A stretch of DNA of 60,823 nucleotides from a virus (lineage: Duplodnaviria > Caudoviricetes): the IMG/VR virus record IMGVR_UViG_3300021957_000035, positions 1 through 60,823 of that record. One strand, 5' to 3'. Positions 1 through 60,823 of the stretch are shown here, piece by piece. Positions within the stretch are counted from its first letter, which is position 1. Every line of letters starts with the position of its first letter. The notes under the pieces were generated by a model that saw only the letters and a program-made list of their open reading frames with translations, had not been told where the DNA came from and made no database searches. The position numbers and the translations under genes are program-made.

Positions 1-226
1 GTCTTAACCTTTCTATATCTTCCTCGTCTAACTTTTTACGAGAATAAGTTGTTGAGTAAACGCTAATTTGATAGTCAGGAAAGTTATACAAAGACATAAG
101 CTCATCTCTAATATTAGGAACTCGCCAGAAGTCATCTGTTTCTACTCTAAAATAATGTCGCCATTGAATCGAGTATTCATCAAATTGATTATGTCCCGAA
201 TTTTTTGCAATATTAATTATATACAT
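1..226 (-). CDS. hypothetical protein (3' end runs off the window)
   Basis: Read by hand: ATG at 226 (MYIINIAKNSG...), open to the window edge, directly downstream of 229..516. Confidence 0.6.
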   Translation of the reverse strand, partial: MYIINIAKNSGHNQFDEYSIQWRHYFRVETDDFWRVPNIRDELMSLYNFPDYQISVYSTTYSRKKLDEEDIERLR

Positions 227-228
227 TA

Positions 229-516
229 TTACCACCTTTCTGTAACATAATCTTCAGGGCCATAAAGGTCTTCCCATTCTTGTTCCCAATCAGGCTGACC
301 ATCATCATATTCTTCTTCTTCTTGAGGCTCATGGGTTTCAATATGTTCTAGCTTTTCTTCAAAAACTTTTACTTTATAACCCAAACCAGTTTGATGTTCG
401 ATAACATCCTCAACATAATGCCACTCACAACCTTCATGGGTTTGCCAAGAAACTTCTTTATCCCATTCTTTGTGCCAGTAATAAGAAATTATAGTATAAG
501 TTTTTTTACTTTTCAT
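229..516 (-). CDS. hypothetical acidic protein
   Basis: ORF in the tightly packed minus-strand run; C-terminal DDGQPDWEQEWED. Confidence 0.7.
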   Translation of the reverse strand: MKSKKTYTIISYYWHKEWDKEVSWQTHEGCEWHYVEDVIEHQTGLGYKVKVFEEKLEHIETHEPQEEEEYDDGQPDWEQEWEDLYGPEDYVTERW

Positions 517-706
517 TCCAAACTCCTAACCATGTTTGAGAGCGTTCTATTTCAAAAAGCTCAATTCTACCTATTGTACTGTCCTTTGCAAGTTCTTCTA
601 TTCTTTCGACAGCAGTTTCATAACCAATCCAACTGTCATAATAAGCTCCATCTATTGTTACTTCGTAGAAATAACTTGTTATAGTGTGATCATCCTGCAT
701 ATTCAA
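506..706 (-). CDS. hypothetical protein
   Basis: Overlaps both neighbours by a few nt, same strand. Confidence 0.6.
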   Translation of the reverse strand: MNMQDDHTITSYFYEVTIDGAYYDSWIGYETAVERIEELAKDSTIGRIELFEIERSQTWLGVWNEK

Positions 707-1130
707 TACAAGCCTCTACTGCTTCTTCTAAGGCCACATGTACTTCTGTTGCCATTGCAGTCATAAAAGGATTTAGACTATCACTAGGTGTTTTCCAAAG
801 TACTATTACTTTATTTTTCATATGAGCAAACATTACTTCTGCAGCAGTACCTTGCCCTTTAATTCCTGGCAAGTCTCGCATATCAACAAGTACTACTTCA
901 CAGCGAGCTATATCTCTTAAATCTTGTTTAAAGATTCTGTTAGCAATATTGCGGTCTAATCCTCTATCATTAAGTATCTGCTCATGATAGCTAATGCGCC
1001 TAGTAGGATCAAGAACTTTAATATCAGAGTCTCCAAGTTTATCGTGAGCATACCAACGCCATGACTTCATGTCTTGAGCGGTTAACCCCGCCATAGGGCC
1101 AGCTAAATATACACCTCTACACAGTTCCAT
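690..1130 (-). CDS. nucleoside 2-deoxyribosyltransferase-like protein
   Basis: VYLAGPM, DLRDIARCEVVLV and GTAAEV motifs typical of the NDT family. Confidence 0.8.
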   Translation of the reverse strand: MELCRGVYLAGPMAGLTAQDMKSWRWYAHDKLGDSDIKVLDPTRRISYHEQILNDRGLDRNIANRIFKQDLRDIARCEVVLVDMRDLPGIKGQGTAAEVMFAHMKNKVIVLWKTPSDSLNPFMTAMATEVHVALEEAVEACIEYAG

Positions 1131-1281
1131 CTTTTCTCATTACCTCGTAGTTGTTCAACATTGCAATACACATGTCTACTGTTTCTAAACTAACATTCAT
1201 TGTTCTACCCCAAGTAATCTCTCTTTTACTATCAGAGTGGTGAATGACAATAATTCCGTTTGATATTCTTCTGTAATACAT
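1117..1281 (-). CDS. small hypothetical protein (54 aa)
   Basis: Read by hand (MYYRRISNG...); AGAGG SD upstream; fills the gap. Confidence 0.55.
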   Translation of the reverse strand: MYYRRISNGIIVIHHSDSKREITWGRTMNVSLETVDMCIAMLNNYEVMRKDGTV

Positions 1282-1300
1282 AAGACCTCTTAATAAAATT

Positions 1301-1327
1301 GGGAGAGACCCAAACTGAATCTCTCCC
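1301..1327 (-). terminator. probable intrinsic terminator after ssb
   Basis: GGGAGAGATTCA-GTT-TGGGTCTCTCCC stem followed by AATTTTATT on the minus strand. Confidence 0.65.
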
Positions 1328-1335
1328 TAAGTTAA

Positions 1336-1869
1336 TTAAAATGATAAGTCGTCTTCTAGCTCACCTGATGATGAAAACTGATCTTCATCTACTACTTGAT
1401 TATCTGCTACTTTTACTACTTCCATGTCTACCATTGCAAAGTCATCTTCACGAGGCTTTGGTGTATATTCTTTAAGAGTAGTTACCTGAATAGCCATAAG
1501 CATTGAAGCTATACCTTTACGTCCTGCAATCTCATAGTCATACTGATAAATACGAATGTTACCTACTGAACCATTACCTAAGATATTAGGGTCAATAGGG
1601 CTTAAATCACCTCCCACTAAGTTAACGGGATTTTGTGGTTCTCCGTTAGCTTTCTTTGTTTTCTTCTTAAGACTCGCTTTATAGAACATTCCTTTATCAT
1701 CTTCATCAGGTTTGACGTTGATGTTAAGATCTTTCCACTCTTTAGCCTGTTTCTTGTCACGAGTACGAATCTGAACTTCCCATGTAGGGTTATCAGCATT
1801 AAACCGTGCATTAGGCTTTTTAGGGTCAAGTTTAGCAAAGAATAGTTCTACGTTGTTAAGAATAGCCAT
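1336..1869 (-). CDS. ssDNA-binding protein (T7 gp2.5-like)
   Basis: Beta-rich pattern, LGNGSVGNI motif, acidic tail ending DDLSF; a class-2 promoter lies upstream. Confidence 0.75.
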   Translation of the reverse strand: MAILNNVELFFAKLDPKKPNARFNADNPTWEVQIRTRDKKQAKEWKDLNINVKPDEDDKGMFYKASLKKKTKKANGEPQNPVNLVGGDLSPIDPNILGNGSVGNIRIYQYDYEIAGRKGIASMLMAIQVTTLKEYTPKPREDDFAMVDMEVVKVADNQVVDEDQFSSSGELEDDLSF

Positions 1870-1921
1870 AATATTTATTTCCTCTTGGATATATGTAAAT
1901 TAAGTTTTATTTGAACAATTG

Positions 1922-1940
1922 TTCTTTAACGTCAGGTATT
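1922..1940 (-). promoter_or_regulatory. phage RNAP promoter, class 2 (AATACCTGACGTTAAAGAA)
   Basis: One of six intergenic copies, all co-oriented with the genes. Confidence 0.8.
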
Positions 1941-1942
1941 TT

Positions 1943-2173
1943 TTATTTAATAATATCAACTAGTTCATCGATATTATCATCGTACATTTCCATGTAAAAG
2001 TCGTCATCAGACTCATGCATGTTTACACCAGAACACATGGCACCAAAACCGTCTTCAAATACATCAGTAACAGTTGCAGTTGGTATTTCTGGCATTGTTT
2101 CAAAAGCTTTTATTCGGATAATGCTACCTTCTTTAAGCAAAGGCAAAGTCCGACTTAAGGACGTCTCTGACAT
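1943..2173 (-). CDS. hypothetical protein
   Basis: ORF following the RNAP gene; start uncertain. Confidence 0.55.
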   Translation of the reverse strand: MSETSLSRTLPLLKEGSIIRIKAFETMPEIPTATVTDVFEDGFGAMCSGVNMHESDDDFYMEMYDDNIDELVDIIK

Positions 2174-4295
2174 TTAAGTTTCCTTTCTCTGGAATTAAAT
2201 CTTCTGAATCTAGTTGCTGCAGAATATTCTCAAGAGGCAAGCTCTCATAAAGTTCTACAAACTTTTCTCTAACATGATAAAACATCTTATCCATGTTACC
2301 TGCATGACAACCAAAAGAGTCATGTACTACAGTAGTTGGATAGTCTGCATCATGTATACACATAGTTAAGTGTACAGCATCAAGACTATGAACCACATTA
2401 GGTGCAGCACCAGTCTTCTGTTTAGTTTCATTTACAGTTGTTTCTTCCCACACTTGAAGCTGTACTTTAAGAATATCTTCACCGTACTTAAGCTCTGTGC
2501 GCTTATTAGTAGGCTTTCGATAGGCTTGTACAACAGGAAATCCAGTAACAGGGGAAATCCAACTCATATGAACTTTCTTCTTGTTAGCTCTCTCTGCTAA
2601 ACTCTGAAACATCTTAAGTAGCTTTGCTGGCCCCTTAAGCTCTTCATAACAGGTCTTATACACCAGAGCGCCAAGGAGTGCGCCCCAGAGATGCTCTTTG
2701 TCTCTTAGATAGGTAGATATATCTCTAGTGTCTTCTATTACCTGCTGGCCCATACCGTAGGACGTACCACCATAGCCTAGAGTCATTACATTTCTCTTAA
2801 CAGTCTTACGTTGAATTTTCTTATCTTGAATATTCAACCAGTATGTCGGAAATAATTTTTCTCGTAGGTCACGGTTTTGATTACGCCATGTTTGAGCAGT
2901 CTTAAAGGCTACAGACTTTCTTTCAGACTTATCAGGGGCAGTTTCATATTCTCTTTGAAGACTAACAGCTGTTTTAAATACTGCATCAAATTGGTTTTCA
3001 ACAGAAGTATCTCGTTTACGTTCTAAGTTTTCCCATACCTTTTCTGCTATAAACATATAAACATCTCCAGGCAACTCACTTGGAACAAGATTTACTAAAG
3101 GTGCTACTTCATCGTCTTGAGACATAGCTACAAGGTGTTGAACGCCGTTATTAGAACCATCAATGTAAACTGGAAGACAAGAAGGAAAGTCTTCTATATT
3201 TCCCTCCCACTCTGTTAACATTTTAATTTCATAACAAGCGGCAAGAAAGCTAAATGGTTTATCTGCTTTCATCCAGTCAGTGCTTGTCATTGGGTTTGTA
3301 GCATACTCAATAAACGTTTTTGCATTGTCTATTACAAACTGTACTCGATCATCTAGACTTACTTTGTCATTACCCCAAATGTTTGCAGTATGAACATAAA
3401 GCCAATAAACACCGTTTTCCCCTAGCGGTACAGGTTCGTCTAGCATTAAGATGCCTTTAGCATTGTCACTAGACTGCTCATGTAAGAACGCTGTATTAGG
3501 GTAAATACGGCCTCGGAAGTCGAGGTTATACAAGTGATAGAAAGGCTTGCCTACGTGCTTCTCTGCAAGTCTCTGAATAGCTTCTGCTTCAATGATTAAC
3601 GAGGCCCGTTTAATCGGATCAATCTCTTTAGTAAATTTAAAGGGATTAACTTCAGAGTGCATACACGCTTTGTACGTATCAAATACAAAGTTATTAATAC
3701 GCCAACCTGTATGATTAAGTCTATTAAGAGTGTCTACAATATAAGTCATATCACTATTTTCAAAGTGATTTAAAGCTGCTTCGTAGCCTTTTTTAATTAC
3801 ACTTATACCTGTTACTTCGTGATACGGGTCTTTATGCCAGTTTTCAGCAGGTGTGTTAACTGGAAACATATCACATTTCTCAATGTCTACTAAGTCCATA
3901 AGCTCTTTAATAGCTTTCCAGTCTTTAGCAAACAAGAAATAAGATCTATGCTTATCTTTTTTACCGTTTTTATAAGTATGTTTTTTACGATAACCTAGTA
4001 TACCTAACTCAATGTAGCTAATAATTACAAACCAACCACCTTGAACGTCTAGTACACTATTTTGTTTTTGTCTAAGTTTTTGTCTAAGTCGTCTGCCAAT
4101 ACTAGATGCGACTTCTACTAGAGTTGCTTTTCTCTCTAACCCTTTTAGTATGTGTGAATAAGAAAATTCAATAATATCTCTAGGTGACATTGTGTCTAAG
4201 AAACTTGCGGATTGTCTCTTATCTAATGATTTTTGTCGATATTCCAGATCTTCAGTTAATAGGTCTAGAATGGTTTTTTCTTCCATATATGTCAA
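2133..4295 (-). CDS. single-subunit T7/T3-type DNA-directed RNA polymerase (720 aa)
   Basis: DFRGRIYP; motif A IDGSNNGVQH; motif B RKTVKRNVMTLGYG; PNVVHSLDA; motif C VHDSFGCH. Confidence 0.97.
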   Translation of the reverse strand: MTYMEEKTILDLLTEDLEYRQKSLDKRQSASFLDTMSPRDIIEFSYSHILKGLERKATLVEVASSIGRRLRQKLRQKQNSVLDVQGGWFVIISYIELGILGYRKKHTYKNGKKDKHRSYFLFAKDWKAIKELMDLVDIEKCDMFPVNTPAENWHKDPYHEVTGISVIKKGYEAALNHFENSDMTYIVDTLNRLNHTGWRINNFVFDTYKACMHSEVNPFKFTKEIDPIKRASLIIEAEAIQRLAEKHVGKPFYHLYNLDFRGRIYPNTAFLHEQSSDNAKGILMLDEPVPLGENGVYWLYVHTANIWGNDKVSLDDRVQFVIDNAKTFIEYATNPMTSTDWMKADKPFSFLAACYEIKMLTEWEGNIEDFPSCLPVYIDGSNNGVQHLVAMSQDDEVAPLVNLVPSELPGDVYMFIAEKVWENLERKRDTSVENQFDAVFKTAVSLQREYETAPDKSERKSVAFKTAQTWRNQNRDLREKLFPTYWLNIQDKKIQRKTVKRNVMTLGYGGTSYGMGQQVIEDTRDISTYLRDKEHLWGALLGALVYKTCYEELKGPAKLLKMFQSLAERANKKKVHMSWISPVTGFPVVQAYRKPTNKRTELKYGEDILKVQLQVWEETTVNETKQKTGAAPNVVHSLDAVHLTMCIHDADYPTTVVHDSFGCHAGNMDKMFYHVREKFVELYESLPLENILQQLDSEDLIPEKGNLNVRDVLKSDFAFA

Positions 4296-4443
4296 TTTCC
4301 TTTAGTTAGGGCATTAAGCTATTGCTTCCCTTATGAGGAACTTTATTAACAATTATTTGTTTTGAATTATCATTACGACAATTAAATAAATAGCAATAAT
4401 TGTTAACATTATATCTTTCAAAAAAAAAAAAAGTTTTATTAAA

Positions 4444-4468
4444 CCCCCACCCCCGAAGGGGTGAGGGG
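4444..4468 (-). terminator. intrinsic terminator-like hairpin (UUCG loop)
   Basis: CCCCTCACCCC-TTCG-GGGGTGGGGG then TTTAATAAAAC and a long T run. Confidence 0.75.
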
Positions 4469-4475
4469 AATTTTA

Positions 4476-4727
4476 TTATCCTTCTAAACGAGGATTAATT
4501 GTATCAAGTGTTTTAATCCAGTTACGGATTGATTTTACACAGCAACCTATTTCAAAGGCTACGCTATGGATACTTTCGCCGTTAACTACACGGCTTGCTG
4601 CAATTACACGATCGCCATTATTCCAACCTTTTGTTTTAGTTTTAAAGTAATAAGGTTGACCATGTTTAATCACGTAGTTGAAACTCTTTGTAAGTTCAGC
4701 GATAGTCGGTGTATTAGAAATAGTCAT
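4476..4727 (-). CDS. small helix-turn-helix DNA-binding protein
   Basis: ATG at 4727 with AGGAG SD; C-terminal GESIHSVAFEIGCCVKSIRNW fits an HTH. Confidence 0.65.
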   Translation of the reverse strand: MTISNTPTIAELTKSFNYVIKHGQPYYFKTKTKGWNNGDRVIAASRVVNGESIHSVAFEIGCCVKSIRNWIKTLDTINPRLEG

Positions 4728-4736
4728 TATAGTTCT

Positions 4737-4858
4737 CCTAGCTAGGGTTGATATCAGCTGTGCAGCTGAAAAGACCCACTGCAAGCAATGGGCAAGTTAA
4801 ACTACACAGGGAGGAGTTTCCATGAAACTCAAAATACTCTTCGAAAAGAGTATGTAGT
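4737..4858 (-). ncRNA. candidate structured RNA or leader (five adjacent hairpins or palindromes)
   Basis: Inverted repeats at 4834-4853, 4814-4830 (both closed by 4801-4805/4854-4858), 4775-4792, 4754-4769 and 4737-4746. Confidence 0.45.
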
Positions 4859-4861
4859 GAT

Positions 4862-5047
4862 TCACGTTGGGGTATCAAAGTCGCCTTGCATTTCTGCAAT
4901 AGCATCAAAGATTTCCTCCATCTCAACTGTCGTATCAGGACAGTCTTCAGAGTAGTCAACATAAGTATGTGACCACTGTTGATCAATAGCTTTCACTAAG
5001 TTTGAGAAAGACATTGCTTCATAGTATTCAGGTGTTTTCTTAGTCAT
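4862..5047 (-). CDS. hypothetical early protein
   Basis: First ORF downstream of the class-1 motif at 5070-5095. Confidence 0.65.
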   Translation of the reverse strand: MTKKTPEYYEAMSFSNLVKAIDQQWSHTYVDYSEDCPDTTVEMEEIFDAIAEMQGDFDTPT

Positions 5048-5069
5048 ATTTAACCCTTTATGGTATCTG

Positions 5070-5095
5070 TTATAGATGCGTTATTTTTCTCACTT
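5070..5095 (-). promoter_or_regulatory. candidate early promoter, class 1 (AAGTGAGAAAAATAACGCATCTATAA)
   Basis: 25/26 identical to 7577-7602; mostly intergenic and upstream of a gene start. Confidence 0.7.
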
Positions 5096-5482
5096 ATAGA
5101 AGATGTGCTTACCAAGCTTAAACAGCATAGTGTGATGCTTAGCCCAGTATGGATTCACATAGTCTGCATGATAGTGAGTTGCGCCTTTTACATCTAAGGT
5201 AATTTCGTTATCAATAACCATTTGAGCAATCAACTGGCTGTCTCTCCAAGCTACTCTATCGACTTTAGCTGTAAATCTAGTAGGGTCATCATGTTTACCA
5301 TCGTGAGTCCAACTAAATTGTTTTTTATCCCAGACAACAGCACAAATATTGTCTGGGTGTTTTGGTGATTCAACACGGTTCATAGTAACTTCTGCGATAG
5401 CTACTTTCCCCATTAAATCTTCACCTCTACCTTCAAAGAAGATATTTAAAGCCAAACATGTGGCTGCTGCTGTAAGTAACAT
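5090..5482 (-). CDS. cell wall hydrolase (SleB / Hydrolase_2 family)
   Basis: CLALNIFFEGRGE, QFSW, GATHYHADYVNPYWA, GKHIFYK. Confidence 0.93.
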   Translation of the reverse strand: MLLTAAATCLALNIFFEGRGEDLMGKVAIAEVTMNRVESPKHPDNICAVVWDKKQFSWTHDGKHDDPTRFTAKVDRVAWRDSQLIAQMVIDNEITLDVKGATHYHADYVNPYWAKHHTMLFKLGKHIFYK

Positions 5483-5736
5483 TAGTCAATCATTCCTTTT
5501 TTGATTACTTCTTTACGTGTAAGCCAATTCATAAAGTTAAACAAATCTTGCATGTTTTCTAGCATGGTAGGATTTGCCCAATTAGCTTGGCCTTTATTGT
5601 GCCATGAAACTTCAAACCAAGGGTTAGAAGTCCAATCACACTTTATTACTGATACTTCGATATCATCAAAGTCTAGTAAGATTTGTTCATGGACATCTCC
5701 TTCCATGACGGTAAAAAATTCATTAAACTCAGCCAT
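5482..5736 (-). CDS. hypothetical protein
   Basis: AGGAG SD; stop overlaps the next start. Confidence 0.65.
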   Translation of the reverse strand: MAEFNEFFTVMEGDVHEQILLDFDDIEVSVIKCDWTSNPWFEVSWHNKGQANWANPTMLENMQDLFNFMNWLTRKEVIKKGMID

Positions 5737-5748
5737 GCTCTTGCTCCT

Positions 5749-6147
5749 TTAGCCGCCAGCGATTTCATTCCATATTCGTTTGTCCTTGTGCATAGTATAG
5801 CCTTCAGGACGGTAAAAGTTTTCCATATCTAAGGCTTCTTTGCGAGAAAGACCTTTATGTAATACTTGTAAACCTATTTGTTCTTTTCTCCAAAACTTTT
5901 CTAACATTTGAAGAACAAATCTTTTCTTAGATCTAAGCCCTAAATTTACTTCACGTAATTCTAGTATATAGCGTTGAATAATATCATCATCAGTGTTATA
6001 AGGGCAAATACCTACATAACCCCAACGAGGGCTTTTTCCATACCAGCCTTGTGTGTTGCCAGTATAGAAAAAATGATATACCTTGTAATCTTTAGTTTTA
6101 CAAGTTTCGTGATGAATTCGCATCTTATCAGAATACCATTTAGCCAT
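5749..6147 (-). CDS. hypothetical protein, possibly GIY-YIG-like
   Basis: VY...YVG...R...EALDME pattern, weak. Confidence 0.45.
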   Translation of the reverse strand: MAKWYSDKMRIHHETCKTKDYKVYHFFYTGNTQGWYGKSPRWGYVGICPYNTDDDIIQRYILELREVNLGLRSKKRFVLQMLEKFWRKEQIGLQVLHKGLSRKEALDMENFYRPEGYTMHKDKRIWNEIAGG

Positions 6148-6272
6148 TATTTGTTTTCCTTTATTAAATGCTGAATACCAAACATTATCCCTGCTGTAAT
6201 GATTCCGGCAAAACTAATAGCAAGAAGCAAAGATGTTGTTACAATCGTAAGTATTATTACAGCCTCAACCAT
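6147..6272 (-). CDS. small membrane protein (41 aa)
   Basis: Read by hand, MVEAVIILTIVTTSLLLAISFAGIITAGIMFG...; coupled to both neighbours. Confidence 0.55.
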   Translation of the reverse strand: MVEAVIILTIVTTSLLLAISFAGIITAGIMFGIQHLIKENK

Positions 6273-6462
6273 TTTCTTTTTCCTCTTCAGTGCGGAAGTA
6301 TTGAACTAATCTTAACTCATCAAGCTTAGAACGATATTTAGAAACAGAATCATACGCATCTGTATATTCTATTTTATCTTTCCAATGTTCTATCTCTTGC
6401 AAGATATCTTCATCAGACCAAGGTTGATAAACAGCTAACAAATGTTTTCCCCAACTTTCCAT
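6265..6462 (-). CDS. hypothetical protein
   Basis: Packed minus-strand ORF. Confidence 0.6.
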   Translation of the reverse strand: MESWGKHLLAVYQPWSDEDILQEIEHWKDKIEYTDAYDSVSKYRSKLDELRLVQYFRTEEEKENG

Positions 6463-6816
6463 CTATACCCCCATCGCAGATTCAATTTCAACAATAGTTT
6501 TCTTATCGCCACCCGTAAAGGTGACGTAAGAATCGTCTTCTGCCCAACAATGCAAATAAGACTCAAAAAAGTCTTTAGTAGGTTTGTATTCAGTAAACGT
6601 ACCGTGAATACTATCCCCTTCACACAAACTCTGTACAGTCACCAAATGAGGAGGTACCTCATCAAAGACTAAGCATACTACTGCACCTTTAGAGTACATA
6701 GCAGCTTTTTCATATGACTCACACCAATGAGTTATAGAACGTACTTGTTTACCCTCAAGCAGTTGTTGAGCTTCGGCGCGAGTTGTGCCTCTATATAGTC
6801 TTAAAACAACAGTCAT
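6463..6816 (-). CDS. possible ADP-ribosyltransferase-fold protein
   Basis: LYRG ... THWCES..KAAMY ... TEY resembles the R-S-E layout of ARTs. Confidence 0.45.
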   Translation of the reverse strand: MTVVLRLYRGTTRAEAQQLLEGKQVRSITHWCESYEKAAMYSKGAVVCLVFDEVPPHLVTVQSLCEGDSIHGTFTEYKPTKDFFESYLHCWAEDDSYVTFTGGDKKTIVEIESAMGV

Positions 6817-7103
6817 ATTTTTTTCCTCTTGGTTGATGTTGTAATTAAAGATGAAGTAGCTCGAAGTAATTCAGGTAAAAACAAACCTGTTATTACAAAA
6901 CCATTTATATACTCTAAATGAGCATATTCTTCATCTAATGAAAAATAATATACTATAGCAATAGCGCCAAGTATAGGTGGTAAAGAAGGAGTGTTTTTTA
7001 TTTTAAACACTTTTCCAATTGTTATCATAAACAAAATAACAATTATAAATCGCAATACTATTCCAAATAATACTGCAAAAGTTGAATCAATTACTATATT
7101 CAT
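6813..7103 (-). CDS. membrane protein
   Basis: About three hydrophobic segments. Confidence 0.6.
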   Translation of the reverse strand: MNIVIDSTFAVLFGIVLRFIIVILFMITIGKVFKIKNTPSLPPILGAIAIVYYFSLDEEYAHLEYINGFVITGLFLPELLRATSSLITTSTKRKKI

Positions 7104-7126
7104 TTTTAGTTTCCACTTGGTTTATT

Positions 7127-7144
7127 AAGCGACCGAAGCCGCCT
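7127..7144 (-). other. cUUCGg RNA hairpin
   Basis: AGGCGGC-TTCG-GTCGCTT with G-U pairs; intergenic. Confidence 0.55.
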
Positions 7145-7155
7145 ACTTTCGAATA

Positions 7156-7527
7156 TTAAACTTCACTATTTTCATTATAGAAATAGTTAGCAAGTTTTCC
7201 GTAAGTGTCGGACGCTAAGTTTGAAGCAGACGCGTAAGTATCAGATACAAACTCGGAAGTGTTTTCTGCAACATCGTACTCGTCAAAAACATAGCACGTA
7301 CCATCTACGGCTAAAAGACTGCCACCAACAACAGCACCAGTAACTGCGCCGTTAACAACTGCAATAGCAGGATTTCCGGTAGCTAATAAGGCAATGCCGC
7401 CGGATAACACAGCTGAACTTTTAACAGAGCCAGCAATGTCAACTCTTTCAACCCAGCTGCATATTCCAGCAGAAGCGGCAGTAGTAAGTGCAATAGTAGT
7501 AATGATAGATGCGATAAAAGTTTTCAT
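7156..7527 (-). CDS. exported or membrane protein
   Basis: ATG at 7527 with GAGG SD; signal-peptide-like MKTFIASIITTIALTTAASAG and a Gly-rich hydrophobic hairpin. Confidence 0.65.
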   Translation of the reverse strand: MKTFIASIITTIALTTAASAGICSWVERVDIAGSVKSSAVLSGGIALLATGNPAIAVVNGAVTGAVVGGSLLAVDGTCYVFDEYDVAENTSEFVSDTYASASNLASDTYGKLANYFYNENSEV

Positions 7528-7576
7528 TTGGATTTCCTCTCTGGTTTCCACTTGGTTTACTGAACTTATTAGTTCA

Positions 7577-7602
7577 TTATAGATGCGTTGTTTTTCTCAC
7601 TT
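7577..7602 (-). promoter_or_regulatory. candidate early promoter, class 1 (AAGTGAGAAAAACAACGCATCTATAA)
   Basis: Immediately after the tape-measure terminator, heading the small-gene block; near-identical copy at 5070. Confidence 0.7.
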
Positions 7603-7622
7603 TTTTAGCTGACTTTTTTGAT

Positions 7623-7649
7623 AAAAAAGGCCACTCCGAAGAGTGACCC
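7623..7649 (-). terminator. intrinsic terminator ending the structural operon
   Basis: GGTCACTC-TTCG-GAGTGGCC-TTTTTT. Confidence 0.9.
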
Positions 7650-7654
7650 TATAG

Positions 7655-10600
7655 TTATCTACCTTTGTAGTTATTTTCTTTGTTGGTTGCATTAACCCCT
7701 GCAGAAATAGTAGGTAGCATTTTAATAATTTCTTGTCTTGTTTGGCGAGATACGTCACCACTAATTGACAAGTTAACTACGTTTTGTTGCTTACTGGTAT
7801 TGTCTTGATATGACTTAACTTTATTAGCTGGAACAACTAATTCTCCTGGAGTTAACATTGCTGGAACACTATCTACCCCTGCTTTAGAGTAAGGAGTTGA
7901 AGGTACTATACCTCCGTTATTCATAAATAGACTTAACCCTGTAGAAATTAAACCCAGCCAGCCGCCGCCACTGGCACCGCCTGAACCGCCTGAACCGCCT
8001 TGAGGTTTAAGTAATGAGTCAAGTCCTAATTTTAACGACTTACCTAACCCCCCAAAAAAATCAGGAATTTTACCTATCATACCTAATAGACCTCCACCGT
8101 CACCAGTATCAGCTGTTAACCCTTGGACACCGTTTTTAATAGAACTAATTATACTACCAAAAAGACCACCTTCACCAAATAAAGGAGAAGTAAGTTCTTC
8201 GCCTTCTTTAGCCATAGGAGAAGCTTCACCTCCAAAGCTAGCTGCACCACCACCTAATTTTTGTAGTTGACCCATCATACCTGTAGAAGTATATTCTCCT
8301 TTATCTTCTTCTATAGTGCCAAATAAACTATCTGTAAAACCTTGGCTAAAAGAATTTAAATAATTTTTAGTAAAGCTATCTATTAAGTCAATTTGCATAA
8401 AGTCGCCAGTTTGCAAAGCTTCTCTAAATCCTGTTTGGAAATCATCTTTTATGCCTTGAGCAAAAGTTGCACCTAATGCCATTTCTCTTGCAGATAAAGT
8501 TAGTCCTTTAATAGCTTTTGCAACTCCATCTACAGCTTTATTTGCTCCTTTAGCTGCTATTTCTATTTCCTTTTTAAGAGCAATCTCTTCATTTTGTAAA
8601 GGAATTAATCTTTCGTTAATTAAGGCTTGAGCTCCAAGAGAATCATTCAGTACTTCAATATCACCATTAGCTTTTGCAGTTGTTTTTTTGGCGTCTTTAA
8701 GTTTATTTTCCCAATGATCTATTTCTTCTTGAACTCCTTTTAATTGCTGTTCTAAAGGACTAAGCTTTAGTTTAGGTTCTACAGCTGCCATGTTACCCAC
8801 AGGTATATTTAAACGAGAGTTGCCTGTGCCTTGTTGAAATCCTGCAACCATTCCGCTATTAATAGCTTCAAGTATAGGTCTAAACTTAGAAGTTTGTTTT
8901 GCATTTACAACAAATTCTTTATTAGAAAGCATAGCAGGAATTTTGTCGTCAGTAGGACCACCTTCACCTGTTACATAACCTCCTGTTGCAAATTTATTTG
9001 CTTCAAAAGATTTTTTCATTGTGTCTTTAAGACCAAAATTATTATAAAGAAATTTTACTATAGCTGCTTGGGATTTACCACCAATTGTTTTATTACCTTC
9101 TAAAAAAGCTTCATAAAATTCTTCAAACTCTTTAAGTTCAGTTACTTCTAATGAATCTTTAAAAGCTTCAGGAGTTAACGTACCTGATATCATAGACCCA
9201 GCCATATAAGAAGTTTGGCTAGCTCTTAAAGTTTTAAGAGTATCTTCTATATCAGCTAATGAAGTTTGTTTTAGAAAGCTATTTGCGTCAGCTTCTAAAA
9301 CGGTTCTATTAATCCTAGAAGGCCAAGAACTTATATAGTCGTGATCAGTTTTGCCATGACCTGGATTTTCTTTAGCCATATTTAAAAATTGATTAACATG
9401 TCCATATTCATGCAGCCCAACATTATACGCTTGTAAAAACTCATCAAGGCTGTCTGTTAACTTAGGTTCTTTTGTTTGTATGTCTAGAAAAGGGCTATCA
9501 AGAGTTTCATAATACTTTGGAATAACTTTTCCCTGCCAAGTATTATCTATGCTAGTAGATTGAAGACCTACTTTTTCTCGTCCAGAGGGTCTTTGAAATG
9601 ATTCTCTAACTAAGTTATAATGTCTCAACAAATAGTTTAAATCATAACCAGAAGCATCTATTGCTGCTTGACGTTTTTGTTCTTTATTTAAAAAAGATAA
9701 ATCTATTTTACTAAATTTATTTTTAAACGAATCAAAATCAGTAAAATCTAAACCACTTCTCATAGTTGAGTAATTAGAGGGTGCTATCATAGGATGACCA
9801 CGATCATCGTGAGTAGCTTTCTTTTCAAACATATTTAAATCTCTAGCATTACCCATATAGGTTCTATTACCAGAAAGTAAATAGTCTAAGCCACCCATAG
9901 CAGTATACATTGTACCACCAAGTAGCCCATAAAGCGCCGCTTGTACAGGTATACTAGATAAACCTAAACCAGTTTTAACAACACTTGAACCAAATCCAAG
10001 TGCTCCAGACAACAATTTTTTTGGATCACGATTAATTGTTCCTAATACTATATTTCCAAGTCCTTTAAAGGTTCCTAATATAGTTGAACTTAAACCTTTA
10101 AGCGCACCAAATGAAGCACCATACGCTGCACCTTCCGGTGCTAACGGCAAACCATTAAAGAAAGCTTTTCTAAGCTCCGGACCAAAACCAGTAATGTCAT
10201 CCCCTTTAGGTCCATAGAGTCCTTTTTCCCAACCTCTAACAAGTGGACGGTATTGATCAGATTTCCACCTACCACCGCCGCCAATTGCAGCACTAGCAAG
10301 ATTTGCAGTAGTCATTAATGCTTTAGGAATTGTTCTTAATCCATCATATTCAGGAAAATCTATTCCTAATTGCTTAGAAAGAACTGATAATCCTTTGTAA
10401 AATCCGTCAGGGCTATTATATGCATCTTTAGTACTTTTAAGTGTGCCTCTGCGAATTAGATGTTCTTGAATTGCATTAATATTACTTGGGTTTGTTCCTG
10501 TTTCTTTATTAACTAGCTCTATTAATTCTTTTAAAGAATTTTCATCTTTAACATTAATGTTAAGAGCAGGACTTAAATCAGGAGCGTGTTCATTTAAATA

Positions 10601-13600
10601 GTTAAGAACATCACTATCTTTGTCTCCCATAACTTTTTCAAAATAATCTTTACCAGTAAAATTAATACCTGCTATTGCTTTAAGTTTAGCTGCTTCTTCT
10701 CCGCTCATAAATTGAATTAAACTCAAAGATGAAGCACTTAATCCTCCAAAAATAGCTGATTGTGGACCTCCAAGCCCTCCTCCGCTTTTAAATTGAGGTA
10801 CTTGACCTTTATTTAAGGCGTCCATAAAACTAGGACCAAACTTTTTGACCGCAGACGCTTGTACTACATATTCTCCATTAGACAACATGTGAGGTATTTT
10901 ATCGTCTTTTGGACCGCCAGCACCAGTAATCATACCTCCTGATGCCTTCTCCCCAAAGTGAGGAGAAGCTATATTATTTAAATTATTTTGGCGACGTTGA
11001 GCAGCAACAAGTGAATCAAGAAGAACGCCTTCAAAACTAGTAACTGATTCAGCAGTTTCCTTAAAAGCTTTATTTGCTATTAATAGATTAGTATTAAAAT
11101 CAGAAAACTCTGAAGTAACTTGGTTTAACTCTGCTTCTAATTCAGGAATCTTTAATAAATCAATTTGAGTTTGTATTTGATCAATTCTTTGTTGAGCATT
11201 AGCGTCATCACCAACAAAATCATTATTAAGTCTATCTTTTAATCTAGTAATTGATTCTTCAAACCCAGCTTCTCTTTCTTTAGCTTTATCTAAGCGTTCC
11301 TGAAGAGTGGTAATTTGTTTTCCTGCAAGTATTTTCTTTTGTTCGTCTGTCTTTTCAGCAGGAGTAAAGAAGTCTTTAATACTTTTAAAAGTTGTACTAA
11401 TCAGGTTTCCTATGTAATCAATAAAAGAAAGTGCTGCTGATCGAACTTCTGGTGACAAAAATGCGCCAGCAATAGCTCCAATAAGAGTACCTCCAATTGC
11501 GCCAATTAAACCGCCTATTGGACCTGCAACACCTGTTCCTAATAATGCACCTGTTTGCCCTCCTACAAAAGCACCAGATAAAGTTTTACCGTAAGCTTCA
11601 GCTTCTTTTTCGCCTAATCCTGCGGACTGTAACGTAAAAGAAAATATTTCACCTAAAACTAATCCTTTAAAAATTGTTTTTATTGACGTAAGAAGAATTT
11701 TTTTGCCTAAATCTATTAAGTCATTACCAAAAAGAGCACCCGCTAGTCCACTAATAACATACCTAGCAGGTTTAAAACCAACCATCGCTAAAGGTATTGC
11801 AAAAGCTAAAGCTCCTACAAATGCATCTGCAAATTTTGCTTCAAAATCTAAACCAGGAAAAATACCTTCAATAATTCCATCTCCGACTGCTGCCAGAAAA
11901 GCACTTAGATCATTTACAAGACTAGAAGCACCTTTTTGATCTCCTCCAATTATTATGTTTCTAACATCAATTGTAATATCTTTAAAAAAGTTTTTAATTT
12001 TATCTTGATATTCTTGGTCAGAATCAGTACCTTTTATAAAAAGTTCAAATCCCCCAATAGCAAGAAGAACTGGAAGCCCTCTGCTAAACCCAGCTTGGAT
12101 GACGCTAACAAAAGCAAGACCCGCACCAATGGCTGCAAGTTGTAATGCAGCGCCTGTAGTTTCAGGGAATGTTATTGCTAAACCCAACCCTGTAGCAGCA
12201 GCAGCAAGAAGATATTTATTATCTTCTAAAAAGTCAAAAGATTTTTCTATACTACCTGGAGTTTTAATTTTAACTCCTGCTTCTAAAAAGAATTCTTGTC
12301 CAAAAAGATTACTTTCTATCTTTTCAATTTGATCTCTTATTTTCCCAGAAAGATCTGTGTTAGCCTCTGGAACAAGGCCTTCTATGAAACTTTGTGCGTT
12401 TTTGCTTTTCTCATTTAATCCAAGTATTTTTTCTATTTCTGCGTAATACTTTTTTAAACCTGTAGTTGTTCCCTCTAAGATACCTTCGTAGCTTCCAAAA
12501 CCTTTTATAGTTGCTTGAATAGAAGAAATTACTGATGCAACAGTATCGCTAATACTCTTAAACAAAGGTGCAATAGTTTCTGTTAAATTTAAAAGCCTAG
12601 CTATTGCTTCTCCGCTAAACTCAGTTATTTTATTTAAAAACTTGTCGAATAAACCTATTTCAGATTCGACTTCTTGAGATGTAAAAGAAGCTGGAAGAAT
12701 TTTTGCTCCGAATTCTGGAACTTTTTTTATTTTTATTTCTTCGCCAAATAATTCATTAAATAAGCCTTTAATATTTTTTACAAAAGTTAAAACAACTTGT
12801 CCAGCCTTATTAAAGTTGCTTTCAAAACTTTCTGGCAAAATAAATTCTTTAAAAAACTTTGAAAAATCAAATTGATTTGTAGTTTCATCATAAAATTTAT
12901 CAAATGATATTATCTCTTTAGCTTTTAATAAAAACGCGTCAAAATTTTCTTGAAGATTTTTTTGCGCAGTCGCTGGATTAAAATCTATACTAAATATACT
13001 TGTTAACGGGGCAAATAGCTCTTTAACACTATTTATAAAAATTCTAGCTTCTGCTCTATATAATAAAAAAGATATTTTAGCATTGTCTGTAAAAAACTTT
13101 AATGCATTAGTAACTCTTTCAATACTTCCAATAACTATATTAGACCAGCCAGTCTCTCTTGCAATTAAAGATAACGCTTCTTGAAGTCTAAATCTTAAAG
13201 CATTACTAACTGAATCTACTGTCTTTTCAATTAAAGTAAACTCTTGAGCAATTTCTGGAGCAGCTTTTTGAATAGATTTTAATACGGCTTCAGTTGTTAG
13301 CTTACCTTCTGCAGCTGCGTCTCTAAGCTGACCAAAAGGAATACCAATACCATCAGCAATAGCTCTAGCAATACGAGGTGTTTGTTCTAAAACAGAGTTA
13401 AGTTCTTGCCCTCTAAGTTGACCTGAAGCTAAACCTTGACCAAATTGAACAATGGCTGCTCTAGCAGACTCAGAAGAAGCACCAGAAATAGTAACAGCTT
13501 GGTTAATTGTTTTTGTAACATCTAAAAGTTCTTTTGCGCTAGTGCCGCTTCCTCTTAAGGCTAAACCAAATCTATTAAAAGTTTCTGCCGTAGTGCTAAA

Positions 13601-13903
13601 CGAGACTCGTGTCTGAGATGATACTCGTGCTAAAGATTGAAAAGTAGAGTTTAATTCCCTACCTCTGCCAGTAACAAGAGCAATTTTATTTTCCATGTTA
13701 GTAATAGAGTCAGACGCTCTTGTAATGCCTTTTGTAAAAGATGCAAGGCTTAAAAACGCTGCACCTCCAATAGCTATTTTATTAAAAGCGCTTTGTAATC
13801 TTTTAGTAGACTGCTCAATATTACCAACAGATTTTTGTAACTTACCTAGATCTTGTCTAGCTTGAGTACTGTTACTGCGTACTCTAATTTCTACTCCACT
13901 CAT
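7655..13903 (-). CDS. tail tape measure protein (2082 aa)
   Basis: N-terminal tape-measure motif QFGQGLASGQLRGQELNSVLEQTPRIA; Gly-rich hydrophobic stretches; follows the tail chaperones. Confidence 0.93.
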   Translation of the reverse strand: MSGVEIRVRSNSTQARQDLGKLQKSVGNIEQSTKRLQSAFNKIAIGGAAFLSLASFTKGITRASDSITNMENKIALVTGRGRELNSTFQSLARVSSQTRVSFSTTAETFNRFGLALRGSGTSAKELLDVTKTINQAVTISGASSESARAAIVQFGQGLASGQLRGQELNSVLEQTPRIARAIADGIGIPFGQLRDAAAEGKLTTEAVLKSIQKAAPEIAQEFTLIEKTVDSVSNALRFRLQEALSLIARETGWSNIVIGSIERVTNALKFFTDNAKISFLLYRAEARIFINSVKELFAPLTSIFSIDFNPATAQKNLQENFDAFLLKAKEIISFDKFYDETTNQFDFSKFFKEFILPESFESNFNKAGQVVLTFVKNIKGLFNELFGEEIKIKKVPEFGAKILPASFTSQEVESEIGLFDKFLNKITEFSGEAIARLLNLTETIAPLFKSISDTVASVISSIQATIKGFGSYEGILEGTTTGLKKYYAEIEKILGLNEKSKNAQSFIEGLVPEANTDLSGKIRDQIEKIESNLFGQEFFLEAGVKIKTPGSIEKSFDFLEDNKYLLAAAATGLGLAITFPETTGAALQLAAIGAGLAFVSVIQAGFSRGLPVLLAIGGFELFIKGTDSDQEYQDKIKNFFKDITIDVRNIIIGGDQKGASSLVNDLSAFLAAVGDGIIEGIFPGLDFEAKFADAFVGALAFAIPLAMVGFKPARYVISGLAGALFGNDLIDLGKKILLTSIKTIFKGLVLGEIFSFTLQSAGLGEKEAEAYGKTLSGAFVGGQTGALLGTGVAGPIGGLIGAIGGTLIGAIAGAFLSPEVRSAALSFIDYIGNLISTTFKSIKDFFTPAEKTDEQKKILAGKQITTLQERLDKAKEREAGFEESITRLKDRLNNDFVGDDANAQQRIDQIQTQIDLLKIPELEAELNQVTSEFSDFNTNLLIANKAFKETAESVTSFEGVLLDSLVAAQRRQNNLNNIASPHFGEKASGGMITGAGGPKDDKIPHMLSNGEYVVQASAVKKFGPSFMDALNKGQVPQFKSGGGLGGPQSAIFGGLSASSLSLIQFMSGEEAAKLKAIAGINFTGKDYFEKVMGDKDSDVLNYLNEHAPDLSPALNINVKDENSLKELIELVNKETGTNPSNINAIQEHLIRRGTLKSTKDAYNSPDGFYKGLSVLSKQLGIDFPEYDGLRTIPKALMTTANLASAAIGGGGRWKSDQYRPLVRGWEKGLYGPKGDDITGFGPELRKAFFNGLPLAPEGAAYGASFGALKGLSSTILGTFKGLGNIVLGTINRDPKKLLSGALGFGSSVVKTGLGLSSIPVQAALYGLLGGTMYTAMGGLDYLLSGNRTYMGNARDLNMFEKKATHDDRGHPMIAPSNYSTMRSGLDFTDFDSFKNKFSKIDLSFLNKEQKRQAAIDASGYDLNYLLRHYNLVRESFQRPSGREKVGLQSTSIDNTWQGKVIPKYYETLDSPFLDIQTKEPKLTDSLDEFLQAYNVGLHEYGHVNQFLNMAKENPGHGKTDHDYISSWPSRINRTVLEADANSFLKQTSLADIEDTLKTLRASQTSYMAGSMISGTLTPEAFKDSLEVTELKEFEEFYEAFLEGNKTIGGKSQAAIVKFLYNNFGLKDTMKKSFEANKFATGGYVTGEGGPTDDKIPAMLSNKEFVVNAKQTSKFRPILEAINSGMVAGFQQGTGNSRLNIPVGNMAAVEPKLKLSPLEQQLKGVQEEIDHWENKLKDAKKTTAKANGDIEVLNDSLGAQALINERLIPLQNEEIALKKEIEIAAKGANKAVDGVAKAIKGLTLSAREMALGATFAQGIKDDFQTGFREALQTGDFMQIDLIDSFTKNYLNSFSQGFTDSLFGTIEEDKGEYTSTGMMGQLQKLGGGAASFGGEASPMAKEGEELTSPLFGEGGLFGSIISSIKNGVQGLTADTGDGGGLLGMIGKIPDFFGGLGKSLKLGLDSLLKPQGGSGGSGGASGGGWLGLISTGLSLFMNNGGIVPSTPYSKAGVDSVPAMLTPGELVVPANKVKSYQDNTSKQQNVVNLSISGDVSRQTRQEIIKMLPTISAGVNATNKENNYKGR

Positions 13904-13922
13904 ATGGACCTCCTTAATAAAA

Positions 13923-13968
13923 TTGCCCCCTAACGATTCTCTTATATTAGAGAGCCATCAGAGGGCAA
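13923..13968 (-). other. long intergenic RNA hairpin (processing site or terminator candidate)
   Basis: TTGCCCTCTGATGG.TCTCT / AGAGA.TCGTTAGGGGGCAA; pairs best on the minus strand through G-U. Confidence 0.55.
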
Positions 13969-13975
13969 AGTATTC

Positions 13976-14395
13976 TTAATCAGGGGTTGGTATGCCAATT
14001 TTAACTAGCACTTGTTCAATAAAGTATTTTGGTGCTTGTTTACTATGACCATTATTTAGTACACTAATATAGTCTACATTATTAAATATTTTTCCTTCTT
14101 GCTTTGCATTGGGGTTAAGCCCTAAAGCAAGTGCTACTAGTGTCTTTTTATTACCAATCCCTAGTGCTTCTTTAACAAGCAAACCAGTATCTAGAGTTGG
14201 TCCTGACATAGTTTTTTCATTTTCCCAACCTTGTCTAGCTTTACCAGTATCAACAGGAGTAACTATTTTAAGTTGTTCAGTAGCATAATCTATTTTTTCA
14301 TGTATATTTGCAGTAGCAAGACTTGAAACTTCTTGTTCAATTCTTTTCATTTCTTTTTGAAAATCAGCTACATCAATATTTACTTTGATAGACAT
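13976..14395 (-). CDS. HK97 gp10-like neck or tail completion protein
   Basis: TPVDTGKARQGW, NNVDYISVLNNGHSKQAP. Confidence 0.8.
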   Translation of the reverse strand: MSIKVNIDVADFQKEMKRIEQEVSSLATANIHEKIDYATEQLKIVTPVDTGKARQGWENEKTMSGPTLDTGLLVKEALGIGNKKTLVALALGLNPNAKQEGKIFNNVDYISVLNNGHSKQAPKYFIEQVLVKIGIPTPD

Positions 14396-14742
14396 TATTT
14401 TTGTCTCCAGTCTAAATTATCACCATCTCTAGCAGCTAACATTTTCTTAAGAAATTCGCCTTTAGGTACTGCTCTGTCAGGTTCTTGTAATAGCTTTTTA
14501 TTTGTATTTTCTTTTATAGCTTTTAAAGAAGGAAATAAATTTTCTCCGGATTCTTTAACACCTTGTGCCTTTAAAAGTAAATATGTACGTTGGTCTTCTT
14601 GCCAACCAATTGGTCTTTTATGAAAAAATTCTATCCATCTAAGGAGTTCATTATAAGGCATTTCTTCTTTTAAAACATACACAGGCATTTTTAAATGATA
14701 TGCAATTTCAAAAAGAGTTTCATCCTCTTGAGTTAGTTTCCC
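14395..14742 (-). CDS. tail assembly chaperone, frameshift extension (gpT-like)
   Basis: The -1 frame from G GGA AAC reads KLTQEDETLFEIAYHLK, then continues in frame into MPVYVL... Confidence 0.75.
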   Translation of the reverse strand, partial: GKLTQEDETLFEIAYHLKMPVYVLKEEMPYNELLRWIEFFHKRPIGWQEDQRTYLLLKAQGVKESGENLFPSLKAIKENTNKKLLQEPDRAVPKGEFLKKMLAARDGDNLDWRQK

Positions 14743-15038
14743 TCAGAATTTCCACCAGATAATCCAGAGAATTCAAGAATATTTTCTGATAATTCGTTTA
14801 ATGCAGCAATAGGGAAAGTACTAAATTCTTCGTTACTTAAGTCTTCTGCACCTACTACAGCAATTTTAATTACACCACGAAGGAGTTCTGTTTGAGAGTC
14901 TTCAGCTTTGCTCTTAGAAGTTTTTTTAATCATGTTTTGGACTTTAAGAACTTCACCTACTGACAATTGACGAACTTCAACTTCGTCTCCCATAAAAGGG
15001 AATTTTTTAGTAATTACTTTTCCAACTAAATGTTTCAT
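14733..15038 (-). CDS. tail assembly chaperone (gpG-like)
   Basis: Between tail tube and tape measure; ends in a slippery GGGAAAC. Confidence 0.8.
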   Translation of the reverse strand: MKHLVGKVITKKFPFMGDEVEVRQLSVGEVLKVQNMIKKTSKSKAEDSQTELLRGVIKIAVVGAEDLSNEEFSTFPIAALNELSENILEFSGLSGGNSEGN

Positions 15039-15046
15039 ATTTCTTC

Positions 15047-15286
15047 CTAACTAATCTTATCTTTTTCTGTAAATAAATTTGGGTTGTTTGCTTGAAAGTC
15101 ATCAAGCATTTTTCTGCACGTATGTAATACTGATAGTGTTTCCATAATTTCTTTTCCAATATCTGAGTCACTATCGAAATCTTGAAAGCGCTCAAAACTC
15201 TTACGAATACTAATATCTACACTTCGGCGCATATGCCTAAAGGTAGTTCGCATTACAAACGTCTTACTAAACGGTTTGTCTGTCAT
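15047..15286 (-). CDS. hypothetical protein
   Basis: ORF in the tail operon. Confidence 0.65.
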   Translation of the reverse strand: MTDKPFSKTFVMRTTFRHMRRSVDISIRKSFERFQDFDSDSDIGKEIMETLSVLHTCRKMLDDFQANNPNLFTEKDKIS

Positions 15287-15309
15287 ACTATATCTTTCTA
15301 ATAAGTTAA

Positions 15310-15333
15310 GGAAGCCCCCGCTAAGAGGCTTCC
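15310..15333 (-). terminator. terminator-like hairpin after the tail tube gene
   Basis: GGAAGCCTCT-TAGC-GGGGGCTTCC then TTAACTTATT. Confidence 0.65.
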
Positions 15334-15347
15334 AAAGTATTTTTAAT

Positions 15348-15878
15348 TTATGGTAGTGTTACTGGTCCAAAGAAATCAGACTGAGTTGACATAGTAACCG
15401 TAGCGGTTGTAGAGTCTGTCAAAGCAGGATTTACAAGGATAGCTTCCATTTTACCTGTAAAGTAAAATTCTGTGTTACCATAAGATAACGCTGTAGTTCC
15501 AGTAGCCAAGCTAGCTGCAAGTGTAGTTGCTTGTGAACACATCATAAAGCGGAATGCGCCTTGTGTACCAATAAGAGCGTGGAAAGCGTCCATGTCTTCT
15601 GGCACGTAGTTTACAGTAACTTCAAGTGTGGGAGCATCAGATTGCCCTTGTACCTGTGATGAAGTGTTTTGTCCATAAACAGGCACGTTTACGATGTTAG
15701 CAGGAGTACCAATTGATGGAAACTCACGTACTGATGGAATTCGTGAAATAGCAGAAGCGTTTGCTGTTACAAACAAACCTGCATACTCTGCTGCTGTGTC
15801 TACAGATGCAGCAGGTGTTGCCGCATGAAAGTCTAGGTATGAAAAAATACCTGAACTCAAAGATGAAATATGAGCCAT
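15348..15878 (-). CDS. major tail tube protein
   Basis: VREFPSIGTPANIVNVPVYG, QGQSDAPTLEVTVNY; position in the operon. Confidence 0.8.
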   Translation of the reverse strand: MAHISSLSSGIFSYLDFHAATPAASVDTAAEYAGLFVTANASAISRIPSVREFPSIGTPANIVNVPVYGQNTSSQVQGQSDAPTLEVTVNYVPEDMDAFHALIGTQGAFRFMMCSQATTLAASLATGTTALSYGNTEFYFTGKMEAILVNPALTDSTTATVTMSTQSDFFGPVTLP

Positions 15879-15881
15879 TTG

Positions 15882-16283
15882 TTATTCTCCGTATATTTTA
15901 AATGGTATTATATATTGTGCGCTATAAAGCGACTGATTAGCTGGGTCTAGCCCTTCTACATTTAAATAAGATTTTCCAAACTCTGTCTTATTAGTTAAAA
16001 TTTTATTTTCAAATGAATTGTCAAGTATATCTGATAATTGCATAATTCGGGTTTGTCCCTCACCTGCTTTAACAAATATTCTAACAATTAATAAACCTGA
16101 AAGGCTTTTATCACCGCCATAAGCTAAATGATCTGAAGCACTAGGAAGAATATTAAATCGACAAAATTCATTACTGTTTGAAATTGAACCCTGATAGTTT
16201 TCAGGATACATCGCTATGTTATTACTTGTCCAAGCTGATGAGGCAAAAACACTATTAACATCCGCTAAGATATTGTGAAACAT
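15882..16283 (-). CDS. tail terminator or completion protein
   Basis: Directly before the tail tube; GLLIVRIFVKAGEG pattern. Confidence 0.65.
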   Translation of the reverse strand: MFHNILADVNSVFASSAWTSNNIAMYPENYQGSISNSNEFCRFNILPSASDHLAYGGDKSLSGLLIVRIFVKAGEGQTRIMQLSDILDNSFENKILTNKTEFGKSYLNVEGLDPANQSLYSAQYIIPFKIYGE

Positions 16284-16284
16284 T

Positions 16285-16620
16285 TTAAGGTTCCTTTGTC
16301 AAAGTGGCTTCAATAGTGAAGTCGTTATCAGTGTGATCTGTTATATTGTAAACTACTGACCCTACAGTGAGTGTATCATAAACTGATAAATCAACGCCTG
16401 ATTTTAGAATAGCTTTATAATTAAAGCCATCTCCTGCAGGTCTTTCTGAAGACTCAATTATAACTGATACTGTAGCAGAAGTAGTAGTACTAACGGTATC
16501 ATCAGTAGCAAAATCATAGCTTGTAACTGCTTTAGTTGATAGTGTAGCAGTCTTAACAAGATCTCCTGTTCTATCAAAAGCTTTATTAACAGCAGCTGTT
16601 ACTTTTGCTGATAAAGACAT
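16285..16620 (-). CDS. head closure or stopper protein
   Basis: Position, size, beta-rich sequence. Confidence 0.55.
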   Translation of the reverse strand: MSLSAKVTAAVNKAFDRTGDLVKTATLSTKAVTSYDFATDDTVSTTTSATVSVIIESSERPAGDGFNYKAILKSGVDLSVYDTLTVGSVVYNITDHTDNDFTIEATLTKEP

Positions 16621-17126
16621 TAGTTAGCCCTCCACCAAGAAGAACCCATACCTTCAACGCCTCTCCGAATAAGATGACGTAAAGGTTTAATTACAATACT
16701 TGGTGTAATTGAAGTTCTTGTAACATCTCCATTAGTATCAGACAAGCTAATACTTCCAATAGAAATACTCTCAAAAGTTTGAGTAGTTTGTGCTAACAAA
16801 TCTTCATTGTTTAACAGATGCAATGCTTGTTCATAAACAGCAATTTTAACTGCATTAGGAATTTCTGACTCTGTAAATTTAACTTCTAAGTTTAATCTAG
16901 GATTATAATGAGAAGTATTTTTACGAGGCCATGCCAGAGCTTGGGAAGAACTAACAGCAGAACCAATCCAAGAACGATTGTCTATAAGCTGTGTAGCTGT
17001 TACTAATGCATCTTCTTTTAAAGCCTCTGCTGCGGTAGTCCAATTAGCACTATCGATGCGAGTCTCAAAATAAGTATCTGCAGCAGCAACGGCAACATAA
17101 CTATTAGTATTTAGAACTAAAGCCAT
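16620..17126 (-). CDS. head-tail adaptor (DnaT-like annotated family)
   Basis: NSYVAVAAADTYF, QALAWPR, IPNAVKIAVYEQAL. Confidence 0.75.
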   Translation of the reverse strand: MALVLNTNSYVAVAAADTYFETRIDSANWTTAAEALKEDALVTATQLIDNRSWIGSAVSSSQALAWPRKNTSHYNPRLNLEVKFTESEIPNAVKIAVYEQALHLLNNEDLLAQTTQTFESISIGSISLSDTNGDVTRTSITPSIVIKPLRHLIRRGVEGMGSSWWRAN

Positions 17127-17143
17127 TAGTCCCTCCTAACTTA

Positions 17144-18262
17144 TTATGAGTGGAAGACTGGCAAAATGCCCAAGTTCAGTGCGCTCATTTTACGAGTCCA
17201 AGATGCAGAAGCAGCATAAGTTGCGTTTGTAGCAAATGCGTTAGTTGCGCCTGACCAGTCATAGCCCATTGGGTGCATGATAAAGCCGTAACGATACCAA
17301 ATATTAGTTGAACCGCCACCAGTGTAAGAAGCCGCATTACGGTCTACTTCAACAGGAGTTGGAACATTTACAGGAGCAGAAGTAATTGAAGCTGGTTTAA
17401 TCAAGAAAGAACACTTAGTTGAACGAGCATTCAAGTCGCCTGAAGCAGCACCTGAAATCATTTGGTTTGCACGAGTCATAACCAAACGGAATTTTCCACC
17501 AAACACGGTTTGGAACTCAAGGTTGCCATCTTGTACACGAGTTTCGTCTACCAAGTTAGCAGCACGCATTTCAGCCATTGTTTCAGGTGAAGTTACGAGA
17601 TACATAAAGTCAGGTTCGTAGTCTTTGAAACCCATACCCAACGCTTTAAACAAACGTTCACCACGAGCAGCACCCGTAGCAGTTGAGTCAAACAAAGCAC
17701 GCTGATCAGATGCGCCTGTTGCAGCAGCACCAAATTCACCAAGTGCGTTAATGTCTACAAAGTGACCAGTGTTAGCAGCATCGCCATTTGTGTCAAATGC
17801 AATGTAACCACCTGCGCCTGAACCACCTTTGTCACCAAGAGTAACTTCGCTAAGTGCTACACCTTTAAGGCAAGACAACAAAGCATTACCTTCGTCATCA
17901 CCGCGTACTTGTGCAAAGTCACGAGCAATTTTGGCAAGACCATCTTGGCGTGAAACTACTTCTTGCAAATTAACTTGTTGCGCACCAAATGTACGAACAG
18001 TTTTAACGTAATCTGCAATGTCAGTTGTGATATCAGTGTAAGTACCATCTGTTGCACTTGACAGCGATGGAACGTTGATGTTAGCTGAAAGTGGCTTGTA
18101 GTAACGGAACTGACCAATAAAAGATTCGCCGTTAGCATTAATATCGTCACGTTGCCCTACAATACCTGAAGAATTTAGTTTCTTTTCAGTTGTGTATGCT
18201 TCATCTGCGTAAGCAGAGATAGCCAACGCTACGTTTTGAAAGTCTGTATTTGTAATAGCCAT
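17144..18262 (-). CDS. major capsid protein
   Basis: 372 aa following the scaffold; VEVDRNAA and YGFIMHPMGYDW coat-like motifs. Confidence 0.85.
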   Translation of the reverse strand: MAITNTDFQNVALAISAYADEAYTTEKKLNSSGIVGQRDDINANGESFIGQFRYYKPLSANINVPSLSSATDGTYTDITTDIADYVKTVRTFGAQQVNLQEVVSRQDGLAKIARDFAQVRGDDEGNALLSCLKGVALSEVTLGDKGGSGAGGYIAFDTNGDAANTGHFVDINALGEFGAAATGASDQRALFDSTATGAARGERLFKALGMGFKDYEPDFMYLVTSPETMAEMRAANLVDETRVQDGNLEFQTVFGGKFRLVMTRANQMISGAASGDLNARSTKCSFLIKPASITSAPVNVPTPVEVDRNAASYTGGGSTNIWYRYGFIMHPMGYDWSGATNAFATNATYAASASWTRKMSALNLGILPVFHS

Positions 18263-18291
18263 TTTATATTTCCTTGTATATAACTATCTTA

Positions 18292-18966
18292 TTAATAATT
18301 AAAACTACCTAGTTGCCCTTTGGCAGCAAGATTTAACACTTCTTGTGTTGACATCTCACTAAGTGGTTTGTTTTCATTAGTGTTTGAGACACCTGCTGGT
18401 GCCGCTGTACCCGCTCCTGAGTTAGCTTTAACTCGAAACAGGAATGAGTTATCTTCATTATCTGAGTAAGAGGTAATAAAGTCTTGAATAGTAGTGCCTG
18501 ACTTATGAACCCAACTACCGTTGTCATTCTGAACAAGTTGCTCAACAATATCACGGTAAGCTAGTTGACGACTACGATCATTGCGGAAATCTAAACTACC
18601 AAGCAATGAGTTAACAACGCTATCTCGATTTAACTTAGTATTCTCTTCTTCGTAGACTTTTAGTTTAGCTTCAAGATCAGCAATTTTCATTTCTGATAGT
18701 TCTTGAAGTTTTCCTTCTTCTTCGAGCCGCTTCATCGTTTCTTGTTTTTGTTGTTGTTCGATTTCAGCAGCTTTCTTAAGAGCCTCGTCTCGCTCTTTAG
18801 CCATGCGGTCAACATTAGACTTCATTTTAGAAAGTCTATTGGCAACCTCTTGTTCAATTGGATCAACCGTTTCAGATGTTTCCTCCTGAACATTTTCTTG
18901 TTCATTAGTCTCATTGGACTCTGTTGCAGTTACTTCTTCTTCAACTACTGTATTTTCTTCACTCAT
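18292..18966 (-). CDS. capsid scaffolding protein
   Basis: Acidic coiled-coil protein immediately before the capsid gene. Confidence 0.8.
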   Translation of the reverse strand: MSEENTVVEEEVTATESNETNEQENVQEETSETVDPIEQEVANRLSKMKSNVDRMAKERDEALKKAAEIEQQQKQETMKRLEEEGKLQELSEMKIADLEAKLKVYEEENTKLNRDSVVNSLLGSLDFRNDRSRQLAYRDIVEQLVQNDNGSWVHKSGTTIQDFITSYSDNEDNSFLFRVKANSGAGTAAPAGVSNTNENKPLSEMSTQEVLNLAAKGQLGSFNY

Positions 18967-18978
18967 AATATTTTCCTT

Positions 18979-19023
18979 TCAAGCACAGCTTGAGGTTAAT
19001 GTTTAATTTTGATTCACAGAATC
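18979..19023 (-). promoter_or_regulatory. tandem RNA stem-loops with an identical CUGUG apex in the scaffold leader
   Basis: GATT-CTGTG-AATC (19011-19023) and TCAAG-CTGTG-CTTGA (18979-18993), the latter abutting the SD. Confidence 0.5.
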
Positions 19024-19051
19024 TAAAAAGGTCATAGGCTATTACAAATAA

Positions 19052-22000
19052 CTATGGCCCGATACCATACCAGTCCTGCCCGTCTTTGAGCGGTGCTAGT
19101 ATGTCTTTTCTTGTTATTTTATTAGGAGGGTCAATAAGACCCTGATCTTTAGCTTCTTTAAGAAGCCTTTGGTAAGTTCTATAAGACATTCCTTGTCTGC
19201 GCATTTCTCTAAGGGTTTTTCTTATAGTATCGCCTTCTAGGGCATCTGCATAGATGGTCCTTAAAGCATCTTTTGCACGTCTTGCTTCACCTATATTAGT
19301 AAAGAAAGCATCGTGAATTGTTCCACTGTCTACGTTATTTTTACGCGCCCATAAATGAAAGCGCCTAACTATAACAGCATCGTTACTGTGGTTTCCATTA
19401 ACACCTAATCCAATCCTAGCATCATTAAGAGAGCCTTTACCTAAAAGCTTTCCGTCTTCAGCGCTGGATTCGTATATGTTAGATATTTTTCTGTTTGTAA
19501 CCGGATCTCTAAATTCAATACGCTCTTGAATTTTAGGACGGTATCTTTGTGTCATTATCTTGCCATCAAATGTAACCCACGGAATATCAACTTTTTGAGT
19601 TTCTTCAACGTAGGCTTTAGCAACTTGTTTCCAATAATTAATAAAATTATCAGTAACAGGTGCTCTATCAGCAAGATTTTTAGACATAATTCTAGATATT
19701 TCTGAGAACTCTTTTGGCCCAATAATACCCCTGCGAGCATTAGTAAGCTTATTAACAAAGTCACCAACATCAGGGTGTATATCTTGAGCTTGTTTTAATA
19801 GTGTACGACCAACAGGTTCGTTTTTATTAATTAACTCTAAGAGTTCGCTGCGAAAACTTTTAAGTTCTTCTACTGTACCTGTTGCACCTAATCGTTCGGC
19901 TACTTTAATTTTACCGTCAACAACTCTAAGGTTAGTACCTAGATTATCTTTAGTAACTGTTATAAAGCCTTTTTCGTCAAGTACTTTAGACAACTTATTA
20001 GCCACGTTAGCGGTTTTCGTAGCAGCTCCAGCGCCATAAAATGATACCATGTTTTGAGCTTTGGCTGCTTTAGCAAGATCTTCCCATGTAAGATTAGCAT
20101 CTCTGAGTGCAGGTATTTTAAGAAATTCTGGGTCATTTACTGTATCCATTGCAACTAAGTCATAAAGACGGTTTTTTTGAGTTGTAGCTAAAACATTTGA
20201 AGCTTGCGATACTGCCCTGTCGCCTGTAGAAAGCCCGATGATCTGAGCTCCACTGGATGAGGCATCATTTTCAATCATAAGTTTTGTTTTATAACTAGTA
20301 AGAGGTTTGTCTTGTTTAAGGTGTTTATTTATTCTAGCATATTCAATTGCCATTCTACCCATCTTAGGTACTTCTGGCCCTTCTAAACCCCGTATTAACG
20401 GATGTTCAAGAAACTCTCTTAGACGTCTGTCTCTTTGAGTTTTAGACATCATAATGTTACCTAGCTCAATAATCTTAGATTCATTACGTTTAAATATAGC
20501 ATTACGACCTGCTTGAGTAAGTGCTTCAGTTCCTGGACCGATTAAAGCTCCCATTTGAATTCTAAGTTCATCTAAAGCTTCAGTGCTCATATTAACAGCT
20601 TTACCTGAATTAAGAAAAGGTCTAACTAGTTCGCCGCCCGTAGGTGTAAGATATCCTCTGTGATATACTCGCCCCCTAGAATCAATAAACGCTTGAGTCC
20701 TAAAGTTTTTCCCTCTTTGAGCATGATACTTAGCAGTAGACATAAGTCCATAACCTTGTTCTCCTCGATTTAAAATTTCATGACGAAACTCATTAATACT
20801 GTCATAGTACTTAGATCTCCCTCTAGGATCTCTGAATCTAGCAATATCGTCCATAAACCCGAAGAACTCGTTATCAACTCCATATTCAACATCCATTACA
20901 TGATTAAGCATTTGAGCCATCTCACGATCAATTTGTTTAGGATCGTAATCTGGAAATTTATCTCTAGAGATTAAAGGTACCCCTGTTTCATTACCTCTGG
21001 CATCTACATATGTCTTTTTGTTAGCTTTTACATAAAGTCGATCTCTATCGTAAACAGTTCCAAGTCTTCTAGCAATAGTTACTTTACGTTCTGCTTCTTG
21101 AAGTTTAAGTAAAGTCTTATCTACAACAATTACTTCTCTAGAAATGCTATCTGCCCAACCACCTGAAGCTCTACCTGTATCTAAATCTAAAACACCTCTT
21201 CGAGTCTTACCTCTAAATTGAACTTTAATAAGGCCTTGATCTACCATAAAGTCAAGTATTTTAGATCCTTCTTTATGAAAGTCTTGCAAAGTATGTTTAG
21301 TAAAGGGTATGATATTCTCAAAATCTTTAGAAAATCTTTTTCCTATATTAATAGCTAAAGTATCATAATCAGTAGATTGCCCTGATGCAACTAGTTTAGC
21401 AATATTAGTTAAACTATCTAAAGCTTTTTCATCAAATAATTTAGAAGTAGGTTTTTTGTTTATAATTAAAAACTCAGCATCTAAAAGTCTACGTATAGTC
21501 TCTCTATTACGAGCAGCTAACTTAGTAATCAAAGAGTCAGAAGGTTCAGTTACTAGCTTTTGTAATTTTAAAAGTTTAGCAAAACCAGAATCTTTTTTTA
21601 ATTGCTTAATAAGTCGTTTTTTATTAGGATATTTATCAGTGAACTTTTTAAAATAAATTCTTAATGGCGCTCTGCCTTTAAAGAACATTTTAGTAGCTAA
21701 TTTTTTACCTTCAGTTCTACGCCATGCATCAATAAATCTTTGATCTTTTAGCTGGCTATCAATTAGGTTTTCAAAAGTATAATACTTACCCATAATTTGA
21801 ACTTGAGGTTTGTCTTGAGATAAATAACTAACAAACATTTCAGAACGCTTACGAGATCGTGTATCTAACAGCCTAGAAACGTTTTGAACAGCAAATCTAT
21901 TTTCTGCTCTTAATACAGCCGAAACATCATTCCAAGGTTTTTTATCTTTAGCATAACGTTCAAATACAACTCTTAAGTTTTCAATTACAACAGTTTGTTG

Positions 22001-23407
22001 ATTAACTGAAACTTTGTCATCTAATCCTGCAGCAATGCTTTCAATAAAATCTTTTTCATCTTGTTTAAGAAGTTTAGAATTACGCATAAAGTCAATACGT
22101 TCTTGATACAAGTTAAAATCAGGATCATAAATGTTATTGTTTTTAATTTCACCTGTTAACGGGTCAGCGCTAAAGTTACGTTCATCAAACTCGTTACCTA
22201 CTCTGCGCCTTGAAGCAGTTTTACCTGCAAGACTAGTACCTTTATAGTCTGTTAAAGACATAGTTTTAGAGTAATCATCAGCATCAAGTAAAAACATTTG
22301 CCTTACTAAAGCTTTCTGTTCTGGTGAGCGTAGCATAGAACTAGGGCGTTTAGCTTGAATATCTACTGCTTGCTCTCTAAGTTTTTGTTTAGGTGCAAAT
22401 ATAGCAGTAGCATTAGTAGCTTTATTTCTCAAAGCTTGAATAGACAATGCTTTACCTTTAGGTGTAACATACTGTTCAGCCTTAAGCCTTCCTTGTCTAA
22501 ATAAATTAGCTTGGTCCATTCCTCCAAGAAGTTTAGCTTGAATATCATAAGCTTGACGTTTTAACCATGCTCCGTAAGATTCTACTTTAGGTGCAACACC
22601 TGAAAGCGATTCTTCTTTCTTTTTAGCAAGGTTTGTTTTATTAAGTCTATTAGTGGTTTCTTTTTGAAGCTCTTCTTTAGATTTTAATACAGGCACCAAA
22701 GAACTACGACAATTCCAATGCAAAGGAGGAGTAAAGCGTCTATCGCTAACATCGTAAATCTTTCCATTATGATAAGAACAAATAGGGCTAGTACGGCTAT
22801 CAAGCACAGCAGTAAATACATAGCCTTTAACTACATGAGAATTTGCTTCTACAACTTTATTTAAAGCTGCTGTTTGAGTACTAGTTATAGAAGTTCTAGT
22901 TAAAGTTTTAGCCTGATGTTCAGTAAGCTTAGTAGTTTTAAGCACGTTGTTAATAATATCTTTAGGTGCTTCGCCTTTAGCAAGTCCTGCTTTTACTTTA
23001 GATTGTATTCTAACAAGTTCACCTGATGAAATGTTTTTCATATTTTGAGTAACTGTTTTAACACCTTTAATGTTTGATCCAGTTATTTCAGCAAGTAATT
23101 CTTTACTACGTGGCTTTGAAACCTTATAAAATTTATTTAGTTCTTTGTTTAGATTGTCCGAATGAAAGTCCAGTTGAGACGTTGAAAATTCTTTTAAAGA
23201 ACTAGTTTGATGAGTTAACATTTCTCGACCAAAGCGATTTACTTCAGGAGTAACATCATTAGTTAGTCTCTCTGAAAGAATGTCTCTTAAACGCTTCCTA
23301 TGCCTACGCATAATACGTCTGTTTTGTAACTGTACGCCTTCTTCGTATAATCTTACGTCAGTCATATGATCAACAATACGATCATAAAGTTTTAAATTGA
23401 TATCCAT
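19052..23407 (-). CDS. MuF (SPP1 gp7-like) head protein fused to a T7-superfamily RNA polymerase; putative virion RNAP
   Basis: N-terminus AVLDSRTSPIC...PPLHWNCRS (MuF); C-terminus DSRGRVY, ENDASSSGAQ, KAQNMVSFYG, NHSNDA, IHDAF. Confidence 0.9.
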   Translation of the reverse strand: MDINLKLYDRIVDHMTDVRLYEEGVQLQNRRIMRRHRKRLRDILSERLTNDVTPEVNRFGREMLTHQTSSLKEFSTSQLDFHSDNLNKELNKFYKVSKPRSKELLAEITGSNIKGVKTVTQNMKNISSGELVRIQSKVKAGLAKGEAPKDIINNVLKTTKLTEHQAKTLTRTSITSTQTAALNKVVEANSHVVKGYVFTAVLDSRTSPICSYHNGKIYDVSDRRFTPPLHWNCRSSLVPVLKSKEELQKETTNRLNKTNLAKKKEESLSGVAPKVESYGAWLKRQAYDIQAKLLGGMDQANLFRQGRLKAEQYVTPKGKALSIQALRNKATNATAIFAPKQKLREQAVDIQAKRPSSMLRSPEQKALVRQMFLLDADDYSKTMSLTDYKGTSLAGKTASRRRVGNEFDERNFSADPLTGEIKNNNIYDPDFNLYQERIDFMRNSKLLKQDEKDFIESIAAGLDDKVSVNQQTVVIENLRVVFERYAKDKKPWNDVSAVLRAENRFAVQNVSRLLDTRSRKRSEMFVSYLSQDKPQVQIMGKYYTFENLIDSQLKDQRFIDAWRRTEGKKLATKMFFKGRAPLRIYFKKFTDKYPNKKRLIKQLKKDSGFAKLLKLQKLVTEPSDSLITKLAARNRETIRRLLDAEFLIINKKPTSKLFDEKALDSLTNIAKLVASGQSTDYDTLAINIGKRFSKDFENIIPFTKHTLQDFHKEGSKILDFMVDQGLIKVQFRGKTRRGVLDLDTGRASGGWADSISREVIVVDKTLLKLQEAERKVTIARRLGTVYDRDRLYVKANKKTYVDARGNETGVPLISRDKFPDYDPKQIDREMAQMLNHVMDVEYGVDNEFFGFMDDIARFRDPRGRSKYYDSINEFRHEILNRGEQGYGLMSTAKYHAQRGKNFRTQAFIDSRGRVYHRGYLTPTGGELVRPFLNSGKAVNMSTEALDELRIQMGALIGPGTEALTQAGRNAIFKRNESKIIELGNIMMSKTQRDRRLREFLEHPLIRGLEGPEVPKMGRMAIEYARINKHLKQDKPLTSYKTKLMIENDASSSGAQIIGLSTGDRAVSQASNVLATTQKNRLYDLVAMDTVNDPEFLKIPALRDANLTWEDLAKAAKAQNMVSFYGAGAATKTANVANKLSKVLDEKGFITVTKDNLGTNLRVVDGKIKVAERLGATGTVEELKSFRSELLELINKNEPVGRTLLKQAQDIHPDVGDFVNKLTNARRGIIGPKEFSEISRIMSKNLADRAPVTDNFINYWKQVAKAYVEETQKVDIPWVTFDGKIMTQRYRPKIQERIEFRDPVTNRKISNIYESSAEDGKLLGKGSLNDARIGLGVNGNHSNDAVIVRRFHLWARKNNVDSGTIHDAFFTNIGEARRAKDALRTIYADALEGDTIRKTLREMRRQGMSYRTYQRLLKEAKDQGLIDPPNKITRKDILAPLKDGQDWYGIGP

Positions 23408-23434
23408 TTAGTACTCCTCTGAGTAGTAAAATGT

Positions 23435-23884
23435 TTAAAATTTTGATAGAAACCTTGCAATGTGATGTACAAAAGGTAACATTGTAAGTGCCATTAATAA
23501 ATTTAAGCCTGTATGAGCTATTGCTATTCTTAGCGTATCACCCTTGGGCATTCCGTCAGATACTAGCAAACCTGCTAGCCAAATAGTTCCTGTAGTTCCA
23601 ATGTTTGCTCCTAGTACCGCTGCTACAGCAGCAGGTAAAGGGACGACCCCTGAAGCCACTAACGCAATAATTGCAGTAGTAGAAAGAGAAGACGACTGCC
23701 AAAGCAGTGTCATTATAATTGCTCCAAAAAACATATAAATCGGGTTAGCAATAAACCAATTTAAATGGTCTACGTTACCTATTGACTTCATTCCTCCGGA
23801 AAACATTTTAAGCCCTACATAAAATACTATAAGGCCAACTACGATTTGTAAGTAATTGTTTGTTAGTACCTGTAAATAATTCAT
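23435..23884 (-). CDS. Na+/Pi-cotransporter family protein (single repeat)
   Basis: QSSS and GANIGTT signatures; hydrophobic. Confidence 0.85.
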   Translation of the reverse strand: MNYLQVLTNNYLQIVVGLIVFYVGLKMFSGGMKSIGNVDHLNWFIANPIYMFFGAIIMTLLWQSSSLSTTAIIALVASGVVPLPAAVAAVLGANIGTTGTIWLAGLLVSDGMPKGDTLRIAIAHTGLNLLMALTMLPFVHHIARFLSKF

Positions 23885-23886
23885 AA

Positions 23887-25458
23887 CTATTCTTCAATAT
23901 CTATCTGTGGATCAGCGCTAGTTTGAACTGCTAACGGATCAGTTTGTATTTCTTCAATTGCTTCTTCATCACTATAGTCAGCGGGTAAGAAGTCATTGTA
24001 CTTAGCAATGTTAATCCAAGTTGAACGGCTAATAATCCCTGATTGATACCACTCAGAAACAAGGCGCATAGCACCTTCACCACCTACAATAGGAGAAAAG
24101 TCACTAGACATTTGGAATTCTAAGTCATCACCTGTATACATAGTGTTGTAATACCAGTTAAGCATAAATGCCATTACTTCGCGAATAGTACCTGAGACTT
24201 TAGCGTTAAGTGTACCTAGCTGCGCTGTCTGAGAAGCATTACGGATTTCTAGTGCTACACCTGAAGCTGCTTGCTCCGGTGAAAGCATACGAATACCCAT
24301 CTTAGCCATTTCTTCGACTGTACCTTGAATAGCTTTTTCCATGTCGCCTAAAGCTGACGTAGGAGTTTCAAGTACAGTAATAGATTCGTCTTTACGAACT
24401 CTAAGCCAAGTACCTAACCCTGCGTTTACGATGTCGTCAAATTCCTCGTCTGTCATATCTGATTGTACAACAGGGGTATAAGTAGCAGCACCGTAAAGCA
24501 AATGGTTTCGTCTCGATACTTTGTTATAGAGAGAAACTTCACGATCAACTAGCGGCATAAGAACAGGTTCAACTGGTTCATATTGGCCGTTAAGAGGCCA
24601 AGCAGGAATACGCATTAAGCGTTCACCAAACATAGTTGGATAAACTGTATTAACTTTTGTAAAGCCTATTTCGCTAACTGATTCTTTATAGTCTTGAGAT
24701 ATATCACCATTAAGAACTTTAATTTCGTTGTTAGTATCTGGATGTTCATAGTAGTCTAACACAAGACGACCTGATTCATCAATGTAGTGATCACAGACTG
24801 TGTCTACATAATCAGGGTGCCAAGGATTTTCTGGTTTGTATTTTTCTACTAAGTAACGAGTAACCCAACGAGTTAAAGTCTTTTGCCGTGTAATAGGGTG
24901 AGTAGACAACTGAATGTTAATAACGTTTTCAGCTTCAATTACTACTGGATACGGCTTAATCATAGCTCGTTCTTCAGGAGTTAAATTGTCATACTCTTGT
25001 TCGCTAACCTGTGGTCTATCTACATAAACCCAAGACCTTGATGTTTGAAGTTCTTCCCAAAGAGCATTATCAAGAAAGTTAAATAGCGATCTACCGTCTA
25101 GTGTAAAATCATTCTTTAACCATTGTTTAGCATCATCTGGTAGTTCTTCTGGAAGTTCTAAATGAGAGTCTTTACGTAATAAAGCACTAATAAGTACTTT
25201 ACAGTATTGAGCTGTCAAACCTGGAAGTTCTGACTCTGATCGATAAAAGTCATACTGTCGTTGGCTCATGCTAGGTGAAAAAGGAATAAGTAAGTTTTTA
25301 TATTCCGGTTCTAAATACTCATCGTGTGCTTTAACGTTATCTTGTCCTTGCAGAACCGCCCTTGACCGTTTCCAAAGTGGTTTCATAGAATGATAACTTG
25401 CACTTGGATCGGCAACAGACCTTTTAACACTTTTGGTTGGTTTAGTTAACTGTGCCAT
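23887..25458 (-). CDS. portal protein
   Basis: 523 aa, first large head gene; SGVALEIR and ISRSTW motifs. Confidence 0.8.
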   Translation of the reverse strand: MAQLTKPTKSVKRSVADPSASYHSMKPLWKRSRAVLQGQDNVKAHDEYLEPEYKNLLIPFSPSMSQRQYDFYRSESELPGLTAQYCKVLISALLRKDSHLELPEELPDDAKQWLKNDFTLDGRSLFNFLDNALWEELQTSRSWVYVDRPQVSEQEYDNLTPEERAMIKPYPVVIEAENVINIQLSTHPITRQKTLTRWVTRYLVEKYKPENPWHPDYVDTVCDHYIDESGRLVLDYYEHPDTNNEIKVLNGDISQDYKESVSEIGFTKVNTVYPTMFGERLMRIPAWPLNGQYEPVEPVLMPLVDREVSLYNKVSRRNHLLYGAATYTPVVQSDMTDEEFDDIVNAGLGTWLRVRKDESITVLETPTSALGDMEKAIQGTVEEMAKMGIRMLSPEQAASGVALEIRNASQTAQLGTLNAKVSGTIREVMAFMLNWYYNTMYTGDDLEFQMSSDFSPIVGGEGAMRLVSEWYQSGIISRSTWINIAKYNDFLPADYSDEEAIEEIQTDPLAVQTSADPQIDIEE

Positions 25459-25471
25459 TATTTATTTTCCT

Positions 25472-25759
25472 TTACCACTTTACTTTATTCGCCCAATATG
25501 CAGCAGACATTTTGCCTTTGGCTATATTAGTAGCATGACGAGCTTTCCAAGCTAATCTACGAGATTTATATTTATCAGATTCATTTGCTTTTTTAGGGGA
25601 ACCTACTGCTCCCTGAGAACCGAATCTAATAGTTTTAATTGTATCACCAGACTTAGCCACAACAATATGAGACTTAGTTGGATGGTTAGGAGTACGTTTA
25701 GGCTTATTAAAGCCAGAGACTCCAGCACGAGTAAGTCGTGAGTCTTTCTTTTGAGCCAT
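25472..25759 (-). CDS. small basic hypothetical protein
   Basis: K/R-rich, GVSGFNKPKRTP...SAAYWANKVKW. Confidence 0.7.
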   Translation of the reverse strand: MAQKKDSRLTRAGVSGFNKPKRTPNHPTKSHIVVAKSGDTIKTIRFGSQGAVGSPKKANESDKYKSRRLAWKARHATNIAKGKMSAAYWANKVKW

Positions 25760-25849
25760 AACGATTTCTTTCTATTAATAAAAACAATATACATTAAAAT
25801 AAACTTTAAGGTATACTTTAAAGTATATTATAAATAAACCTAGCGGTTA

Positions 25850-25868
25850 TTCTTAAACGTCAGGTATT
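25850..25868 (-). promoter_or_regulatory. phage RNAP promoter, class 2 late variant (AATACCTGACGTTTAAGAA)
   Basis: Identical to 25942 and 50915; heads the head/tail operon. Confidence 0.85.
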
Positions 25869-25870
25869 GT

Positions 25871-25894
25871 GAAGAAGCCCCGAAGGGCTTCCTC
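25871..25894 (-). terminator. UUCG hairpin between the tandem promoters
   Basis: GAGGAAGCCC-TTCG-GGGCTTCTTC; weak U tract. Confidence 0.55.
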
Positions 25895-25941
25895 TGAATA
25901 GAGACTGTCAGATGTTTAATCTGTCTCTTTGTTATCTTTTA

Positions 25942-25960
25942 TTCTTAAACGTCAGGTATT
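25942..25960 (-). promoter_or_regulatory. phage RNAP promoter, class 2 late variant
   Basis: Exact copy of the motif at 25850, 92 bp upstream. Confidence 0.85.
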
Positions 25961-26313
25961 TACTTTTTGCCAAAAAACTTACTAACACCTCGCATACCAA
26001 TGCTAGCACTAACAATACCTCCAAGAGAATATTGATACCACGCTGGCATAGCTTCAAGGGCAGCAAAGCCTTGAGCAACAATAATATTACCCCAATCACC
26101 ACAAAAAGCTAAAATTAAAGGTATTGAAAATAATAAAGTAATCCACTCGTCTTTCCACGAGTTTTGAGTAGCTTTAATTGCTTCAATATCCCAATCAATT
26201 TCACCTGTAGCTTGTTTAACTTTAATTTCTGCGTTAGCCTTTTGTACAGCAACTTTACCATCTAGGTAAGTAGTAGCTAAACCACCAACAGCACCTAAAA
26301 TTTGCCCTATCAT
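25960..26313 (-). CDS. putative holin
   Basis: Hydrophobic helices, SWKDEW, basic C-terminus; adjacent to the endolysin. Confidence 0.65.
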   Translation of the reverse strand: MIGQILGAVGGLATTYLDGKVAVQKANAEIKVKQATGEIDWDIEAIKATQNSWKDEWITLLFSIPLILAFCGDWGNIIVAQGFAALEAMPAWYQYSLGGIVSASIGMRGVSKFFGKK

Positions 26314-26765
26314 GAAGCTAATTCAAAGTGAGGACCATCAATAAATGGACGCCTGTTTTGTGATCTTCGAGTATCAATATAAGACATCATAGCAGCCTCT
26401 GCTGTACCTTCCCAAGAGCGAATGTCAGGAATATGCCAAGCAGCTCCCCAACGTATTGGAACACCTTCTGAAACAGCAGCTTCCTTCATAGCGTCTGCAA
26501 GGTCATCATAAACATTAAGTTCCCAACAACCTTTACCGTCTACGTAAGCCATAAGGTCTACAGCATTACCGTCAAGGTGTTTTGATTTTAATGTTTGAGA
26601 CTTACCTGCAGCAACAAGCTTCTTTTGCTCTTCAAGTGTTCTAAGCCCGTACACAACACCAAAGTCTACTTTAGTAAGTTGTATAGCTTTGTGTACAACA
26701 TTAACCAAGTTATGATTAACGCCTTCTAACTTGTCTAAACTTCTTTTACTTAATTTAAAACTCAT
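26310..26765 (-). CDS. endolysin, peptidase M15 family
   Basis: GLRT.EEQ, SKHLDGNAVD, DGPHFEL; likely start MSFKLS at 26765. Confidence 0.9.
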   Translation of the reverse strand: MSFKLSKRSLDKLEGVNHNLVNVVHKAIQLTKVDFGVVYGLRTLEEQKKLVAAGKSQTLKSKHLDGNAVDLMAYVDGKGCWELNVYDDLADAMKEAAVSEGVPIRWGAAWHIPDIRSWEGTAEAAMMSYIDTRRSQNRRPFIDGPHFELAS

Positions 26766-26766
26766 C

Positions 26767-26979
26767 TTAATGTCCTTTATGTTTTTCATTACCAAGCCAT
26801 ACAGCAAAGCAGCCTGTTAGTGCGCCCATGCACACTGAAACTAAGCCACTTTGTTGTATTGTAGGATCTGTTAGCGACATATACCAATGTACAGATTGAT
26901 ACGTTAAAACTGTAACAGCTAACATCATTAAACGAGGCATAATTTGCCACTGTAAAATTCGTTCCATTGCTATTGTCAT
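26767..26979 (-). CDS. small two-TM membrane protein
   Basis: Two hydrophobic segments in the lysis cassette. Confidence 0.6.
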   Translation of the reverse strand: MTIAMERILQWQIMPRLMMLAVTVLTYQSVHWYMSLTDPTIQQSGLVSVCMGALTGCFAVWLGNEKHKGH

Positions 26980-26998
26980 TTATTTTCCCTTTTTTTTT

Positions 26999-29900
26999 TT
27001 AATCTGATCCAACTATAGTAAACATTATAGTATGAGGGCTAACTAAATTGTTGTCGGTCGGGTCAGTTACAGCGACTGAAAAACCTGTTGAAGTTTTTGA
27101 ATATAAGTCACAAGTTGTACCATTACCAGCACTGACAGCAGTTGAAGACCCTGCGCCATAAGTTACACCATAATTAGAATTTGGCATTGCATTTGAAAAA
27201 GTAACTACAAAAATTCCGTTTACTATTTTGTAAACACTCGCAATATTACCAGAATCTCTTATTGTAGCGGTTGAACTATTACTACCACTACCATTAAAAT
27301 TAACAAATGCTTTTACACCAAATGGCTTTAAATCCATCTTTTTAAGTGTATCAGTTTCAACGGAATAAGTGGCATAGCCACCACCTCCGCGTCCACCGTT
27401 ACCACGGCTCCCAGTACCTCCAGCGCCTCCTGCAGCTAAACTAAATGATATTGTAAAAGGACCAGCATAAGATGTTAAATCATGAGTAAAAACACCAGAT
27501 TGACCTGCGTTACCGCCTCCGCCACCTTTTCGAGAACTAGTCCAAGCAGAAGCATCTCGACCACCGCCGCCACCGCCTCCAGCACCTTTAGAACCAGTTC
27601 CACCTGCGCCATAATTACCACCTCCAGAACCACCTATACCAAATTGAGAATTTTCACCAGCATCTCCATCTGTTTTAGCAGCTCCAAAACCTGTACCTGC
27701 AGCACCGCTTGATACAGTGTTAGTAAATATTGCGGATCCGTTATTATAGATTGTGTAAGAGCTAGAACCACCTGAAGCTGCACCTGTTTGTTGACTGTCA
27801 GCTGCAGCACCGCCACCGCCTGAACCAACTATTGATAAAGTTATAGATTTACTACCAATACCTGTGCTAGAGTTATAACTACCTATTCCTGCTGCACTAA
27901 CATTTAAAACACTAGTTCCTGTATTTTCGTGACTATTTTGAAAAGAAGTATTTGTAGTACCAAGGTAAATATCAGGATTTATAAGCTTTGTTTCTGACTC
28001 TGTAAATTTAACTCCATGAGTATTGCTTGAACCTGCACCACCAGTAGATACAATTGCAAAGTCATGATTAACTCCATTAGAATTAGTTTGAGGGTTTCCA
28101 ACGAAAATACCATTAATAGCATCATCGTCAGGAGTACCTTTATTTACCCTCCATGCACCCCCATCTTCTAACGCAACAGAATTATTTATTTGTAATCTGT
28201 CAACATTAATTTTAACAGCATTTACCTTAGTAAGAAAAGCTTCTTCGCTTATTAAATCATGAGCAAAAAGAGGAGTATCAATTCCTCCAATTTCTGCTGA
28301 ATGATTAGACCAAGTTGAATTAGCAGCATCCCAAGACCTATAACTATAATTATTAGAGTTATCGACTCCATTTGCATTAGTCTGTTGAAATTTTGCCCAT
28401 ACTGCTGATCTAACAGGTATATTTGACATTGCACCTAATTGCGAGTTAGCCTGTAAAAATGCATCAGTTAAATTAGCATTGTTAACTGTATAGTTGCGAA
28501 CATGAGTAGTAATAGTAAGGTTGCTATTGTTAGCAATTGCAAATGTACCTTGACTTTGTACTAGTGTTACATTTAAAAATACAGGCGCTGGGGTAGTATT
28601 AACAGAATCAATATAGTAAAGACCAAAATTACTACTACTAATTTCTACTAAAATAAAATCTCCCGCAACTAATGCATCAAGTTGAGTTGCGTAATTAGTT
28701 CCATTAACATCAGTTCTTTGTATTAAAAGCGCCTCTGCATCTGCCCAGCTTCCATTTTGAGGAACTCTATCATAATATGACCCACCTGACTTTCTTAAGT
28801 ACATTCCTGCGCCACTGGGGTCGTTAGCATTGCTTGTGCTTTCAGGAACAACAGTATAAGTACCTGTAATTGTTATATTAGGATCAGTAAATACTTTGTA
28901 AGGAACAGCAGGACCACCCCAAGAGCTAGATTTGTCTACTCCGGTATACACACTAGACTTTATATAATCCGCATCGTTATTATTTTTTGGATTAGTATCA
29001 ATAAATATTTCTGCACCATTTATAGTAACAATAGTTCCATCTGCACCTTGTTCGCCATCTGCCCCCTTGGGGTTCCAGCCAACCGCATATGAACCTAAAT
29101 TGATTTCTCCACCATATTCCTCAACAGAAACTTCAAACTCAATCATACCAAATGCTTCAGTGGGTGTTGAAGTAATCTTAGCTATTAGCCAGCTATCACC
29201 TTGCGAGAAGGTTAGAAGGCTACCTACTGGACGAGCCGTTAGGTCATTTAGATAATCTGTACCAGCATTTGAGTTTTTATACATTCTGATGTGGGTAAGA
29301 TTGGAAGACCAAGCACCACCCGTTTGGGCATAATAGGTGTCGAATGTTGCTTCGTAAAACAAGAATACTGCTTCACCCGTACTACTAGCGTCAGGAGATG
29401 TGTCTGTGCCAAAAGTCCAGTTATCACTTTGTATGGTTGTAGGGATGCCTTGAGCACCTTGAGCACCTTGAGTACCTACTCTTGAAAGGCTTAATGATTG
29501 AACTTTAGTATAAGTTTCATTACCATTATTTGCTTCATTTCTAATTGTTATAGTATAAGTTATAACTAATGAATCACTAGAAGATGTCCATGAAGAATGA
29601 TCTCCAAATGTAAATGTATTATTGCTTGTAGAAGATGATCCTACTGTTATTCCCGTAACACTTGAAGTTACTTTAAACTCATTTGCAGCATCAACTGTGC
29701 CTGTTGTAGCAGTGAGTGCTGTACTGCCTCTAAACAGTTCAAAACTAGTTCCTGATCCTGTATATACAATATTATTTGTTCCAGTATTTTCAGCAGGGAA
29801 TACATGAGCTTCGTTAGACATAATAATATTAACTATGTTATCTGCAGCAGCTCCAGTTGCGCCATTTGATGCTGTTCTTAATTGTATAATATCTATAGAG

Positions 29901-32900
29901 TCAGTTGCAACTACAGTATTAGTATCTGCTGATTCATACACTTCAACAAGATAAGTACTTTTTGTAGTTGAACTTATCGTATTAGGTAAATTTATTCCGC
30001 TTCCATTTGTAGATAAACTTAAAGTACTAGTAGAAGATATATTACTAGCATTACTACCATCCTTTTTAAAAATAAATTTAGGATTATTAAAGTTTTGAGC
30101 ACTAGCTGTAAGACCTACAGAAGTTGGAGATGGACTTGCACCGCTAGTATTGTATATAACAGAGTAGTCATCAGCCACTAGATTTACTGTTTTAGCTGCC
30201 GTTCCAGTAGCGCCAACATTACCTTGCTTAGATTTACTAAAAGATTGAGTTTTAGTATAAGTCTCATCACCGTCATTAGCTTCGTTTCTAACTGTAATAG
30301 TATAAGTTATTGATCCTTGGTCTGCACTCATTGCTGTGTGATCTGCAAAGGTTACTGTATTACCAGAGGCACTAGGTGAACTACTTGTTGCTAACGTCAT
30401 ATTTGTAGCATTAGCAGATACTTTAAATTCATTTGCTCCTAAAGCTTGTTGTGCAGTTTTGGTAGTTGCAGTTAGTGCTGTAGCACCTCTAAATATTTCA
30501 ATTCCAGTGCCTGAACCTGCAAAGCTAGTAACTGTTCCTGCGTTATTTGCAGCAAAAACATGAGCCTCGTTAGTCATAATAATTGTAACTATGTTGTCTG
30601 CATCTTCACCGTTAGTACCATTAGTTCCATTTGTACCGTTAGTTCCATTTGTACCGTTGGAAGCTGTTTTAAGAGATACTATATCTATAGAGTCTGTAGC
30701 TTCAACACTACCTCCACTTTCTTTAACTTCAACTAAATATGTATTTTTAGTATTAACACTTATAGTACTGGCTATACTATTTGTTCCAGTATTTGCTGTT
30801 GAAAGTCCAAGAGTATTTCCGCTTGCAAATGTAGTAGCTCCCGTTCCATTCTTTTTAAATGAAAATTCAGGATTAGTAAACCCTTGAGAAGAAGCTGTTA
30901 GCGTTGCTGTAGTTGCAGGGCTAGTTGAAATATTTCCACTAGCATCATAAATTAACGAATAATCATCAGAAGTAAGATTAACAGTCTTAGCATTAGTGCC
31001 TGAAGCTCCTGGATTTCCATCAGCACCTGCTTTAGACTTGCTTAAAGATTGACTTTTAACGTAAGTTTCGTTACCGTTATTAACCTCATTTCTAACTGTA
31101 ATAGTATATGGTAATACAATAACATCAACACTAGATGACATATTTGAATGATCAGCAAATACAAATTGGTTACTACTAACAGAACCAGCGCCTTCGGTTA
31201 TGTTTGCATTATTAGCTACAGTAACTTTAAATTGATTTTGTCCTACTGTTCCTGTGGTCGGAGTTAGTTGAGTAGAACCTCTAAATAATTCAAATAAAGT
31301 TCCAGAGCCAGTATGACTACTTACTACACCTGCACTACTAGCTGGAAGAACATGCGCTTCATTAGACATTACAATATTAACAATATTTGCAGCATCAGCA
31401 CCATCATTACCATCAGCACCATCACTACCATCATTACCGTTATTACCATCACTACCATCACTACCATCAGCGCCGTTTGTACCGTTAGTGCCATCTGTAG
31501 CTGTTTTTATAGCAAGTAAAGTTATTGAATCATTAGCTACTTCGGTAGAAGTGTCTGCAGCTTCTACAGTAGAAACATTAAAAGTAAAGGTAGTATTAGC
31601 AGAAATATTACTAGGCAATGTAAAGGTTGCAGTATTTCCTGTTTTATAGCTTGTTTCATCTGTAAAAGCAGTACCGCCTCCTGTAAACTTAAATCTAGTC
31701 GAATTAAAATTTTGAGCATTAGCTGTTAAAGTTATAGAAGAAGGTGAGGGGGTAGCGCCACTAGTATTGTAAATTATAGAGTAATTACTAGATGTTAAGT
31801 TAACAACTTTAGCATTAGATCCTGTGCCATCTACTCCATCTTCACCTACGAATTTTTTAAACTCTAATGTTTGCGTTGAAGCTCTAATAGGTAAATCATT
31901 AGAAGTTAAATCTTCTCCGTTGTTAATAAAGAAAGCAACAAATTGATTATTTCCAACCGTTAAACTTTGATTGTTACTAGCTTGAGTTGCAGTATCAGCA
32001 TAAATAGGTTCTACTTTGCCAACTGTAATAAGATTAAGACCTTGAGTAATATGTACTCTTTCAGATCTTAACCCTGTAATATTCTTAGATCTTACAGAGA
32101 ATTGATATGTTCCTGTTTTAAAACCTATAAGATCAAACTCTGTAGTTGTGCTAGTACCTATACTTCTATAATTACTATAAGTAGTATCACCATTACTATC
32201 TGTTCCGGTTGCGGTTCTAACTTCTATTATATACTCAATTACTGAAGCATCATTTGCTGCAGTCCAAGTAAGTTTACCTGAAGAAGTACCTGATATATTA
32301 GCCGTACTATTATAAGCTAGGCTAGTAGGAGGAGCTACTACAAAATCAAAGTCTGGTTTAACAATGTAGTCTAAATCATTAGGAACATTCCAAGCTAATA
32401 CACTAAAGTCAAATTTATAAGCAGAAATTTCTACTGAAAAATCATTAAGAACTTTTATAGATTCTACTCGATATGCCTCGTTACTTATACTCATTGTAGG
32501 TATATTAACTTTAATAAGATCTCCAGGTTCTACTGTAAGTCCTTCTTTATTAACACTAAAATTTAATATATAAAGCGCTCTAGATTTTCTTACTTGTTGT
32601 TCTGCTAATGCTTGTGCATGATATTTACTAGTAACTCCATCACCTTGCAAAGAAGTTGTTAGCGGTTGATTATTATCTTCTGTTAAATAAGTTTGGTGTA
32701 TAGAACTGTTTGTAGGAGGCCAAGTAAAAGTATCATCTTTAAAATTTTCAAACTCATTATCAAAGCTAACTGTTATTTGATTAAATCTTTCTTGAGCTTT
32801 TGGAAATGCTAATTTAACAGAATCACGTACTATATTATCTTCATTAAAAGTTTGAGTAACTAAAGTATCTTGCTGAGCCTGTGTTTGAGGATAAGATAAA

Positions 32901-34054
32901 ATAAGCTTATACTTACCTTGAGGAGTCCAAACAAGATCAGACAATCCCATTGTATTAAGAATACGCTCAATATTATTTCGAATAGTTTCTTCGGTGCTTA
33001 AAGTAATATTACACTCATAAAGAGGAATAGTAGCTGTAGCAGGTGCAGTAGTTAATGTATAAGCTGCTGTTATATTTTCACCCGAACCTGACTGAGTTTG
33101 AGTGTATAATGTATCAGCAGTTTCATCATAATACAAATAACCAGCCATATAAGGTTCAATGTTTGTACTAGGAAAATCAGATAAAGATGTATAAGAAAAT
33201 ATAGGCTTTACATCATTAACTTCCCCGCCAATAGTAGCGCCTGTTAAAACAGGAGTCTCACAAATATCTGCTGCATTATAAAAAGATTCTAAGTCTACAT
33301 CAGTAGCAGCTAATCCTCTTCCAAAATTACTATTTAATAAATAGTCTAACAAACACAAAGCAGGGTTATTAGAATAAGTATAACTTGAACTTAAAGAATA
33401 AGTGTAATTAGGACTTGAGCCACTACGAGTAATAGCTCGTACTTTTCTTCCTTTAACAATATAACCCATAGAGGGAATGCCGCTGTATTGAGGTTCTTCT
33501 CTATTTAATTTAAAAAAGTTATTAACGTAAGCACAGCCAGTAAATTTATTTGTAGAAGGAAATCCAAAACCAGTTGCAGAAGCGTCTGCTGTTCCACCAT
33601 CTGTGTGTATTAAAAATCTATGATTAAAAGAAGATTTGTTTTCTTTCATTTCTTTAGTATAGCCGCGATAATCAACATCATTAACTAAAATATGTTTTAT
33701 ACCTTCAATACCACCATGGCATAAGGCTGTTTGAACGGCAAGAAATTCGTTTTTAGAACCTAGTTGTTGTCCACTACCAAAATCAGTAGCTAATACTTGA
33801 TCAGCATTTTCAGTAACAGAAGGATAACTTGAGTTTACTTTATAGCTACAATGAATCCCTCCTATTCTTTGTTTTCCATAAACAATAGGCAATGGTGCAG
33901 AAGTTCCAGATACAGTAAACTTTTGCCCTTTTCGGGCATCAGCTGCTGCATCCATTTTCTTTTTCATTTTTTCTGTTTGTTTTTGTTGATACGCCATGGA
34001 AGCAGCAGTTAAAGCCATTTGTATCATTTGTAATGTAAATGGATCTAATCCCAT
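26999..34054 (-). CDS. central tail tip / host-specificity protein (gpJ-like) with a long fibre extension
   Basis: PLPIVYG, YSNNPALCLLDYL, VEPGDLIKV, FN3-like domain, G-X-X stretches, repeated NEAHV domains, Gly-rich C-terminus. Confidence 0.88.
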   Translation of the reverse strand: MGLDPFTLQMIQMALTAASMAYQQKQTEKMKKKMDAAADARKGQKFTVSGTSAPLPIVYGKQRIGGIHCSYKVNSSYPSVTENADQVLATDFGSGQQLGSKNEFLAVQTALCHGGIEGIKHILVNDVDYRGYTKEMKENKSSFNHRFLIHTDGGTADASATGFGFPSTNKFTGCAYVNNFFKLNREEPQYSGIPSMGYIVKGRKVRAITRSGSSPNYTYSLSSSYTYSNNPALCLLDYLLNSNFGRGLAATDVDLESFYNAADICETPVLTGATIGGEVNDVKPIFSYTSLSDFPSTNIEPYMAGYLYYDETADTLYTQTQSGSGENITAAYTLTTAPATATIPLYECNITLSTEETIRNNIERILNTMGLSDLVWTPQGKYKLILSYPQTQAQQDTLVTQTFNEDNIVRDSVKLAFPKAQERFNQITVSFDNEFENFKDDTFTWPPTNSSIHQTYLTEDNNQPLTTSLQGDGVTSKYHAQALAEQQVRKSRALYILNFSVNKEGLTVEPGDLIKVNIPTMSISNEAYRVESIKVLNDFSVEISAYKFDFSVLAWNVPNDLDYIVKPDFDFVVAPPTSLAYNSTANISGTSSGKLTWTAANDASVIEYIIEVRTATGTDSNGDTTYSNYRSIGTSTTTEFDLIGFKTGTYQFSVRSKNITGLRSERVHITQGLNLITVGKVEPIYADTATQASNNQSLTVGNNQFVAFFINNGEDLTSNDLPIRASTQTLEFKKFVGEDGVDGTGSNAKVVNLTSSNYSIIYNTSGATPSPSSITLTANAQNFNSTRFKFTGGGTAFTDETSYKTGNTATFTLPSNISANTTFTFNVSTVEAADTSTEVANDSITLLAIKTATDGTNGTNGADGSDGSDGNNGNDGSDGADGNDGADAANIVNIVMSNEAHVLPASSAGVVSSHTGSGTLFELFRGSTQLTPTTGTVGQNQFKVTVANNANITEGAGSVSSNQFVFADHSNMSSSVDVIVLPYTITVRNEVNNGNETYVKSQSLSKSKAGADGNPGASGTNAKTVNLTSDDYSLIYDASGNISTSPATTATLTASSQGFTNPEFSFKKNGTGATTFASGNTLGLSTANTGTNSIASTISVNTKNTYLVEVKESGGSVEATDSIDIVSLKTASNGTNGTNGTNGTNGTNGEDADNIVTIIMTNEAHVFAANNAGTVTSFAGSGTGIEIFRGATALTATTKTAQQALGANEFKVSANATNMTLATSSSPSASGNTVTFADHTAMSADQGSITYTITVRNEANDGDETYTKTQSFSKSKQGNVGATGTAAKTVNLVADDYSVIYNTSGASPSPTSVGLTASAQNFNNPKFIFKKDGSNASNISSTSTLSLSTNGSGINLPNTISSTTKSTYLVEVYESADTNTVVATDSIDIIQLRTASNGATGAAADNIVNIIMSNEAHVFPAENTGTNNIVYTGSGTSFELFRGSTALTATTGTVDAANEFKVTSSVTGITVGSSSTSNNTFTFGDHSSWTSSSDSLVITYTITIRNEANNGNETYTKVQSLSLSRVGTQGAQGAQGIPTTIQSDNWTFGTDTSPDASSTGEAVFLFYEATFDTYYAQTGGAWSSNLTHIRMYKNSNAGTDYLNDLTARPVGSLLTFSQGDSWLIAKITSTPTEAFGMIEFEVSVEEYGGEINLGSYAVGWNPKGADGEQGADGTIVTINGAEIFIDTNPKNNNDADYIKSSVYTGVDKSSSWGGPAVPYKVFTDPNITITGTYTVVPESTSNANDPSGAGMYLRKSGGSYYDRVPQNGSWADAEALLIQRTDVNGTNYATQLDALVAGDFILVEISSSNFGLYYIDSVNTTPAPVFLNVTLVQSQGTFAIANNSNLTITTHVRNYTVNNANLTDAFLQANSQLGAMSNIPVRSAVWAKFQQTNANGVDNSNNYSYRSWDAANSTWSNHSAEIGGIDTPLFAHDLISEEAFLTKVNAVKINVDRLQINNSVALEDGGAWRVNKGTPDDDAINGIFVGNPQTNSNGVNHDFAIVSTGGAGSSNTHGVKFTESETKLINPDIYLGTTNTSFQNSHENTGTSVLNVSAAGIGSYNSSTGIGSKSITLSIVGSGGGGAAADSQQTGAASGGSSSYTIYNNGSAIFTNTVSSGAAGTGFGAAKTDGDAGENSQFGIGGSGGGNYGAGGTGSKGAGGGGGGGRDASAWTSSRKGGGGGNAGQSGVFTHDLTSYAGPFTISFSLAAGGAGGTGSRGNGGRGGGGYATYSVETDTLKKMDLKPFGVKAFVNFNGSGSNSSTATIRDSGNIASVYKIVNGIFVVTFSNAMPNSNYGVTYGAGSSTAVSAGNGTTCDLYSKTSTGFSVAVTDPTDNNLVSPHTIMFTIVGSD

Positions 34055-34791
34055 TATACTTTCCCCCACTTAAGATTAATCTCACTGTCTTCGTAAAGAC
34101 TATCAAAAGATGTATCTGAGGCATCTAATTGATCCATGCCATCTTTAGAAACCATTTTTACATTAACTTGATCTAAATCTGCCATTGGCGAAGTTCCTTC
34201 AATTACAGCTAATTTAGTATCCCAGTTATTTTCGATAGAAGGTCCATCAACAAAGCCTGAATACAAATTAATTATATCTTCTGTAGCAATTAAAGGTTGA
34301 TCATTAGCAGGGTTAATAATTCCCACTTTAACTCTTATAGGCGCACCAATAACACCCGCTTTAAAATGAGCAGCAAATTGATCTGAAATATCAGTAATAA
34401 CTATTTTATAGGCTTCTCTGTCTAAAACAGAAGAAAAATTAGGAGCTTCAAATTCAAATAATCCACCATCGGCTATATAAGTATTACTATCCCAAGTAAT
34501 ATTCCTATTATAGCTTGTAAAGTAATAATTAGTTGTTGAATAACCATCTGTTGTATAGTTTATATTAGTACTCCAATTTGAAGAACTTCCACTAGGTGTA
34601 CTATTACTATTATTTGAAGTTGCAATGTATTTTACTTCATTAAGTACTACTATGTCTCCGGTAATATAATTTGTACTACTAGACCATGTAGTAGGCGTTT
34701 TATAATATTTAAATTCTAATTCAATTAAAAAGAAATACTTAAATCGCTCCGCATTAATTGCAGTTTGAACTGCTGAACTAAACTCTCTCAT
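34054..34791 (-). CDS. tail tip/hub protein with an inserted CBM5/12-like module
   Basis: Ends in LKWG before the gpJ-like gene; insert WSSSTNYITGDIV...KYIA...P...W. Confidence 0.65.
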   Translation of the reverse strand: MREFSSAVQTAINAERFKYFFLIELEFKYYKTPTTWSSSTNYITGDIVVLNEVKYIATSNNSNSTPSGSSSNWSTNINYTTDGYSTTNYYFTSYNRNITWDSNTYIADGGLFEFEAPNFSSVLDREAYKIVITDISDQFAAHFKAGVIGAPIRVKVGIINPANDQPLIATEDIINLYSGFVDGPSIENNWDTKLAVIEGTSPMADLDQVNVKMVSKDGMDQLDASDTSFDSLYEDSEINLKWGKV

Positions 34792-35402
34792 TATAACGCC
34801 TCAATTAAATTAATTGTACCAATGTTAGAAAGAATACCGTCCGTATAAGTAATTCCCATTTGATTATCAATGCTTTTAAAATAACTTATAACACAGCTAT
34901 CACCTGTTAATAGGTTAGTACCATTAGGAACAGCAGAAACTAAATTAGGATAAATATTTAAAGTTCTACTAGTTGTAGTTCCGGTAAGAGTAAGCTCATT
35001 AGTAGTAATATATACCTTTGAGTGATTAGCAAATTTAATAAAGCTACCTTTTGGTAATATGCCTTCTTGAGAAGAACTATTATTAATTGATATTGAAGAA
35101 ACACCTGCCGCTGCTGTGGAACCTACATTAGTACTAGAAAGAGTATTTGTATTTCCTTCCTTAATTAATTGAGGCATAATCATAGTATCAGATGTATCAA
35201 AGTTAACTATAGTACTTAAAAATAATTCTGCCGCTTTATCTTCATTTGATAAAGCATTAAAGCTTAATTCCCACCGTTGATGGTCTTGAGAAGCTCTTTG
35301 AGTCTTTAATGAGACTGTTGTCATGTCAAAGTAGGGTTCATTTGACGATATTGTAATGGGCGCAAGTATTTCAGCACCTTGATAAAAATAAGTTTTTGCC
35401 AT
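34791..35402 (-). CDS. distal tail protein-like
   Basis: QRWELSF, GSFIKFANHSKVY, LNIYPNL; position. Confidence 0.6.
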   Translation of the reverse strand: MAKTYFYQGAEILAPITISSNEPYFDMTTVSLKTQRASQDHQRWELSFNALSNEDKAAELFLSTIVNFDTSDTMIMPQLIKEGNTNTLSSTNVGSTAAAGVSSISINNSSSQEGILPKGSFIKFANHSKVYITTNELTLTGTTTSRTLNIYPNLVSAVPNGTNLLTGDSCVISYFKSIDNQMGITYTDGILSNIGTINLIEAL

Positions 35403-35406
35403 TTTT

Positions 35407-35844
35407 TTATTTCCTTGGTCTAGCTAATTCTAAGTGTCTTTCTAAGAATAGTACTTGTCTATCTTCACGTACACCTAAATTGTCTTCACGAGTAAGATGC
35501 CAAAAGCCATCCCCCGCAATCATTGCCGACCCTTTTTCAAAAGCAATATCACCTAGCTTGGGTCTTCTACTAGGGATGTATTCATAGCCACAATATTCGG
35601 CATAAGTTTTTAGAGTATATCCACTCTTTAATAGTTGATGAAGCCATTCTCTTGATGACTTCCAACGGGCAGTAAATAAGCCTCTAGCCTTACTTGTTCC
35701 TCTAAGTTCTAAGTCGTACTCAGCAAATAAAGCGAAACAATCATTTACACCTCTTGTATATTCTTTGCAAGCATTAGTTAACTGATTTATAGTATCAGTA
35801 GCCCGTTGCAAGGCTGTTAACATTTCTTCGTCTGTATAATACAT
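35407..35844 (-). CDS. NlpC/P60-like tail tip assembly protein
   Basis: GVNDCFAL, PKLGDIA. Confidence 0.55.
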   Translation of the reverse strand: MYYTDEEMLTALQRATDTINQLTNACKEYTRGVNDCFALFAEYDLELRGTSKARGLFTARWKSSREWLHQLLKSGYTLKTYAEYCGYEYIPSRRPKLGDIAFEKGSAMIAGDGFWHLTREDNLGVREDRQVLFLERHLELARPRK

Positions 35845-35945
35845 CTTACTATCTCTCTGCTACAGAGTGCTGCAGAGAGCAACGATAAAGCTTATTAGAT
35901 AATTACCCCTATACACAAGCCTTAATGCTACTCTCTGTGTCTCTT

Positions 35946-36629
35946 TTATAACTTTTCTTTAATAAACATTCTTACTAGATCTGCTACAATATCACTACGA
36001 ACAATATCATCTACTGTAAACTTAATTACAGGTAGTGGTATGTAATTCTTTTTAATTAAAGCACAAAACTTTAATAAGTCTTGACCTTTGCGCACATCGG
36101 ATTGTGCTGGATCTCCCATAAGCACTAACTTAGAATTTTCCCCTAGACGAGTACTAATTGCTTTAAGTTCATCAATCGAAAGATTTTGAGCTTCGTCTAC
36201 GAGTACTAAAGAGTTCTCAAAAGAACGTCCTCGTATTGTTTCAATAGGTTGAATTTCAATTTCACCCTTATTAATCATGTATTTATATTTTTCTTTACAG
36301 AAAGCCCGTTCAAACACTTCTAGAATAGGCAAGAGCCAAGGTGTCATTTTTTCTTGAATAGTTCCAGGAAAATGACCTAAGCTTTTACCTGTAGATACGT
36401 TAGCACGAGTAATTACAATTTTCTCATAACCGCCTTTTTGGTAAAGATGTGCGACCGTTCCTGTACTGCAGTAGGTTTTTCCGGTTCCAGCGCAACCAAT
36501 AGCAACAGTAATAGGATAGACTTTAATAGAGCGAATGAGTTTATCTTGCTTTTCATTCTTTGGTATGACATGGAATCCTATCCTGTGTATATTATTTTTA
36601 GTAGCATAACGAGATTTTCTTTTGCTCAA
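35946..36629 (-). CDS. phoH: PhoH-family ATPase
   Basis: GCAGTGKT, LGHFPG, IRGRSF, DEAQN, GDPAQSD, DIVRS. Confidence 0.95.
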   Translation of the reverse strand: MSKRKSRYATKNNIHRIGFHVIPKNEKQDKLIRSIKVYPITVAIGCAGTGKTYCSTGTVAHLYQKGGYEKIVITRANVSTGKSLGHFPGTIQEKMTPWLLPILEVFERAFCKEKYKYMINKGEIEIQPIETIRGRSFENSLVLVDEAQNLSIDELKAISTRLGENSKLVLMGDPAQSDVRKGQDLLKFCALIKKNYIPLPVIKFTVDDIVRSDIVADLVRMFIKEKL

Positions 36630-36656
36630 ATTTTTATTTCCTTAATTTCAAGTCAA

Positions 36657-37007
36657 TTAGCTATCAAACGCAATCATACAATGCATATCTACATCATAAT
36701 TTGATTGTGCATCATAAAGACATACAGCGCTCATATAAGCTGATGAAGCATGTGAATAAAAGCCTATATACCGATATGGATTGCTTGCATATCCGGCGCT
36801 CCCTGCTGAAGCAAAATAAATATTAGTCATATTGTTACTAAAATTTGCTCTTACATTTCCAGTTCCTATATCCGTAACACTACTTACATTTTTGCTATCT
36901 TTGATTGTCTGAGTACTATAAGTGTAAGTGTGAACCCAAGCCTTTACAGTATCTTCTGGTGCAACACCGCTATCAAAGTTATCGTTTCCACGGATTGTGC
37001 TAGTCAT
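36657..37007 (-). CDS. small fibre-tip-like protein
   Basis: VKAWV...NVSSVTDIGTG; paralogue of the gpJ-like C-terminus. Confidence 0.6.
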   Translation of the reverse strand: MTSTIRGNDNFDSGVAPEDTVKAWVHTYTYSTQTIKDSKNVSSVTDIGTGNVRANFSNNMTNIYFASAGSAGYASNPYRYIGFYSHASSAYMSAVCLYDAQSNYDVDMHCMIAFDS

Positions 37008-37008
37008 T

Positions 37009-37368
37009 TTATTCCACCGTTACATTAGGAATTGGTTGAATAGCTTTTAATTCGTTAGGAGTTGTAGCGTTTTCTATAGTTGATAAACCAGGAGCATCAC
37101 GTAAAGCTTGTTTTTGAGCAACAATACTTGATGTATCTGCACTAGTTTCTAAAGCTTTCATGTAAGCTGTATCTAAAGAAGCTAAAGGTTCAGTTCTAGC
37201 CATACGAATTTTATTTCGCCAAATGTCTTTAGCTTTTTCCATATTTACAGAAATTATACCTGTGTCTGTATTAGCTTCCCAACTTTCACGAAAAGTACGC
37301 TCTGCTGGGGTTGTGTAATCTGCGGCGTCATATTCTGTAGCGCCAATCTTAATGAATGTTTGTGTCAT
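37009..37368 (-). CDS. tail fibre assembly chaperone-like protein
   Basis: RTFRESW, KIRMARTEPLASLD, KQALRDAP. Confidence 0.65.
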   Translation of the reverse strand: MTQTFIKIGATEYDAADYTTPAERTFRESWEANTDTGIISVNMEKAKDIWRNKIRMARTEPLASLDTAYMKALETSADTSSIVAQKQALRDAPGLSTIENATTPNELKAIQPIPNVTVE

Positions 37369-37438
37369 TGTGTTACTCCGTGAAAGTTGTCAGGGTCTTC
37401 TAAGATGATGCGGTATTTTGTCATAACATTTAATTTCC

Positions 37439-37804
37439 TTAATAAAAAACAGTAGATACAAACTCTGGCGAATCTGAAGGAGTAAAAGCTGAACCAAGAT
37501 TATTGCTGGATTCGTGATAAAATGCGGTAGTTGTCATTACCGAATTGTTGCGTCTTCCAGCGTGCATTTGAGAAGATGCAGTGCTATTCCACACCGCTGA
37601 TACAGCATAACTGTAATTGCTACTTGGTATTGCCACTGAGAAGTTTGACGTATATGTTCCTGTGCCGTTGTCAGTAATACTACTAACATTGCTATTATCA
37701 CGAATGGATACAGTTCCTGTGCCATTGAAGTTTACCCAAGCCCTAGCAGAATGAAGAGGAGCACCACCTGTAGTTTGTAGGTTATCAACCTTAATCGTAC
37801 TCAT
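37439..37804 (-). CDS. small fibre-tip-like protein
   Basis: MSTIKVDNLQ start; ARAWVNFNGTGTVSIRD..NVSSITDNGTG. Confidence 0.65.
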   Translation of the reverse strand: MSTIKVDNLQTTGGAPLHSARAWVNFNGTGTVSIRDNSNVSSITDNGTGTYTSNFSVAIPSSNYSYAVSAVWNSTASSQMHAGRRNNSVMTTTAFYHESSNNLGSAFTPSDSPEFVSTVFY

Positions 37805-38202
37805 TCCACCATCTCCCAAGCATTACGAAACTGCCTGTCGCTTGGCACTTCCTCTGTACGAACAATCCTAAACATTGGGCGGTTGTGTTCTTCTGCCCAG
37901 CACTTGCGAGGCAAATCTTTCATTACAAGATACTCCATAGCTTCTTCTTCCGTTAATGGTCCAATTCGAGGCGCTTTCCATTGTAATTCGTGTTTTTCTG
38001 GATCATGGCTAAAGCTTTCTATTCGACCTTCTTCTCTTGCTTTGTTTTCGTCATCTTGAAGTTGCCAATAAACCCAAATAGGAGGTAGTTTACCCGCCAT
38101 AGCTTCATCTAGCCACTCTTTTGCAGGAATTAAAACCTTAGTAGTTTCGTCAAGGTTATCTGGATCGTCAAAGACAACACGATATTTTGTATATTCTGTC
38201 AT
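37801..38202 (-). CDS. fibre-associated protein
   Basis: YLVMKDLP and PSDRQFRNAW, related to the RTFRESW motif of 37009..37368. Confidence 0.55.
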   Translation of the reverse strand: MTEYTKYRVVFDDPDNLDETTKVLIPAKEWLDEAMAGKLPPIWVYWQLQDDENKAREEGRIESFSHDPEKHELQWKAPRIGPLTEEEAMEYLVMKDLPRKCWAEEHNRPMFRIVRTEEVPSDRQFRNAWEMVE

Positions 38203-38204
38203 GA

Positions 38205-38564
38205 TTAATTTATCCCAAAAAAGTAGCTAAAGCCATCATAGTCATATTCAGTGTTTCTATAACCGCTTATCATTCTAATGGATGTTGAAGTTTTAGTTAA
38301 ATAACCAGCGGTGGTTATCCCATCATCTGAATTGCCAAGGCTATCATCGTAACCACAACCACCGTAAGCATAATAAGCAGTTGAATTAGCATTAGAAAAA
38401 TTAAAAGTCTGATTTCCAGTAGCATGGTCTGCTATACTAGATAGAGCACCACTTCCATTTATGCCATTTGATTGAGGTGCGTAATCTACCCAACATCTGT
38501 TGAAAAATACTTTTCCACCGTTAGTAGTTGATTCCTGTATATCATTTACGTTAAGCGTACTCAT
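38205..38564 (-). CDS. small fibre-tip-like protein
   Basis: MSTLNVNDIQ, RCWVDY, SSIADHATG; paralogue. Confidence 0.6.
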   Translation of the reverse strand: MSTLNVNDIQESTTNGGKVFFNRCWVDYAPQSNGINGSGALSSIADHATGNQTFNFSNANSTAYYAYGGCGYDDSLGNSDDGITTAGYLTKTSTSIRMISGYRNTEYDYDGFSYFFGIN

Positions 38565-38780
38565 TTATACCACCGTCCATGTTTCACCAGATCCAACTGT
38601 AACTGTAACACCGCTGTTAATTGTAATTGGCCCTGCAGACATTGCATTATGATTATTCCTAATAGTATAACTAGACGCTACCGTAGTAGGATTTTCTTTA
38701 AATACTGCTAAAGAGTTATTATCCATTTCTGTATGTGTTAATGCACTGCCTTTATCCGCTCTTGTTGTAATAGATGTCAT
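38565..38780 (-). CDS. small virion structural protein
   Basis: GSALTHTEMDNN and NAMSAGPITINSGVTVTV motifs. Confidence 0.6.
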   Translation of the reverse strand: MTSITTRADKGSALTHTEMDNNSLAVFKENPTTVASSYTIRNNHNAMSAGPITINSGVTVTVGSGETWTVV

Positions 38781-39670
38781 CGATAATCATATCCTCTAGT
38801 TGTAGAAACATAATCGTATTTATATTCTTCTCGTTTGTCTAGAATATACTCAAAATACATTTCCATTTGTTTTTGCCAGTTTTCTTGTAGTTCAGGGTTT
38901 ACAATTCCCGATTTAGGGCTATTTAAAGCCTTTTGCATCCAATTATAAGGATCACTATTATTAAATAAATTTCTGTTTATATGGTAAAAAGAACCTTCAT
39001 GTACTCTGTTATAAACATCAATAGGATCTACTTCCTTACCTAAAGCTACAGCATAAACTGCACTTTCTGTCATATGTGATAAGTGTGCTACTTCACAACC
39101 AAGTAGTAACTTATACATATTAATATCTCGATCTAATACTATATCCCCAAGCATGTCTTTTAATTCACCAACAATAGCGTAAGTGGTAAGAGGATGTGGT
39201 TTAAACCAGATATCACCCTCCCACTTATCTCTTAAATAACACAATTTATTTGCACAAATAGTTTCTTTAATTTTATTAGAACCTAACGGTATAATTAAAT
39301 GATCTTTAGGCTCAAGATCATGATCCTTAATATGATCATATTTATTAGAAGTACCGTTAGTAGCTTTTTCTACAAAGTAAGACATAAAATCTGTTTTTAT
39401 TTCACAGTCATCTTCGTGTGCTTCTTCTAGTTGTTTACAACGAAGCATTTGTTGAAGCGGATTCATGGAAAAGCAATGCGCCCATTCAGTGTATTGTATA
39501 GTTTTGAAATAAGGAAGTTCATTTGCAACTACATCGTATGCAGACTCAATCTTATGTTTCTTTTTAAGTTTAAAAAAATGTTTTTCACATTCTTTTAAGT
39601 GCAAAAGAGTTTTTGATTTACGCATATCGCCAATACGCTCTTTAATAGAGGCTTTATTAAACATTTCCAT
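38777..39670 (-). CDS. putative glycosyltransferase (KpsS/KpsC-like)
   Basis: IWFKPHP and SHMTESAVYAVALGKEV resemble the K.HP and S.vg.EAl..GK.V motifs. Confidence 0.55.
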   Translation of the reverse strand: MEMFNKASIKERIGDMRKSKTLLHLKECEKHFFKLKKKHKIESAYDVVANELPYFKTIQYTEWAHCFSMNPLQQMLRCKQLEEAHEDDCEIKTDFMSYFVEKATNGTSNKYDHIKDHDLEPKDHLIIPLGSNKIKETICANKLCYLRDKWEGDIWFKPHPLTTYAIVGELKDMLGDIVLDRDINMYKLLLGCEVAHLSHMTESAVYAVALGKEVDPIDVYNRVHEGSFYHINRNLFNNSDPYNWMQKALNSPKSGIVNPELQENWQKQMEMYFEYILDKREEYKYDYVSTTRGYDYR

Positions 39671-39679
39671 GATATTATC

Positions 39680-41959
39680 CTAACTGTAAAATGAAGTCAC
39701 CCTAAGCGTATTAAACGTAGTTGTGGTGCTTCTACTTGTGCTAAATGTGGTTGTAAACGTACTACTAGTACTAAATGTAGTAGTAAAAGTAGTAATAGTA
39801 CTTTTGCTTGTTGAAAAAGTTGTCGTTGTTGACCTTGTTGTATTAAAAGTAGTAGTAGTACTCCTAGTAGTATTATAATACGTTGTATAAGTTGTAATAG
39901 TACTACGAGTTGTGTTAAACGTTGTAGTTGTACTATGACTAGTTGCATACGTTGTAGTCGTACTTCTACTAGTGCTTGTTGCAAAAGTAGTAGTAGTACT
40001 ATGACTTGTAGCATAAGTAGTTGTAGTGCTCCTACTAGTGCTTGTTGCAAAAGTTGTTGTAGTACTATGACTAGTTGCATACGTTGTTGTTGTACTTTTA
40101 GTAGTATTAAATGTTGTTGTAGTACTATGGCTTGTTGTATGACTAGTTTGATATGTTGTAGTTGTACTTTGGGTAGTATTATAAGTTGTAGTTGTAGCTC
40201 TACTAGTGGCAAACGTAGTAGTAGTACTGTGACTAGTTGTATGTGCAGTCAGATATGCCGTTGTAGTTGACTTACTGGTATTATAAGTAGTAGTAGTACT
40301 CCTAGTAGTATTATAATACGTTGTATAAGTTGTCGTAGTTGAACGACTAGTAGAGAACACAGTTGATGTAGTTCTACTAGTATTAAACGTAGTAGTTGTC
40401 AAAAGAGAAGTGTTTCTACTAGTGTTATACGTAGTAGTTGTAATTTTAGCCGTGTTATAAGTTGTCGTAGTTGTATGACTTGTAGTATAAACCGTTGCTG
40501 TAGTTCTACTAGTTGAAAAGGTTGTAATAGTAGCCATAGACGTATTATAATACGTAGTATACTCTGTTGTTGTACTACGAGTCGTATTAAACGTTGTAGT
40601 TGTACTATGGCTAGTATTAAATGTTGTTGTAGTACTATGGCTAGTGTTATAGCTTGTTGTAGTGCTATGGCTAGTATTATAACTTGTAGTCGTATTATAC
40701 GTTGTTGTAGTGCTTTTACTTGTACTAAATGTAGTAGTCGTATTAAACGTAGTCGTAGTGCTTCTACTTGTGCTTGCACTAGTATTTACAACATAATTTA
40801 CATTCATATAGTTAGTAGCAACGTAGTTTTGAAAACTTGTATTAAACGTTGTTGTAGTACTTTTACTTGTACTGGTCGATCGAGTAGTGTTAAAGGTCGT
40901 AGTTGTACTATGACTTGTGCTTGTTGATCGACTGGTACTATAAGTCGTAGTCGTACTTTTGCTTGTTGAATATGTTGTAGTTGTACTTTTGCTAGTTGCA
41001 TAAGTCGTTGTTGTACTATTACTTGTACTAAAAGTCGTAGTTGTACTATGACTCGTAGTATGACTAGTTTGGAAAGTTGTAGTTGTACCCTTAGTAGTAT
41101 TATAAGTAGTAGTCGTACTATGACTAGTATTATATGTAGTAGTTGTACTATGACTAGTTGCATAAGTTGTAGCTGTAGTACGGCTAGTTGAGAAAGTAGT
41201 AGTAAAAGTCGTAGTAGTAGATCTACTTGTACTAAACGTAGTTGTAGTACCACGAGATGTATTAAAAGTTGTAGTTGTACTATGGCTTGTAGTATGACTA
41301 GTGGTAAAAGTCGTAGTTGTGCTGTGACTTGTAGAATACACTGTTGTAGTACTTTTACTTGTAGAATACACTGTTGTATAAGTCGTAGTGGTACTTTTAG
41401 TAGTATTAAAAGTTGTCGTTGTACTGTGACTCGTAGCAAACGTTGTAGTCGTGCTATGACTAGTATTATAATAAGTCGTATAAGTCGTAGTTGTAGCTCT
41501 ACTAGTAGCAAAAGTAGTAGTAGTACTAGTATTTGTATTATACGTTGTTGTTGTACTTCTAGTAGTGTTTGTATTAAACGTTGTAGTCGTACTTGTATTT
41601 GTATTATACGTAGTAGTAGTACTTCTAGTAGTGTTTGTATTAAACGTTGTAGTCGTACTATGACTAGTATTATAAGTCGTAGTTGTTGCACGACTAGTTG
41701 CAAAAGTAGTAGTAGTACTATGCTCAGTACTATGACTAGTTTGGAAAGTTGTAGTTGTACTATTACTTGTCGCAAACGTAGTAGTTGTAGCTTGACTCGT
41801 ATTGAATGTTGTTGTTGTAGACGCAGTTGTAGCTCTACTAGTATTAAATGTAGTTGTTGTACTTCTACTAGTATTAAATGTAGTAGTCGTAGATTTAGAA
41901 GTGGAGACTGATGTGCTCCACTCCTTTATCCCGTCCATAAATCCAAAGTTGTTGCTCAT
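39680..41959 (-). CDS. Thr-rich mirror-repeat protein (759 aa), putative fibre
   Basis: 62 decamers T-S-[HRK]-S-T-T-T-T-[FY]-[NSA] in two 354-aa arms; GGAG SD; lies in the fibre operon. Confidence 0.85.
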   Translation of the reverse strand: MSNNFGFMDGIKEWSTSVSTSKSTTTTFNTSRSTTTTFNTSRATTASTTTTFNTSQATTTTFATSNSTTTTFQTSHSTEHSTTTTFATSRATTTTYNTSHSTTTTFNTNTTRSTTTTYNTNTSTTTTFNTNTTRSTTTTYNTNTSTTTTFATSRATTTTYTTYYNTSHSTTTTFATSHSTTTTFNTTKSTTTTYTTVYSTSKSTTTVYSTSHSTTTTFTTSHTTSHSTTTTFNTSRGTTTTFSTSRSTTTTFTTTFSTSRTTATTYATSHSTTTTYNTSHSTTTTYNTTKGTTTTFQTSHTTSHSTTTTFSTSNSTTTTYATSKSTTTTYSTSKSTTTTYSTSRSTSTSHSTTTTFNTTRSTSTSKSTTTTFNTSFQNYVATNYMNVNYVVNTSASTSRSTTTTFNTTTTFSTSKSTTTTYNTTTSYNTSHSTTTSYNTSHSTTTTFNTSHSTTTTFNTTRSTTTEYTTYYNTSMATITTFSTSRTTATVYTTSHTTTTTYNTAKITTTTYNTSRNTSLLTTTTFNTSRTTSTVFSTSRSTTTTYTTYYNTTRSTTTTYNTSKSTTTAYLTAHTTSHSTTTTFATSRATTTTYNTTQSTTTTYQTSHTTSHSTTTTFNTTKSTTTTYATSHSTTTTFATSTSRSTTTTYATSHSTTTTFATSTSRSTTTTYATSHSTTTTFNTTRSTITTYTTYYNTTRSTTTTFNTTRSTTTTFSTSKSTITTFTTTFSTSSTFTTTFSTSRSTTTTFNTLRVTSFYS

Positions 41960-41971
41960 AAGAATCTCCTA

Positions 41972-44900
41972 TTATGCGAAGTTTCCTATATAGTTTACTA
42001 GGACTTCTGTTGAACTTACTACCATATACGATAATACTGATGTTGAATTAGCACCTGTATACTGTGTAATAGTAGCACCTCCGACTGGTGTTTTGCAAGA
42101 AGACGGTAAGGTAAAGTCTCTACCTCCCGTAGAATCTTGTTTTAATACAATAGTACCTGAACTTGTAACTGCATTAGCTAAATTTGATAAAGTAAATGTA
42201 GTATCTGCTTGCATAGTAACTACATGAAAGTTAGATGCAGTCATATCAATAGTAGTAGCCGAAGTAGAGGCAGTAACAGTATTTGCTGTTGATTTAACAA
42301 TACCACCAACATTAGCAGTACCAGACAAGTGAAGGTCTTTCCAACGCTTATCGGATTTACCTAAGTCTATCGCATTGTCTGCATCAGAGCCATTTTGTTT
42401 AGGAACAATGGTATTGTCTTTAAAGCGCAATCCTGAATGATTAGCACTACCGTCTATAACAAAGTCACCGTTGCTGTCAGTCCCAATACTCCCCACAGTG
42501 GTGCCATCTTTGCGGAACACTGCAATGTCGCCGTCACTATCTTCACGATTAAGTATTTGTGCAATGCCAGTTCTTGTTGCCGTTAATAAACCACTAGCCT
42601 GTAACTCAATACCATTTGTATTATTGTAAGTATCTGCTGAAGTCTTACCCACCAACAAGTTACCGCTGCTGTCGATGACTAATCTATTTGCAGAAGCATC
42701 TACGTCCCTTATCGTAAAACCGCTATTGGCAACTCCGGGTGTACCTGCTGTTATTTGAAAGTTATCGGCATTTGCATTACTGTGGCTTAGATTTATTGCA
42801 GGGAGTGATGATGAGCCTGTGCTAATGCTTAGGTTGCCAGTCATAGTACCGCCAGCTAAAGGTAATTTAGTAGCAATTGAATCAGTAACAGTAGTGCTAA
42901 AGTTAGCGTCATCATTTAAAGCTGCTGCTAACTCGTTAAGAGTATCTAAAGTAGAAGGTGCTGAGTCAACAAGGCTAGACACAGAAGTGTCAACATACTG
43001 TTTTGTTGCTGCACCTAAATTAACACTAGGATTAGCATTAAGAATTAAATTGCCAGTCATAGTGCCACCAGCTTTTGGCAATGCTGCGTTAGCAGTAGTA
43101 CCCTGTGCGGCTGTAGCATAGTCGGAGCTATCAAATGCTTTAACTTGTGATAGGTTAGTAACTTCGCTATCCATTAAGGCACCAGCGGCAGTAACATTAG
43201 TAGTATCTGTTACATCAGCAGAGGCTTCTATGTTATTTAATTTAGTATGATCACTGTCAGTAAATACATTACTATCTGTAGCCGATTCTACAAGAGTACG
43301 TATTTCAGCTGCAGTTTGATCTGCAGTTGCAGAGGCTTCAATTCCATTAATTTTAGTTTTATCCGCTGCAGACATTAATCCTGCTGCAGAAGTAGTAGCG
43401 GCACTATAAACAGTATCACTATCATCTACCCATGCATAATCACTACCATTCCAAGCTAAAATTTGATTATTACCTGCCGAGGATTGATTAAGATGTGTAT
43501 CTACATCACTATTAGCATATCCTGCAGGAACACTTGCCCAATCATAATCACTACCATTCCAAGACAAATATTCTCCGCTTGAAGCTGTAGAAGTATTTAA
43601 ATGAGAATCTACATTACTATTGGCGTATTGAGCACTTCCTGAAATTGTAAGAGAGTTACCCGCATCATTATAGTTTAAAGTAATTCCAGTTCCAGCTGTA
43701 AGTAACCCACCTACAACATCTTGAATAGCTTCTGTTGTAGCTGCTGTAGCTCCCCAATTTGATCCATCATAAACTTTAAGCGAACTATCAGTTGAGTTAA
43801 AATACAATGCACCTGTTATAAGAGCATTACCGTCGTTGTCAACTGAAGGATCAGAAGATTTACTTCCTAAGTATCGATCATCAAAACTGTCTAAAGCAGC
43901 TTCAGCTGCTGTTTGAGCAGTCTGAGCGGAAGTCGCACTTGATGCAGCACCAGTTGCTGAACTTGCAGCCGCAGTAGCACTACTAGCAGCATTTGTCTCT
44001 GCTGTTTCTGCATTAGTTTCAGCAGTCTCCGCAGCAGTTTTAGCGGTCTCAGCAGCGACCTTTGAAGTATTAGCAGCAGTAGCAGAATTAGAAGCATTAG
44101 TAGCACTTGTAGCTGCTGCAGTAGCTGAGTTTCCAGCATTAGTTGCAGAAGTAGACGCGCTCGTAGCACTAGTAGTAGCCGAAGTAGCAGCGTTAGTTGC
44201 TGTTACAGAAGGCGCTTGCCATGCTGAACCACTATAAAATTTAATTACATTGTCAGTGCTATTATAATACATAGCACCTTCTACTAAGGCATTACCGTCA
44301 TTATCAACACTTGGATCAGAACTTTTGGTTCCTAAAAACTTATCGTCAAAATTATCAAAAGCTAATTCGGTTGCTGCTTGCGCTGTTTGTGCTGCTGTAG
44401 CAGACGTAGCTGCATTAGTAGCAGAAGTTGAGGCACCGCTTGCAGAAGTAGCCGCATTAGTAGCTGAAGTAGATGCTCCACTAGCAGAGGTAGCAGCATT
44501 AGTTGCTGATGTAGCAGCAGCGGTTGCGCTATTACCTGCGTTAGTAGCTGATGTAGCAGAATTAGTAGCACTAGTCGAAGCACTGCTTGCGCTTGAAGCA
44601 GCTGCTGTAGCTGAGTTCCCTGCATTAGTTTCTGAAGTGGCTGAGTTAGTAGCGGATGTAGCAGCACTAGTTGCAGATGTAGCTGCTGCTGTAGCACTAT
44701 TAGAAGCTGCTGTGGCACTTGTCGCTGCATTATTTGCTAAAGTGCTAGCAGTTGATGCACTACCCGCAGAATTATTAGCTGACGTTAAAGAAGAGGCCGC
44801 TGAAGTGGCGGCACTAGTGGCACTAGTAGCTGCTGCTGTAGCACTATTAGAGGCTGCTGCTTCAGGGGATTCCCATGCTGTTCCATTATAAAACTTAATA

Positions 44901-45985
44901 GCATTATTTGTACTGTTGTAGTACATAGCACCTTCTACTAAAGCATTACCATCATTATCTAGAGTTGGATCTGATGCTTTAGTGCCTAAGAACTTATCAT
45001 CAAAGTTATCAAATAATAACTCTACTGCTGCTCTGTCTGTTGCTGTATCAGTCTTATAGTTAAGAGCACTTGCAGCTGAAGCAGTAGCTGAAGTCGCACT
45101 ACTAGCTGCACTTATAGCATTTGCTGCTGCATTAGAAGAATGATTCCCCGCTGTAGTAGCTGAGTTAGCCGCTGCAGTAGCTGAAGATCCTGCACTAGCT
45201 GCACTATTAGCAGAATTAGTTTCTGAGGTGGCTGCAGCAGTTTTACTAGCTGTGGCGCTAGTATCAGAACTAGAAGCAGACGTAGCAGATGCAGCAGCTG
45301 CAGTAGCGCTATTCCCTGCATTAGTTTCTGAAGTAGCCGCATTGGTTTCGCTAGTAGCTGCATTAGCTGCTTTCGTAGTAGCTGTTGAAGCACTCGCTGA
45401 AGCATTAGTAGCACTCGTGGCTGCATTAGTTTCTGCTGTTTCAGCGTTAGTCTCTGCTGTTTCAGCTGCGACCTTAGAAGTGTTAGCTGCTGTCGCAGAG
45501 GTAGCTGCTGCTGTAGCCGAAGTAGCTGCTGCGGTAGCACTGTTAGCCGCTGCAGTAGCCGATGTAGTTGCTAATGCAATAGGATATTGCCAAGTATTTA
45601 CGTTGTATACACCTAAAGCAGAGGTTGTAGTATCAAAGTACATAGCTCCGTTTTGAAGAGCATTACCATCATTATCGAGGCTAGGTGCTGAAGACTTAGA
45701 GCCTAAAAACACATCATCAACAGTATCTGCTGCTGTTTCTGTAGCGACCTTTAAAGCAGTAATAGATGCAATTAAATTAGCACCACCAAGATTTACATCT
45801 TGTACTTGTTGTCCTGCTGAGTTACTTATTATTACGTGAAAGTCTCCATTACTATCAATAGAGGCATTTGTGATAGAATCACCTTTAGCGCCTTGACCAC
45901 CTGTTCTAGACAGGGTAAGGTTAACATCTTGTGATGTGCTTGTTAAAGCATAGTTGTTTCCATTAATTGTAATAGCATAAGACAT
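41972..45985 (-). CDS. long tail fibre protein (1337 aa)
   Basis: Ala/Ser/Thr coiled-coil blocks separated by four DD.FLG.K.S.P..DNDGNAL..GA.Y repeats; LDTLNELAAAL; GGTMTGNL. Confidence 0.85.
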   Translation of the reverse strand: MSYAITINGNNYALTSTSQDVNLTLSRTGGQGAKGDSITNASIDSNGDFHVIISNSAGQQVQDVNLGGANLIASITALKVATETAADTVDDVFLGSKSSAPSLDNDGNALQNGAMYFDTTTSALGVYNVNTWQYPIALATTSATAAANSATAAATSATAAATSATAANTSKVAAETAETNAETAETNAATSATNASASASTATTKAANAATSETNAATSETNAGNSATAAAASATSASSSDTSATASKTAAATSETNSANSAASAGSSATAAANSATTAGNHSSNAAANAISAASSATSATASAASALNYKTDTATDRAAVELLFDNFDDKFLGTKASDPTLDNDGNALVEGAMYYNSTNNAIKFYNGTAWESPEAAASNSATAAATSATSAATSAASSLTSANNSAGSASTASTLANNAATSATAASNSATAAATSATSAATSATNSATSETNAGNSATAAASSASSASTSATNSATSATNAGNSATAAATSATNAATSASGASTSATNAATSASGASTSATNAATSATAAQTAQAATELAFDNFDDKFLGTKSSDPSVDNDGNALVEGAMYYNSTDNVIKFYSGSAWQAPSVTATNAATSATTSATSASTSATNAGNSATAAATSATNASNSATAANTSKVAAETAKTAAETAETNAETAETNAASSATAAASSATGAASSATSAQTAQTAAEAALDSFDDRYLGSKSSDPSVDNDGNALITGALYFNSTDSSLKVYDGSNWGATAATTEAIQDVVGGLLTAGTGITLNYNDAGNSLTISGSAQYANSNVDSHLNTSTASSGEYLSWNGSDYDWASVPAGYANSDVDTHLNQSSAGNNQILAWNGSDYAWVDDSDTVYSAATTSAAGLMSAADKTKINGIEASATADQTAAEIRTLVESATDSNVFTDSDHTKLNNIEASADVTDTTNVTAAGALMDSEVTNLSQVKAFDSSDYATAAQGTTANAALPKAGGTMTGNLILNANPSVNLGAATKQYVDTSVSSLVDSAPSTLDTLNELAAALNDDANFSTTVTDSIATKLPLAGGTMTGNLSISTGSSSLPAINLSHSNANADNFQITAGTPGVANSGFTIRDVDASANRLVIDSSGNLLVGKTSADTYNNTNGIELQASGLLTATRTGIAQILNREDSDGDIAVFRKDGTTVGSIGTDSNGDFVIDGSANHSGLRFKDNTIVPKQNGSDADNAIDLGKSDKRWKDLHLSGTANVGGIVKSTANTVTASTSATTIDMTASNFHVVTMQADTTFTLSNLANAVTSSGTIVLKQDSTGGRDFTLPSSCKTPVGGATITQYTGANSTSVLSYMVVSSTEVLVNYIGNFA

Positions 45986-46432
45986 TTAGCTTGCCTCCGT
46001 AGGAGAGTAGCGTACTTCTACAAGGCCACGCATAGGTTTCCAAATTTGTTGTGCTGTTCCTACACCCGTGTCTTTAATTTCAAGACCTATAAAACCATAG
46101 ACAGGTTTATCAGGAATAGGGTAAGTTCCCCATGTATCGATAAGAGTATGTGGAATAACAATTTCAAATTGATTATCTGTAGGAGTACTATCAAGAATAG
46201 TTAAAGTAGTAATAACAGGATTACTAGAGTCAACATCAGTGGGTGTAGCTCCAGTTCCTTGAGTGTTATTACCCTCTACTACTTTAGCAGTAATGGTGTA
46301 GCCTGATAAGTTAGTAAGCCAACCTACAGTAATATTTAATCTTGTTTGTTCACCTTTTACAACAGATGCAAGTATAGCACCGTCATCCGTTATTAAGTCT
46401 TTTGACTTAGATGTTATATTTGAACGCGGCAT
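45986..46432 (-). CDS. virion structural or fibre attachment protein
   Basis: Beta-rich, immediately before the fibre gene. Confidence 0.55.
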   Translation of the reverse strand: MPRSNITSKSKDLITDDGAILASVVKGEQTRLNITVGWLTNLSGYTITAKVVEGNNTQGTGATPTDVDSSNPVITTLTILDSTPTDNQFEIVIPHTLIDTWGTYPIPDKPVYGFIGLEIKDTGVGTAQQIWKPMRGLVEVRYSPTEAS

Positions 46433-46474
46433 GTGTAGTTTCCTTTCTACCGATCCTCAGATGGGCATTAAAAG

Positions 46475-46855
46475 CTATTTCTTTTTATTTAATTTCTTTT
46501 TAATCTTTTTCGGTTGTTGGGAAACTTTCTTTCCCTTTGCAAGATCAGCTCGCTTTTTTCGAGTGGTGGCGGCATACTGAGCTTTGGTAAGCTTGTTGCG
46601 CTCTGCTTTAGGAAGATAACGCTCACCAGTAGCGTTTTTACCACTAATGCTATTCTTCCCACTCTTTGTTCCCCAATCTTGCTTAGTCCATTTAGTCATA
46701 GACTTTTGGGCTTTAGTTTTTGAGCCTGTGTACTTGCCGCCTCTTTCTTTATAGATCTTAGCGGCAAGTTGCATTGCTCTAGCAGAATGCCCACCCATAC
46801 GAGACACTGCTGTTTTCTTTGCGCTTTCCCATAAGCGTGGATTTGATCTGCCCAT
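46475..46855 (-). CDS. highly basic hypothetical protein
   Basis: K/R-rich; HSARAMQLA, WTKQDWGTKSG, ERYLPK. Confidence 0.7.
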   Translation of the reverse strand: MGRSNPRLWESAKKTAVSRMGGHSARAMQLAAKIYKERGGKYTGSKTKAQKSMTKWTKQDWGTKSGKNSISGKNATGERYLPKAERNKLTKAQYAATTRKKRADLAKGKKVSQQPKKIKKKLNKKK

Positions 46856-46856
46856 T

Positions 46857-46928
46857 TTATTTCTTCTTGCCGCCTTTTTTAGGTGGACGACCGCGTTTAG
46901 TTCCGTAAGTACCTTTACCTGATGGCAT
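46857..46928 (-). CDS. 23-aa basic peptide with an AT-hook-like RGRP
   Basis: Read by hand, MPSGKGTYGTKRGRPPKKGGKKK; AGGA SD; fills the gap exactly. Confidence 0.65.
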   Translation of the reverse strand: MPSGKGTYGTKRGRPPKKGGKKK

Positions 46929-46930
46929 AA

Positions 46931-47281
46931 TTATTTCCTTCCTGTTGATCGTTGTCTACGAGCTTTTGCAGAAGCTAATTGAGCCTTGCGTAAAGCTGCT
47001 TTTTGTTTTCCAGTCATAGGACGACCTTTAAGTCTATCTTCACGAATGTATGGCCCCATTCGAGGATCTGCTTGAATTGCACCATGTAGTCCTTTAAGCT
47101 TGCCTATGCTTTTAGGATAATTCGTAATGCCAAATTTAGATGCATATGAACTTACAGACTTACCTTTAAACATCTTAGCTGCTATGCGATTTGTTGATAC
47201 TCGTGATTTTATAGCTTGTAGTCTTATGCTTCTTTCTTCTCTTAATTTTTTGCGTAAAGCACTTGTATATGAACTTGCCAT
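46931..47281 (-). CDS. highly basic hypothetical protein
   Basis: K/R-rich; QKAALRKAQLASAKARR shared with the upstream gene. Confidence 0.7.
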   Translation of the reverse strand: MASSYTSALRKKLREERSIRLQAIKSRVSTNRIAAKMFKGKSVSSYASKFGITNYPKSIGKLKGLHGAIQADPRMGPYIREDRLKGRPMTGKQKAALRKAQLASAKARRQRSTGRK

Positions 47282-47292
47282 AATAATTTCCT

Positions 47293-48102
47293 TTATCTAT
47301 CGGTAACTCTACGTTTATTAAGACCTAAACGCCGACCAAGACGACTATTTGAAAGGTCATTCCCTTTTCTTCTAGCTGCAGCTGAAGCTTTTCTGGCTTT
47401 TTCTAATGCAGCTTTTTGAGCAGCACTCCCCCATTTTTTAGCATTTCCAGGAGCACTCTTTGCAGTAGCTTTTACATTCTTTTTAGCCATAAAAACTTTA
47501 CCACTAGCAATAGTTTTAGCTCTAGAAAACTTTGAACCAAACCCAACATTATCTTTTACAGCGGCTTTAACCTTACGACCTGTTTCCGAATTTTTTGCTC
47601 TACGAAAACTTTTAACTAATCTGCTTGGTGTTTTACTTCCGCTTTGGCCAAATTTACGGTTAGCTTTTTCACGACCACTTTCACCTTTAAATCTGTTAGT
47701 TTGACGAGTAGCTCTTTCACGACCACTTTCTTTAATAGATGTAGCTGCTTTACGAATACCTTTTTCACGACCAGTTTGACGTACCGTCGAACCTGTCTTG
47801 CGAACAGCCTTTTCACGACTAGTTTGGCGTACTGTTGAACCTGCCTTGCGAACAGCCTTTTCACGATTAGTTTGAGTTACAGTAGAACCTATTTTACGAA
47901 CCGCACCCTCTCGTGCAGTTTGAGTTACAGTAGATCCTATCTTACGAACAGCTTTTTCACGACTACTTTCGTAAATAAATTCCCCTGCATCTTTAATGCC
48001 ACCCTCCCTAGCGTCAGGTCTACGAGAGGCTCTGTATGCCGCAATTTTTCCTAGTATTTTGTTATATGCTTTTTGGGATGGTCTATAATATTTTTCTGCC
48101 AT
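47293..48102 (-). CDS. highly basic repeat protein
   Basis: About seven 16-aa repeats REKAVRKxGSTVxQTx. Confidence 0.75.
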   Translation of the reverse strand: MAEKYYRPSQKAYNKILGKIAAYRASRRPDAREGGIKDAGEFIYESSREKAVRKIGSTVTQTAREGAVRKIGSTVTQTNREKAVRKAGSTVRQTSREKAVRKTGSTVRQTGREKGIRKAATSIKESGRERATRQTNRFKGESGREKANRKFGQSGSKTPSRLVKSFRRAKNSETGRKVKAAVKDNVGFGSKFSRAKTIASGKVFMAKKNVKATAKSAPGNAKKWGSAAQKAALEKARKASAAARRKGNDLSNSRLGRRLGLNKRRVTDR

Positions 48103-48117
48103 TTATTTATTCCTTTG

Positions 48118-49446
48118 TTAAAAACTAAACCCGCGCTTAACGACTTTAGTTCCTGCTCTAATTGGGTACAGATATTCTACTGCATAACGCAGGGCATCTG
48201 TCCAGTGTTCAATACCTTCCTTTTTGTCAATCGTAGCACTATCTGGGTTAGACTCTACCCACTGTGTACGCTCTAGAGACCTTATTGTATTAACACACTT
48301 AGGGTGTATAAGCATGTCAATATCACCATTGGCGTTCTTAAACTTTTTATTTACAGCTGCTACTGAGTCTACAATCGGTGGAGCTTTTGTGTGTGCTCTG
48401 GTGACGATCTTGTTTGTCTCTAGGATCTTGAAATCGGTAACACCGACAGCAGCTGAAGTTTTTCTCGCCCTCCCAGAAGGATCCGGATAGCTAATGATAC
48501 GATGACCATTATACTTTTCCGTAAGCGCCCTTGCTAGGGTTTCAGTATCGGGATGTCCTTGCATCTCATCTAAGATGTGTATTTGACTACCCCTAATTGC
48601 GAAGATAACTGATGCCATAATACCAACGTTAAAGTCGATAGCTACATGAACATCCTCTTCGTCTTGGAATGAAGGAAGTGTTTTGTCTATATGATCCTTG
48701 CGGTTAAATGTATAGAATACATTGGTGCCAGAGTCTTCGAAGCTTGCAGTATACTCTCTGGCAAACTTTAAAGGATCAAGTGTTAGTTTTACTCTCTCAA
48801 TTTCCTCTTCATCAAGGAATGGAGAATCGTGATATGTGTAATGATAGTTCTTCCAGTCTTCATCAGAATCTTGTCTGTTATACATCTCATAAAAGTAGTC
48901 ATAACCTTTGGGAGTGCTAATAATAAGCGCTCTACCTGAGTTAGCTCCAAACTTCTTAGCGTTTTGAGGAGACCAACGAGTACTAACACAAGGTTGTATA
49001 ATAGATTCCCAAGACTCCTTGAGATTCATACCTGCACCCTTCCATGAAGTAACCTCATCGGCTACTACAAAGTATTGACCTGTACCACGCATACGCTGTG
49101 ATGCCTCATACGACCATAACTTTAATTGTACATTTCTAGGAAACCAAAACGTACCAGCAGCTTTAGATGCTTTATCAGCAAAGTCTTCCATGCCTAACTG
49201 CCAAGCTATTAGTGGATAGTAAATATCTACTGCCTGAGAGTAAGTAGGTGCTATTAGTGCTACGTTCTTATTAGGTACTGACTCGTCTAATTCCATTAAC
49301 TCTTGTACTGCTACGATAGCTGCTGTTGCTGCTAAGTAAGACTTACCAAAGCCACGACTAGCATTAACTACTGCATATCTGCAAGACTTATCTACGAACA
49401 GATCTCTGATAACATCAGACTGTCCTTCATGTAAATTAATTTCCAT
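48118..49446 (-). CDS. terL: terminase large subunit
   Basis: ASRGFGKS (Walker A), VVADE (Walker B), ISTPKG, AIDFN, EHWTDALRY. Confidence 0.95.
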   Translation of the reverse strand: MEINLHEGQSDVIRDLFVDKSCRYAVVNASRGFGKSYLAATAAIVAVQELMELDESVPNKNVALIAPTYSQAVDIYYPLIAWQLGMEDFADKASKAAGTFWFPRNVQLKLWSYEASQRMRGTGQYFVVADEVTSWKGAGMNLKESWESIIQPCVSTRWSPQNAKKFGANSGRALIISTPKGYDYFYEMYNRQDSDEDWKNYHYTYHDSPFLDEEEIERVKLTLDPLKFAREYTASFEDSGTNVFYTFNRKDHIDKTLPSFQDEEDVHVAIDFNVGIMASVIFAIRGSQIHILDEMQGHPDTETLARALTEKYNGHRIISYPDPSGRARKTSAAVGVTDFKILETNKIVTRAHTKAPPIVDSVAAVNKKFKNANGDIDMLIHPKCVNTIRSLERTQWVESNPDSATIDKKEGIEHWTDALRYAVEYLYPIRAGTKVVKRGFSF

Positions 49447-49455
49447 AACTATTCT

Positions 49456-49920
49456 CTAATTTAATGTTGTTAACCATACAAAGCCTGTGAGACAGCCTAG
49501 CAAGAATATTAATAAAAATATTCCAGCACTCCACTCAATTATAGACTGTTTGAGTTCCATCTTACGAAACTCATGGTCCTTTTTCTTTTTACGAATCTCT
49601 GCTTCAATACCTAGAAGCTCTTCCCAATGTGATGGGCCATAGGCAACACAAATAAAGTCTTTTAACTCTTTACGCATTGCTTCTTTTTTCTTTTGTGCAG
49701 CAAATAACTGCATAGCTTGTGCTTCTGTACCACCTCCTAAAGCTTTATACCAAGGTGGATTATCTGTTTGTTTCTGAGCAAAGTCTATGTCAGCCATAGC
49801 ACCTGCCCATTGAGAGAGTTGACCTCCCATGTCTTGTAAGTCTCTACCTATACTGATGCCTTTTTTGATAGCGTTAAACGCAGCCGAGGCTCCAGCAATA
49901 GCAGTAATTGGATCTATCAT
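49456..49920 (-). CDS. membrane-anchored hypothetical protein
   Basis: MIDPITAIAGA start; C-terminal TM segment. Confidence 0.7.
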   Translation of the reverse strand: MIDPITAIAGASAAFNAIKKGISIGRDLQDMGGQLSQWAGAMADIDFAQKQTDNPPWYKALGGGTEAQAMQLFAAQKKKEAMRKELKDFICVAYGPSHWEELLGIEAEIRKKKKDHEFRKMELKQSIIEWSAGIFLLIFLLGCLTGFVWLTTLN

Positions 49921-49963
49921 AGTATTCCCCTAGCTGTTATTAGTGCTATCAGGGATATATCTT

Positions 49964-50242
49964 TTATCTACCTTGTATACTTTTCTGTCTATCTTGTTCC
50001 ATCATATCTCTGATGGCCTTTATATTCTCATCCATACGTACCATAGTTAAAGCTTGAGTCTGAACTATATCTTCTAAAGCTTCTAAGCGAACCTCTTGGC
50101 GCATTAAGTCTCTAGTATTATTCTGTATAGCATTATCTAAGCTAGATACATACCATACAAGAGCTATTGTTTGAAATAAGATGGCTAAAATAAATGTTAC
50201 AGGCACACTCTTAGAGAGATGCCAAGCGTCTGAATCACTCAT
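49964..50242 (-). CDS. single-TM coiled-coil protein
   Basis: TM segment followed by heptads. Confidence 0.65.
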   Translation of the reverse strand: MSDSDAWHLSKSVPVTFILAILFQTIALVWYVSSLDNAIQNNTRDLMRQEVRLEALEDIVQTQALTMVRMDENIKAIRDMMEQDRQKSIQGR

Positions 50243-50603
50243 CGTCTTTTTCCTTATTATTAGTGAGTAATATAGAGATAGGTTTCTTTTCAGTAACCTC
50301 TTGCTCGATCTTGTCAGGGATTTTCTTATAGCCGTACATCATTAAGTTATTAATGAGAGTGCCTTGAGTAGCTACTAGTTGAGCATATGCACCACCACCT
50401 AAAGGTGTTTTACCGCTATGATGATGAGCTAACTGCTCTTCAATGTAGTTATATTTCTTAACCATCATTTCAATAGGATCAAATTGAAGCTCTTCAAGCT
50501 TTCTAACAGACGCCATAGAGTTAATATTCTTAGACCCTTTAGGACGACCAGCGCCTTCACGCCGACCACCCATTTGAGGCTTAGTCGGATTCGGATTAGC
50601 CAT
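50235..50603 (-). CDS. putative terminase small subunit
   Basis: GGRREGAGRPKGSKN; first gene after the late promoter and upstream of terL. Confidence 0.6.
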   Translation of the reverse strand: MANPNPTKPQMGGRREGAGRPKGSKNINSMASVRKLEELQFDPIEMMVKKYNYIEEQLAHHHSGKTPLGGGAYAQLVATQGTLINNLMMYGYKKIPDKIEQEVTEKKPISILLTNNKEKDDE

Positions 50604-50755
50604 TTTGTTCAGTCCTTCTTTCTGGAATGTTTTTCAATTGAAATTTTTTATAATTATTTTCATATATTTAAAAGAATACTATAATAACTTATTGAAAACA
50701 TTTAATTTCTTATTTATAACCAACCAATACAAAAGTATAGTTTTTAATACTTACA

Positions 50756-50897
50756 CTAAGGATACCAAAGTGATATCAATAACCCCCCGCGCTGTATACG
50801 CAAGAAGCATAGAGAGGATACTATCGGGGGGCATTCAGATCATTCTCTTTCAAGTATCAGTAGAGAAGTCCTAGATATCACTTTGGCAGAGCCTTAG
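50756..50897 (-). ncRNA. candidate three-way-junction RNA
   Basis: Perfect 13-bp IR 50765-50777/50874-50886 plus an outer 6 bp, enclosing two inner stems; just downstream of promoter 50915. Confidence 0.5.
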
Positions 50898-50914
50898 CAA
50901 AGTTATTAAGTTTA

Positions 50915-50933
50915 TTCTTAAACGTCAGGTATT
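50915..50933 (-). promoter_or_regulatory. phage RNAP promoter, class 2 late variant
   Basis: AATACCTGACGTTTAAGAA; heads the packaging and fibre operon. Confidence 0.85.
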
Positions 50934-51461
50934 ATTTTTTACAAATACTGCTAAGTGGCTTGAAGTATTATAATAAGTATTTTCTATAGTAAAATAATCT
51001 TTAAACTTATTTAACCACCACTCACTATCTTGTATTATCAAGTGAGCATTTCTACCATCGCTTAAAGTATGTCCTGCAGCAACTAAGCAAGGTTGAAGTA
51101 CTGCCCCGTAAGTATTTATTAATTGAATGTGTGATAATACATCACTTAAACACTCTGGTTCTACGTGTTCAAGAACATCAAAACAAACTACTATGTCAGC
51201 TTTTTTAGGACAAATATCTTTACTAATAATCGCAGGATCATATTCTAATACTGATACATCAGGGAAAAGTTTATTACAGACTTTTTTAAATGTTCCATTA
51301 CCACAACCATAGTCTAGCACTGTATCAATAGAATTATTCAAATAAGTTTTTGCTTTAGGTATAATCCACTTAACTTTAGTGCCTACACCACCACCCCAAC
51401 TTATTTTATTATGTTTTTGCTGAAGTTGTTGTTTATAATTTTCTGTATATAACATTTTCAA
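50925..51461 (-). CDS. class I SAM-dependent methyltransferase
   Basis: VLDYGCGNG, YDPA, DVLEHVEP. Confidence 0.85.
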   Translation of the reverse strand: MKMLYTENYKQQLQQKHNKISWGGGVGTKVKWIIPKAKTYLNNSIDTVLDYGCGNGTFKKVCNKLFPDVSVLEYDPAIISKDICPKKADIVVCFDVLEHVEPECLSDVLSHIQLINTYGAVLQPCLVAAGHTLSDGRNAHLIIQDSEWWLNKFKDYFTIENTYYNTSSHLAVFVKNNT

Positions 51462-51739
51462 ACCGATATGTCTAGAACTTCACCTTGAAATAATCGTTGT
51501 CTTTCATAGTAAGTGTTGTTTTGTTGTTTTTGTAACTCCATTAACTTCTCAGCTTTTTCTCTCCAGTTTTCTTCTAAAACCTTTTGAGATCTTTTATCTT
51601 GAGCTGTTAACATTTCTTCCCTAGTTTCCCGATAAGCACCATCTTCAGGCATTAAAGCTTCATTATAAGGCTTAAAGAGAATGTTGTCGTGAGTTTGGAA
51701 AGGCATACTTGGTAAAGGCATGTGAGATAATAATGTCAT
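51458..51739 (-). CDS. hypothetical protein
   Basis: Likely start MTLLSH with AGGA SD. Confidence 0.6.
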   Translation of the reverse strand: MTLLSHMPLPSMPFQTHDNILFKPYNEALMPEDGAYRETREEMLTAQDKRSQKVLEENWREKAEKLMELQKQQNNTYYERQRLFQGEVLDISV

Positions 51740-51770
51740 AGCTTTCCTATTTGAAAAAAAAAAAATAATA

Positions 51771-51822
51771 TCCCCACACCTCCCCAACCACCCCCGAAGG
51801 AGCAGCTAGAGAGATGTGGGGA
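51771..51822 (-). terminator. 24-bp UUCG hairpin followed by a T run
   Basis: Uninterrupted 24-bp stem with 7 G-U pairs, minus strand only. Confidence 0.8.
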
Positions 51823-51827
51823 AAAAT

Positions 51828-52190
51828 TTAATAAGAGAAGATACTGTCTTTAATTTCTAGACCAACAAAGATATTACTTGCAATATCATCTGTATCAAAG
51901 TCTGTTAGGTTTGTTTTAGCAAAAGCTTGTGTGCTATTACCTAATGCATAACCTAGTTTTAAAGAGGGAGTAAATTCTTCTGCATCATCGTCATAAGTAA
52001 TTACACCGTGTAGTGATACAGCATTTACACCAACAGTATAAGAACCATAGTAAGATACATCTTTAGTGCCTTCGTAATTAACACCTAGTGCAGCGTTATT
52101 ATAAGCGAATTCTACGTAAGGCGTGATGGTTGGATACTCATCTACCTTTTCAATTTGTGCTGCTAGTGCAACGCCAACTAGTAAGTCCAT
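51828..52190 (-). CDS. beta-rich hypothetical protein
   Basis: Likely start MDLLVG with AAGGA SD; alternating hydrophobic pattern; terminal Y. Confidence 0.6.
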   Translation of the reverse strand: MDLLVGVALAAQIEKVDEYPTITPYVEFAYNNAALGVNYEGTKDVSYYGSYTVGVNAVSLHGVITYDDDAEEFTPSLKLGYALGNSTQAFAKTNLTDFDTDDIASNIFVGLEIKDSIFSY

Positions 52191-52209
52191 TTTATTTTCC
52201 TTTGTTAAG

Positions 52210-52416
52210 TTAGGGTATGTATCCCTCTGTACTGGCAACATAGCCAGCAAAATAAGAGTATCGAGGATCCCATCGGAGCTTATACTCTTGTTTGTTAAAT
52301 TCTACTACCATGATGTCATGGTCCATAGGGTCTTTTGAGCTTTGCATTTCAATAAAATCTACAAGTAAGTAGCTAAGACCTTGATTATAAGGGATAAATG
52401 TTTCAGTAGTATTCAT
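52210..52416 (-). CDS. hypothetical protein
   Basis: Coupled ORF. Confidence 0.6.
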   Translation of the reverse strand: MNTTETFIPYNQGLSYLLVDFIEMQSSKDPMDHDIMVVEFNKQEYKLRWDPRYSYFAGYVASTEGYIP

Positions 52417-52814
52417 TACACTTCTTCCAATACAATAAACTTTACGTTATAAGGGTTAGGTAACTTTTTAACATCATCAATGTGATCTTTAGATACTACC
52501 ATAACTTCTACTAAAGGCTCTTCAACAAAGCCTACGTGATGTCGTGTATCCCAACGATACATAGAAAAGCTTCTTTGACCAATCTTACGATTAATATTAG
52601 ATAACTTAGATTCATTAGGGTCAGTGCAAATAATAGACATATCAGGGTGTTTCCATAAGTAGTCTATCAAGTGTTCTGTAAATTCATCTACCCCATAAAT
52701 AGCACAAACACCTAACTCTCCATACTTTTTGTAATAATCATCAGCAGAAGTTTTAGGGTTATGTTTTAGCTTTATCTTAGCGGGTCTACCTGCCTTCTTT
52801 TTAGTTGTTGTCAT
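52416..52814 (-). CDS. hypothetical protein (possible Rossmann-like fold)
   Basis: VCAIYG...IICTDPN pattern. Confidence 0.55.
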   Translation of the reverse strand: MTTTKKKAGRPAKIKLKHNPKTSADDYYKKYGELGVCAIYGVDEFTEHLIDYLWKHPDMSIICTDPNESKLSNINRKIGQRSFSMYRWDTRHHVGFVEEPLVEVMVVSKDHIDDVKKLPNPYNVKFIVLEEV

Positions 52815-53022
52815 CCCTTAGTCTTTCTGTTAATTCTTTATAACCACCAATTAAATTTAGTACTACTGGTACAGTTGTCATTCCTAAATCTAACTTAATT
52901 AAATCCATGTACTGAGGATTAATATTAATATCTTTGTATACATAAGGGGTGTTAGTACTATCCAAAAGGTTAATTGCTTGAGTACAATGTCCACATTTCT
53001 CTCGCCCTAATACCAAATACAT
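52801..53022 (-). CDS. glutaredoxin
   Basis: CGHC, TVP, IGGY. Confidence 0.9.
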   Translation of the reverse strand: MYLVLGREKCGHCTQAINLLDSTNTPYVYKDININPQYMDLIKLDLGMTTVPVVLNLIGGYKELTERLRDDNN

Positions 53023-53189
53023 TATTCTTCCTCATCCTCTTCAGAGGCAGCTAAACAAGCCATAAACCCTGCTTCAAACAAAACATGAAATATATCATTT
53101 AATGAGTTATCAGAGTTTAAATCAAATCCATCTTCCATAAATTCATTAAAATACTCTAATACTATAGCATCTAATTCTTCAGGTGTCAT
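53022..53189 (-). CDS. small acidic protein (55 aa)
   Basis: Read by hand, MTPEELDAIV...; fills the gap. Confidence 0.6.
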   Translation of the reverse strand: MTPEELDAIVLEYFNEFMEDGFDLNSDNSLNDIFHVLFEAGFMACLAASEEDEEE

Positions 53190-53388
53190 TTCTTTTTCCT
53201 GTTTTCATTTTATCTTTTTCTAACCAAATTAAGTGGCTAATATCACCACGGCTTAACCCAATGTCTTGAAGAGTTTGATCATCTAAACTATTAAGCTGTT
53301 TAATAGTTTCTCGATGTGCTCTCCAGGTTTTTAAGTATTTAACGTATCGAACAATAATATGTTCTTTTAAGTATTTAAGCATTATCAC
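53179..53388 (-). CDS. DUF1127 family small protein
   Basis: WRAHRETIKQLNSLDDQTLQDIGLSRGDI. Confidence 0.85.
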   Translation of the reverse strand: MIMLKYLKEHIIVRYVKYLKTWRAHRETIKQLNSLDDQTLQDIGLSRGDISHLIWLEKDKMKTGKRNDT

Positions 53389-53560
53389 TCCAAGCTATGC
53401 ACTTCCAATCGTGTGCAACCCATCTGCGTTCTTCAACATAAGCAATACCAAACCCTATTTGTTTTTCACATTCTTCTTTAGATGCAAATAAATTAGGATT
53501 AGCAAAACCTCTACATTCAGTTCCTTCTATAGTACATGCTAATATAATTGCAGTAAACAT
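53375..53560 (-). CDS. small Cys-containing protein
   Basis: MFTAIILAC...C...EEC...WKC. Confidence 0.6.
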   Translation of the reverse strand: MFTAIILACTIEGTECRGFANPNLFASKEECEKQIGFGIAYVEERRWVAHDWKCIAWSDNA

Positions 53561-53678
53561 TTCTTTTCCAATCTAAAATGGTAGCCATCCTAGCCAAGCA
53601 AGAAAGTATAGTCCGACCCACGTATTAACTATACTTCCTGCAATAAACCCGAATGCATACCCTATTAATTTAAAGGTA

Positions 53679-53870
53679 TTATCCAATTTTATACTCCGAT
53701 TTAAGGGCTATAATATCCATAATATATTCATTACAAGCATCCCAATTAGTAAATACTTTTTTAGTATTATTATAATCACCATCTTCAGTTCGACCACTAT
53801 AATTTAACACATAACCATTTTCACAAAAGTCTACAGAAAAATCAGATACTTCTTTTACAATTTTATTCAT
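53679..53870 (-). CDS. hypothetical protein
   Basis: First ORF after promoter 53895. Confidence 0.65.
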   Translation of the reverse strand: MNKIVKEVSDFSVDFCENGYVLNYSGRTEDGDYNNTKKVFTNWDACNEYIMDIIALKSEYKIG

Positions 53871-53894
53871 TTATATCTCTCTTATATAATATTA

Positions 53895-53913
53895 TTCTTT
53901 AACGTCAGCTATA
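53895..53913 (-). promoter_or_regulatory. phage RNAP promoter, class 2 (TATAGCTGACGTTAAAGAA)
   Basis: Motif copy overlapping the nrdJ stop codon. Confidence 0.75.
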
Positions 53914-55780
53914 TTTCACAACCACCCGCTCCGCAAGCTAAGGTTTGAGCACCTTCAGTTTCATCTTCAAGTTCATAGTTAGGTAACAAAGAAAAGTCTA
54001 CTTTAGGAAAGGCGTGAACTGCTTTAATATACTCTTGCTCAGTACAAGGTGAATAAGGTGCTTGTGCGTAAGTATGTTCGCTATAAGGCAAGAAGCTAAT
54101 GCCAGTTACGTTATCAAAGTTCTTAAATACCCAATCACCTACTTCTAACCATTCATGTTCTTTTACATAGATAGTTACTGAGACTGAATGCTCTGACCAC
54201 CAAGTTTGATAAGCCAACCAGTTTTCAAGCTGCTCGATAGCTGTTTGTTCGTTAGCTAGTGTAGCACCTGCTGGTGATTTAATTGGGAAATAGAACACAG
54301 TAGTACGTTCTAAGTTCATAGCGTCTGGTTCGTTAGGTACACCTTGATCTTTAAGAAGTTGTGTTAAAGGATCATTGTTTGACTGACGAACAGATCGAAT
54401 ATAATAAGGGGCAAAGCGACCATGAATGCCACTAGCGCTGTCAACAAGCTGGCTAACAGTACCACTTGGCTTAACTGTAGTAATAGCTGTAGCGGGGTTA
54501 ATAGAAAGCCTTTCGGAATAGTCTCTATTAGTTTGAATGGCAACATCTTTCATTTCCTTTAACAGCTTTGGATCAGGATTTTGTAACAATTTACAGTCCT
54601 GAATACCAGTTAAGCTTACACCTAGTAAGCTTTCTTCTTCACAATTCTTTTGCCATACTTTACGCACGTATTTAAAGTCTGTTAGAGATGCTTGGAATGT
54701 ACCAAGAATAGTAGCAATGCGTACTTTATGCTTGAGATCTTCTTCTGTGTCATCAACACGACAGACTACTTCTGATAAGTTACACAGTTGCCCTGAACGT
54801 AGTAAGATTTCTGCACAAGGATTTGTACCACGAATTTGTGAACTATCTCTGCGACCACCGTTAGTGTTACGTTGAGCACCATAGCGACTGTAAATACCGC
54901 GCTCGCCAGAGCCTGATTTCTTAAGCGCTAACCACTCTTCCATGAATACATCCATAGAAGGCTTTTGATCGTAAGCTGCAGAGTTATTAGCTAAAGCACG
55001 TTGTGAGTTATTCTCCCACCACATACCTGATTTAGCATCCCGTACTTCTGGATCTGTAAGATCACTTAAAGAAATTAAAGCAGAGCGGCGTACACCACCT
55101 ACCACAACAATCTCTGCAATCTTACATACAATATCGTGTACTTCAATAGGGCGTAGTTTACGTCCTGCTGCGTTTTTAAAAGTAGTTGTTACAAACTCAA
55201 ACAAACGTTTAAGAGGTTCAGGACCAGAAGCCCGACCACCCATAGTTTTAAGACGCGCACCTTCTGGTCTAACTTTAGAATAATCCCATTCATGAATATT
55301 TCCTAAATATAAGTCTGCTACAAGTTTACGTAATCCCTTTGCCCAACCTTCAGCACTATCTTCAATTGGAATAGTACGTTCTGTTTTAACAAACTGATCG
55401 TTAATAATAGGTAGTTTATTTACGGCACTGGCTTCAGCTGAAAAGCCTACACCTGTTCCTGCCATAAGAATATAAAGTATTTCATCAAATACTCTAGGGT
55501 GATCTACTTCTACAAAGCTACAGTTGTAACCTCGAAAGTGATTCTTTGATAGTGCGTCTCCAGCACTCCACATAGAGCGCATAGAGGGCATGACTTCTTT
55601 GTTGTATACAGCATCATGCACCTCTTGGAATTCCGCATCAGTAATAACGTTATTACCAATTTGTTCTTTCCAAAATCCGATGAGTCTATCTACAGTTTCG
55701 TTCCACGTTTCGCGCCGATTCCAGTCAGCTATAAAACGTGAGTATCGTGAAAGATGGATAAAGTCTTCGTAAGCTTTCAT
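53909..55780 (-). CDS. nrdJ: class II (B12-dependent) ribonucleotide reductase
   Basis: YNC, GGVRRSA, TNPCAEI, LCNL, TVKPSGT, C-terminal CGAGGCEI; no beta-subunit gene nearby. Confidence 0.92.
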   Translation of the reverse strand: MKAYEDFIHLSRYSRFIADWNRRETWNETVDRLIGFWKEQIGNNVITDAEFQEVHDAVYNKEVMPSMRSMWSAGDALSKNHFRGYNCSFVEVDHPRVFDEILYILMAGTGVGFSAEASAVNKLPIINDQFVKTERTIPIEDSAEGWAKGLRKLVADLYLGNIHEWDYSKVRPEGARLKTMGGRASGPEPLKRLFEFVTTTFKNAAGRKLRPIEVHDIVCKIAEIVVVGGVRRSALISLSDLTDPEVRDAKSGMWWENNSQRALANNSAAYDQKPSMDVFMEEWLALKKSGSGERGIYSRYGAQRNTNGGRRDSSQIRGTNPCAEILLRSGQLCNLSEVVCRVDDTEEDLKHKVRIATILGTFQASLTDFKYVRKVWQKNCEEESLLGVSLTGIQDCKLLQNPDPKLLKEMKDVAIQTNRDYSERLSINPATAITTVKPSGTVSQLVDSASGIHGRFAPYYIRSVRQSNNDPLTQLLKDQGVPNEPDAMNLERTTVFYFPIKSPAGATLANEQTAIEQLENWLAYQTWWSEHSVSVTIYVKEHEWLEVGDWVFKNFDNVTGISFLPYSEHTYAQAPYSPCTEQEYIKAVHAFPKVDFSLLPNYELEDETEGAQTLACGAGGCEI

Positions 55781-55786
55781 AGTAAG

Positions 55787-56032
55787 CTACTCCTGTTCGT
55801 TTTCGTTAAAGTATTTAAATGAATCCAACGGTTTAGCCGCTGGTTTTTTATTTTTAGGTTTTGGTTTAGGCTTTAATACCGCTGAATACCACATAGTGCT
55901 AATTACATCTAATGCAGCTTGCGGGTACAACTTTCTAATATTAGGATTAAGAAGCCATTTATCAAAGTCTTCGTTTGAAAACCCTTTTTTCTTAAGCGAG
56001 TTATAAACCGCTGTCATTGTTTGAGTATACAT
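55787..56032 (-). CDS. hypothetical protein
   Basis: Coupled ORF. Confidence 0.6.
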   Translation of the reverse strand: MYTQTMTAVYNSLKKKGFSNEDFDKWLLNPNIRKLYPQAALDVISTMWYSAVLKPKPKPKNKKPAAKPLDSFKYFNENEQE

Positions 56033-56286
56033 TAATGCATATTCCTTTTTGATTGTAAGTGTGAATTCATTATCGTGTCTGCAAAATAATAAAACCTGTC
56101 ACCTAACTCTGTACTTTGTTCGTTAATGTTGTGAAAAGAATTAACTATCTTTTCTATAAATTCCATTACATTAGGATTAATTTCTGATACATCTGCACCA
56201 CCATCTAGTAGTTGCAATATTATAGACATCCAAAACTCGTCTGGTGGAGAATCAAACTCGCTCAAAGTTCTCTTCGTTGAATTCAT
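56032..56286 (-). CDS. hypothetical protein
   Basis: Coupled ORF. Confidence 0.6.
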   Translation of the reverse strand: MNSTKRTLSEFDSPPDEFWMSIILQLLDGGADVSEINPNVMEFIEKIVNSFHNINEQSTELGDRFYYFADTIMNSHLQSKRNMH

Positions 56287-57892
56287 CGGAACCCTTTCTT
56301 AATCTGCCTGTGTCAAAGTTATAAAACATAGAACCTGATGGACCAGTTAAACCTGTGTATCTACATTTAAGAACTTTAGTCCTAATAGTATTTCTTTCTT
56401 CTTCGCTTTCTGAACCAACATTTCTAGCAAAAGCAATAATATCCATACTGATTTGTTTAATACTACCTGAACCGCGGATATCATCCATAGAGGGTAGTTT
56501 ACCTTCTTCAAAGCTTTTACCTTTGTTATCTGTTTTACGCAAATGGCTAATAAGACCTAGCCATACGTTATACTTCTTAACCAACCGTAAAAGGTCATTC
56601 ATAATTTTATCTATCGCTTCATTTCCGGTGAGTCCTTCAGTTCCTTCAGAAGCAAGTATAGTAATGTGGTCCACAAAGAGATACTTACAACCGCTAAGAC
56701 ACATATACTCAAGAAAATCCATGATGGAGCCATCAGATATAGAACCTTGATGATCAAGGACCATAACACGGTTATCACTGAAAATAGTATCAAATCCTTC
56801 CTTAAGTTCATCTATAGGGATCTCCTCTTTGGCAGGGTTTCTACTAAGAGCCATTCCAGACATTTTTCTTGCAGTCTCAGCGGGACTTTCTTCCAGACTG
56901 ATAAGGCCGATTTTATCTTCAGTTCTTTCAAGAAGATGTACAGCAATTTCCCGAAGAAGCGTACTTTTACCTGATCCGGTTCCGCTAGTCCAGAGAGTGA
57001 TTTCTCCGAATCGCATACCCTTAAGCTTCTCATTAAGACCTTCCATAAAGTCGGGATAAGGTACAGATTCAATTTCATTGTAAGCCTCCAGTTGAGTCCA
57101 TAGTTCATCTTTAGTAAGAATACCTGCAGGTGTGTAGTCTACAGCATCGTAGATCACTTTTAATACTTTGTCAGGGTCTTTGATCCAAAGATCACTAGCA
57201 TCTTTCTCTGATGATTTAGCTATCTTAATCTTATCATAACCTATTATACGAGCAGCTTCTTTTACTGCCTTTTCTCCAGCTTCGTCCTTATCAAGCCATA
57301 AAATAACTTCATCAAAGTTACGAATCCAGTCACGACATTCGATAAGATCTCGTATAGAACTAGCACTACGAATACTAACTACAGGATAAAAAGTTTTATA
57401 CTTCTTATACCAAGCTGATTGGACTGCCATAGCATCTAGCTCGCCCTCCGTTATTACTAATCTTTTACCACCGTTGTAGAGTTGTTGTCCAAATAGTCCA
57501 CCTTTAACGGTGCCACATGAGGTAAAGGTTTTGGGTAGATCTCTGACTTTGTAACCGGAGATCTTGTTGCCCACATAATAAGGATAGTAATGGCTAGAAA
57601 TATCTCCGTCGATATTATAAGATACTTTAACACCGTAATGCTCCGATACTTGTTTATAAATGTTTCTTTCTTTAAAGCCACGTATCGGATAGTCTTCTGT
57701 AATTTCTTCTACTGTATCATTATTAACGGCTACCCATTGTGTTTCTGCTGGTTGCATGTTGCCCTCCTTTGGGGCAGGGAAAGAGGCTCTACAAGAAAAA
57801 CAAAATGCAGAGCCTTCTTCATAAATTTGTTTGGCATCTGAACTGCCACACTTTTCACATGGTTGATTACGAGTGACTATTGTCCCCATCAT
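56252..57892 (-). CDS. T7 gp4-like DNA primase-helicase
   Basis: CEKCGSSD...CFSC Zn finger, TEGELDAM (TOPRIM), SGTGSGKS, VDHIT, IRGSGSIKQ. Confidence 0.96.
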   Translation of the reverse strand: MMGTIVTRNQPCEKCGSSDAKQIYEEGSAFCFSCRASFPAPKEGNMQPAETQWVAVNNDTVEEITEDYPIRGFKERNIYKQVSEHYGVKVSYNIDGDISSHYYPYYVGNKISGYKVRDLPKTFTSCGTVKGGLFGQQLYNGGKRLVITEGELDAMAVQSAWYKKYKTFYPVVSIRSASSIRDLIECRDWIRNFDEVILWLDKDEAGEKAVKEAARIIGYDKIKIAKSSEKDASDLWIKDPDKVLKVIYDAVDYTPAGILTKDELWTQLEAYNEIESVPYPDFMEGLNEKLKGMRFGEITLWTSGTGSGKSTLLREIAVHLLERTEDKIGLISLEESPAETARKMSGMALSRNPAKEEIPIDELKEGFDTIFSDNRVMVLDHQGSISDGSIMDFLEYMCLSGCKYLFVDHITILASEGTEGLTGNEAIDKIMNDLLRLVKKYNVWLGLISHLRKTDNKGKSFEEGKLPSMDDIRGSGSIKQISMDIIAFARNVGSESEEERNTIRTKVLKCRYTGLTGPSGSMFYNFDTGRLRKGSDEFNEENFERV

Positions 57893-58061
57893 CTGCTCCT
57901 ATATGTGCTGTGAATTTAGACATTTCTTGAAACAATAAAAAGAATATAATACTTGTAATAGGATTAACTAAGTGATAACCCATAATTTCTGAGACTAAAG
58001 TAAAGGCTAATAAACCTACACTTACAATCCACAGAGCTACTGCCATTGGTGATACTTCCAT
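57867..58061 (-). CDS. small membrane protein
   Basis: Two hydrophobic segments. Confidence 0.6.
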   Translation of the reverse strand: MEVSPMAVALWIVSVGLLAFTLVSEIMGYHLVNPITSIIFFLLFQEMSKFTAHIGADDGDNSHS

Positions 58062-58519
58062 TATAAAAACCTTTTCTTTAATACATTAACATACCTCTTG
58101 GTTTTTGTAGTAGGAAACTCTTTTGGTACAAACCTGATAGCAGCAATTTGTCTATTGTAAAACCTAGGTGTAATATTGTCAGGTAAGTACTCAGTCATAC
58201 AATCAGATAACATTTGTAGATAAGCCTCTGCATAATACAATCCACCTTTAGTTTTATAAAGGTCTACAATCTCAAATCTAAAGTTATCTTTTTTGTACTT
58301 GCCAATATCTTGTTTTAAAGCTTTAGAAGAACCTACATAGGTTTTCCATGTCATTGCTTTACCATAAGTCCTAGACTTCTTTTTACCACCATGCCAAAAT
58401 TGTTTCTTTCCAATATAATATTGTTTAGTAGTTAAATTTTCTATACAATATACAAAGCCAAACCAATCACTAGGATCAAACTTTTTATTATATTCCCAGT
58501 GACCTTTATCTGTTAACAT
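58061..58519 (-). CDS. GIY-YIG-like endonuclease
   Basis: GFVYCIEN...YYIGKKQF...WKTYVGSS; likely start at 58519. Confidence 0.75.
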   Translation of the reverse strand: MLTDKGHWEYNKKFDPSDWFGFVYCIENLTTKQYYIGKKQFWHGGKKKSRTYGKAMTWKTYVGSSKALKQDIGKYKKDNFRFEIVDLYKTKGGLYYAEAYLQMLSDCMTEYLPDNITPRFYNRQIAAIRFVPKEFPTTKTKRYVNVLKKRFL

Positions 58520-59219
58520 AAGCATTATACTTTTCTTTTGGCAAGTTGAAGTGATCGTCTTGTTTACGCCAGATATGTAATAGCTTTCCATTCGCTAACA
58601 TATGAGCGTGACCTTCATCAATGTAAAAATCATTGTATGCCTTACAAACAATTTCTTTTCGATGCGCAGGTAACGTTGTACCTTCAAGCATTTTTTCAGC
58701 TTTCTTAGGTCCAATTTTAGGAATACCTGGGATATTGTCTACACTATCACCCATAAGTAATTGTTTCCAATAGAAATAATCAGCATAGTCTTTGTCAATT
58801 GTATAAGTTTCTTTTTTACGAGGATTGTAGTGAAGACCTTCAATGCAGTCTAAGTCCTTATCTACAGTAACAATTGCATAATTTTGTTTACATTCGTTAG
58901 CCCAAATGCGAACCATGTCATCAGCTTCACAATTATCTGTTAGTATACAACCTTCATACTCGTTTACAACATCTGATTTCAAATCTAAGAACCAGTCTGG
59001 TCTTGTAGATTTTGACTTTGATCGATTAGCTTTATACTCAGGGTATACGTCTATTCTAAAGTTATCAGGACCACCTAACGCCATGACATAATCAGTTGTA
59101 AATAAGTCTTCTAGTATAGCAGTAAAAAGACTATCAAAGTTTTTTCGTGCTTCTTCCTTAGTTTCTGCACCCCATATACTCATGTATAGTAGTACATCAC
59201 CATCAACAATAGCTAACAT
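58506..59219 (-). CDS. 5'-3' exonuclease / RNase H (T7 gp6-like)
   Basis: VDGD, YKANR, EADD, DKDL, GDSVDNIPGIPKIGPKKA. Confidence 0.93.
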   Translation of the reverse strand: MLAIVDGDVLLYMSIWGAETKEEARKNFDSLFTAILEDLFTTDYVMALGGPDNFRIDVYPEYKANRSKSKSTRPDWFLDLKSDVVNEYEGCILTDNCEADDMVRIWANECKQNYAIVTVDKDLDCIEGLHYNPRKKETYTIDKDYADYFYWKQLLMGDSVDNIPGIPKIGPKKAEKMLEGTTLPAHRKEIVCKAYNDFYIDEGHAHMLANGKLLHIWRKQDDHFNLPKEKYNAYVNR

Positions 59220-59237
59220 AGTAGCTCCTTTATATTG

Positions 59238-59256
59238 TTCTTTAACGTCAGCTATT
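59238..59256 (-). promoter_or_regulatory. phage RNAP promoter, class 2 (AATAGCTGACGTTAAAGAA)
   Basis: Intergenic, upstream of the exonuclease gene and its AAGGAG SD. Confidence 0.8.
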
Positions 59257-59258
59257 AT

Positions 59259-59426
59259 TTACTCTTCGTTTTCTTCGGCTTCTATACCTCTACGAACTAA
59301 CTCAAGAAAACCCATGTTAAAGATTTGAGCAAAGGTTTCTTTGTCGAGATCTAACTCTAACGTTGCTGATCCGTCTTCATGTTCATCAATAGAAGCTACA
59401 TGAATACTATGTATTTTACTTTCCAT
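59259..59426 (-). CDS. small acidic protein (55 aa)
   Basis: Read by hand, MESKIHSIHV...EHEDGSAT; AGGAG SD. Confidence 0.6.
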   Translation of the reverse strand: MESKIHSIHVASIDEHEDGSATLELDLDKETFAQIFNMGFLELVRRGIEAEENEE

Positions 59427-59673
59427 TTAATACTCTCCTTTCAAGCTTATTAATATTTGCTAACATAATATCATCTAAGTTTAATCCTGCATTATCCGTT
59501 AAAACAGTAACGTACCATAGTACATCACCTAGTTCATCAATAAGATTTTCACGGCTAGTAGCGTTACATACTTCTTCTACTTCTTCACGAATACCTGCTT
59601 TTAAGTTGTCAGCGTGTACGTGAGTGTCACCATAGAATTGAACAGCTAATGATTGATATAATTCGTTATTCAT
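59416..59673 (-). CDS. MazG-like NTP pyrophosphohydrolase
   Basis: EEVEEV...DELGDVLWY...NINKLERR. Confidence 0.85.
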   Translation of the reverse strand: MNNELYQSLAVQFYGDTHVHADNLKAGIREEVEEVCNATSRENLIDELGDVLWYVTVLTDNAGLNLDDIMLANINKLERRVLNGK

Positions 59674-59912
59674 TTTTTATCCTTAATAAGCTCTAATTTA
59701 AATAAACCTTCAGGGCTGTTAACGGCAGCAACAATATCAAGTAACTGTTGAAACGTCATTACTACAACATCAAACTCGTTTTTGTATTCTTGCCACTGCC
59801 TAACAAACACAGTAGAATTATCACCAATAATAACTTGAACGTCTTCTTGGTCATCATCCTCTGACATAGTAGTTATAACAGCATCGTCATCAATAAACTC
59901 TACTGTATACAT
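59670..59912 (-). CDS. hypothetical protein
   Basis: Coupled acidic ORF. Confidence 0.65.
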   Translation of the reverse strand: MYTVEFIDDDAVITTMSEDDDQEDVQVIIGDNSTVFVRQWQEYKNEFDVVVMTFQQLLDIVAAVNSPEGLFKLELIKDKK

Positions 59913-60193
59913 TATTCTTCCTCTTCTTTCTTTGCCGCTGTATAACCATCATCCCAACCATCGTCATAACCGTCTTCACGACCGTTTTCAAAACCGCTTT
60001 CATAGCCGTTTTCGTACCATTCTTCTGCTTCCGTACTCTTTTGACTTGTTGTAATTTCAATGCAATCAGCTTCTAAGTCTTCAATGTCTTTTATTAAATC
60101 TCGACTTAACTCAATTCCTTGAAATTTAAGTTCTTGGAAAAATTTACTGAAATGAGTTTGAATCATAACTTCCATAGATGTAGTAATACTCAT
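59912..60193 (-). CDS. hypothetical protein with GYxx repeats
   Basis: GYESGFENGREDGYDDGWDDGY. Confidence 0.65.
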   Translation of the reverse strand: MSITTSMEVMIQTHFSKFFQELKFQGIELSRDLIKDIEDLEADCIEITTSQKSTEAEEWYENGYESGFENGREDGYDDGWDDGYTAAKKEEEE

Positions 60194-60342
60194 TGATCTG
60201 TCTCCTTATTAACTTTACGAAGTCTTTTATTATAAGCACGTTTAATCTTTTTTAAGTCTCCTCTTTTAAAGTTAAAAAATTTACGATATTTGCTAAAAGC
60301 ATCATACTCATCCGCAGATTTTAAAGGAACTCTTTTAATCAT
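60190..60342 (-). CDS. small basic protein (50 aa)
   Basis: Read by hand, MIKRVPLKSADEYDAFS... Confidence 0.55.
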   Translation of the reverse strand: MIKRVPLKSADEYDAFSKYRKFFNFKRGDLKKIKRAYNKRLRKVNKETDQ

Positions 60343-60587
60343 TTATTCATCTCACTTATTACTATCCACATAAATCCTAAAATTAAAAATAGTAAAATAG
60401 AGCCACCCGTAAATGCTTCAGTCATTACTAACTCCTATACATGGTAACAGTATTGTTTGTTTACAATATTTAGGGTAGTCATCGTATGTCATAGCTATTA
60501 GTACAGGTGGTGCTGCAATTAATAAAGCAACAATTGCTGCTGCTTTAATTGCTCCATTAATATTACCTCTCATATTTTTCCTTTTCT

Positions 60588-60776
60588 TTAGTCAGTGTAG
60601 TTGGGTTTGACTTTGTAATGCTCATGAATACTTTTCTTTACGTTAGATTTCATACGTTTAACTTCTAACGCATGTTGATACTCAGGTTTATCTAATAAAA
60701 CTTCCATAAACTCTTCAATAGCTTCTACTCTAGCTTCTAAAGATTTTTTAGGAAAGTTACCAAAAGGATCATGCAT
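60588..60776 (-). CDS. hypothetical protein
   Basis: Minus-strand ORF. Confidence 0.55.
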   Translation of the reverse strand: MHDPFGNFPKKSLEARVEAIEEFMEVLLDKPEYQHALEVKRMKSNVKKSIHEHYKVKPNYTD

Positions 60777-60823
60777 ATTAGCTATCGCTCTTTCTTTAGC
60801 TCTATTTCTTTCTTCATCAGTCA

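What the first reader, a model, noticed from the sequence alone, without database searches (positions are those of the whole stretch)
2133..23407. Two divergent single-subunit RNAPs and two promoter classes suggest a self-contained transcription cascade in a long-tailed phage
Seen: a stand-alone 720-aa RNAP (shorter than the 883-aa T7 enzyme) lies at the end of the small-gene block headed by class-1 motifs (7577, 5070). The first class-2 motif (1922) appears just downstream of it, and the other class-2 motifs head the replication and structural operons, including the MuF-RNAP gene. Inference: the virion MuF-RNAP reads class 1 and produces RNAP2; RNAP2 reads class 2 and produces new MuF-RNAP for packaging.
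Basis: inference. Interest (0 to 1): 0.85.

Follow-up and report, generated by a model that had tools for sequence, protein, structure and literature searches.

The report
Two-polymerase transcription cascade in marine siphophage
A marine long-tailed phage carries two T7-type RNA polymerases, one free and one fused to a capsid-assembly protein, each apparently with its own promoter set, which suggests it can transcribe its genome without the host's polymerase.

Summary
The window is a one-strand, 89%-complete phage contig related to the deoxyuridine-DNA roseophages DSS3_VP1/PM1 (Naomviridae). It encodes a compact T7-type RNA polymerase (RNAP2, 2133-4295) and a 1451-aa protein (19052-23407) made of a MuF head-morphogenesis domain, a linker and a full T7-like polymerase with all catalytic motifs.

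Both are kept at the same gene positions in relatives down to 44% RNAP2 identity.

New evidence ties RNAP2 to class 2. Over 14 lineages, the RNAP2 residues aligned to T7 R746 and Q758 change together with the class-2 bases at -7 and -8. Class 1 stays nearly constant where the RNAP2 loop changes, so RNAP2 probably does not read it.

Packaging of the fused enzyme is inferred only.

Two complications: the class-1 block holds lysis-like genes, and a conserved hairpin plus T-run precedes RNAP2.

I found no paper describing this fusion. Verdict: a new variant of the virion/non-virion polymerase cascade; interpretation partly supported.

The parts
19052..23407 (-). MuF-RNAP gene (1451 aa): proposed virion-delivered RNA polymerase
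   Evidence: Pfam Phage_Mu_F and RNA_pol. PHROG head morphogenesis 59-334, E 1e-49, and RNA polymerase. Sits between portal and scaffold. 459 homolog clusters.
22406..23233 (-). MuF / SPP1 gp7-like head-morphogenesis domain (residues 59-334)
   Evidence: phrog_241 match 59-334. PF04233 at 59.8 bits, the only copy in the window.
21779..22390 (-). Helical linker domain of unknown function (residues about 340-543)
   Evidence: Modelled with block pLDDT mostly 84-94 over model residues 10-180. Lies outside the part aligned to T7 RNAP. No Atlas lead.
19055..21778 (-). Full-length T7-like polymerase module of MuF-RNAP (residues about 544-1451)
   Evidence: Model residues 205-1111 align to T7 RNAP 28-883 with Z 24.5-29.7, against Z 14.2-16.2 for N4 vRNAP. 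DxRGRxY and motifs A, B and C are invariant in 28 sequences.
2133..4295 (-). RNAP2: compact stand-alone T7-type RNA polymerase (probable start ATG 4286, 717 aa)
   Evidence: AF2 model pLDDT 89.1. Aligns to the T7 promoter complex 1cez with Z 35.3, rmsd 3.6, 653 residues, T7 52-883.
7574..7606 (-). Class-1 promoter-like motif, copy 1 (AAAAAAGTGAGAAAAACAACGCATCTATAATGA)
   Evidence: The same motif follows the tape-measure gene in DSS3_VP1 and other relatives.
7561..7576 (-). Inverted repeat TGAACT-AATA-AGTTCA directly after class-1 copy 1: predicted 5' hairpin
   Evidence: 51 of 106 distinct class-1 instances carry such a repeat, with 15 stem variants.
5067..5095 (-). Class-1 promoter-like motif, copy 2
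4476..7551 (-). Block of ten small genes headed by class 1. It includes TM proteins (7551..7156, 7103..6813, 6272..6147), a SleB-type wall hydrolase (5482..5090) and an HTH-looking 102-aa protein (4784..4476).
   Evidence: The HTH likeness is by eye; no Pfam hit.
7627..7650 (-). Terminator-like hairpin plus T-run after the tape-measure gene
4420..4468 (-). GC-rich hairpin (4444-4468) plus T13 (4420-4432) just upstream of RNAP2: proposed attenuator
   Evidence: A hairpin plus T-run (7 to 17 T, my count) is present in all 11 relatives compared.
1922..1940 (-). Class-2 promoter, subclass 2a (GTTAAAGAAC), heads the SSB gene
59238..59256 (-). Class-2 promoter, subclass 2a, heads exonuclease, primase-helicase and RNR
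53895..53913 (-). Class-2 promoter-like site (2 mismatches), heads small genes and a methyltransferase
50915..50933 (-). Class-2 promoter, subclass 2b (GTTTAAGAAT), heads the terminase and tail module
25850..25960 (-). Tandem pair of class-2b promoters heading the portal, MuF-RNAP, head and tail operon
   Evidence: 44 of 44 portal-operon copies in relatives are GTTTAAGAA[T/G].

Best explanation
This is a phage transcription cascade built from two single-subunit, T7-type RNA polymerases.

Step 1 is inferred. The 1451-aa MuF-RNAP is built into the capsid through its MuF domain, which in other phages is a portal-associated minor head protein. It is then ejected with the DNA.

Step 2 is inferred, with weak comparative support. 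MuF-RNAP initiates at the near-invariant class-1 promoters. It transcribes a fast-evolving block of small genes and reads through a hairpin plus T-run attenuator into the RNAP2 gene.

Step 3 is well supported comparatively. RNAP2 recognises the class-2 promoters with T7 geometry: AATA at -16 to -13, a lineage-specific -12 to -8, C at -7, an A/T-rich -4 to -1 and G at +1. It transcribes the replication genes from subclass 2a and the structural genes from subclass 2b. The structural genes include the MuF-RNAP gene, so new polymerase is made for the next virions.

Step 4 is inference. Relatives of this phage replace thymidine by deoxyuridine, so independence from host RNA polymerase would suit the family.
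For: Both enzymes look active. RNAP2 carries T7 motifs A, B, C and FAFA, and its model matches 1cez at Z 35.3. In MuF-RNAP, DxRGRxY, motif A (D-A-S-x-S-G-A-Q), motif B (K..M..FYGAG) and motif C (HD-FF) are invariant in 28 sequences of 48-83% identity. Its model matches whole T7 RNAP at Z up to 29.7.

RNAP2 with class 2: in 14 lineages the residue aligned to T7 R746 is R when -7 is C (10 of 10), D or E when it is G (3 of 3), and V when it is T (1 of 1). The residue aligned to Q758 is K with A at -8 (7 of 7), Q with T (1), R with C (3 of 3), and D, E or W with G (3). Mutual information peaks at exactly these pairs: 1.09 and 1.72 bits, each reached by at most 1% of 1000 shuffles. These are the T7 contacts R746:G-7 and Q758:A-8 (PMC8874028, passages; PMC11880802, passages).

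Class-2 sites head the same operons in G009, with a different sequence.

Class 1: it is constant in lineages where the RNAP2 loop and class 2 differ. 24 of 25 loci with at least 3 kb upstream of RNAP2 have it, one of them as a variant. There are 106 distinct instances in 89 loci. It is not flagged as sigma-70-like.

MuF-RNAP with class 1: the loop keeps its polar residues across 7 lineages. The residue aligned to R746 is R in 5 lineages with GCATC. It is S in the G001 clade, G008 and G016, which have GTATC.

Co-occurrence: 10 of 10 long contigs, picked from the 40 found by scanning for the class-1 GTATC form, hold a MuF-RNAP. Both polymerases are present in all 6 genomes that are at least 85% complete and were searched for both: the window, G001, G008, G009, DSS3_VP1 and DSS3_PM1.

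Delivery: MuF fusions are held to be delivered with the DNA (PMC5512222, passages).
Against: No experiment or read-level RNA data bear on it. Virion presence of MuF-RNAP is not shown; the founding paper on DSS3_VP1 reports no virion proteomics in its main text.

Class 1 contains a perfect TATAAT, and its near-invariance would also suit the universally conserved host sigma-70.

The R/S against C/T covariation may be a single evolutionary event. It has exceptions: G019 has R with GTATC, and L121 and L135 have one GTATC copy among four.

Overall loop identity does not separate the two enzymes.

The class-1 block contains lysis-like genes, which are usually late. G008 keeps its hydrolase homolog elsewhere.

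A strong hairpin plus T-run stands between class 1 and RNAP2.

The covariation table uses one promoter copy per lineage and does not correct for shared ancestry.

About 11% of the genome is missing from the window and could hold other promoters.
Confidence: 0.55

Rival explanations
1. A T7-like scheme. Host sigma-70 RNA polymerase reads class 1, using TATAAT as the -10 element, and makes RNAP2. RNAP2 then reads class 2. The MuF-fused polymerase has another job, such as pulling DNA in, priming replication or boosting late transcription.
For: TATAAT is perfect in nearly all class-1 copies. Near-invariance over deep phage divergence fits a universally conserved host reader. The RNAP gene at the end of the first block, followed by the first phage promoter, copies the T7 layout (recalled). 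RNAP2 with class 2 holds equally here.
Against: No -35 or TGn element at sigma-70 spacing, and class 1 is not flagged by the scan. Sigma-70-like sites are not enriched in 1-20000: 66 against 61.6 +/- 7.2. GTGAGAAAA, GCATC and the TGA after the hexamer are conserved too, which sigma-70 does not need. Compensatory hairpins start within 3 nt of the hexamer end in 51 of 106 instances; at sigma-70 spacing they would be only partly transcribed. A GC hairpin plus T13 before RNAP2 should stop bacterial polymerase efficiently (established knowledge). An intact polymerase conserved in 459 clusters would be left without a promoter class.
Confidence: 0.25
2. Class 1 is read by host or phage polymerase only with a phage-encoded specificity factor bound to GTGAGAAAA. 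This would resemble T4 MotA at middle promoters. A candidate factor is the conserved HTH-looking protein encoded just before RNAP2.
For: Class 1 is bipartite: two conserved blocks separated by 5-6 variable bases. With TATAAT as -10, the upstream block centres near -27 to -30. A 102-aa protein ending in an HTH-like ...SIRNWIK... is conserved before RNAP2 in relatives.
Against: The factor gene lies downstream of class 1, so something else must start expression. No family hit for that protein. One DSS3_VP1 copy keeps only the core without GTGAGAAAA.
Confidence: 0.1
3. The assignment is reversed or shared: MuF-RNAP reads class 2 and RNAP2 reads class 1, or one enzyme reads both.
For: Both enzymes have T7-like folds with a specificity hairpin. 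Both motif classes can be laid on T7 promoter geometry.
Against: RNAP2 loop residues track class-2 bases at -7 and -8, while class 1 does not change with them. The MuF-RNAP loop in G009 is ordinary although G009 class 2 is very different. RNAP2 reading class 1 would leave its own gene with no starter.
Confidence: 0.04

Closest known systems
Coliphage N4 and other Schitoviridae (vRNAP gp50, then RNAPII)
   Same: A virion-packaged polymerase of the T7 superfamily is injected and transcribes early genes. These encode a second T7-like polymerase for the next class (PMC4496689, abstract in the listing).
   Different: N4 vRNAP is about 3500 aa, is fused to metallopeptidase-type domains, and was reported only in N4-like podophages (PMC5512222, passages). 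It uses DNA-hairpin promoters, and late genes use host polymerase (recalled). Here the enzyme is 1451 aa, is fused to MuF and sits in a siphophage. Its fold is nearer T7 RNAP (Z up to 29.7) than N4 vRNAP (Z 14-16). Its candidate promoter looks double-stranded and T7-like.
Phage T7 and Autographiviridae
   Same: RNAP2 is a T7-type enzyme. Its gene ends the first block and is followed at once by the first cognate promoter. Promoter geometry and the R746/-7 and Q758/-8 contacts appear conserved. There are two promoter subclasses for replication and structural genes, like T7 class II and III (recalled).
   Different: T7 has one polymerase and relies on host polymerase for its early genes (recalled). 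RNAP2 is 717-720 aa against 883. The phage is a siphovirus with a 2082-aa tape measure.
Thermus phage P23-45 (tape-measure-fused vRNAP plus nvRNAP)
   Same: A polymerase fused to a virion structural protein transcribes pre-early genes, which include the gene for a second, non-virion polymerase (PMC10770324, abstract in the listing).
   Different: Those enzymes are two-barrel polymerases related to cellular ones, and the carrier is the tape measure. Here both are single-subunit T7-type enzymes and the carrier is the MuF head protein.
Bacillus phages AR9/PBS1 and Pseudomonas phage phiKZ
   Same: Virion and non-virion polymerases make transcription host-independent. AR9 also has uracil in place of thymine in its DNA (10.1101/2021.08.30.458274 and PMC9209446, abstracts in the listing).
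   Different: Those are multisubunit polymerases in jumbo myophages. Whether the window phage has dU DNA was not testable here.
Naomviridae roseophages DSS3_VP1 and DSS3_PM1
   Same: Closest isolates: RNAP2 56% and MuF-RNAP 62% identical. Same gene order around both genes. Class-1 motif after the tape-measure gene, and at least 10 class-2-type sites.
   Different: Lower GC (36% against 47.5%). Class 2 differs at -12 to -8. The founding paper's main text has 0 occurrences of RNA polymerase, RNAP or MuF; its supplements could not be seen.
MuF-fused effectors and MuF polymorphic toxins
   Same: An N-terminal MuF domain carries a C-terminal enzyme thought to be delivered with the phage DNA (PMC5512222, passages).
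   Different: The described cargoes are toxins, RNases, ADP-ribosyltransferases and the like. A polymerase cargo is not mentioned in the passages I saw.

Membership tests
T7-like single-subunit RNA polymerase (Pfam PF00940): RNAP2 | Catalytic motifs A (D537), B (K631, Y639), C (H811, D812) and the C-terminal FAFA | tested here: met
   HMMER alignment to T7 RNAP shows DGSnnGvQH, KRnvMTlgYG, HDSFG and FAFA. Pfam E 7.7e-88.
T7-like single-subunit RNA polymerase: RNAP2 | Whole-enzyme fold including the N-terminal domain and the specificity beta-hairpin | tested here: met
   Model pLDDT 89.1. 1cez_A Z 35.3, rmsd 3.6, 653 aligned, model 4-717 to T7 52-883. Strands 590-601 and 604-615 form the hairpin.
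T7-like single-subunit RNA polymerase: RNAP2 | Cognate promoter read through the specificity loop | tested here: met
   Comparative only. Residues at the 746 and 758 equivalents covary with bases -7 and -8 in 14 lineages.
T7-like single-subunit RNA polymerase: MuF-RNAP module | Catalytic motifs T/DxxGR, A, B and C | tested here: met
   D570 R572 G573 R574 Y576; D709 A710 S711 S713 G714 A715 Q716; K777..Y785 G786; H1026 D1027, all invariant in 28 sequences (numbering of the 340-1451 piece). Pfam E 6.6e-7, above the cut-off.
T7-like single-subunit RNA polymerase: MuF-RNAP module | Whole-enzyme fold | tested here: met
   8dh5_M Z 29.7, rmsd 4.2, 548 aligned. 1cez_A Z 24.5, rmsd 6.9, 660 aligned, T7 28-883. 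Model pLDDT 78.2.
T7-like single-subunit RNA polymerase: MuF-RNAP module | C-terminal FAFA carboxylate end | tested here: not met
   The protein ends ...DWYGIGP, about 85 residues after motif C.
MuF / SPP1 gp7 minor head protein | Phage_Mu_F domain above the curated cut-off | tested here: met
   55.7 bits against 29.6. 59.8 bits in the six-frame search.
MuF / SPP1 gp7 minor head protein | Gene placed in the head module next to the portal | tested here: met
   Order is portal 25458..23887, a 149-aa ORF, MuF-RNAP, scaffold 18966..18292, major head 18262..17144.
MuF / SPP1 gp7 minor head protein | Present in the virion and released with the DNA | not testable with these tools
   Needs virion proteomics. 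None is reported in the main text of PMC8323127.
N4-type virion RNA polymerase | Giant (about 3500 aa) protein with flanking injection and encapsidation regions and a metallopeptidase fusion | tested here: not met
   1451 aa. Only MuF and RNA_pol were found by Pfam. Features as described in PMC5512222.
N4-type virion RNA polymerase | Polymerase domain closest to N4 mini-vRNAP | tested here: not met
   N4 vRNAP entries score Z 14.2-16.2, against 24.5-29.7 for T7 RNAP.
N4-type virion RNA polymerase | Hairpin promoter upstream of the start site | tested here: inconclusive
   No inverted repeat inside class 1. A repeat lies downstream of it in 51 of 106 instances. The start site is not mapped.
Naomviridae | Shared gene content and order with DSS3_VP1 | tested here: met
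   Best hits for both polymerases. Collinear portal-to-RNAP2 region.
Naomviridae | dT replaced by dU in virion DNA | not testable with these tools
   Only a MazG-like pyrophosphohydrolase (59673..59416) and a deoxyribosyltransferase-like protein (1130..690) were seen. The deaminase and DNA-polymerase region is not in the window.

The most novel reading that the evidence does not exclude
A whole, widespread family of marine siphophages, including the dU-DNA Naomviridae, transcribes its genome without host RNA polymerase, using two T7-type enzymes. One rides into the cell as cargo of the MuF head protein and reads an almost frozen promoter. The other is made from that first transcript and co-evolves freely with its own promoters. 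This would be the first virion RNA polymerase of the T7 kind outside N4-like phages, and a new cargo class for MuF.
Probability: 0.45. Interest if true: 0.85.

Novelty: new variant of a known kind. Interest (0 to 1): 0.72.

Why it matters
Cascades of a virion and a non-virion polymerase are known from N4-like podophages, jumbo phages, crAss-like phages and P23-45. Each uses different protein machinery.

Here the same logic seems to be built from two ordinary T7-type enzymes. A common head-assembly domain acts as the delivery vehicle. The phage family is abundant in marine metagenomes: 459 protein clusters matched the fusion.

If confirmed, this would do four things:
- extend MuF cargo from toxins to a polymerase;
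- offer a rationale for how dU-DNA phages start transcription;
- supply two compact, mutually orthogonal polymerase-promoter pairs;
- provide a natural series of specificity-loop and promoter variants that follows the T7 recognition code.

Isolates on a tractable host exist (DSS3_VP1 and DSS3_PM1 on Ruegeria pomeroyi), so the idea can be tested directly.

Tried and rejected
RNA evidence. 24 public runs hold part of 1500-8000, all kept as contigs. Laying X1-X4 on 1-20000 showed relatives at 90-99% likeness in RNA libraries, but no starts or ends (table 6: none). Contigs break at 7573/7574 and 7605/7606, so the class-1 island is shared while its flanks diverge. This is not start-site evidence.

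Single-polymerase comparators. Pelagibacter phage Kolga has an RNAP2-like gene and a MuF without a polymerase. EBPR siphovirus 1 has a split MuF-RNAP, and no RNAP2 in its partial record. Neither has motifs resembling class 1 or class 2, so they did not help.

Rate matching. Identity in the specificity loop against the whole enzyme did not separate the two polymerases.

Genome ends. In G008 class 1 lies 0.8 kb from the contig start. However, the terminal repeat is exactly 127 bp, which I recall is typical of assembler overlap. In the other repeat-ended contigs class 1 lies at 23.8, 8.9 and 17.9/23.3 kb. I therefore drew no inference about which end enters first.

L161 and L170 (RNAP2 50-55% identical) have no class 1 upstream of RNAP2 and no MuF in the held contigs. 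These contigs are only 33% and 27% complete, so this is not evidence.

G003 (69% complete) showed only the MuF-RNAP-type match.

Searches with nothing to report:
- phmmer of MuF-RNAP against PDB sequences found nothing.
- BLASTP between the two polymerases gave only E 0.024 over 142 residues.
- hhalign of their alignments gave E 0.0012 and probability 19%. I used it only for the register of the motifs.
- The ESM Atlas gave no lead for the linker 340-545.
- Rfam found no family in the window.

The resemblance of class 2 to the SP6 and T7 promoter sequences is recalled, not tested.

Literature. Searches found no paper describing a MuF-fused T7-type polymerase or two polymerases in Naomviridae. 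The library lacks most subscription journals, and supplements were closed.

Full report
WHAT THE WINDOW IS. The window is an IMG/VR virus record of 60,823 bp, linear, with an estimated completeness of 89%. Every sizeable ORF lies on the minus strand and the genes are tightly packed.

The closest isolates are the roseophages DSS3_VP1 and DSS3_PM1 (Naomviridae). RNAP2 is 56% identical and the MuF-RNAP 62%. Gene order from the portal to RNAP2 is the same. Those phages replace thymidine by deoxyuridine (PMC8323127, abstract and section 8). The main text of that paper never mentions RNA polymerase, RNAP or MuF. Its supplements could not be seen.

THE TWO POLYMERASES. RNAP2 (4295..2133) is a canonical T7-type enzyme. 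It scores Pfam RNA_pol E 7.7e-88. Its alignment to T7 RNAP shows motifs A, B and C and the terminal FAFA. A model of pLDDT 89.1 superposes on the T7 promoter complex 1cez with Z 35.3, rmsd 3.6 and 653 residues, covering T7 52-883. The enzyme is short because its N-terminal part is compact. The likely start is the ATG at 4286, which gives 717 aa.

The second enzyme (23407..19052, 1451 aa) begins with a MuF/SPP1-gp7 head-morphogenesis domain (Pfam E 1e-14; PHROG E 1e-49). This is the only MuF domain in the window. The gene lies between the portal and scaffold genes.

I modelled residues 340-1451 (pLDDT 78.2). Residues from about 544 onward align to essentially the whole of T7 RNAP, with Z 24.5-29.7. 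Mitochondrial polymerases score Z 19-27 and N4 virion polymerase only Z 14-16. The DxRGRxY motif and motifs A, B and C are invariant in 28 homologs of 48-83% identity. Sequence likeness between the two enzymes is marginal: BLASTP E 0.024 and hhalign 17% identity.

The fusion is common. 459 protein clusters matched its polymerase part. Of the best 120, most are about 1450-1600 aa and carry both Pfam families. Some carry only one of the two precomputed labels, and a few are shorter.

THE TWO MOTIF CLASSES. Class 1 follows terminator-like hairpins and precedes ribosome-binding sites. Class 2 heads the replication, packaging/tail and portal-to-tape-measure operons.

In relatives, class 1 reads AAAAA-GTGAGAAAA-N5/6-GCATCTATAATGA. 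It barely changes down to 44% RNAP2 identity. 24 of 25 loci with at least 3 kb of sequence upstream of RNAP2 have it, always in sense and within 5.7 kb. One of these (L156) has a variant, GTGGGG...CCCTCTATAATGA. I counted 106 distinct instances in 89 loci.

Class 2 keeps its place before the SSB, exonuclease, terminase-module and portal genes, but changes by lineage. Examples are AATACCTGACGTTAAAGAAC (window clade), ACCAGGGGACGCTAAAG (G001, G008), AATAGGGTGCGTTAAAGAG (DSS3_VP1) and AATACTGCCGCCTAATGACC (G009).

Within the window clade the replication copies are GTTAAAGAAC in 19 of 19 cases. The portal-operon copies are GTTTAAGAA[T/G] in 44 of 44 cases.

WHO READS CLASS 2. I laid class 2 on T7 geometry, with +1 as the G that ends T[AT]A[AT]G. 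I then compared 14 lineages.
- The RNAP2 residue aligned to T7 R746 is Arg whenever -7 is C (10 of 10). It is Asp or Glu when -7 is G (3 of 3) and Val when it is T (1).
- The residue aligned to Q758 is Lys with A at -8 (7 of 7), Gln with T (1) and Arg with C (3 of 3). With G it is Asp, Glu or Trp (3).
- Of all 21 loop columns against 8 promoter positions, the 746 column has its highest mutual information with -7 (1.09 bits). The 758 column has its highest with -8 (1.72 bits). Each was reached by at most 1% of 1000 shuffles.

These are the pairs R746:G-7 and Q758:A-8 reported for T7 (PMC8874028, passages). PMC11880802 names the same four loop residues as the base-specific contacts.

There are caveats. 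I used one promoter copy per lineage. Shared ancestry is not corrected, and I estimate about two independent changes at -7. The register follows my assignment of +1. Even so, this is good comparative evidence that RNAP2 reads class 2 in the T7 manner.

WHO READS CLASS 1. RNAP2 is unlikely. Its base-contacting residues differ widely between lineages that share the same class 1. The constant reader could be the MuF-RNAP or the host polymerase.

For the MuF-RNAP:
- Its specificity hairpin keeps a fixed set of polar residues in seven lineages, including G009, whose class 2 is very different.
- The residue aligned to R746 is Arg in the five lineages with GCATC. It is Ser in the G001 clade (nine contigs), G008 and G016, which have GTATC.
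- This is weakened by G019, which has Arg with GTATC. It is also weakened by L121 and L135, where one of four copies is GTATC.
- Class 1 is not sigma-70-like by the scan.
- Half of the instances (51 of 106; shuffle mean 3.1, maximum 10) are followed within 3 nt by an inverted repeat. The repeat has 15 different compensating stems. This makes sense as a 5' RNA hairpin only if transcription starts at the TATA, as in T7.
- A GC hairpin plus a long T-run is conserved just before RNAP2 in all 11 relatives compared. It should stop a bacterial polymerase more fully than a phage one (inference from established knowledge).

For the host: the hexamer TATAAT is perfect, and such invariance suits a universal reader.

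I put the MuF-RNAP at about 0.55-0.6, the host at 0.25 and a factor-dependent scheme at 0.1.

COMPLICATIONS. The block headed by class 1 is not simply a set of anonymous small genes. It has three membrane proteins and a SleB-type wall hydrolase with a hydrophobic N-terminus (Pfam Hydrolase_2 E 1.7e-23). This looks like a lysis cassette, and lysis genes are usually late. In G008 the hydrolase homolog lies elsewhere, and none of the window's block genes is found in its class-1 block. The block's content therefore turns over quickly, as early regions do.

Packaging of the fused enzyme rests on three things: the MuF domain, the gene's position, and the general view that MuF cargo is delivered with the DNA (PMC5512222). 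No proteomic data are in the founding paper's main text.

COMPARISON AND NOVELTY. The logic is that of N4, phiKZ/AR9, crAss-like phages and P23-45 (abstracts in the listings). The parts differ. The delivered enzyme is an ordinary-sized T7-type polymerase carried by MuF in a siphophage. The second enzyme is a compact T7-type polymerase.

A 2017 survey states that N4-like virion polymerases occur only in N4-like phages and are fused to metallopeptidase domains (PMC5512222). Seven literature searches found no description of the MuF fusion. I rate it a new variant of a known kind.

VERDICT. RNAP2 with class 2 is supported. MuF-RNAP with class 1, and its delivery in the virion, are plausible but unproven. 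Overall confidence in the full cascade is 0.55 and interest is 0.72.

Noticed in passing
window 59416-59673 (-) and 690-1130 (-): A MazG-like pyrophosphohydrolase (Pfam E 1.6e-10) and a nucleoside 2-deoxyribosyltransferase-like protein (E 5.7e-9). They may belong to a dU-DNA nucleotide pathway like that of DSS3_VP1. No DNA polymerase or dCMP deaminase was among the window ORFs I scanned; the contig is 89% complete.
   Followed up: partly
window 44774-44792 (+): A class-2-like site (ATTAGCTGACGTTAAAGAA, core exact) lies on the antisense strand inside the 1337-aa repeat-protein gene and is followed by a GC inverted repeat. Either an antisense promoter or a by-product of the coding repeats. Conservation not checked.
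   Followed up: no
window 50603-50925 (-): A 321-nt gene-free stretch after the 50915 class-2 promoter has long-range inverted repeats (CTTTGCTAAGGCTCTGCCAAAGTGATATC ... GATATCACTTTGGTATCCTTAGTG). Its start is shared with G004. No Rfam family matched. Possibly a structured leader or a small RNA.
   Followed up: partly
window 39680-41959 (-) and 41972-45985 (-): Two large ORFs (759 and 1337 aa) are built from degenerate 30-nt and 21-nt repeats, with unusual GC skew around 40-42 kb. Probably repetitive fibre or decoration proteins.
   Followed up: no
window 58061-58591 (-): A 176-aa ORF lies between the exonuclease and primase-helicase genes. Its sequence (...FVYCIENLTTKQYYIGKK...) looks like a GIY-YIG homing endonuclease by eye. 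No family search was run.
   Followed up: no
G008 (L169) 6443-9409 and 49184-54394; EBPR siphovirus 1 (L101) 25771-31144: Both polymerase genes carry insertions in some relatives. RNAP2 of G008 has about 780 nt inserted in frame. The MuF-RNAP of G008 is interrupted near residue 1120. That of EBPR siphovirus 1 is interrupted at the same place, by a gene annotated HNH endonuclease. Suggests inteins or introns.
   Followed up: partly
window 4353-4409 (-): A tiny hydrophobic ORF (18 aa, MLTIIAIYLIVVMIIQNK) lies between the hairpin plus T-run and RNAP2. Similar short hydrophobic ORFs stand there in relatives. Possible leader peptide.
   Followed up: no
window 6147-6272 (-): The 41-aa membrane ORF is missing from relatives. 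Contigs of all four RNA-library runs join 6143 to 6269 (table 5).
   Followed up: no
L161 and L170 (G006, G007): This lineage has RNAP2 at 50-55% identity, with the terminase gene on the opposite strand directly upstream and no class-1 motif. No MuF was found in the held fragments, which are 33% and 27% complete. It could be a natural single-polymerase comparator if full genomes were found.
   Followed up: partly

What the first reader, a model, noticed from the sequence alone, without database searches (positions are those of the whole stretch)
19052..23407. MuF head protein fused to a T7-like RNA polymerase: candidate virion-packaged RNAP
Seen: one uninterrupted 1451-aa ORF lies in the usual MuF slot between portal and scaffold. 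The MuF signature is at about nt 22700-22930. The C-terminal ~600 aa contain, in order, DSRGRVY, motif A (NDASSSGAQ), motif B (K-x7-YG), NHSNDA and motif C (IHDAF), with both catalytic Asp intact. The Arg four residues before the motif B Lys in T7 is Ala here, with a Lys adjacent. About 600 aa of unassigned sequence separate the two domains. Knowledge: MuF/SPP1 gp7 proteins are low-copy, portal-associated head proteins and often carry C-terminal effector domains; N4 packages a much larger T7-related RNAP without MuF. Inference: MuF loads an RNAP into the capsid for injection and host-independent early transcription. I cannot verify whether this fusion is already reported.
Basis: partly seen in the sequence, partly recalled or inferred. 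Interest (0 to 1): 0.92.

Follow-up and report, generated by a model that had tools for sequence, protein, structure and literature searches.

The report
Head protein fused to RNA polymerase
A marine phage's only MuF head protein carries a complete T7-type RNA polymerase at its C-terminal end, a conserved design that probably lets the virus inject its own transcription enzyme together with its DNA.

Summary
Window 19052-23407(-) is one 1451-aa ORF with an N-terminal MuF/SPP1-gp7 module (Pfam E 9.9e-15) and a C-terminal ~800-aa module. The C-terminal module folds as a T7-type single-subunit RNA polymerase (VIA Z 31.9 to T7 RNAP) and its catalytic residues are invariant in 23 aligned homologues.

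The fusion is not an artefact. Of 50 complete ORFs in related IMG/VR contigs, 49 are 1402-1603 aa, and exact DNA contigs from two runs bridge the junction. The gene follows the portal gene in 32 of 32 loci and is the window's only MuF gene.

The phage is a relative of the dU-DNA roseophages DSS3_VP1/PM1 (Naomviridae). It also encodes a canonical 720-aa T7-like RNAP. Two promoter-like motif classes exist. One (M1) is invariant across the family and sits between the tape-measure gene and the second RNAP gene. The other (M2) differs between genomes in step with that RNAP's specificity loop.

Best reading (~0.65): a capsid-loaded, injected early RNAP that starts a two-polymerase programme. Packaging and activity are untested. 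Ten literature searches found no description of the fusion. I rate it a new variant of a known kind.

The parts
19052..23407 (-). MuF-RNAP fusion gene, 1451 aa, single ORF
   Evidence: Pfam PF04233 + PF00940; 49 of 50 complete homologous ORFs are 1402-1603 aa
22406..23233 (-). MuF / SPP1 gp7-like head-morphogenesis module (aa 59-334; Pfam core aa 134-237 = nt 22697-23008)
   Evidence: phrog_241 E 1.3e-49; PF04233; the model of aa 1-700 matches 86 BFVD minor-capsid/head-morphogenesis proteins at E<=1e-3
21608..22360 (-). conserved middle domain (aa ~350-600), fold not identified
   Evidence: pLDDT mostly 85-95; invariant G390 K396 P429 R437 N469 R479 R484 W492 P581 in 29 sequences; no family, Atlas or PDB match; not folded on its own
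21437..21592 (-). basic, low-confidence linker (aa 606-657)
   Evidence: pLDDT < 50; K+R fraction 0.23; the one frameshifted homologue (L025) breaks here; exact DNA contig pieces at 21324-21724 bridge it
19055..21436 (-). T7-fold single-subunit RNA polymerase module (aa 658-1451): D909/R911/R913, D1048 (motif A), K1116/Y1124/G1125 (motif B), H1340, H1365/D1366 (motif C)
   Evidence: AF2 model pLDDT 84.6, pTM 0.79; Foldseek T7 RNAP E 3e-20; VIA Z 31.9, rmsd 3.4 A, 517 aligned; hhalign to T7 prob 94.8; residues invariant in 23 sequences
23887..25458 (-). portal protein gene, immediately upstream
   Evidence: phrog_145 E 9.9e-53, PF13264; portal ORF upstream on the same strand in 32 related loci
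18292..18966 (-). scaffolding protein gene, immediately downstream
   Evidence: phrog_206 E 6.8e-13
17144..18262 (-). major head protein gene
   Evidence: phrog_247 E 5.2e-28
2133..4295 (-). second, canonical T7-like RNAP (720 aa), candidate non-virion RNAP
   Evidence: PF00940 E 7.7e-88, phrog_414 E 2.1e-136; only ~20% identical to the fused RNAP over 142 aa
7577..7600 (-). M1 promoter-like motif, copy 1 (GTGAGAAAAACAACGCATCTATAA), just after the tape-measure terminator
5070..5093 (-). M1 promoter-like motif, copy 2, about 775 nt upstream of the 720-aa RNAP gene
7627..7650 (-). intrinsic-terminator-like hairpin ending the structural operon
   Evidence: 10-bp stem plus T run; sequence
7655..13903 (-). 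tail tape measure protein gene (2082 aa)
   Evidence: phrog_3519 E 1.9e-61
25847..25868 (-). M2 promoter-like motif (AATACCTGACGTTTAAGAATAA) upstream of the portal / MuF-RNAP operon. A second copy is at 25939-25960. Further copies are at 1919-1940, 50912-50933, 53892-53913 and 59235-59256.
   Evidence: 6 matches with up to 3 mismatches, 0.01 expected; de novo search

Best explanation
The gene encodes the phage's only MuF (SPP1 gp7-type) minor head protein, with a complete, catalytically competent T7-fold single-subunit RNA polymerase as its C-terminal cargo.

Shown here:
- the architecture and the polymerase fold;
- invariant catalytic residues;
- conservation of the fusion and its adjacency to the portal gene;
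- a second, canonical RNAP gene;
- two promoter-like motif classes.

Inferred:
1. The protein is made late, from the M2-driven portal operon.
2. The MuF module docks on the portal, so a few copies end up inside the procapsid, as published for SPP1 gp7.
3. The protein leaves with the DNA at infection.
4. It starts transcription at the family-invariant M1 promoters that follow the tape-measure terminator.
5. M1 transcripts include the gene for the 720-aa RNAP, which then reads the genome-specific M2 promoters in front of the replication and structural modules.

The result would be a programme that needs little or no host RNA polymerase. That would suit a family whose cultured members carry dU instead of dT in their DNA.
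For: Architecture:
- PF04233 at aa 134-237 (E 9.9e-15) and PF00940 at aa 1028-1415 (E 6.6e-7), both above the curated cut-offs.
- phrog_241 head morphogenesis E 1.3e-49 and phrog_414 RNA polymerase E 4.4e-24.

Fold:
- Model of aa 651-1451: pLDDT 84.6, pTM 0.79.
- Foldseek gave 74 PDB hits at E<=1e-3. The first 50 rows listed are T7 and mitochondrial RNAPs.
- VIA against T7 RNAP: Z 31.9, rmsd 3.4 A, 517 residues aligned. Aligned to the initiation complex 3e2e_A, model residues 1-800 match T7 residues 86-883 with Z 27.1.

Active site:
- D909, R911, G912, R913, Y915, D1048, K1116, Y1124, G1125, H1340, D1343, H1365 and D1366 are invariant in 23 sequences at 51-86% identity.
- hhalign places them on T7 D421-Y427, D537, H784 and H811/D812.

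The fusion is real:
- Of the 120 best homologues listed, 115 carry PF04233.
- All 6 distant representatives tested (25-38% identity) carry PF04233.
- 49 of 50 complete ORFs in IMG/VR loci are 1402-1603 aa. The one exception is a frameshift in the linker.
- Exact DNA contig pieces from two runs bridge the linker.
- In EBPR siphovirus 1 the gene is split inside motif B by a group I intron carrying an HNH gene, and the frame resumes with TFYGAG.

Head-protein context:
- The fusion holds the only PF04233 match in the record.
- A portal ORF lies upstream on the same strand in all 32 loci with a complete portal ORF. The gap is 23-87 nt in 29 of the 32.
- Scaffold and major head genes follow.
[quoted passage not shown] MuF C-terminal fusions are proposed to be delivered cargo (PMC6316719 and PMC5576092, passages read; PMC5512222).

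Two polymerases:
- The second RNAP matches PF00940 at E 7.7e-88.
- It is also present in DSS3_VP1 and in 3 of 5 related records. The two records without it are 71% and 51% complete.

Promoters:
- M1 has 2 copies here against 0 expected. It is conserved in G001, G003 and DSS3_VP1.
- M1 occurs in 77 IMG/VR stretches. A tape-measure homologue lies upstream in 64 of 77 and the second RNAP downstream in 35 of 77. Orientation is consistent in every case.
- M1 conservation spans about 38 nt.
- M2 has 6 copies here. It differs between genomes, and the 720-aa RNAP's specificity-loop region differs in parallel.
Against: - There are no virion proteomics, activity or transcription data for any member. The DSS3_VP1 paper does not mention an RNA polymerase.
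- M1 ends in a perfect TATAAT, so a host sigma-70 holoenzyme could be its reader, although no -35 element sits at the right spacing.
- The assignment of M1 to the fused RNAP and M2 to the 720-aa RNAP rests on logic and on four genomes. The two genomes that share M2 are also the closest relatives.
- The T7 R627 equivalent is Ala.
- The 89%-complete record holds no DNA polymerase, dCMP deaminase or YfbR-type gene. Whether this phage uses dU-DNA is therefore unknown.
- A 165-kDa protein must pass through the tail channel. That is inferred by analogy with N4 only.
Confidence: 0.65

Rival explanations
1. The fusion is packaged and injected, but M1 is a host sigma-70 promoter. Host RNAP makes the early genes and the 720-aa RNAP, as in T7. 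The injected polymerase does something else, such as pulling the genome into the cell by transcription from other sites, priming replication, or reading M2.
For: M1 contains a perfect TATAAT in all instances. T7 itself uses host RNAP for its early genes (established knowledge). The M1/M2 assignment is not demonstrated.
Against: M1 is conserved over about 38 nt across phages that are only 62-68% identical in protein and differ in base composition. That goes far beyond what sigma-70 needs. At 17-nt spacing the -35 position reads AAAAGT (my reading of the sequences). The sigma-70 scan did not list either M1 site, and such sites are not enriched in 1-20000 (66 found against 61.6 +/- 7.2 expected). 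In the dU-DNA relatives the -10 thymines would be uracils (PMC8323127).
Confidence: 0.17
2. The protein is not delivered. The MuF module only serves head assembly, and the polymerase works inside the infected cell late in infection, for example as a late-gene RNAP or in a role coupled to packaging. It acts either as the fusion or after cleavage in the linker.
For: The gene sits in the late structural operon behind M2. A flexible basic linker (aa 606-657) could be a cleavage site. One homologue is frameshifted exactly there.
Against: No prohead protease gene was seen between portal and major head genes. 49 of 50 complete ORFs keep the two parts in one frame. Every published reading of MuF C-terminal fusions takes them as capsid cargo. 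A late cytoplasmic RNAP would not need to be tied to a low-copy portal partner, and the phage already has a free RNAP.
Confidence: 0.1
3. The polymerase module is a degenerate, non-catalytic relic used as a structural or DNA-binding head or ejection protein.
For: The Pfam match is weak (28.9 bits). The PDB sequence search found nothing. The R627 equivalent is lost.
Against: Both catalytic Asp, the motif B Lys/Tyr/Gly and the H784 and H811 equivalents are invariant in 23 sequences, and the same residues are seen in gp47/gp49 of EBPR siphovirus 1. The whole palm-fingers-thumb fold is kept, with Z 31.9. A homing intron sits in motif B, a typical target in conserved catalytic sequence.
Confidence: 0.04
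4. The fusion is an assembly or gene-calling artefact.
For: None found. One of 50 homologous ORFs is frameshifted.
Against: Hundreds of independent contigs, two cultured phages and exact contigs from two DNA runs across the junction all show the same single ORF.
Confidence: 0.01

Closest known systems
Coliphage N4 gp50 virion RNA polymerase (Schitoviridae)
   Same: It is a single-subunit, T7-related RNAP carried in the capsid and injected to transcribe early genes. A second phage RNAP then takes over (PMC4496689 abstract; PMC5512222 passages).
   Different: N4 gp50 is about 3500 aa. It has no MuF domain, and its own C-terminal region directs encapsidation (PMC5512222). The present polymerase is structurally much nearer to T7 and mitochondrial RNAPs (Z 24-32) than to N4 mini-vRNAP (Z 17.7). 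The host phage is a siphovirus-type genome with a tape measure gene. The M1 core has no N4-type hairpin.
Thermus phage P23-45 gp96, an RNAP fused to the tail tape measure protein, plus gp64 nvRNAP
   Same: A virion structural protein carries the early RNAP as a fused domain. That RNAP transcribes pre-early genes, including the gene of a second, non-virion RNAP. Two distinct promoter motifs are used (PMC10770324 passages).
   Different: P23-45 RNAPs are two-barrel enzymes, not T7-fold. The carrier is the tape measure protein in the tail, not a portal-associated head protein, and the RNAP is N-terminal there. P23-45 late genes use host RNAP.
MuF / SPP1 gp7 family and MuF-effector fusions (MuF polymorphic toxins, polyvalent proteins)
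   Same: The layout is the same: N-terminal MuF with C-terminal cargo, encoded next to the portal gene (PMC5576092, PMC6316719, PMC5512222). The structure search also recovers MuF fusions with ADP-ribosyltransferase and Zeta-toxin domains.
   Different: The cargo here is a ~800-aa nucleic-acid polymerase acting for the phage's own gene expression, not a toxin or host-modifying enzyme. The phages are lytic marine phages. 'RNA polymerase' does not occur in PMC5576092, and PMC5512222 states that virion RNAP modules occur only in N4-like phages.
T7 RNA polymerase (Autographiviridae)
   Same: It shares the fold, motifs A, B and C, the DxRGRxY motif and the H784 equivalent. The second, 720-aa RNAP of this phage is a plain member of this family.
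   Different: T7 RNAP is a free early protein made by host RNAP and is not in the virion (established knowledge). The fused enzyme shares 13-18% identity with T7, lacks R627, and has about 70 extra residues between motif B and the H784 equivalent (positions).
Virion RNAPs of the dU-DNA jumbo phages PBS2/AR9 (recalled; AR9 paper PMC5312081 seen only as a search listing and abstract start)
   Same: These are dU-DNA phages that bring their own RNAP and encode a second one, which makes transcription independent of the host enzyme.
   Different: Those enzymes are multisubunit and related to cellular RNAPs, and the phages are jumbo myoviruses. Whether the present window's phage has dU-DNA is unknown.

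Membership tests
Phage_Mu_F / SPP1 gp7 minor head protein family (PF04233) | Profile match above the curated cut-off | tested here: met
   55.7 bits against 29.6, E 9.9e-15, profile positions 3-111 of 112; phrog_241 E 1.3e-49
Phage_Mu_F / SPP1 gp7 minor head protein family (PF04233) | Fold like other MuF proteins | tested here: met
   86 BFVD matches at E<=1e-3; the named ones are mostly head morphogenesis or minor capsid proteins
Phage_Mu_F / SPP1 gp7 minor head protein family (PF04233) | Gene next to the portal gene in the head module | tested here: met
   All 32 loci with a complete portal ORF have it upstream on the same strand; the gap is 23-87 nt in 29 of them; scaffold and major head genes follow
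Phage_Mu_F / SPP1 gp7 minor head protein family (PF04233) | Binds the portal and is present in a few copies inside the capsid | not testable with these tools
   Needs virion mass spectrometry or pull-down; no data in the papers searched
T7-like single-subunit DNA-dependent RNA polymerase (PF00940) | Profile match above the curated cut-off | tested here: met
   28.9 bits against 22; 29.4 bits in the genome search
T7-like single-subunit DNA-dependent RNA polymerase (PF00940) | Right-hand fold with N-terminal domain, thumb, palm and fingers | tested here: met
   Z 31.9 (rmsd 3.4 A, 517 aligned) to T7 elongation complex; model residues 1-800 against T7 86-883 at Z 27.1
T7-like single-subunit DNA-dependent RNA polymerase (PF00940) | Two catalytic Asp (T7 D537, D812) | tested here: met
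   D1048 and D1366 aligned by hhalign, invariant in 23 sequences
T7-like single-subunit DNA-dependent RNA polymerase (PF00940) | Motif B Lys and the Tyr that selects rNTPs (T7 K631, Y639), and H784 | tested here: met
   K1116-x7-Y1124-G1125 has the same spacing as T7 K631-Y639 and is invariant. hhalign itself misplaced this segment because of an indel. H1340 aligned to H784.
T7-like single-subunit DNA-dependent RNA polymerase (PF00940) | T7 R627 (NTP phosphate contact) | tested here: not met
   Ala1112 at that position, with a nearly invariant Lys1113 beside it. This is one residue, not a reason to exclude the family.
T7-like single-subunit DNA-dependent RNA polymerase (PF00940) | Promoter-specific, template-dependent RNA synthesis | not testable with these tools
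   Needs an enzyme assay
N4-like virion RNA polymerase (Schitoviridae gp50) | Giant (~3500 aa) protein with a central polymerase and its own N- and C-terminal injection and encapsidation regions | tested here: not met
   1451 aa with an N-terminal MuF domain. No other Pfam family reached its cut-off. phrog_2166 (N4-like RNA polymerase) matched only at E 0.0035.
N4-like virion RNA polymerase (Schitoviridae gp50) | Polymerase closest to N4 mini-vRNAP | tested here: not met
   Z 17.7 to 3c46_B against 31.9 to T7 and 24-28 to mitochondrial RNAPs
N4-like virion RNA polymerase (Schitoviridae gp50) | Hairpin-form promoters | tested here: inconclusive
   No stable hairpin in the M1 core. However, 52 of 73 unique M1 copies have an inverted repeat starting right after TATAAT. 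Its role is unknown.

The most novel reading that the evidence does not exclude
An abundant, poorly sampled family of marine phages (Naomviridae and relatives) runs a host-RNAP-independent, two-polymerase transcription programme. The cultured members carry dU-DNA, and a published single-particle study (PMC12669031) associates some relatives with Pelagibacter. The programme is launched by a T7-fold RNAP tethered to the portal through a MuF domain and injected with the genome. That enzyme reads a ~38-nt promoter that is invariant across the whole family, possibly in uracil-containing form. This would be a second, independent origin of virion-borne T7-type RNAPs. It would also be the first case of MuF cargo serving the phage's own gene expression.
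Probability: 0.45. Interest if true: 0.88.

Novelty: new variant of a known kind. Interest (0 to 1): 0.75.

Why it matters
Virion-borne RNA polymerases are known from a few lineages: N4-like phages, phiKZ/AR9-like jumbo phages, crAss-like phages and P23-45. Each revealed a new way for a virus to escape dependence on host transcription.

Here a compact T7-fold enzyme is attached to a widespread head-protein delivery module. The architecture is present in at least 534 IMG/VR stretches and in cultured phages with a tractable host (Ruegeria pomeroyi DSS-3).

If confirmed, it would matter in several ways:
- It would explain how dU-DNA siphophages express early genes.
- It would give direct proof that MuF C-terminal cargo is injected.
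- It would supply a new small RNAP and promoter pair (M1) for biotechnology, possibly tolerant of uracil-DNA.
- It would correct the current database names for these genes ('minor head protein-like', 'head morphogenesis').

Tried and rejected
- PDB sequence search with the whole protein found nothing relevant (best E 0.86).
- Complex prediction with the portal (alignment A3) and MuF aa 1-345 (A2) returned 'no answer' (score 0.00). It is not used as evidence either way.
- For the aa 1-700 model, Foldseek against PDB gave no hit at E<=1e-3. VIA-wide gave only generic helical-bundle matches (Z <= 10.3) to aa 12-195.
- The middle domain (aa 350-600) was therefore not really tested.
- ESM Atlas on aa 340-650 gave no usable hit.
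- hhalign against T7 misplaced motif B. I relied on the K-x7-YG spacing instead.
- PF00476, PF00383 and PF12917 were not found in the record. By synteny with DSS3_VP1, these genes would lie in the missing ~11% between the record's two ends. This says nothing about dU use.
- Sigma-70-like sites are not enriched.
- There is no N4-type hairpin in the M1 core.
- RNA-library runs X9 and X16 hold contigs over 29 of 30 bins of the gene. DNA carry-over cannot be excluded, so I do not claim expression.
- Two related records (71% and 51% complete) showed no second RNAP, and neither did the partial EBPR siphovirus 1 record. All are fragments, so this is not evidence of absence.
- Misassembly and an inactive relic were considered and rejected (see the rival explanations).
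- All ten literature searches and passages of nine papers found no description of a MuF-RNAP fusion. The papers are PMC8323127, PMC5512222, PMC12697855, PMC12669031, PMC11806420, 10.1101/2025.10.29.685362, PMC10770324, PMC5576092 and PMC10783043.
- Subscription journals and supplementary tables were not searchable. That includes the gene tables of PMC8323127 and the MuF domain tables of PMC5576092, which may bear on the novelty claim.

Full report
WHAT IS THERE

Window 19052-23407 on the minus strand is one open frame of 1451 codons. Pfam finds Phage_Mu_F at aa 134-237 (E 9.9e-15) and RNA_pol at aa 1028-1415 (E 6.6e-7). Both are above the curated cut-offs. PHROGs gives head-morphogenesis families over aa 59-334 (phrog_241, E 1.3e-49) and the T7-type RNA polymerase family over aa 900-1141 (phrog_414, E 4.4e-24).

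THE POLYMERASE MODULE

I aligned aa 651-1451 with 22 full-length homologues (51-86% identity) and folded it. The model has pLDDT 84.6 and pTM 0.79.

- Foldseek against the PDB gives 74 hits at E<=1e-3. The first 50 rows listed are T7 RNAP (best E 3e-20) and yeast and human mitochondrial RNAPs.
- VIA-align gives Z 31.9 (rmsd 3.4 A, 517 residues) to a T7 elongation complex.
- VIA-align gives Z 27.1 to a T7 initiation intermediate, with model residues 1-800 laid on T7 residues 86-883.
- Mitochondrial RNAPs score Z 24-28, N4 mini-vRNAP 17.7 and N4 RNAPII 15.4.

The module is therefore about 800 aa, not 600. It includes most of the N-terminal domain of the T7 fold, and it is nearer to T7 and mitochondrial enzymes than to the N4 virion enzyme.

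A profile comparison with T7 RNAP (gene 1 fetched from NC_001604) aligns the following:

- DSRGRVY with T7 DWRGRVY (421-427);
- D1048 with D537;
- H1340 with H784;
- H1365/D1366 with H811/D812.

That comparison misplaced motif B because of an indel. However, K1116-x7-Y1124-G1125 has the spacing of T7 K631-Y639. All of these residues are invariant in the 23 sequences.

THE REST OF THE PROTEIN

A model of aa 1-700 (29 sequences; pLDDT 79) shows three parts:

- a confident N-terminal part;
- a second confident, conserved domain at about aa 350-600;
- a low-confidence basic linker at aa 606-657.

Against predicted viral structures, the model matches 86 proteins at E<=1e-3. The named ones are mostly head-morphogenesis or minor capsid proteins. 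They include MuF fusions to an ADP-ribosyltransferase (phage Xp12) and to a Zeta-toxin domain. Against the PDB nothing useful appears. The middle domain remains unassigned.

THE FUSION IS REAL AND CONSERVED

- A search with the polymerase part found 435 proteins at E<=1e-3 among 8000 scored. Of the 120 listed, 97 carry both Pfam domains, 18 carry PF04233 only and 5 carry PF00940 only. Those five are 817-1180 aa.
- A full scan of 1.84 billion representatives with aa 340-1451 gave 143 hits at E<=1e-3. All six distant full-length ones that I scanned (25-38% identity) start with PF04233.
- In IMG/VR, at least 534 stretches encode relatives.
- Among the best 80 loci, 50 hold a complete ORF, and 49 of those are 1402-1603 aa. 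The exception, L025, has a frameshift at aa ~613, inside the linker. The other 30 run off contig ends.
- Exact contig pieces from two DNA runs tile the gene, and the piece at 21324-21724 bridges the linker.
- In EBPR siphovirus 1 (29% identity), the annotated gp47 ends inside motif B (...KAAKAQNMV). An HNH endonuclease gene follows. The 87 nt before gp49 read TFYGAGERTG... in frame with gp49. Rfam places a group I intron at the break (40.5 bits, below the gathering score of 50, E 1.4e-8). It is therefore one MuF-RNAP gene there too, interrupted at its most conserved catalytic sequence.

CONTEXT

The window is a whole IMG/VR record, linear and 89% complete, with nearly all genes on the minus strand. 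Its closest named relatives are the roseophages DSS3_VP1 and DSS3_PM1 (62% identity over the whole protein). They belong to the family Naomviridae and have dU in place of dT (PMC8323127). In those records the homologue is annotated only as 'minor head protein-like protein'.

The gene order matches DSS3_VP1:
1. 5'-3' exonuclease
2. primase/helicase
3. ribonucleotide reductase
4. terminase
5. tail fibres
6. portal
7. MuF-RNAP
8. scaffold
9. major head protein
10. tape measure protein
11. a block of small genes
12. a 720-aa RNAP

Further points:

- The fusion holds the only PF04233 match in the record.
- A complete portal ORF lies upstream on the same strand in 32 related loci. The gap is 23-87 nt in 29 of them.
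- The 720-aa protein is a canonical T7-like RNAP (PF00940, E 7.7e-88). It shares only about 20% identity with the fused one over 142 aa.
- DSS3_VP1 also has both polymerases, as do 3 of 5 related records. The other two are 71% and 51% complete.

PROMOTER-LIKE MOTIFS

- The same motif, AAAAAGTGAGAAAA-n5-GCATCTATAATGA, occurs once or twice in G001, G003 and DSS3_VP1, always just after the tape measure gene.
- A scan of IMG/VR finds it in 77 stretches with 1-4 copies each.
- A tape-measure homologue lies upstream in 64 of 77, the 720-aa RNAP downstream in 35 of 77, and the MuF-RNAP upstream in 6 of 77. Orientation is consistent in every case. The two stretches with none of these are very short.
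- Conservation runs over about 38 nt.
- In the window, copy 1 follows a terminator-like hairpin at 7650-7627. Copy 2 lies about 775 nt upstream of the second RNAP gene.
- The motif ends in TATAAT but has no -35 element at the right spacing. The sigma-70 scan did not list it.

A second motif (M2, AATACCTGACGTTTAAGAATAA) has six copies, in front of the replication, terminase and portal modules.

- Its counterparts differ between genomes. G003 shares the window's CTGACGTTAAAGAA core, G001 has TGCCGACTAATGAAGA, and DSS3_VP1 has AATAGGGTGCGTTAAA.
- The 720-aa RNAP's region aligned to the T7 specificity loop is nearly identical in the window and G003 and divergent in the other two.
- That fits M2 being its promoter. 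However, there are only four genomes, and the sharing pair is also the closest pair.

MECHANISM

[quoted passage not shown] MuF C-terminal fusions are read as cargo delivered to the host (PMC6316719, PMC5576092, PMC5512222). Combining that with the findings above gives the model set out in the Best explanation section. In brief, the fusion is made late and enters the procapsid through its MuF module. After injection it reads M1, and the 720-aa RNAP then reads M2.

The architecture, the active site, the conservation, the context and the motifs are shown here. Packaging, ejection, activity and the promoter assignment are inferred. I put the full model at about 0.65.

COMPARISON AND NOVELTY

In function it resembles N4 gp50 and, in concept, P23-45 gp96, where a two-barrel RNAP is fused to the tape measure protein and transcribes the gene of a second RNAP (PMC10770324). 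It is not a member of the N4 vRNAP family (see the membership tests). It is a member of both the MuF family and the T7-like RNAP family.

None of the ten literature searches or nine papers read in passages mentions a MuF-RNAP fusion. PMC5512222 states that virion RNAP modules occur only in N4-like phages. PMC8323127 and PMC5576092 do not contain the words 'RNA polymerase'. Supplements and subscription journals could not be searched. I rate it a new variant of a known kind.

LIMITS

- There is no experimental evidence.
- The window lacks the DNA polymerase and dU-pathway genes, most likely because the record is incomplete.
- The complex prediction gave no verdict (listed under Tried and rejected).

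Noticed in passing
window 23435-23884 (-): A 149-aa ORF between the portal and MuF-RNAP genes matches the Na+/Pi-cotransporter family (PF02690, E 2.2e-14, profile positions 2-104 of 137). It is a sporadic insert. A gap of about 488 nt occurs in only 3 of 32 related loci, and the insert is absent in L006, which is 98% identical. One contig of run X16 joins 23434 to 23888 without it. It may be an auxiliary or moron gene fragment.
   Followed up: partly
L002 9179-10039 (EBPR siphovirus 1, JF412302): A group I intron (Rfam 40.5 bits, E 1.4e-8) carrying an HNH endonuclease gene interrupts the MuF-RNAP gene inside motif B. The record annotates the exons as separate genes gp47 and gp49.
   Followed up: yes
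window 7545-7576 and M1 copies in L107-L183: Right after the TATAAT of M1, 52 of 73 unique copies have a perfect inverted repeat of 4-7 bp (43 have 5 bp or more). Shuffles give about 11 (and about 2.7). The stem sequences differ (GATAC, GAACT, GATAAA), which suggests a selected hairpin in the DNA or at the 5' end of the transcript. The window's copy 2 lacks it.
   Followed up: partly
window 39680-41959 (-): A 759-aa ORF is built of 30-nt-periodic repeats (families D1-D3) in a stretch with a strong positive GC skew (+0.315). It has no Pfam or PHROG match. It lies next to the tail-fibre gene 41972-45985.
   Followed up: no
window 58061-58591 (-): A SegE-type GIY-YIG homing endonuclease gene (PF19835, E 3.4e-30) lies between the 5'-3' exonuclease and primase/helicase genes.
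   Followed up: no
L056, L047, L070 (MuF part, near aa 252-256 of the query): Some homologues of 1584-1603 aa appear to carry an in-frame insertion of roughly 100-130 aa in the MuF module.
   Followed up: no
window 50925-51461 (-): A 178-aa SAM-dependent methyltransferase-like ORF (PF13489, E 4.7e-8) overlaps an M2 motif copy (50912-50933) at its 3' end.
   Followed up: no

Follow-up and report, generated by a model that had tools for sequence, protein, structure and literature searches.

The window, the whole stretch of 60,823 nucleotides of viral DNA analysed here, encodes a threonine-rich protein whose two long repeat arms are of equal length and match in mirror order about a short centre. 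Inserts in the arms are of even length only, the 66-bp duplications carried by the two arms have separate origins, and a partner gene next to the protein is conserved. We consider it likely that the protein is a stalk or fibre of the virion in which the N and C arms pair antiparallel and in register, a hairpin that we infer from the symmetry of the sequence. As part of this whole explanation, the two 66-bp duplications would quite probably represent one pair of matched length changes. If true, the protein offers an unusually clean natural case of compensatory indels, in which distant parts of one gene change in two-residue steps.

The threonine-rich gene and its neighbours

The repeat of the protein is a 10-aa unit, [NAS]TS[HRK]STTTT[FY], and the gene lies between a tail-fibre gene and a conserved partner gene. 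The features of the region are as follows.

39680..41959, minus strand: coding sequence of the putative threonine-rich fold-back protein, 759 aa, 48% Thr and 18% Ser
41918..41959, minus strand: head, aa 1-14 (MSNNFGFMDGIKEW), a motif present in all relatives
40832..41917, minus strand: N arm, aa 15-376 (362 aa)
41510..41641, minus strand: N-arm duplication, (NTNTTRSTTTTY NTNTSTTTTF) x2, aa 107-150, within a Tandem Repeats Finder array
40757..40831, minus strand: putative apex or tip, comprising the non-repeat centre QNYVATNYMNVNY (aa 377-389) and VVNTSASTSRST (to aa 401)
39713..40792, minus strand: C arm, aa 390-749 (360 aa)
39917..40078, minus strand: C-arm duplication, (ATSHSTTTTF ATSTSRSTTTTY) x2 followed by ATSHSTTTTF, aa 628-681, within a Tandem Repeats Finder array
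39683..39712, minus strand: tail, aa 750-759 (NTLRVTSFYS), a conserved motif
38777..39670, minus strand: partner gene, 297 aa, phrog_26179, conserved, 9 nt downstream of the threonine-rich ORF
41972..45985, minus strand: tail fibre protein, 1337 aa, matching PHROG tail-fibre families (best phrog_38058, E = 1e-116)

The stop codon of the upstream tail-fibre gene lies 12 nt before the start of the threonine-rich ORF. The frame at 39680-41959 is backed by the duplicated units, which differ from each other at third positions only, and of 71 related loci 66 keep the same frame. All relatives, the short tip-domain forms included, share the head motif (..GF..G.KEW/F), and the tail motif is conserved as NTLR.TSFY or, in relatives, as R.T.FYA. 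At the level of sequence, the head and tail motifs, the mirror-symmetric arms and the adjacent 297-aa partner define an unnamed family of putative threonine-rich decapeptide fold-back stalks.

Homology searches with the protein returned no Pfam family at E <= 0.01 and no PHROG family at E <= 0.001. Neither the protein (by tblastn) nor a short relative, P0014, had a match in a collection of 50,697 phage records; the sole match to that collection was 165 nt long and lay elsewhere in the fibre region. A word search with the whole protein recovered distant T-rich proteins only, and a search with aa 352-421 alone gave no match at E <= 1e-6. Full-text literature searches with the decapeptide motifs STTTTF, STTTTY, TSRSTTTT and TSKSTTTT found unrelated papers only, and the family was not found by title and abstract in the literature on threonine-rich proteins, tail fibers and beta-hairpins. 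A search of the literature on compensatory indels in antiparallel coiled coils likewise returned nothing helpful.

Mirror-matched arms in the window and among relatives

The fold point was located by an anchor-free scan in which coincident aromatic residues were counted for each mirror sum i+j and compared with 200 unit-order shuffles. The best mirror sum was 777, which places the fold point at aa 388.5 (388/389), with 31 coincident aromatic pairs, where the shuffles gave at most 20 (mean 12.7). This point falls inside the sole non-repeat stretch of the protein, and nowhere else are the aromatics spaced at odd intervals (3, 5, 5). The last Tyr of the centre is preceded in relatives by VN, GG, GN, NN or AG, all of them pairs that form tight turns. 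With a fold sum of 777, the first ~17 aa of the protein overhang its C-terminus.

The 71 related loci provided 30 distinct full-length sequences for comparison of arm lengths. The N arm exceeded the C arm by exactly 2 aa in 25 of the 30, a count that is not one of independent events, as many of the sequences are related and some loci are one contig that occurs in two collections. Among these relatives the arms range from 194 to 412 aa and fall into 17 length classes, the shortest balanced member (L030) having arms of 194/192 aa. In 100000 permutations of the C-arm lengths, 1.9 of the 30 sequences were balanced on average and never more than 10, compared with the 25 observed. Two further loci, L076 and L077, likewise show the +2 difference (398/396). 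This balance supports the suggestion of an earlier note on this DNA that selection holds the arms in register.

The matching extends to the positions of single residues. Of the 644 N-arm aromatics in 23 balanced sequences, 521 (81%) are matched by a C-arm aromatic at mirrored index +11 and 487 (76%) by one at +1, with most other offsets at or below 26% (exceptions being +21, at 61%, and +25, at 43%). In 24 of the 25 balanced sequences the observed mirror score was reached by none of 1000 unit-order shuffles. Moreover, L071 carries three 12-aa units per arm whose spacing from outside to inside (50, 20 aa) is equal in both arms, L029 sets (10 10 10 4) x5 opposite (14 10 10) x6, and L003 has (4 14) x4 close to both termini. 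Therefore, arm matching in these proteins is mirrored rather than direct. Judged from the comparative data across relatives, the mirror match of the duplications is not chance.

Compensating inserts are unlike in sequence. A 14-aa unit is found opposite 10 + TTYY/TTTF, a 16-aa unit opposite 10 + NTTTTF, and 6+16 opposite 6+6+10. L003 holds about 34 units of at least 10 aa in one arm versus 32 in the other, as read from the unit strings, and yet the residue number of the two arms is equal. Since the matched inserts are unlike, selection on register rather than a DNA mechanism is indicated. All inserts are even in length: units other than the decapeptide measure 4, 6, 12, 14, 16 or 20 aa, and odd unit lengths occur solely as adjacent pairs, except for one 9-aa unit in L021. 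The two-residue phase holds from end to end of each arm, and in L003 the aromatics are of one parity within each arm (40/40 and 47/47). Super-periods of 18, 22, 34 and 44 aa occur within and between the threonine-rich proteins. Between siblings the changes are paired, namely +22/+22 from L026/L069 to L002, +56/+56 from L023 to L026, +44/+44 from L011 to L018/L012 and from L030 to L032, and +34/+34 from L013 to L042, and identical balanced arms are found at several loci (L013/L015/L049/L050; L002/L025/L027). As an exploratory observation on non-independent sequences, the F/Y identity of mirrored aromatics gave an odds ratio of 4.5 at offset +1 and of 0.54 at +11.

Five of the 30 sequences have unequal arms (N minus C: L020 +36, L021 +1, L044 +46, L052 +58 and L067 +90), and all five are singletons. 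In four of them the only departures from a balanced sibling are 0-1 nt and length changes bounded by repeats, which makes them either young variants or errors of assembly; the fifth is a mosaic. One locus, L048, is without the centre. In L064 and L067 the 132-nt blocks repeat in tandem without a mismatch, and exact homology amounts to 143 and 281 nt; copy number here is beyond short-read assembly, and therefore the balanced L064 is not solid either. Parts of the gene are present in 24 public runs, all as contigs, and contigs from four public runs aligned to the gene over 49-970 nt and ended within the repeats, making them uninformative on one-arm variants. If real and viable, the unequal variants make the constraint on the arms non-absolute. 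Thus, of the earlier proposal that length changes only by paired indels, the pairing stands and the word "only" does not, given five unequal sequences among the 30 assembled.

The two 66-bp duplications

The 66-bp arrays were called by Tandem Repeats Finder, one at 41510-41686 (2.7 copies, 86% matches) and one at 39917-40105 (2.9 copies, 82% matches). In the N arm the duplicated unit is NTNTTRSTTTTYNTNTSTTTTF x2 (aa 107-150); in the C arm it is ATSHSTTTTFATSTSRSTTTTY x2 (aa 628-671) or, equally, ATSTSRSTTTTYATSHSTTTTF x2 (aa 638-681). Between copies, 7 of 66 nt differ in the N arm (59/66 shared) and 11 of 66 in the C arm (55/66 shared); all differences lie at third codon positions, and the amino acid sequences of the copies are identical in both arms. 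Under the fold sum of 777, aa 107-150 map by reflection onto aa 627-670. The C-arm double unit, at 628-671, is displaced from this by a single residue, which confirms that the 22-aa duplications occupy mirror positions, as the earlier note had claimed. Its statement that the arms share no inverted repeat at the DNA level also holds, the longest such stretch being 28 nt with 75% complementarity, which is due to ACT/AGT codon composition.

It had further been suggested that 66-bp indels should occur in both arms together. Across the 71 related loci, each arm has one (12+10)-aa unit in L023, L020, L021, L026 and L069 and two in the window and L002, and no full-length copy has the unit doubled in one arm only. 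Copies of the unit in the N arm remain of the NTNTTRS type and those in the C arm of the ATSTSRS type. Therefore, two separate duplication events took place, neither unit being copied from the other, in agreement with what had been proposed from the unlike units. Divergence between duplicates, N versus C arm, is 7 versus 11 differences in the window and 2 versus 12 in L002, and 66 nt is too short to order the two duplications by age.

A proposed fold-back stalk and its alternatives

We propose that this gene of an uncultivated, marine or estuarine, siphovirus-like phage probably encodes a virion fibre or stalk protein with the following course. The N arm (aa 15-376) would run outward as a continuous beta-strand-like chain, which would reverse at the Tyr/Asn/Gly-rich apex (aa ~377-401, fold point 388/389), and the C arm (aa 390-749) would return, pairing antiparallel and residue for residue with the N arm. 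Through the fold-back, the conserved head peptide would meet the conserved tail peptide at the base. Such a register would need an aromatic rung about every 10 residues and a strict two-residue phase. With the arms bound to this register, a change in one arm should persist only if an equal, even change arises at the mirror position. The stalk is probably a trimer, by analogy with other phage fibres, and may serve as a length-tunable device for reach or adhesion.

AlphaFold2 without an alignment modelled the full-length protein at low confidence (mean pLDDT 42.1), with strands of 6-8 residues and loops of 3-5. For aa 311-466 (156 aa) with 26 aligned relatives it placed two 22-residue strands on the flanks of the centre at unusable confidence (pLDDT 31.7); both low-confidence models contain strands only. 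By arithmetic, at ~3.3 A per residue, an extended 360-residue arm would measure ~120 nm and 810-aa arms ~270 nm. We know of no solved hairpin near such arm lengths. A more specific reading can be offered tentatively. Each chain might be a continuous two-stranded antiparallel beta-ribbon of ~360 residue pairs (order of 100 nm; up to ~810 pairs in relatives), one face bearing an aromatic rung per 10 residues and the other, of Ser/Thr only, packing in the oligomer. Its length might be tuned by paired even indels as a ruler for the reach of the tip through host surface layers, and the partner might be a dedicated folding factor or modifying enzyme. If true, this ribbon would be by far the longest beta-hairpin known, and a structural target that AlphaFold2 does not model confidently.

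The same mirror constraint would be imposed if pairing were intermolecular, with extended chains lying head-to-tail, the N arm of one against the C arm of the next, and no hairpin within the chain. All symmetry statistics fit such an antiparallel two-fold dimer equally, and the structure predictions do not discriminate it from the hairpin. However, the centre is the sole non-repeat stretch, breaks the two-residue phase and carries turn-forming pairs at the presumed apex; in relatives it is replaced by a globular domain of 62-111 aa with equal arms beside it, a stalk-and-tip layout; and head and tail motifs are conserved together. Phage fibres, moreover, have one virion-proximal end, and on this evidence we regard the dimer as unlikely. 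We give little credence to two compact stalks, each arm forming its own beta-solenoid or meander in which a strand consists of one 10-aa unit, and the two packing laterally at similar height, although the short strands and loops of the low-confidence full-length model and the occurrence of single-arm relatives with C-terminal globular domains would suit them. Equal height would conserve the number of units, whereas the arms of L003 differ in unit number and match exactly in residues. Mini-units of 4 and 6 aa cannot be rungs and are still compensated exactly, and a solenoid with turns needs neither the even-only rule nor a single aromatic parity over 400 residues.

A cause at the DNA level, by direct segmental duplication or gene conversion between the arms and with no constraint on the protein, is very improbable. 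The outer arms of the window do have the same forward unit order (14 10 10 12 10 12 10 10 4 10 10 10 4), and parallel alignment scores reach 0.92 in L013 and L011. These parallel scores are erratic (0.29-0.92), however, whereas mirror scores are uniformly high, and L071, L029 and L003 match in mirror order only. The compensating inserts are arm-specific as well as unlike, the inverted repeat is absent, and if direct repeats recombined by unequal crossing-over, the centre would be lost or doubled (as in L048) and the arms would not be balanced. Gene conversion between arms and direct duplication are thus ruled out by the mirror order and the unlike inserts. Chance or an assembly artefact is scarcely credible even for a low-complexity, highly repetitive gene in which public-run contigs break and some copy numbers are unresolvable, because 25 of 30 balanced sequences stand against a permutation maximum of 10, identical balanced arms recur across loci (some of them the same contig in two collections), assembly errors would unbalance arms rather than balance them, and X1 record 2 crosses the C-arm array with 0 differences.

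The preferred fold-back stalk can be compared with known systems. An excerpt of PMC6957217 describes T4 gp37 as trimeric and in need of dedicated chaperones encoded nearby, the needle being flanked by residues 811-881 and 1010-1026, which make up the collar domain (D10) of the tip. As far as that excerpt goes, the likeness to the needle (D10/D11) is a phage-fibre chain that goes out to the tip and returns; the fibre-module context, equal segments beside a tip and a conserved adjacent partner gene are shared here. However, the threonine-rich protein does not resemble known tail-fibre families in sequence or profile, its arms of Thr-rich decapeptides are several to more than 10 times longer (estimated from the residue ranges in the excerpt), and the tip in the window is shrunk to a turn of ~25 aa. 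The segments on either side of its tip are of equal length and in mirror register, and they may come into contact to form a stalk as in a gp37-type tip. An iron-binding HxH needle was rejected, the motif being absent: the 759 aa (24 His) contain no H.H, and five H...H lie inside 14-aa units.

In SMC/Rad50-type arms, as a partial text of PMC5344682 has it, the chain folds at a hinge and pairing of the N and C segments extends for tens of nanometres; the length of the arms is evolutionarily constrained, and function is lost when the local periodicity is broken. As here, the two halves must change together and the N and C segments are length-matched. However, those arms are alpha-helical with heptad or ~3.5-aa periods, whereas the threonine-rich protein has periods of 2 and 10 aa and is expected to be beta; and their length is nearly fixed, whereas here it varies 2-fold in close relatives and ~20-fold across the wider family. 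In RNA hairpin stems, distant segments co-vary through antiparallel pairing, and mismatched intermediates are rare and young; that comparison is conceptual, as here it is protein that pairs and insertion length, not base identity, that is compensated. Thr ladders on beta-strands and cross-strand aromatic pairs that stabilise hairpins are features of a group comprising the TxT arrays of beetle and other insect antifreeze proteins, OspA single-layer sheets and Trp-zippers, and the threonine-rich protein may share them. To our knowledge, Thr-rich flat beta proteins are short, globular or solenoid with a fixed coil length, and paired indels or arms hundreds of residues long occur in none of them. 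In contrast to an antifreeze-like beta-solenoid, unit lengths here range over 4-20 aa, and residue number rather than unit number is kept between the arms.

Taken further, the stalk suggests a natural scaffold of programmable length, the parity rule could flag misassembled copies of such repeat genes, and a link between fibre length and host surface becomes testable. Together with its partner, the protein would form a two-gene module that is widespread, though unannotated, among marine, estuarine and other phages, with arms of ~40 to ~800 residues. In more distant relatives too, arms of 41 to ~810 aa are matched on either side of a turn or a globular tip, and all of these genes stand upstream of the conserved 297-aa partner gene. 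Eleven short relatives have a globular tip of 62-111 aa flanked by S/T-rich arms (77/74, 66/65, 59/57, 51/48, 59/63, 70/69, 66/63, 58/55, 57/54, 43/41 and 56/53 aa), and in a relative of 1701 aa a 71-aa tip is flanked by arms of 807 and 811 aa. In an anchor-free mirror scan of 36 distinct partner-linked ORFs, 21 beat all 100 shuffles, and 16 of these 21 have their fold point at 0.50-0.524 of the length (proteins of 463-1701 aa). The other 15 partner-linked T-rich ORFs are without mirror symmetry, as are L100, L088, P0001, P0003 and P0008, and the repeat can therefore exist without a return arm.

Wherever a locus extends far enough upstream, the partner gene follows a T/S-rich ORF, and this synteny was seen in 20 of 30 loci reached via a T-rich relative and in 61 of 74 further loci. 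The partner protein is encoded on 305 viral contigs, with no Pfam match and no PDB match better than E = 0.93. An Atlas search with P0015 added no information. With the partner, the Atlas gave only clusters of viral hypothetical proteins, and the rank-13 cluster has PF05159 (Capsule_synth) on 14% of its members, a sequence-based lead to a possible glycosyltransferase role for the partner.

Mirrored duplications in a Thr-rich protein

The virus genome of the window (60,823 bases, estimated to be 89% complete) carries all of its long ORFs on the minus strand. PHROG scans matched a tape-measure protein, major head protein, portal, J-like central fibre and distal tail protein, together with a large terminase, PhoH, ribonucleotide reductase, primase/helicase and RNA polymerase, and on these matches the virus is classed as a siphovirus-like phage. 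The genes considered here are as follows.

38777-39670, minus strand: 297-aa partner gene, function unassigned (phrog_26179)
39680-41959, minus strand: ORF of the proposed Thr-rich fold-back protein, 759 aa
41972-45985, minus strand: tail-fibre gene, 1337 aa (phrog_38058, E = 1e-116)

The Thr-rich ORF starts 12 nt past the stop of the tail-fibre gene and ends 9 nt before the 297-aa gene. A ~40-aa module (DD.FLG.K.S.P..DNDGNAL..GA.Y.N...) is repeated about five times in the 1337-aa tail-fibre protein itself, the first four copies being set apart by long Ala/Ser/Thr/Asn-rich stretches of the SATAAATSATNA type. Elsewhere in the window, a 1451-aa protein (19052-23407, minus strand) has an N-terminal region of the head-morphogenesis, SPP1 gp7-like type and matches the phage RNA polymerase phrog_414 over aa 900-1141; a second, separate RNA polymerase gene of 720 aa lies at 2133-4295 (minus strand).

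The Thr-rich protein is 48% Thr and 18% Ser, and searches of Pfam and PHROGs returned no family for it. It is built from a 10-aa unit, [NAS]TS[HRK]STTTT[FY], with interspersed units of 4, 6, 12, 14 and 16 aa. The sole non-repeat stretch is central (NTSF QNY VATNY MNVNY VVNTSAS, ~aa 373-398), with odd aromatic spacings of 3, 5 and 5, and separates an N arm (aa 15-376) from a C arm (aa 390-749).

The earlier note had described matched 22-aa duplications, one per arm, at mirror positions and without a DNA-level inverted repeat, and had proposed that two 66-bp duplications form a compensatory pair. Tandem Repeats Finder located both 66-bp arrays, at 41510-41686 in the N arm (2.7 copies, 86%) and at 39917-40105 in the C arm (2.9 copies, 82%). 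The former encodes (NTNTTRSTTTTY NTNTSTTTTF) x2 at aa 107-150, the latter (ATSHSTTTTF ATSTSRSTTTTY) x2 at aa 628-671, running on to aa 681. The duplicate copies differ at 7/66 nt in the N arm and 11/66 nt in the C arm, all at third codon positions and with no amino acid change in either arm. The frame is therefore coding and is held by purifying selection, and some time has passed since the duplications arose. The DNA of one arm is not the reverse complement of the other: the longest inverted repeat in the gene is 28 nt at 75% complementarity. To locate the mirror point without anchors, we counted aromatic pairs with constant i+j and compared the result with 200 unit-order shuffles. The peak, at i+j = 777 (fold point aa 388.5), comprises 31 pairs; the shuffles averaged 12.7 and reached at most 20. 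Mirrored about this point, aa 107-150 fall on aa 627-670, a single residue away from the doubled unit of the C arm. The observation thus held in every respect.

Balanced arm lengths among relatives

Because the low complexity of the Thr-rich protein defeats direct searches, the 297-aa neighbour was used as a search handle, yielding 71 loci (19 from viral contigs and 52 from metagenomes). A Thr-rich ORF lies directly upstream of the partner in 66 of these; the other five have <240 nt upstream of the match. The ORF is complete in 44 loci which, with the window, give 30 distinct arm pairs of 426 to 863 aa total protein length. All share a head (..GF..KEW), a 13-aa centre (Q[ND]YVATxYxxxxY or a variant) and a tail (NTLRxTSFY). 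Excluded from this set was a 159-aa form (locus L048, 583-1059, on a 1658-nt contig) consisting of head, ~12 units and tail with no centre, as expected from direct-repeat recombination between the arms or from assembly collapse.

With the N arm measured from head to centre and the C arm from centre to tail, the N arm exceeds the C arm by exactly 2 aa in 25/30 distinct sequences, which are not independent events owing to kinship and to some loci being one contig in two collections. When C-arm lengths were permuted among sequences (100,000 permutations), the mean was 1.9 matches and the maximum 10. The balanced arms fall into 17 length classes, the shortest 194/192 and the longest 412/410 aa, which requires at least 16 length changes per arm, each matched in the other. 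The rule also holds in two sequences of a more remote lineage, whose partner is 57% identical: both measure 398/396.

The 22-aa duplication follows the same rule. Loci L023, L020, L021, L026 and L069 have one copy of the (12+10)-aa unit in each arm, the window and L002 have two in each, and no full-length sequence has the unit doubled on one side only. Between L026/L069 and L002, each arm differs by +22 aa. The comparison of relatives that the earlier note had suggested thus supports the compensatory pair. The order of the two events is not resolved by the identities within the arrays, which in the window are 59/66 for the N arm and 55/66 for the C arm, and in L002 64/66 (N) and 54/66 (C).

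Five of the 30 sequences have unequal arms. L020 lacks one 34-aa C-arm block through a 102-nt deletion bounded by a 45-nt exact repeat and otherwise has no mismatch to L023, and L044 (one mismatch to L007) is short of 44 aa in its C arm through a deletion bounded by a 33-nt exact repeat. L021 is one codon short in a Thr run (one mismatch to L023). L067 and L064 show no mismatches but differ in their 132-nt blocks, of which L067 carries one more in its N arm and one fewer in its C arm; here short-read assembly cannot fix the block number in either contig because the copies are perfect tandem repeats with 143 and 281 nt of exact homology. The fifth, L052, is mosaic: its outer arms resemble those of L026 and its centre that of L023. 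No second locus was seen for any of the five. They would therefore be either assembly errors or very young variants, and both readings fit selection against unbalanced arms. Contigs from four public runs were too fragmented to bear on one-arm variants.

Mirrored register and a proposed fold

Arms were compared by writing both from outside to inside. At L071, three 12-aa units are spaced 50 and 20 aa apart in both arms, spacings that forward order would reverse; at L029, (10 10 10 4) x5 stands opposite (14 10 10) x6; and at L003, (4 14) x4 close to the N-terminus is repeated close to the C-terminus. Of 644 N-arm aromatics in 23 balanced sequences, 521 (81%) are matched by an aromatic of the C arm at mirrored index +11 and 487 (76%) by one at +1; other offsets are mostly ≤26%, with exceptions at +21 (61%) and +25 (43%). 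In 24/25 balanced sequences, 0/1000 C-arm unit-order shuffles reach the observed value. Parallel alignment of the arms is erratic (0.29-0.92); the matching is mirrored, not direct. Phe/Tyr choice is also correlated between mirrored aromatics (odds ratio 4.5 at +1 and 0.54 at +11, 21 balanced, non-independent sequences) and may carry register information. The arms show super-periods of 18, 22, 34 and 44 aa, arising from regular additions of 2, 4 or 6 aa every two to four units. These vary among relatives, are always alike in two facing arm segments, and may reflect ribbon twist or oligomer contacts.

The matched inserts of the two arms are not copies of one another. A 14-aa unit is balanced by one of 10 aa and a mini-unit of 4 aa (TTYY or TTTF), a 16-aa unit by 10 + NTTTTF, 6+16 by 6+6+10, and a 12-aa unit by another 12-aa unit of different sequence; the N-arm units of this length are of NTNTTRS type, the C-arm units of ATSTSRS type. 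At L003, units of ≥10 aa number ~34 versus 32 (read from unit strings) with equal residue number. The conserved quantity is path length in residues, not unit number. The two-residue phase holds throughout: all non-10-aa units in the 30 sequences are even (4 aa, n=156; 6, n=51; 12, n=35; 14, n=199; 16, n=48; 20, n=5), and odd lengths occur only as adjacent pairs with an even sum (TTY+Y, 7+7, 5+5 and the like), the sole unpaired exception being one 9-aa unit at L021. Aromatics keep a single parity along a whole arm, e.g. 40/40 and 47/47 at L003. A solenoid or meander with each unit forming a rung is hard to reconcile with differing unit counts at matched residue number, the two-residue phase and the single aromatic parity. 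Taken together, the dissimilar inserts, the residue matching, the phase and the aromatic parity fit two uninterrupted beta-strand-like chains in antiparallel pairing.

We infer that the chain reverses at the apex, where the residues before the last centre Tyr are VN, GG, GN, NN or AG among relatives, and that the two arms then pair antiparallel. One face of the ribbon would present F/Y, the basic residue at position 4 and T2/T6/T8, the opposite face only Ser/Thr-type positions (N/A/S, S, S, T, T), with one face presumably packing in an oligomer. Head (~17-aa overhang) and tail would meet at a base that could dock on the virion, directing the apex or tip domain away from it. Repeat slippage would often yield one-arm length variants, persisting only when a second event restores balance. 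AlphaFold2 was uninformative for the fold of the Thr-rich protein.

The closest structural precedent for a fold-back stalk is the T4 gp37 needle, which is trimeric, iron-binding through His motifs and chaperone-dependent, with a collar domain formed by residues 811-881 and 1010-1026 flanking the needle (PMC6957217). The closest evolutionary logic is that of SMC fold-back coiled-coil arms, whose length and local periodicity are constrained (PMC5344682). However, the Thr-rich protein has no profile match, lacks the HxH motif of gp37 and lacks the helical periodicity of SMC arms, and membership in either system was rejected. In the literature covered, motif searches of full texts gave three unrelated papers, and a keyword search judged by title and abstract gave nothing on the Thr-rich repeat.

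A stalk-and-tip family and its partner

The finding extends to a large unannotated phage protein family. A profile search with the central hairpin gave 44 representatives, and 11 of those inspected are complete 182-263-aa proteins with the same head and tail, in which a globular Tyr/Gly/Trp-rich domain of 62-111 aa separates two runs of 4-7 Thr-rich units. With crude boundaries, their S/T-rich arms measure 77/74, 66/65, 59/57, 51/48, 59/63, 70/69, 66/63, 58/55, 57/54, 43/41 and 56/53 aa. Loci found via one short relative carry a homologue of the 297-aa protein (33-57% identity) just downstream in 20/30. At the other end, a 1701-aa member (L096-L098 / L138-L139, e.g. L098:204-5315) has arms of 807 and 811 aa flanking a Cys-containing 71-aa tip domain; its N arm, (10 10 10 TTYY), and C arm, (14 10 10), both have a 34-aa period. 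The window protein is the tip-less, long-armed extreme of this family.

A broader partner-gene search returned 305 viral contigs, of which 80 were kept. A T/S-rich ORF ends just upstream of the partner in 61/74 loci examined, giving 36 distinct complete ORFs. The anchor-free scan exceeds all 100 shuffles in 21/36, with the fold point at 0.50-0.524 of length in 16 of the 21, in proteins of 463-1701 aa with quite different apices. The scan found no mirror symmetry in the other 15 or in some single-arm proteins with C-terminal globular domains, so the Thr-rich repeat is not always a hairpin.

The Thr-rich stalk proteins have the 297-aa protein as their constant partner downstream. Pfam and PDB searches gave no match for this partner, and an Atlas search reached a rank-13 cluster with PF05159 (Capsule_synth) on 14% of members; the partner could be a chaperone or glycosyltransferase. 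Its homologues at 23-25.5% identity occur in eight records of cultured Caulobacter phages, including Lullwater gp42 and Cr30 gp255, and in these two phages the gene order is fibre-like gene, small T/S/Y-rich protein, then partner homologue. The C-terminal end of Lullwater gp41 (...RPTVRVTSRETT) recalls the tail motif. P0002, a 422-aa Thr-rich protein with W-type repeats, has a tail-like motif (FNTLRSTYRFTY), then a Gly7-Cys junction and another domain of ~170 aa, giving the impression of a self-cleaving or Hint-like module.
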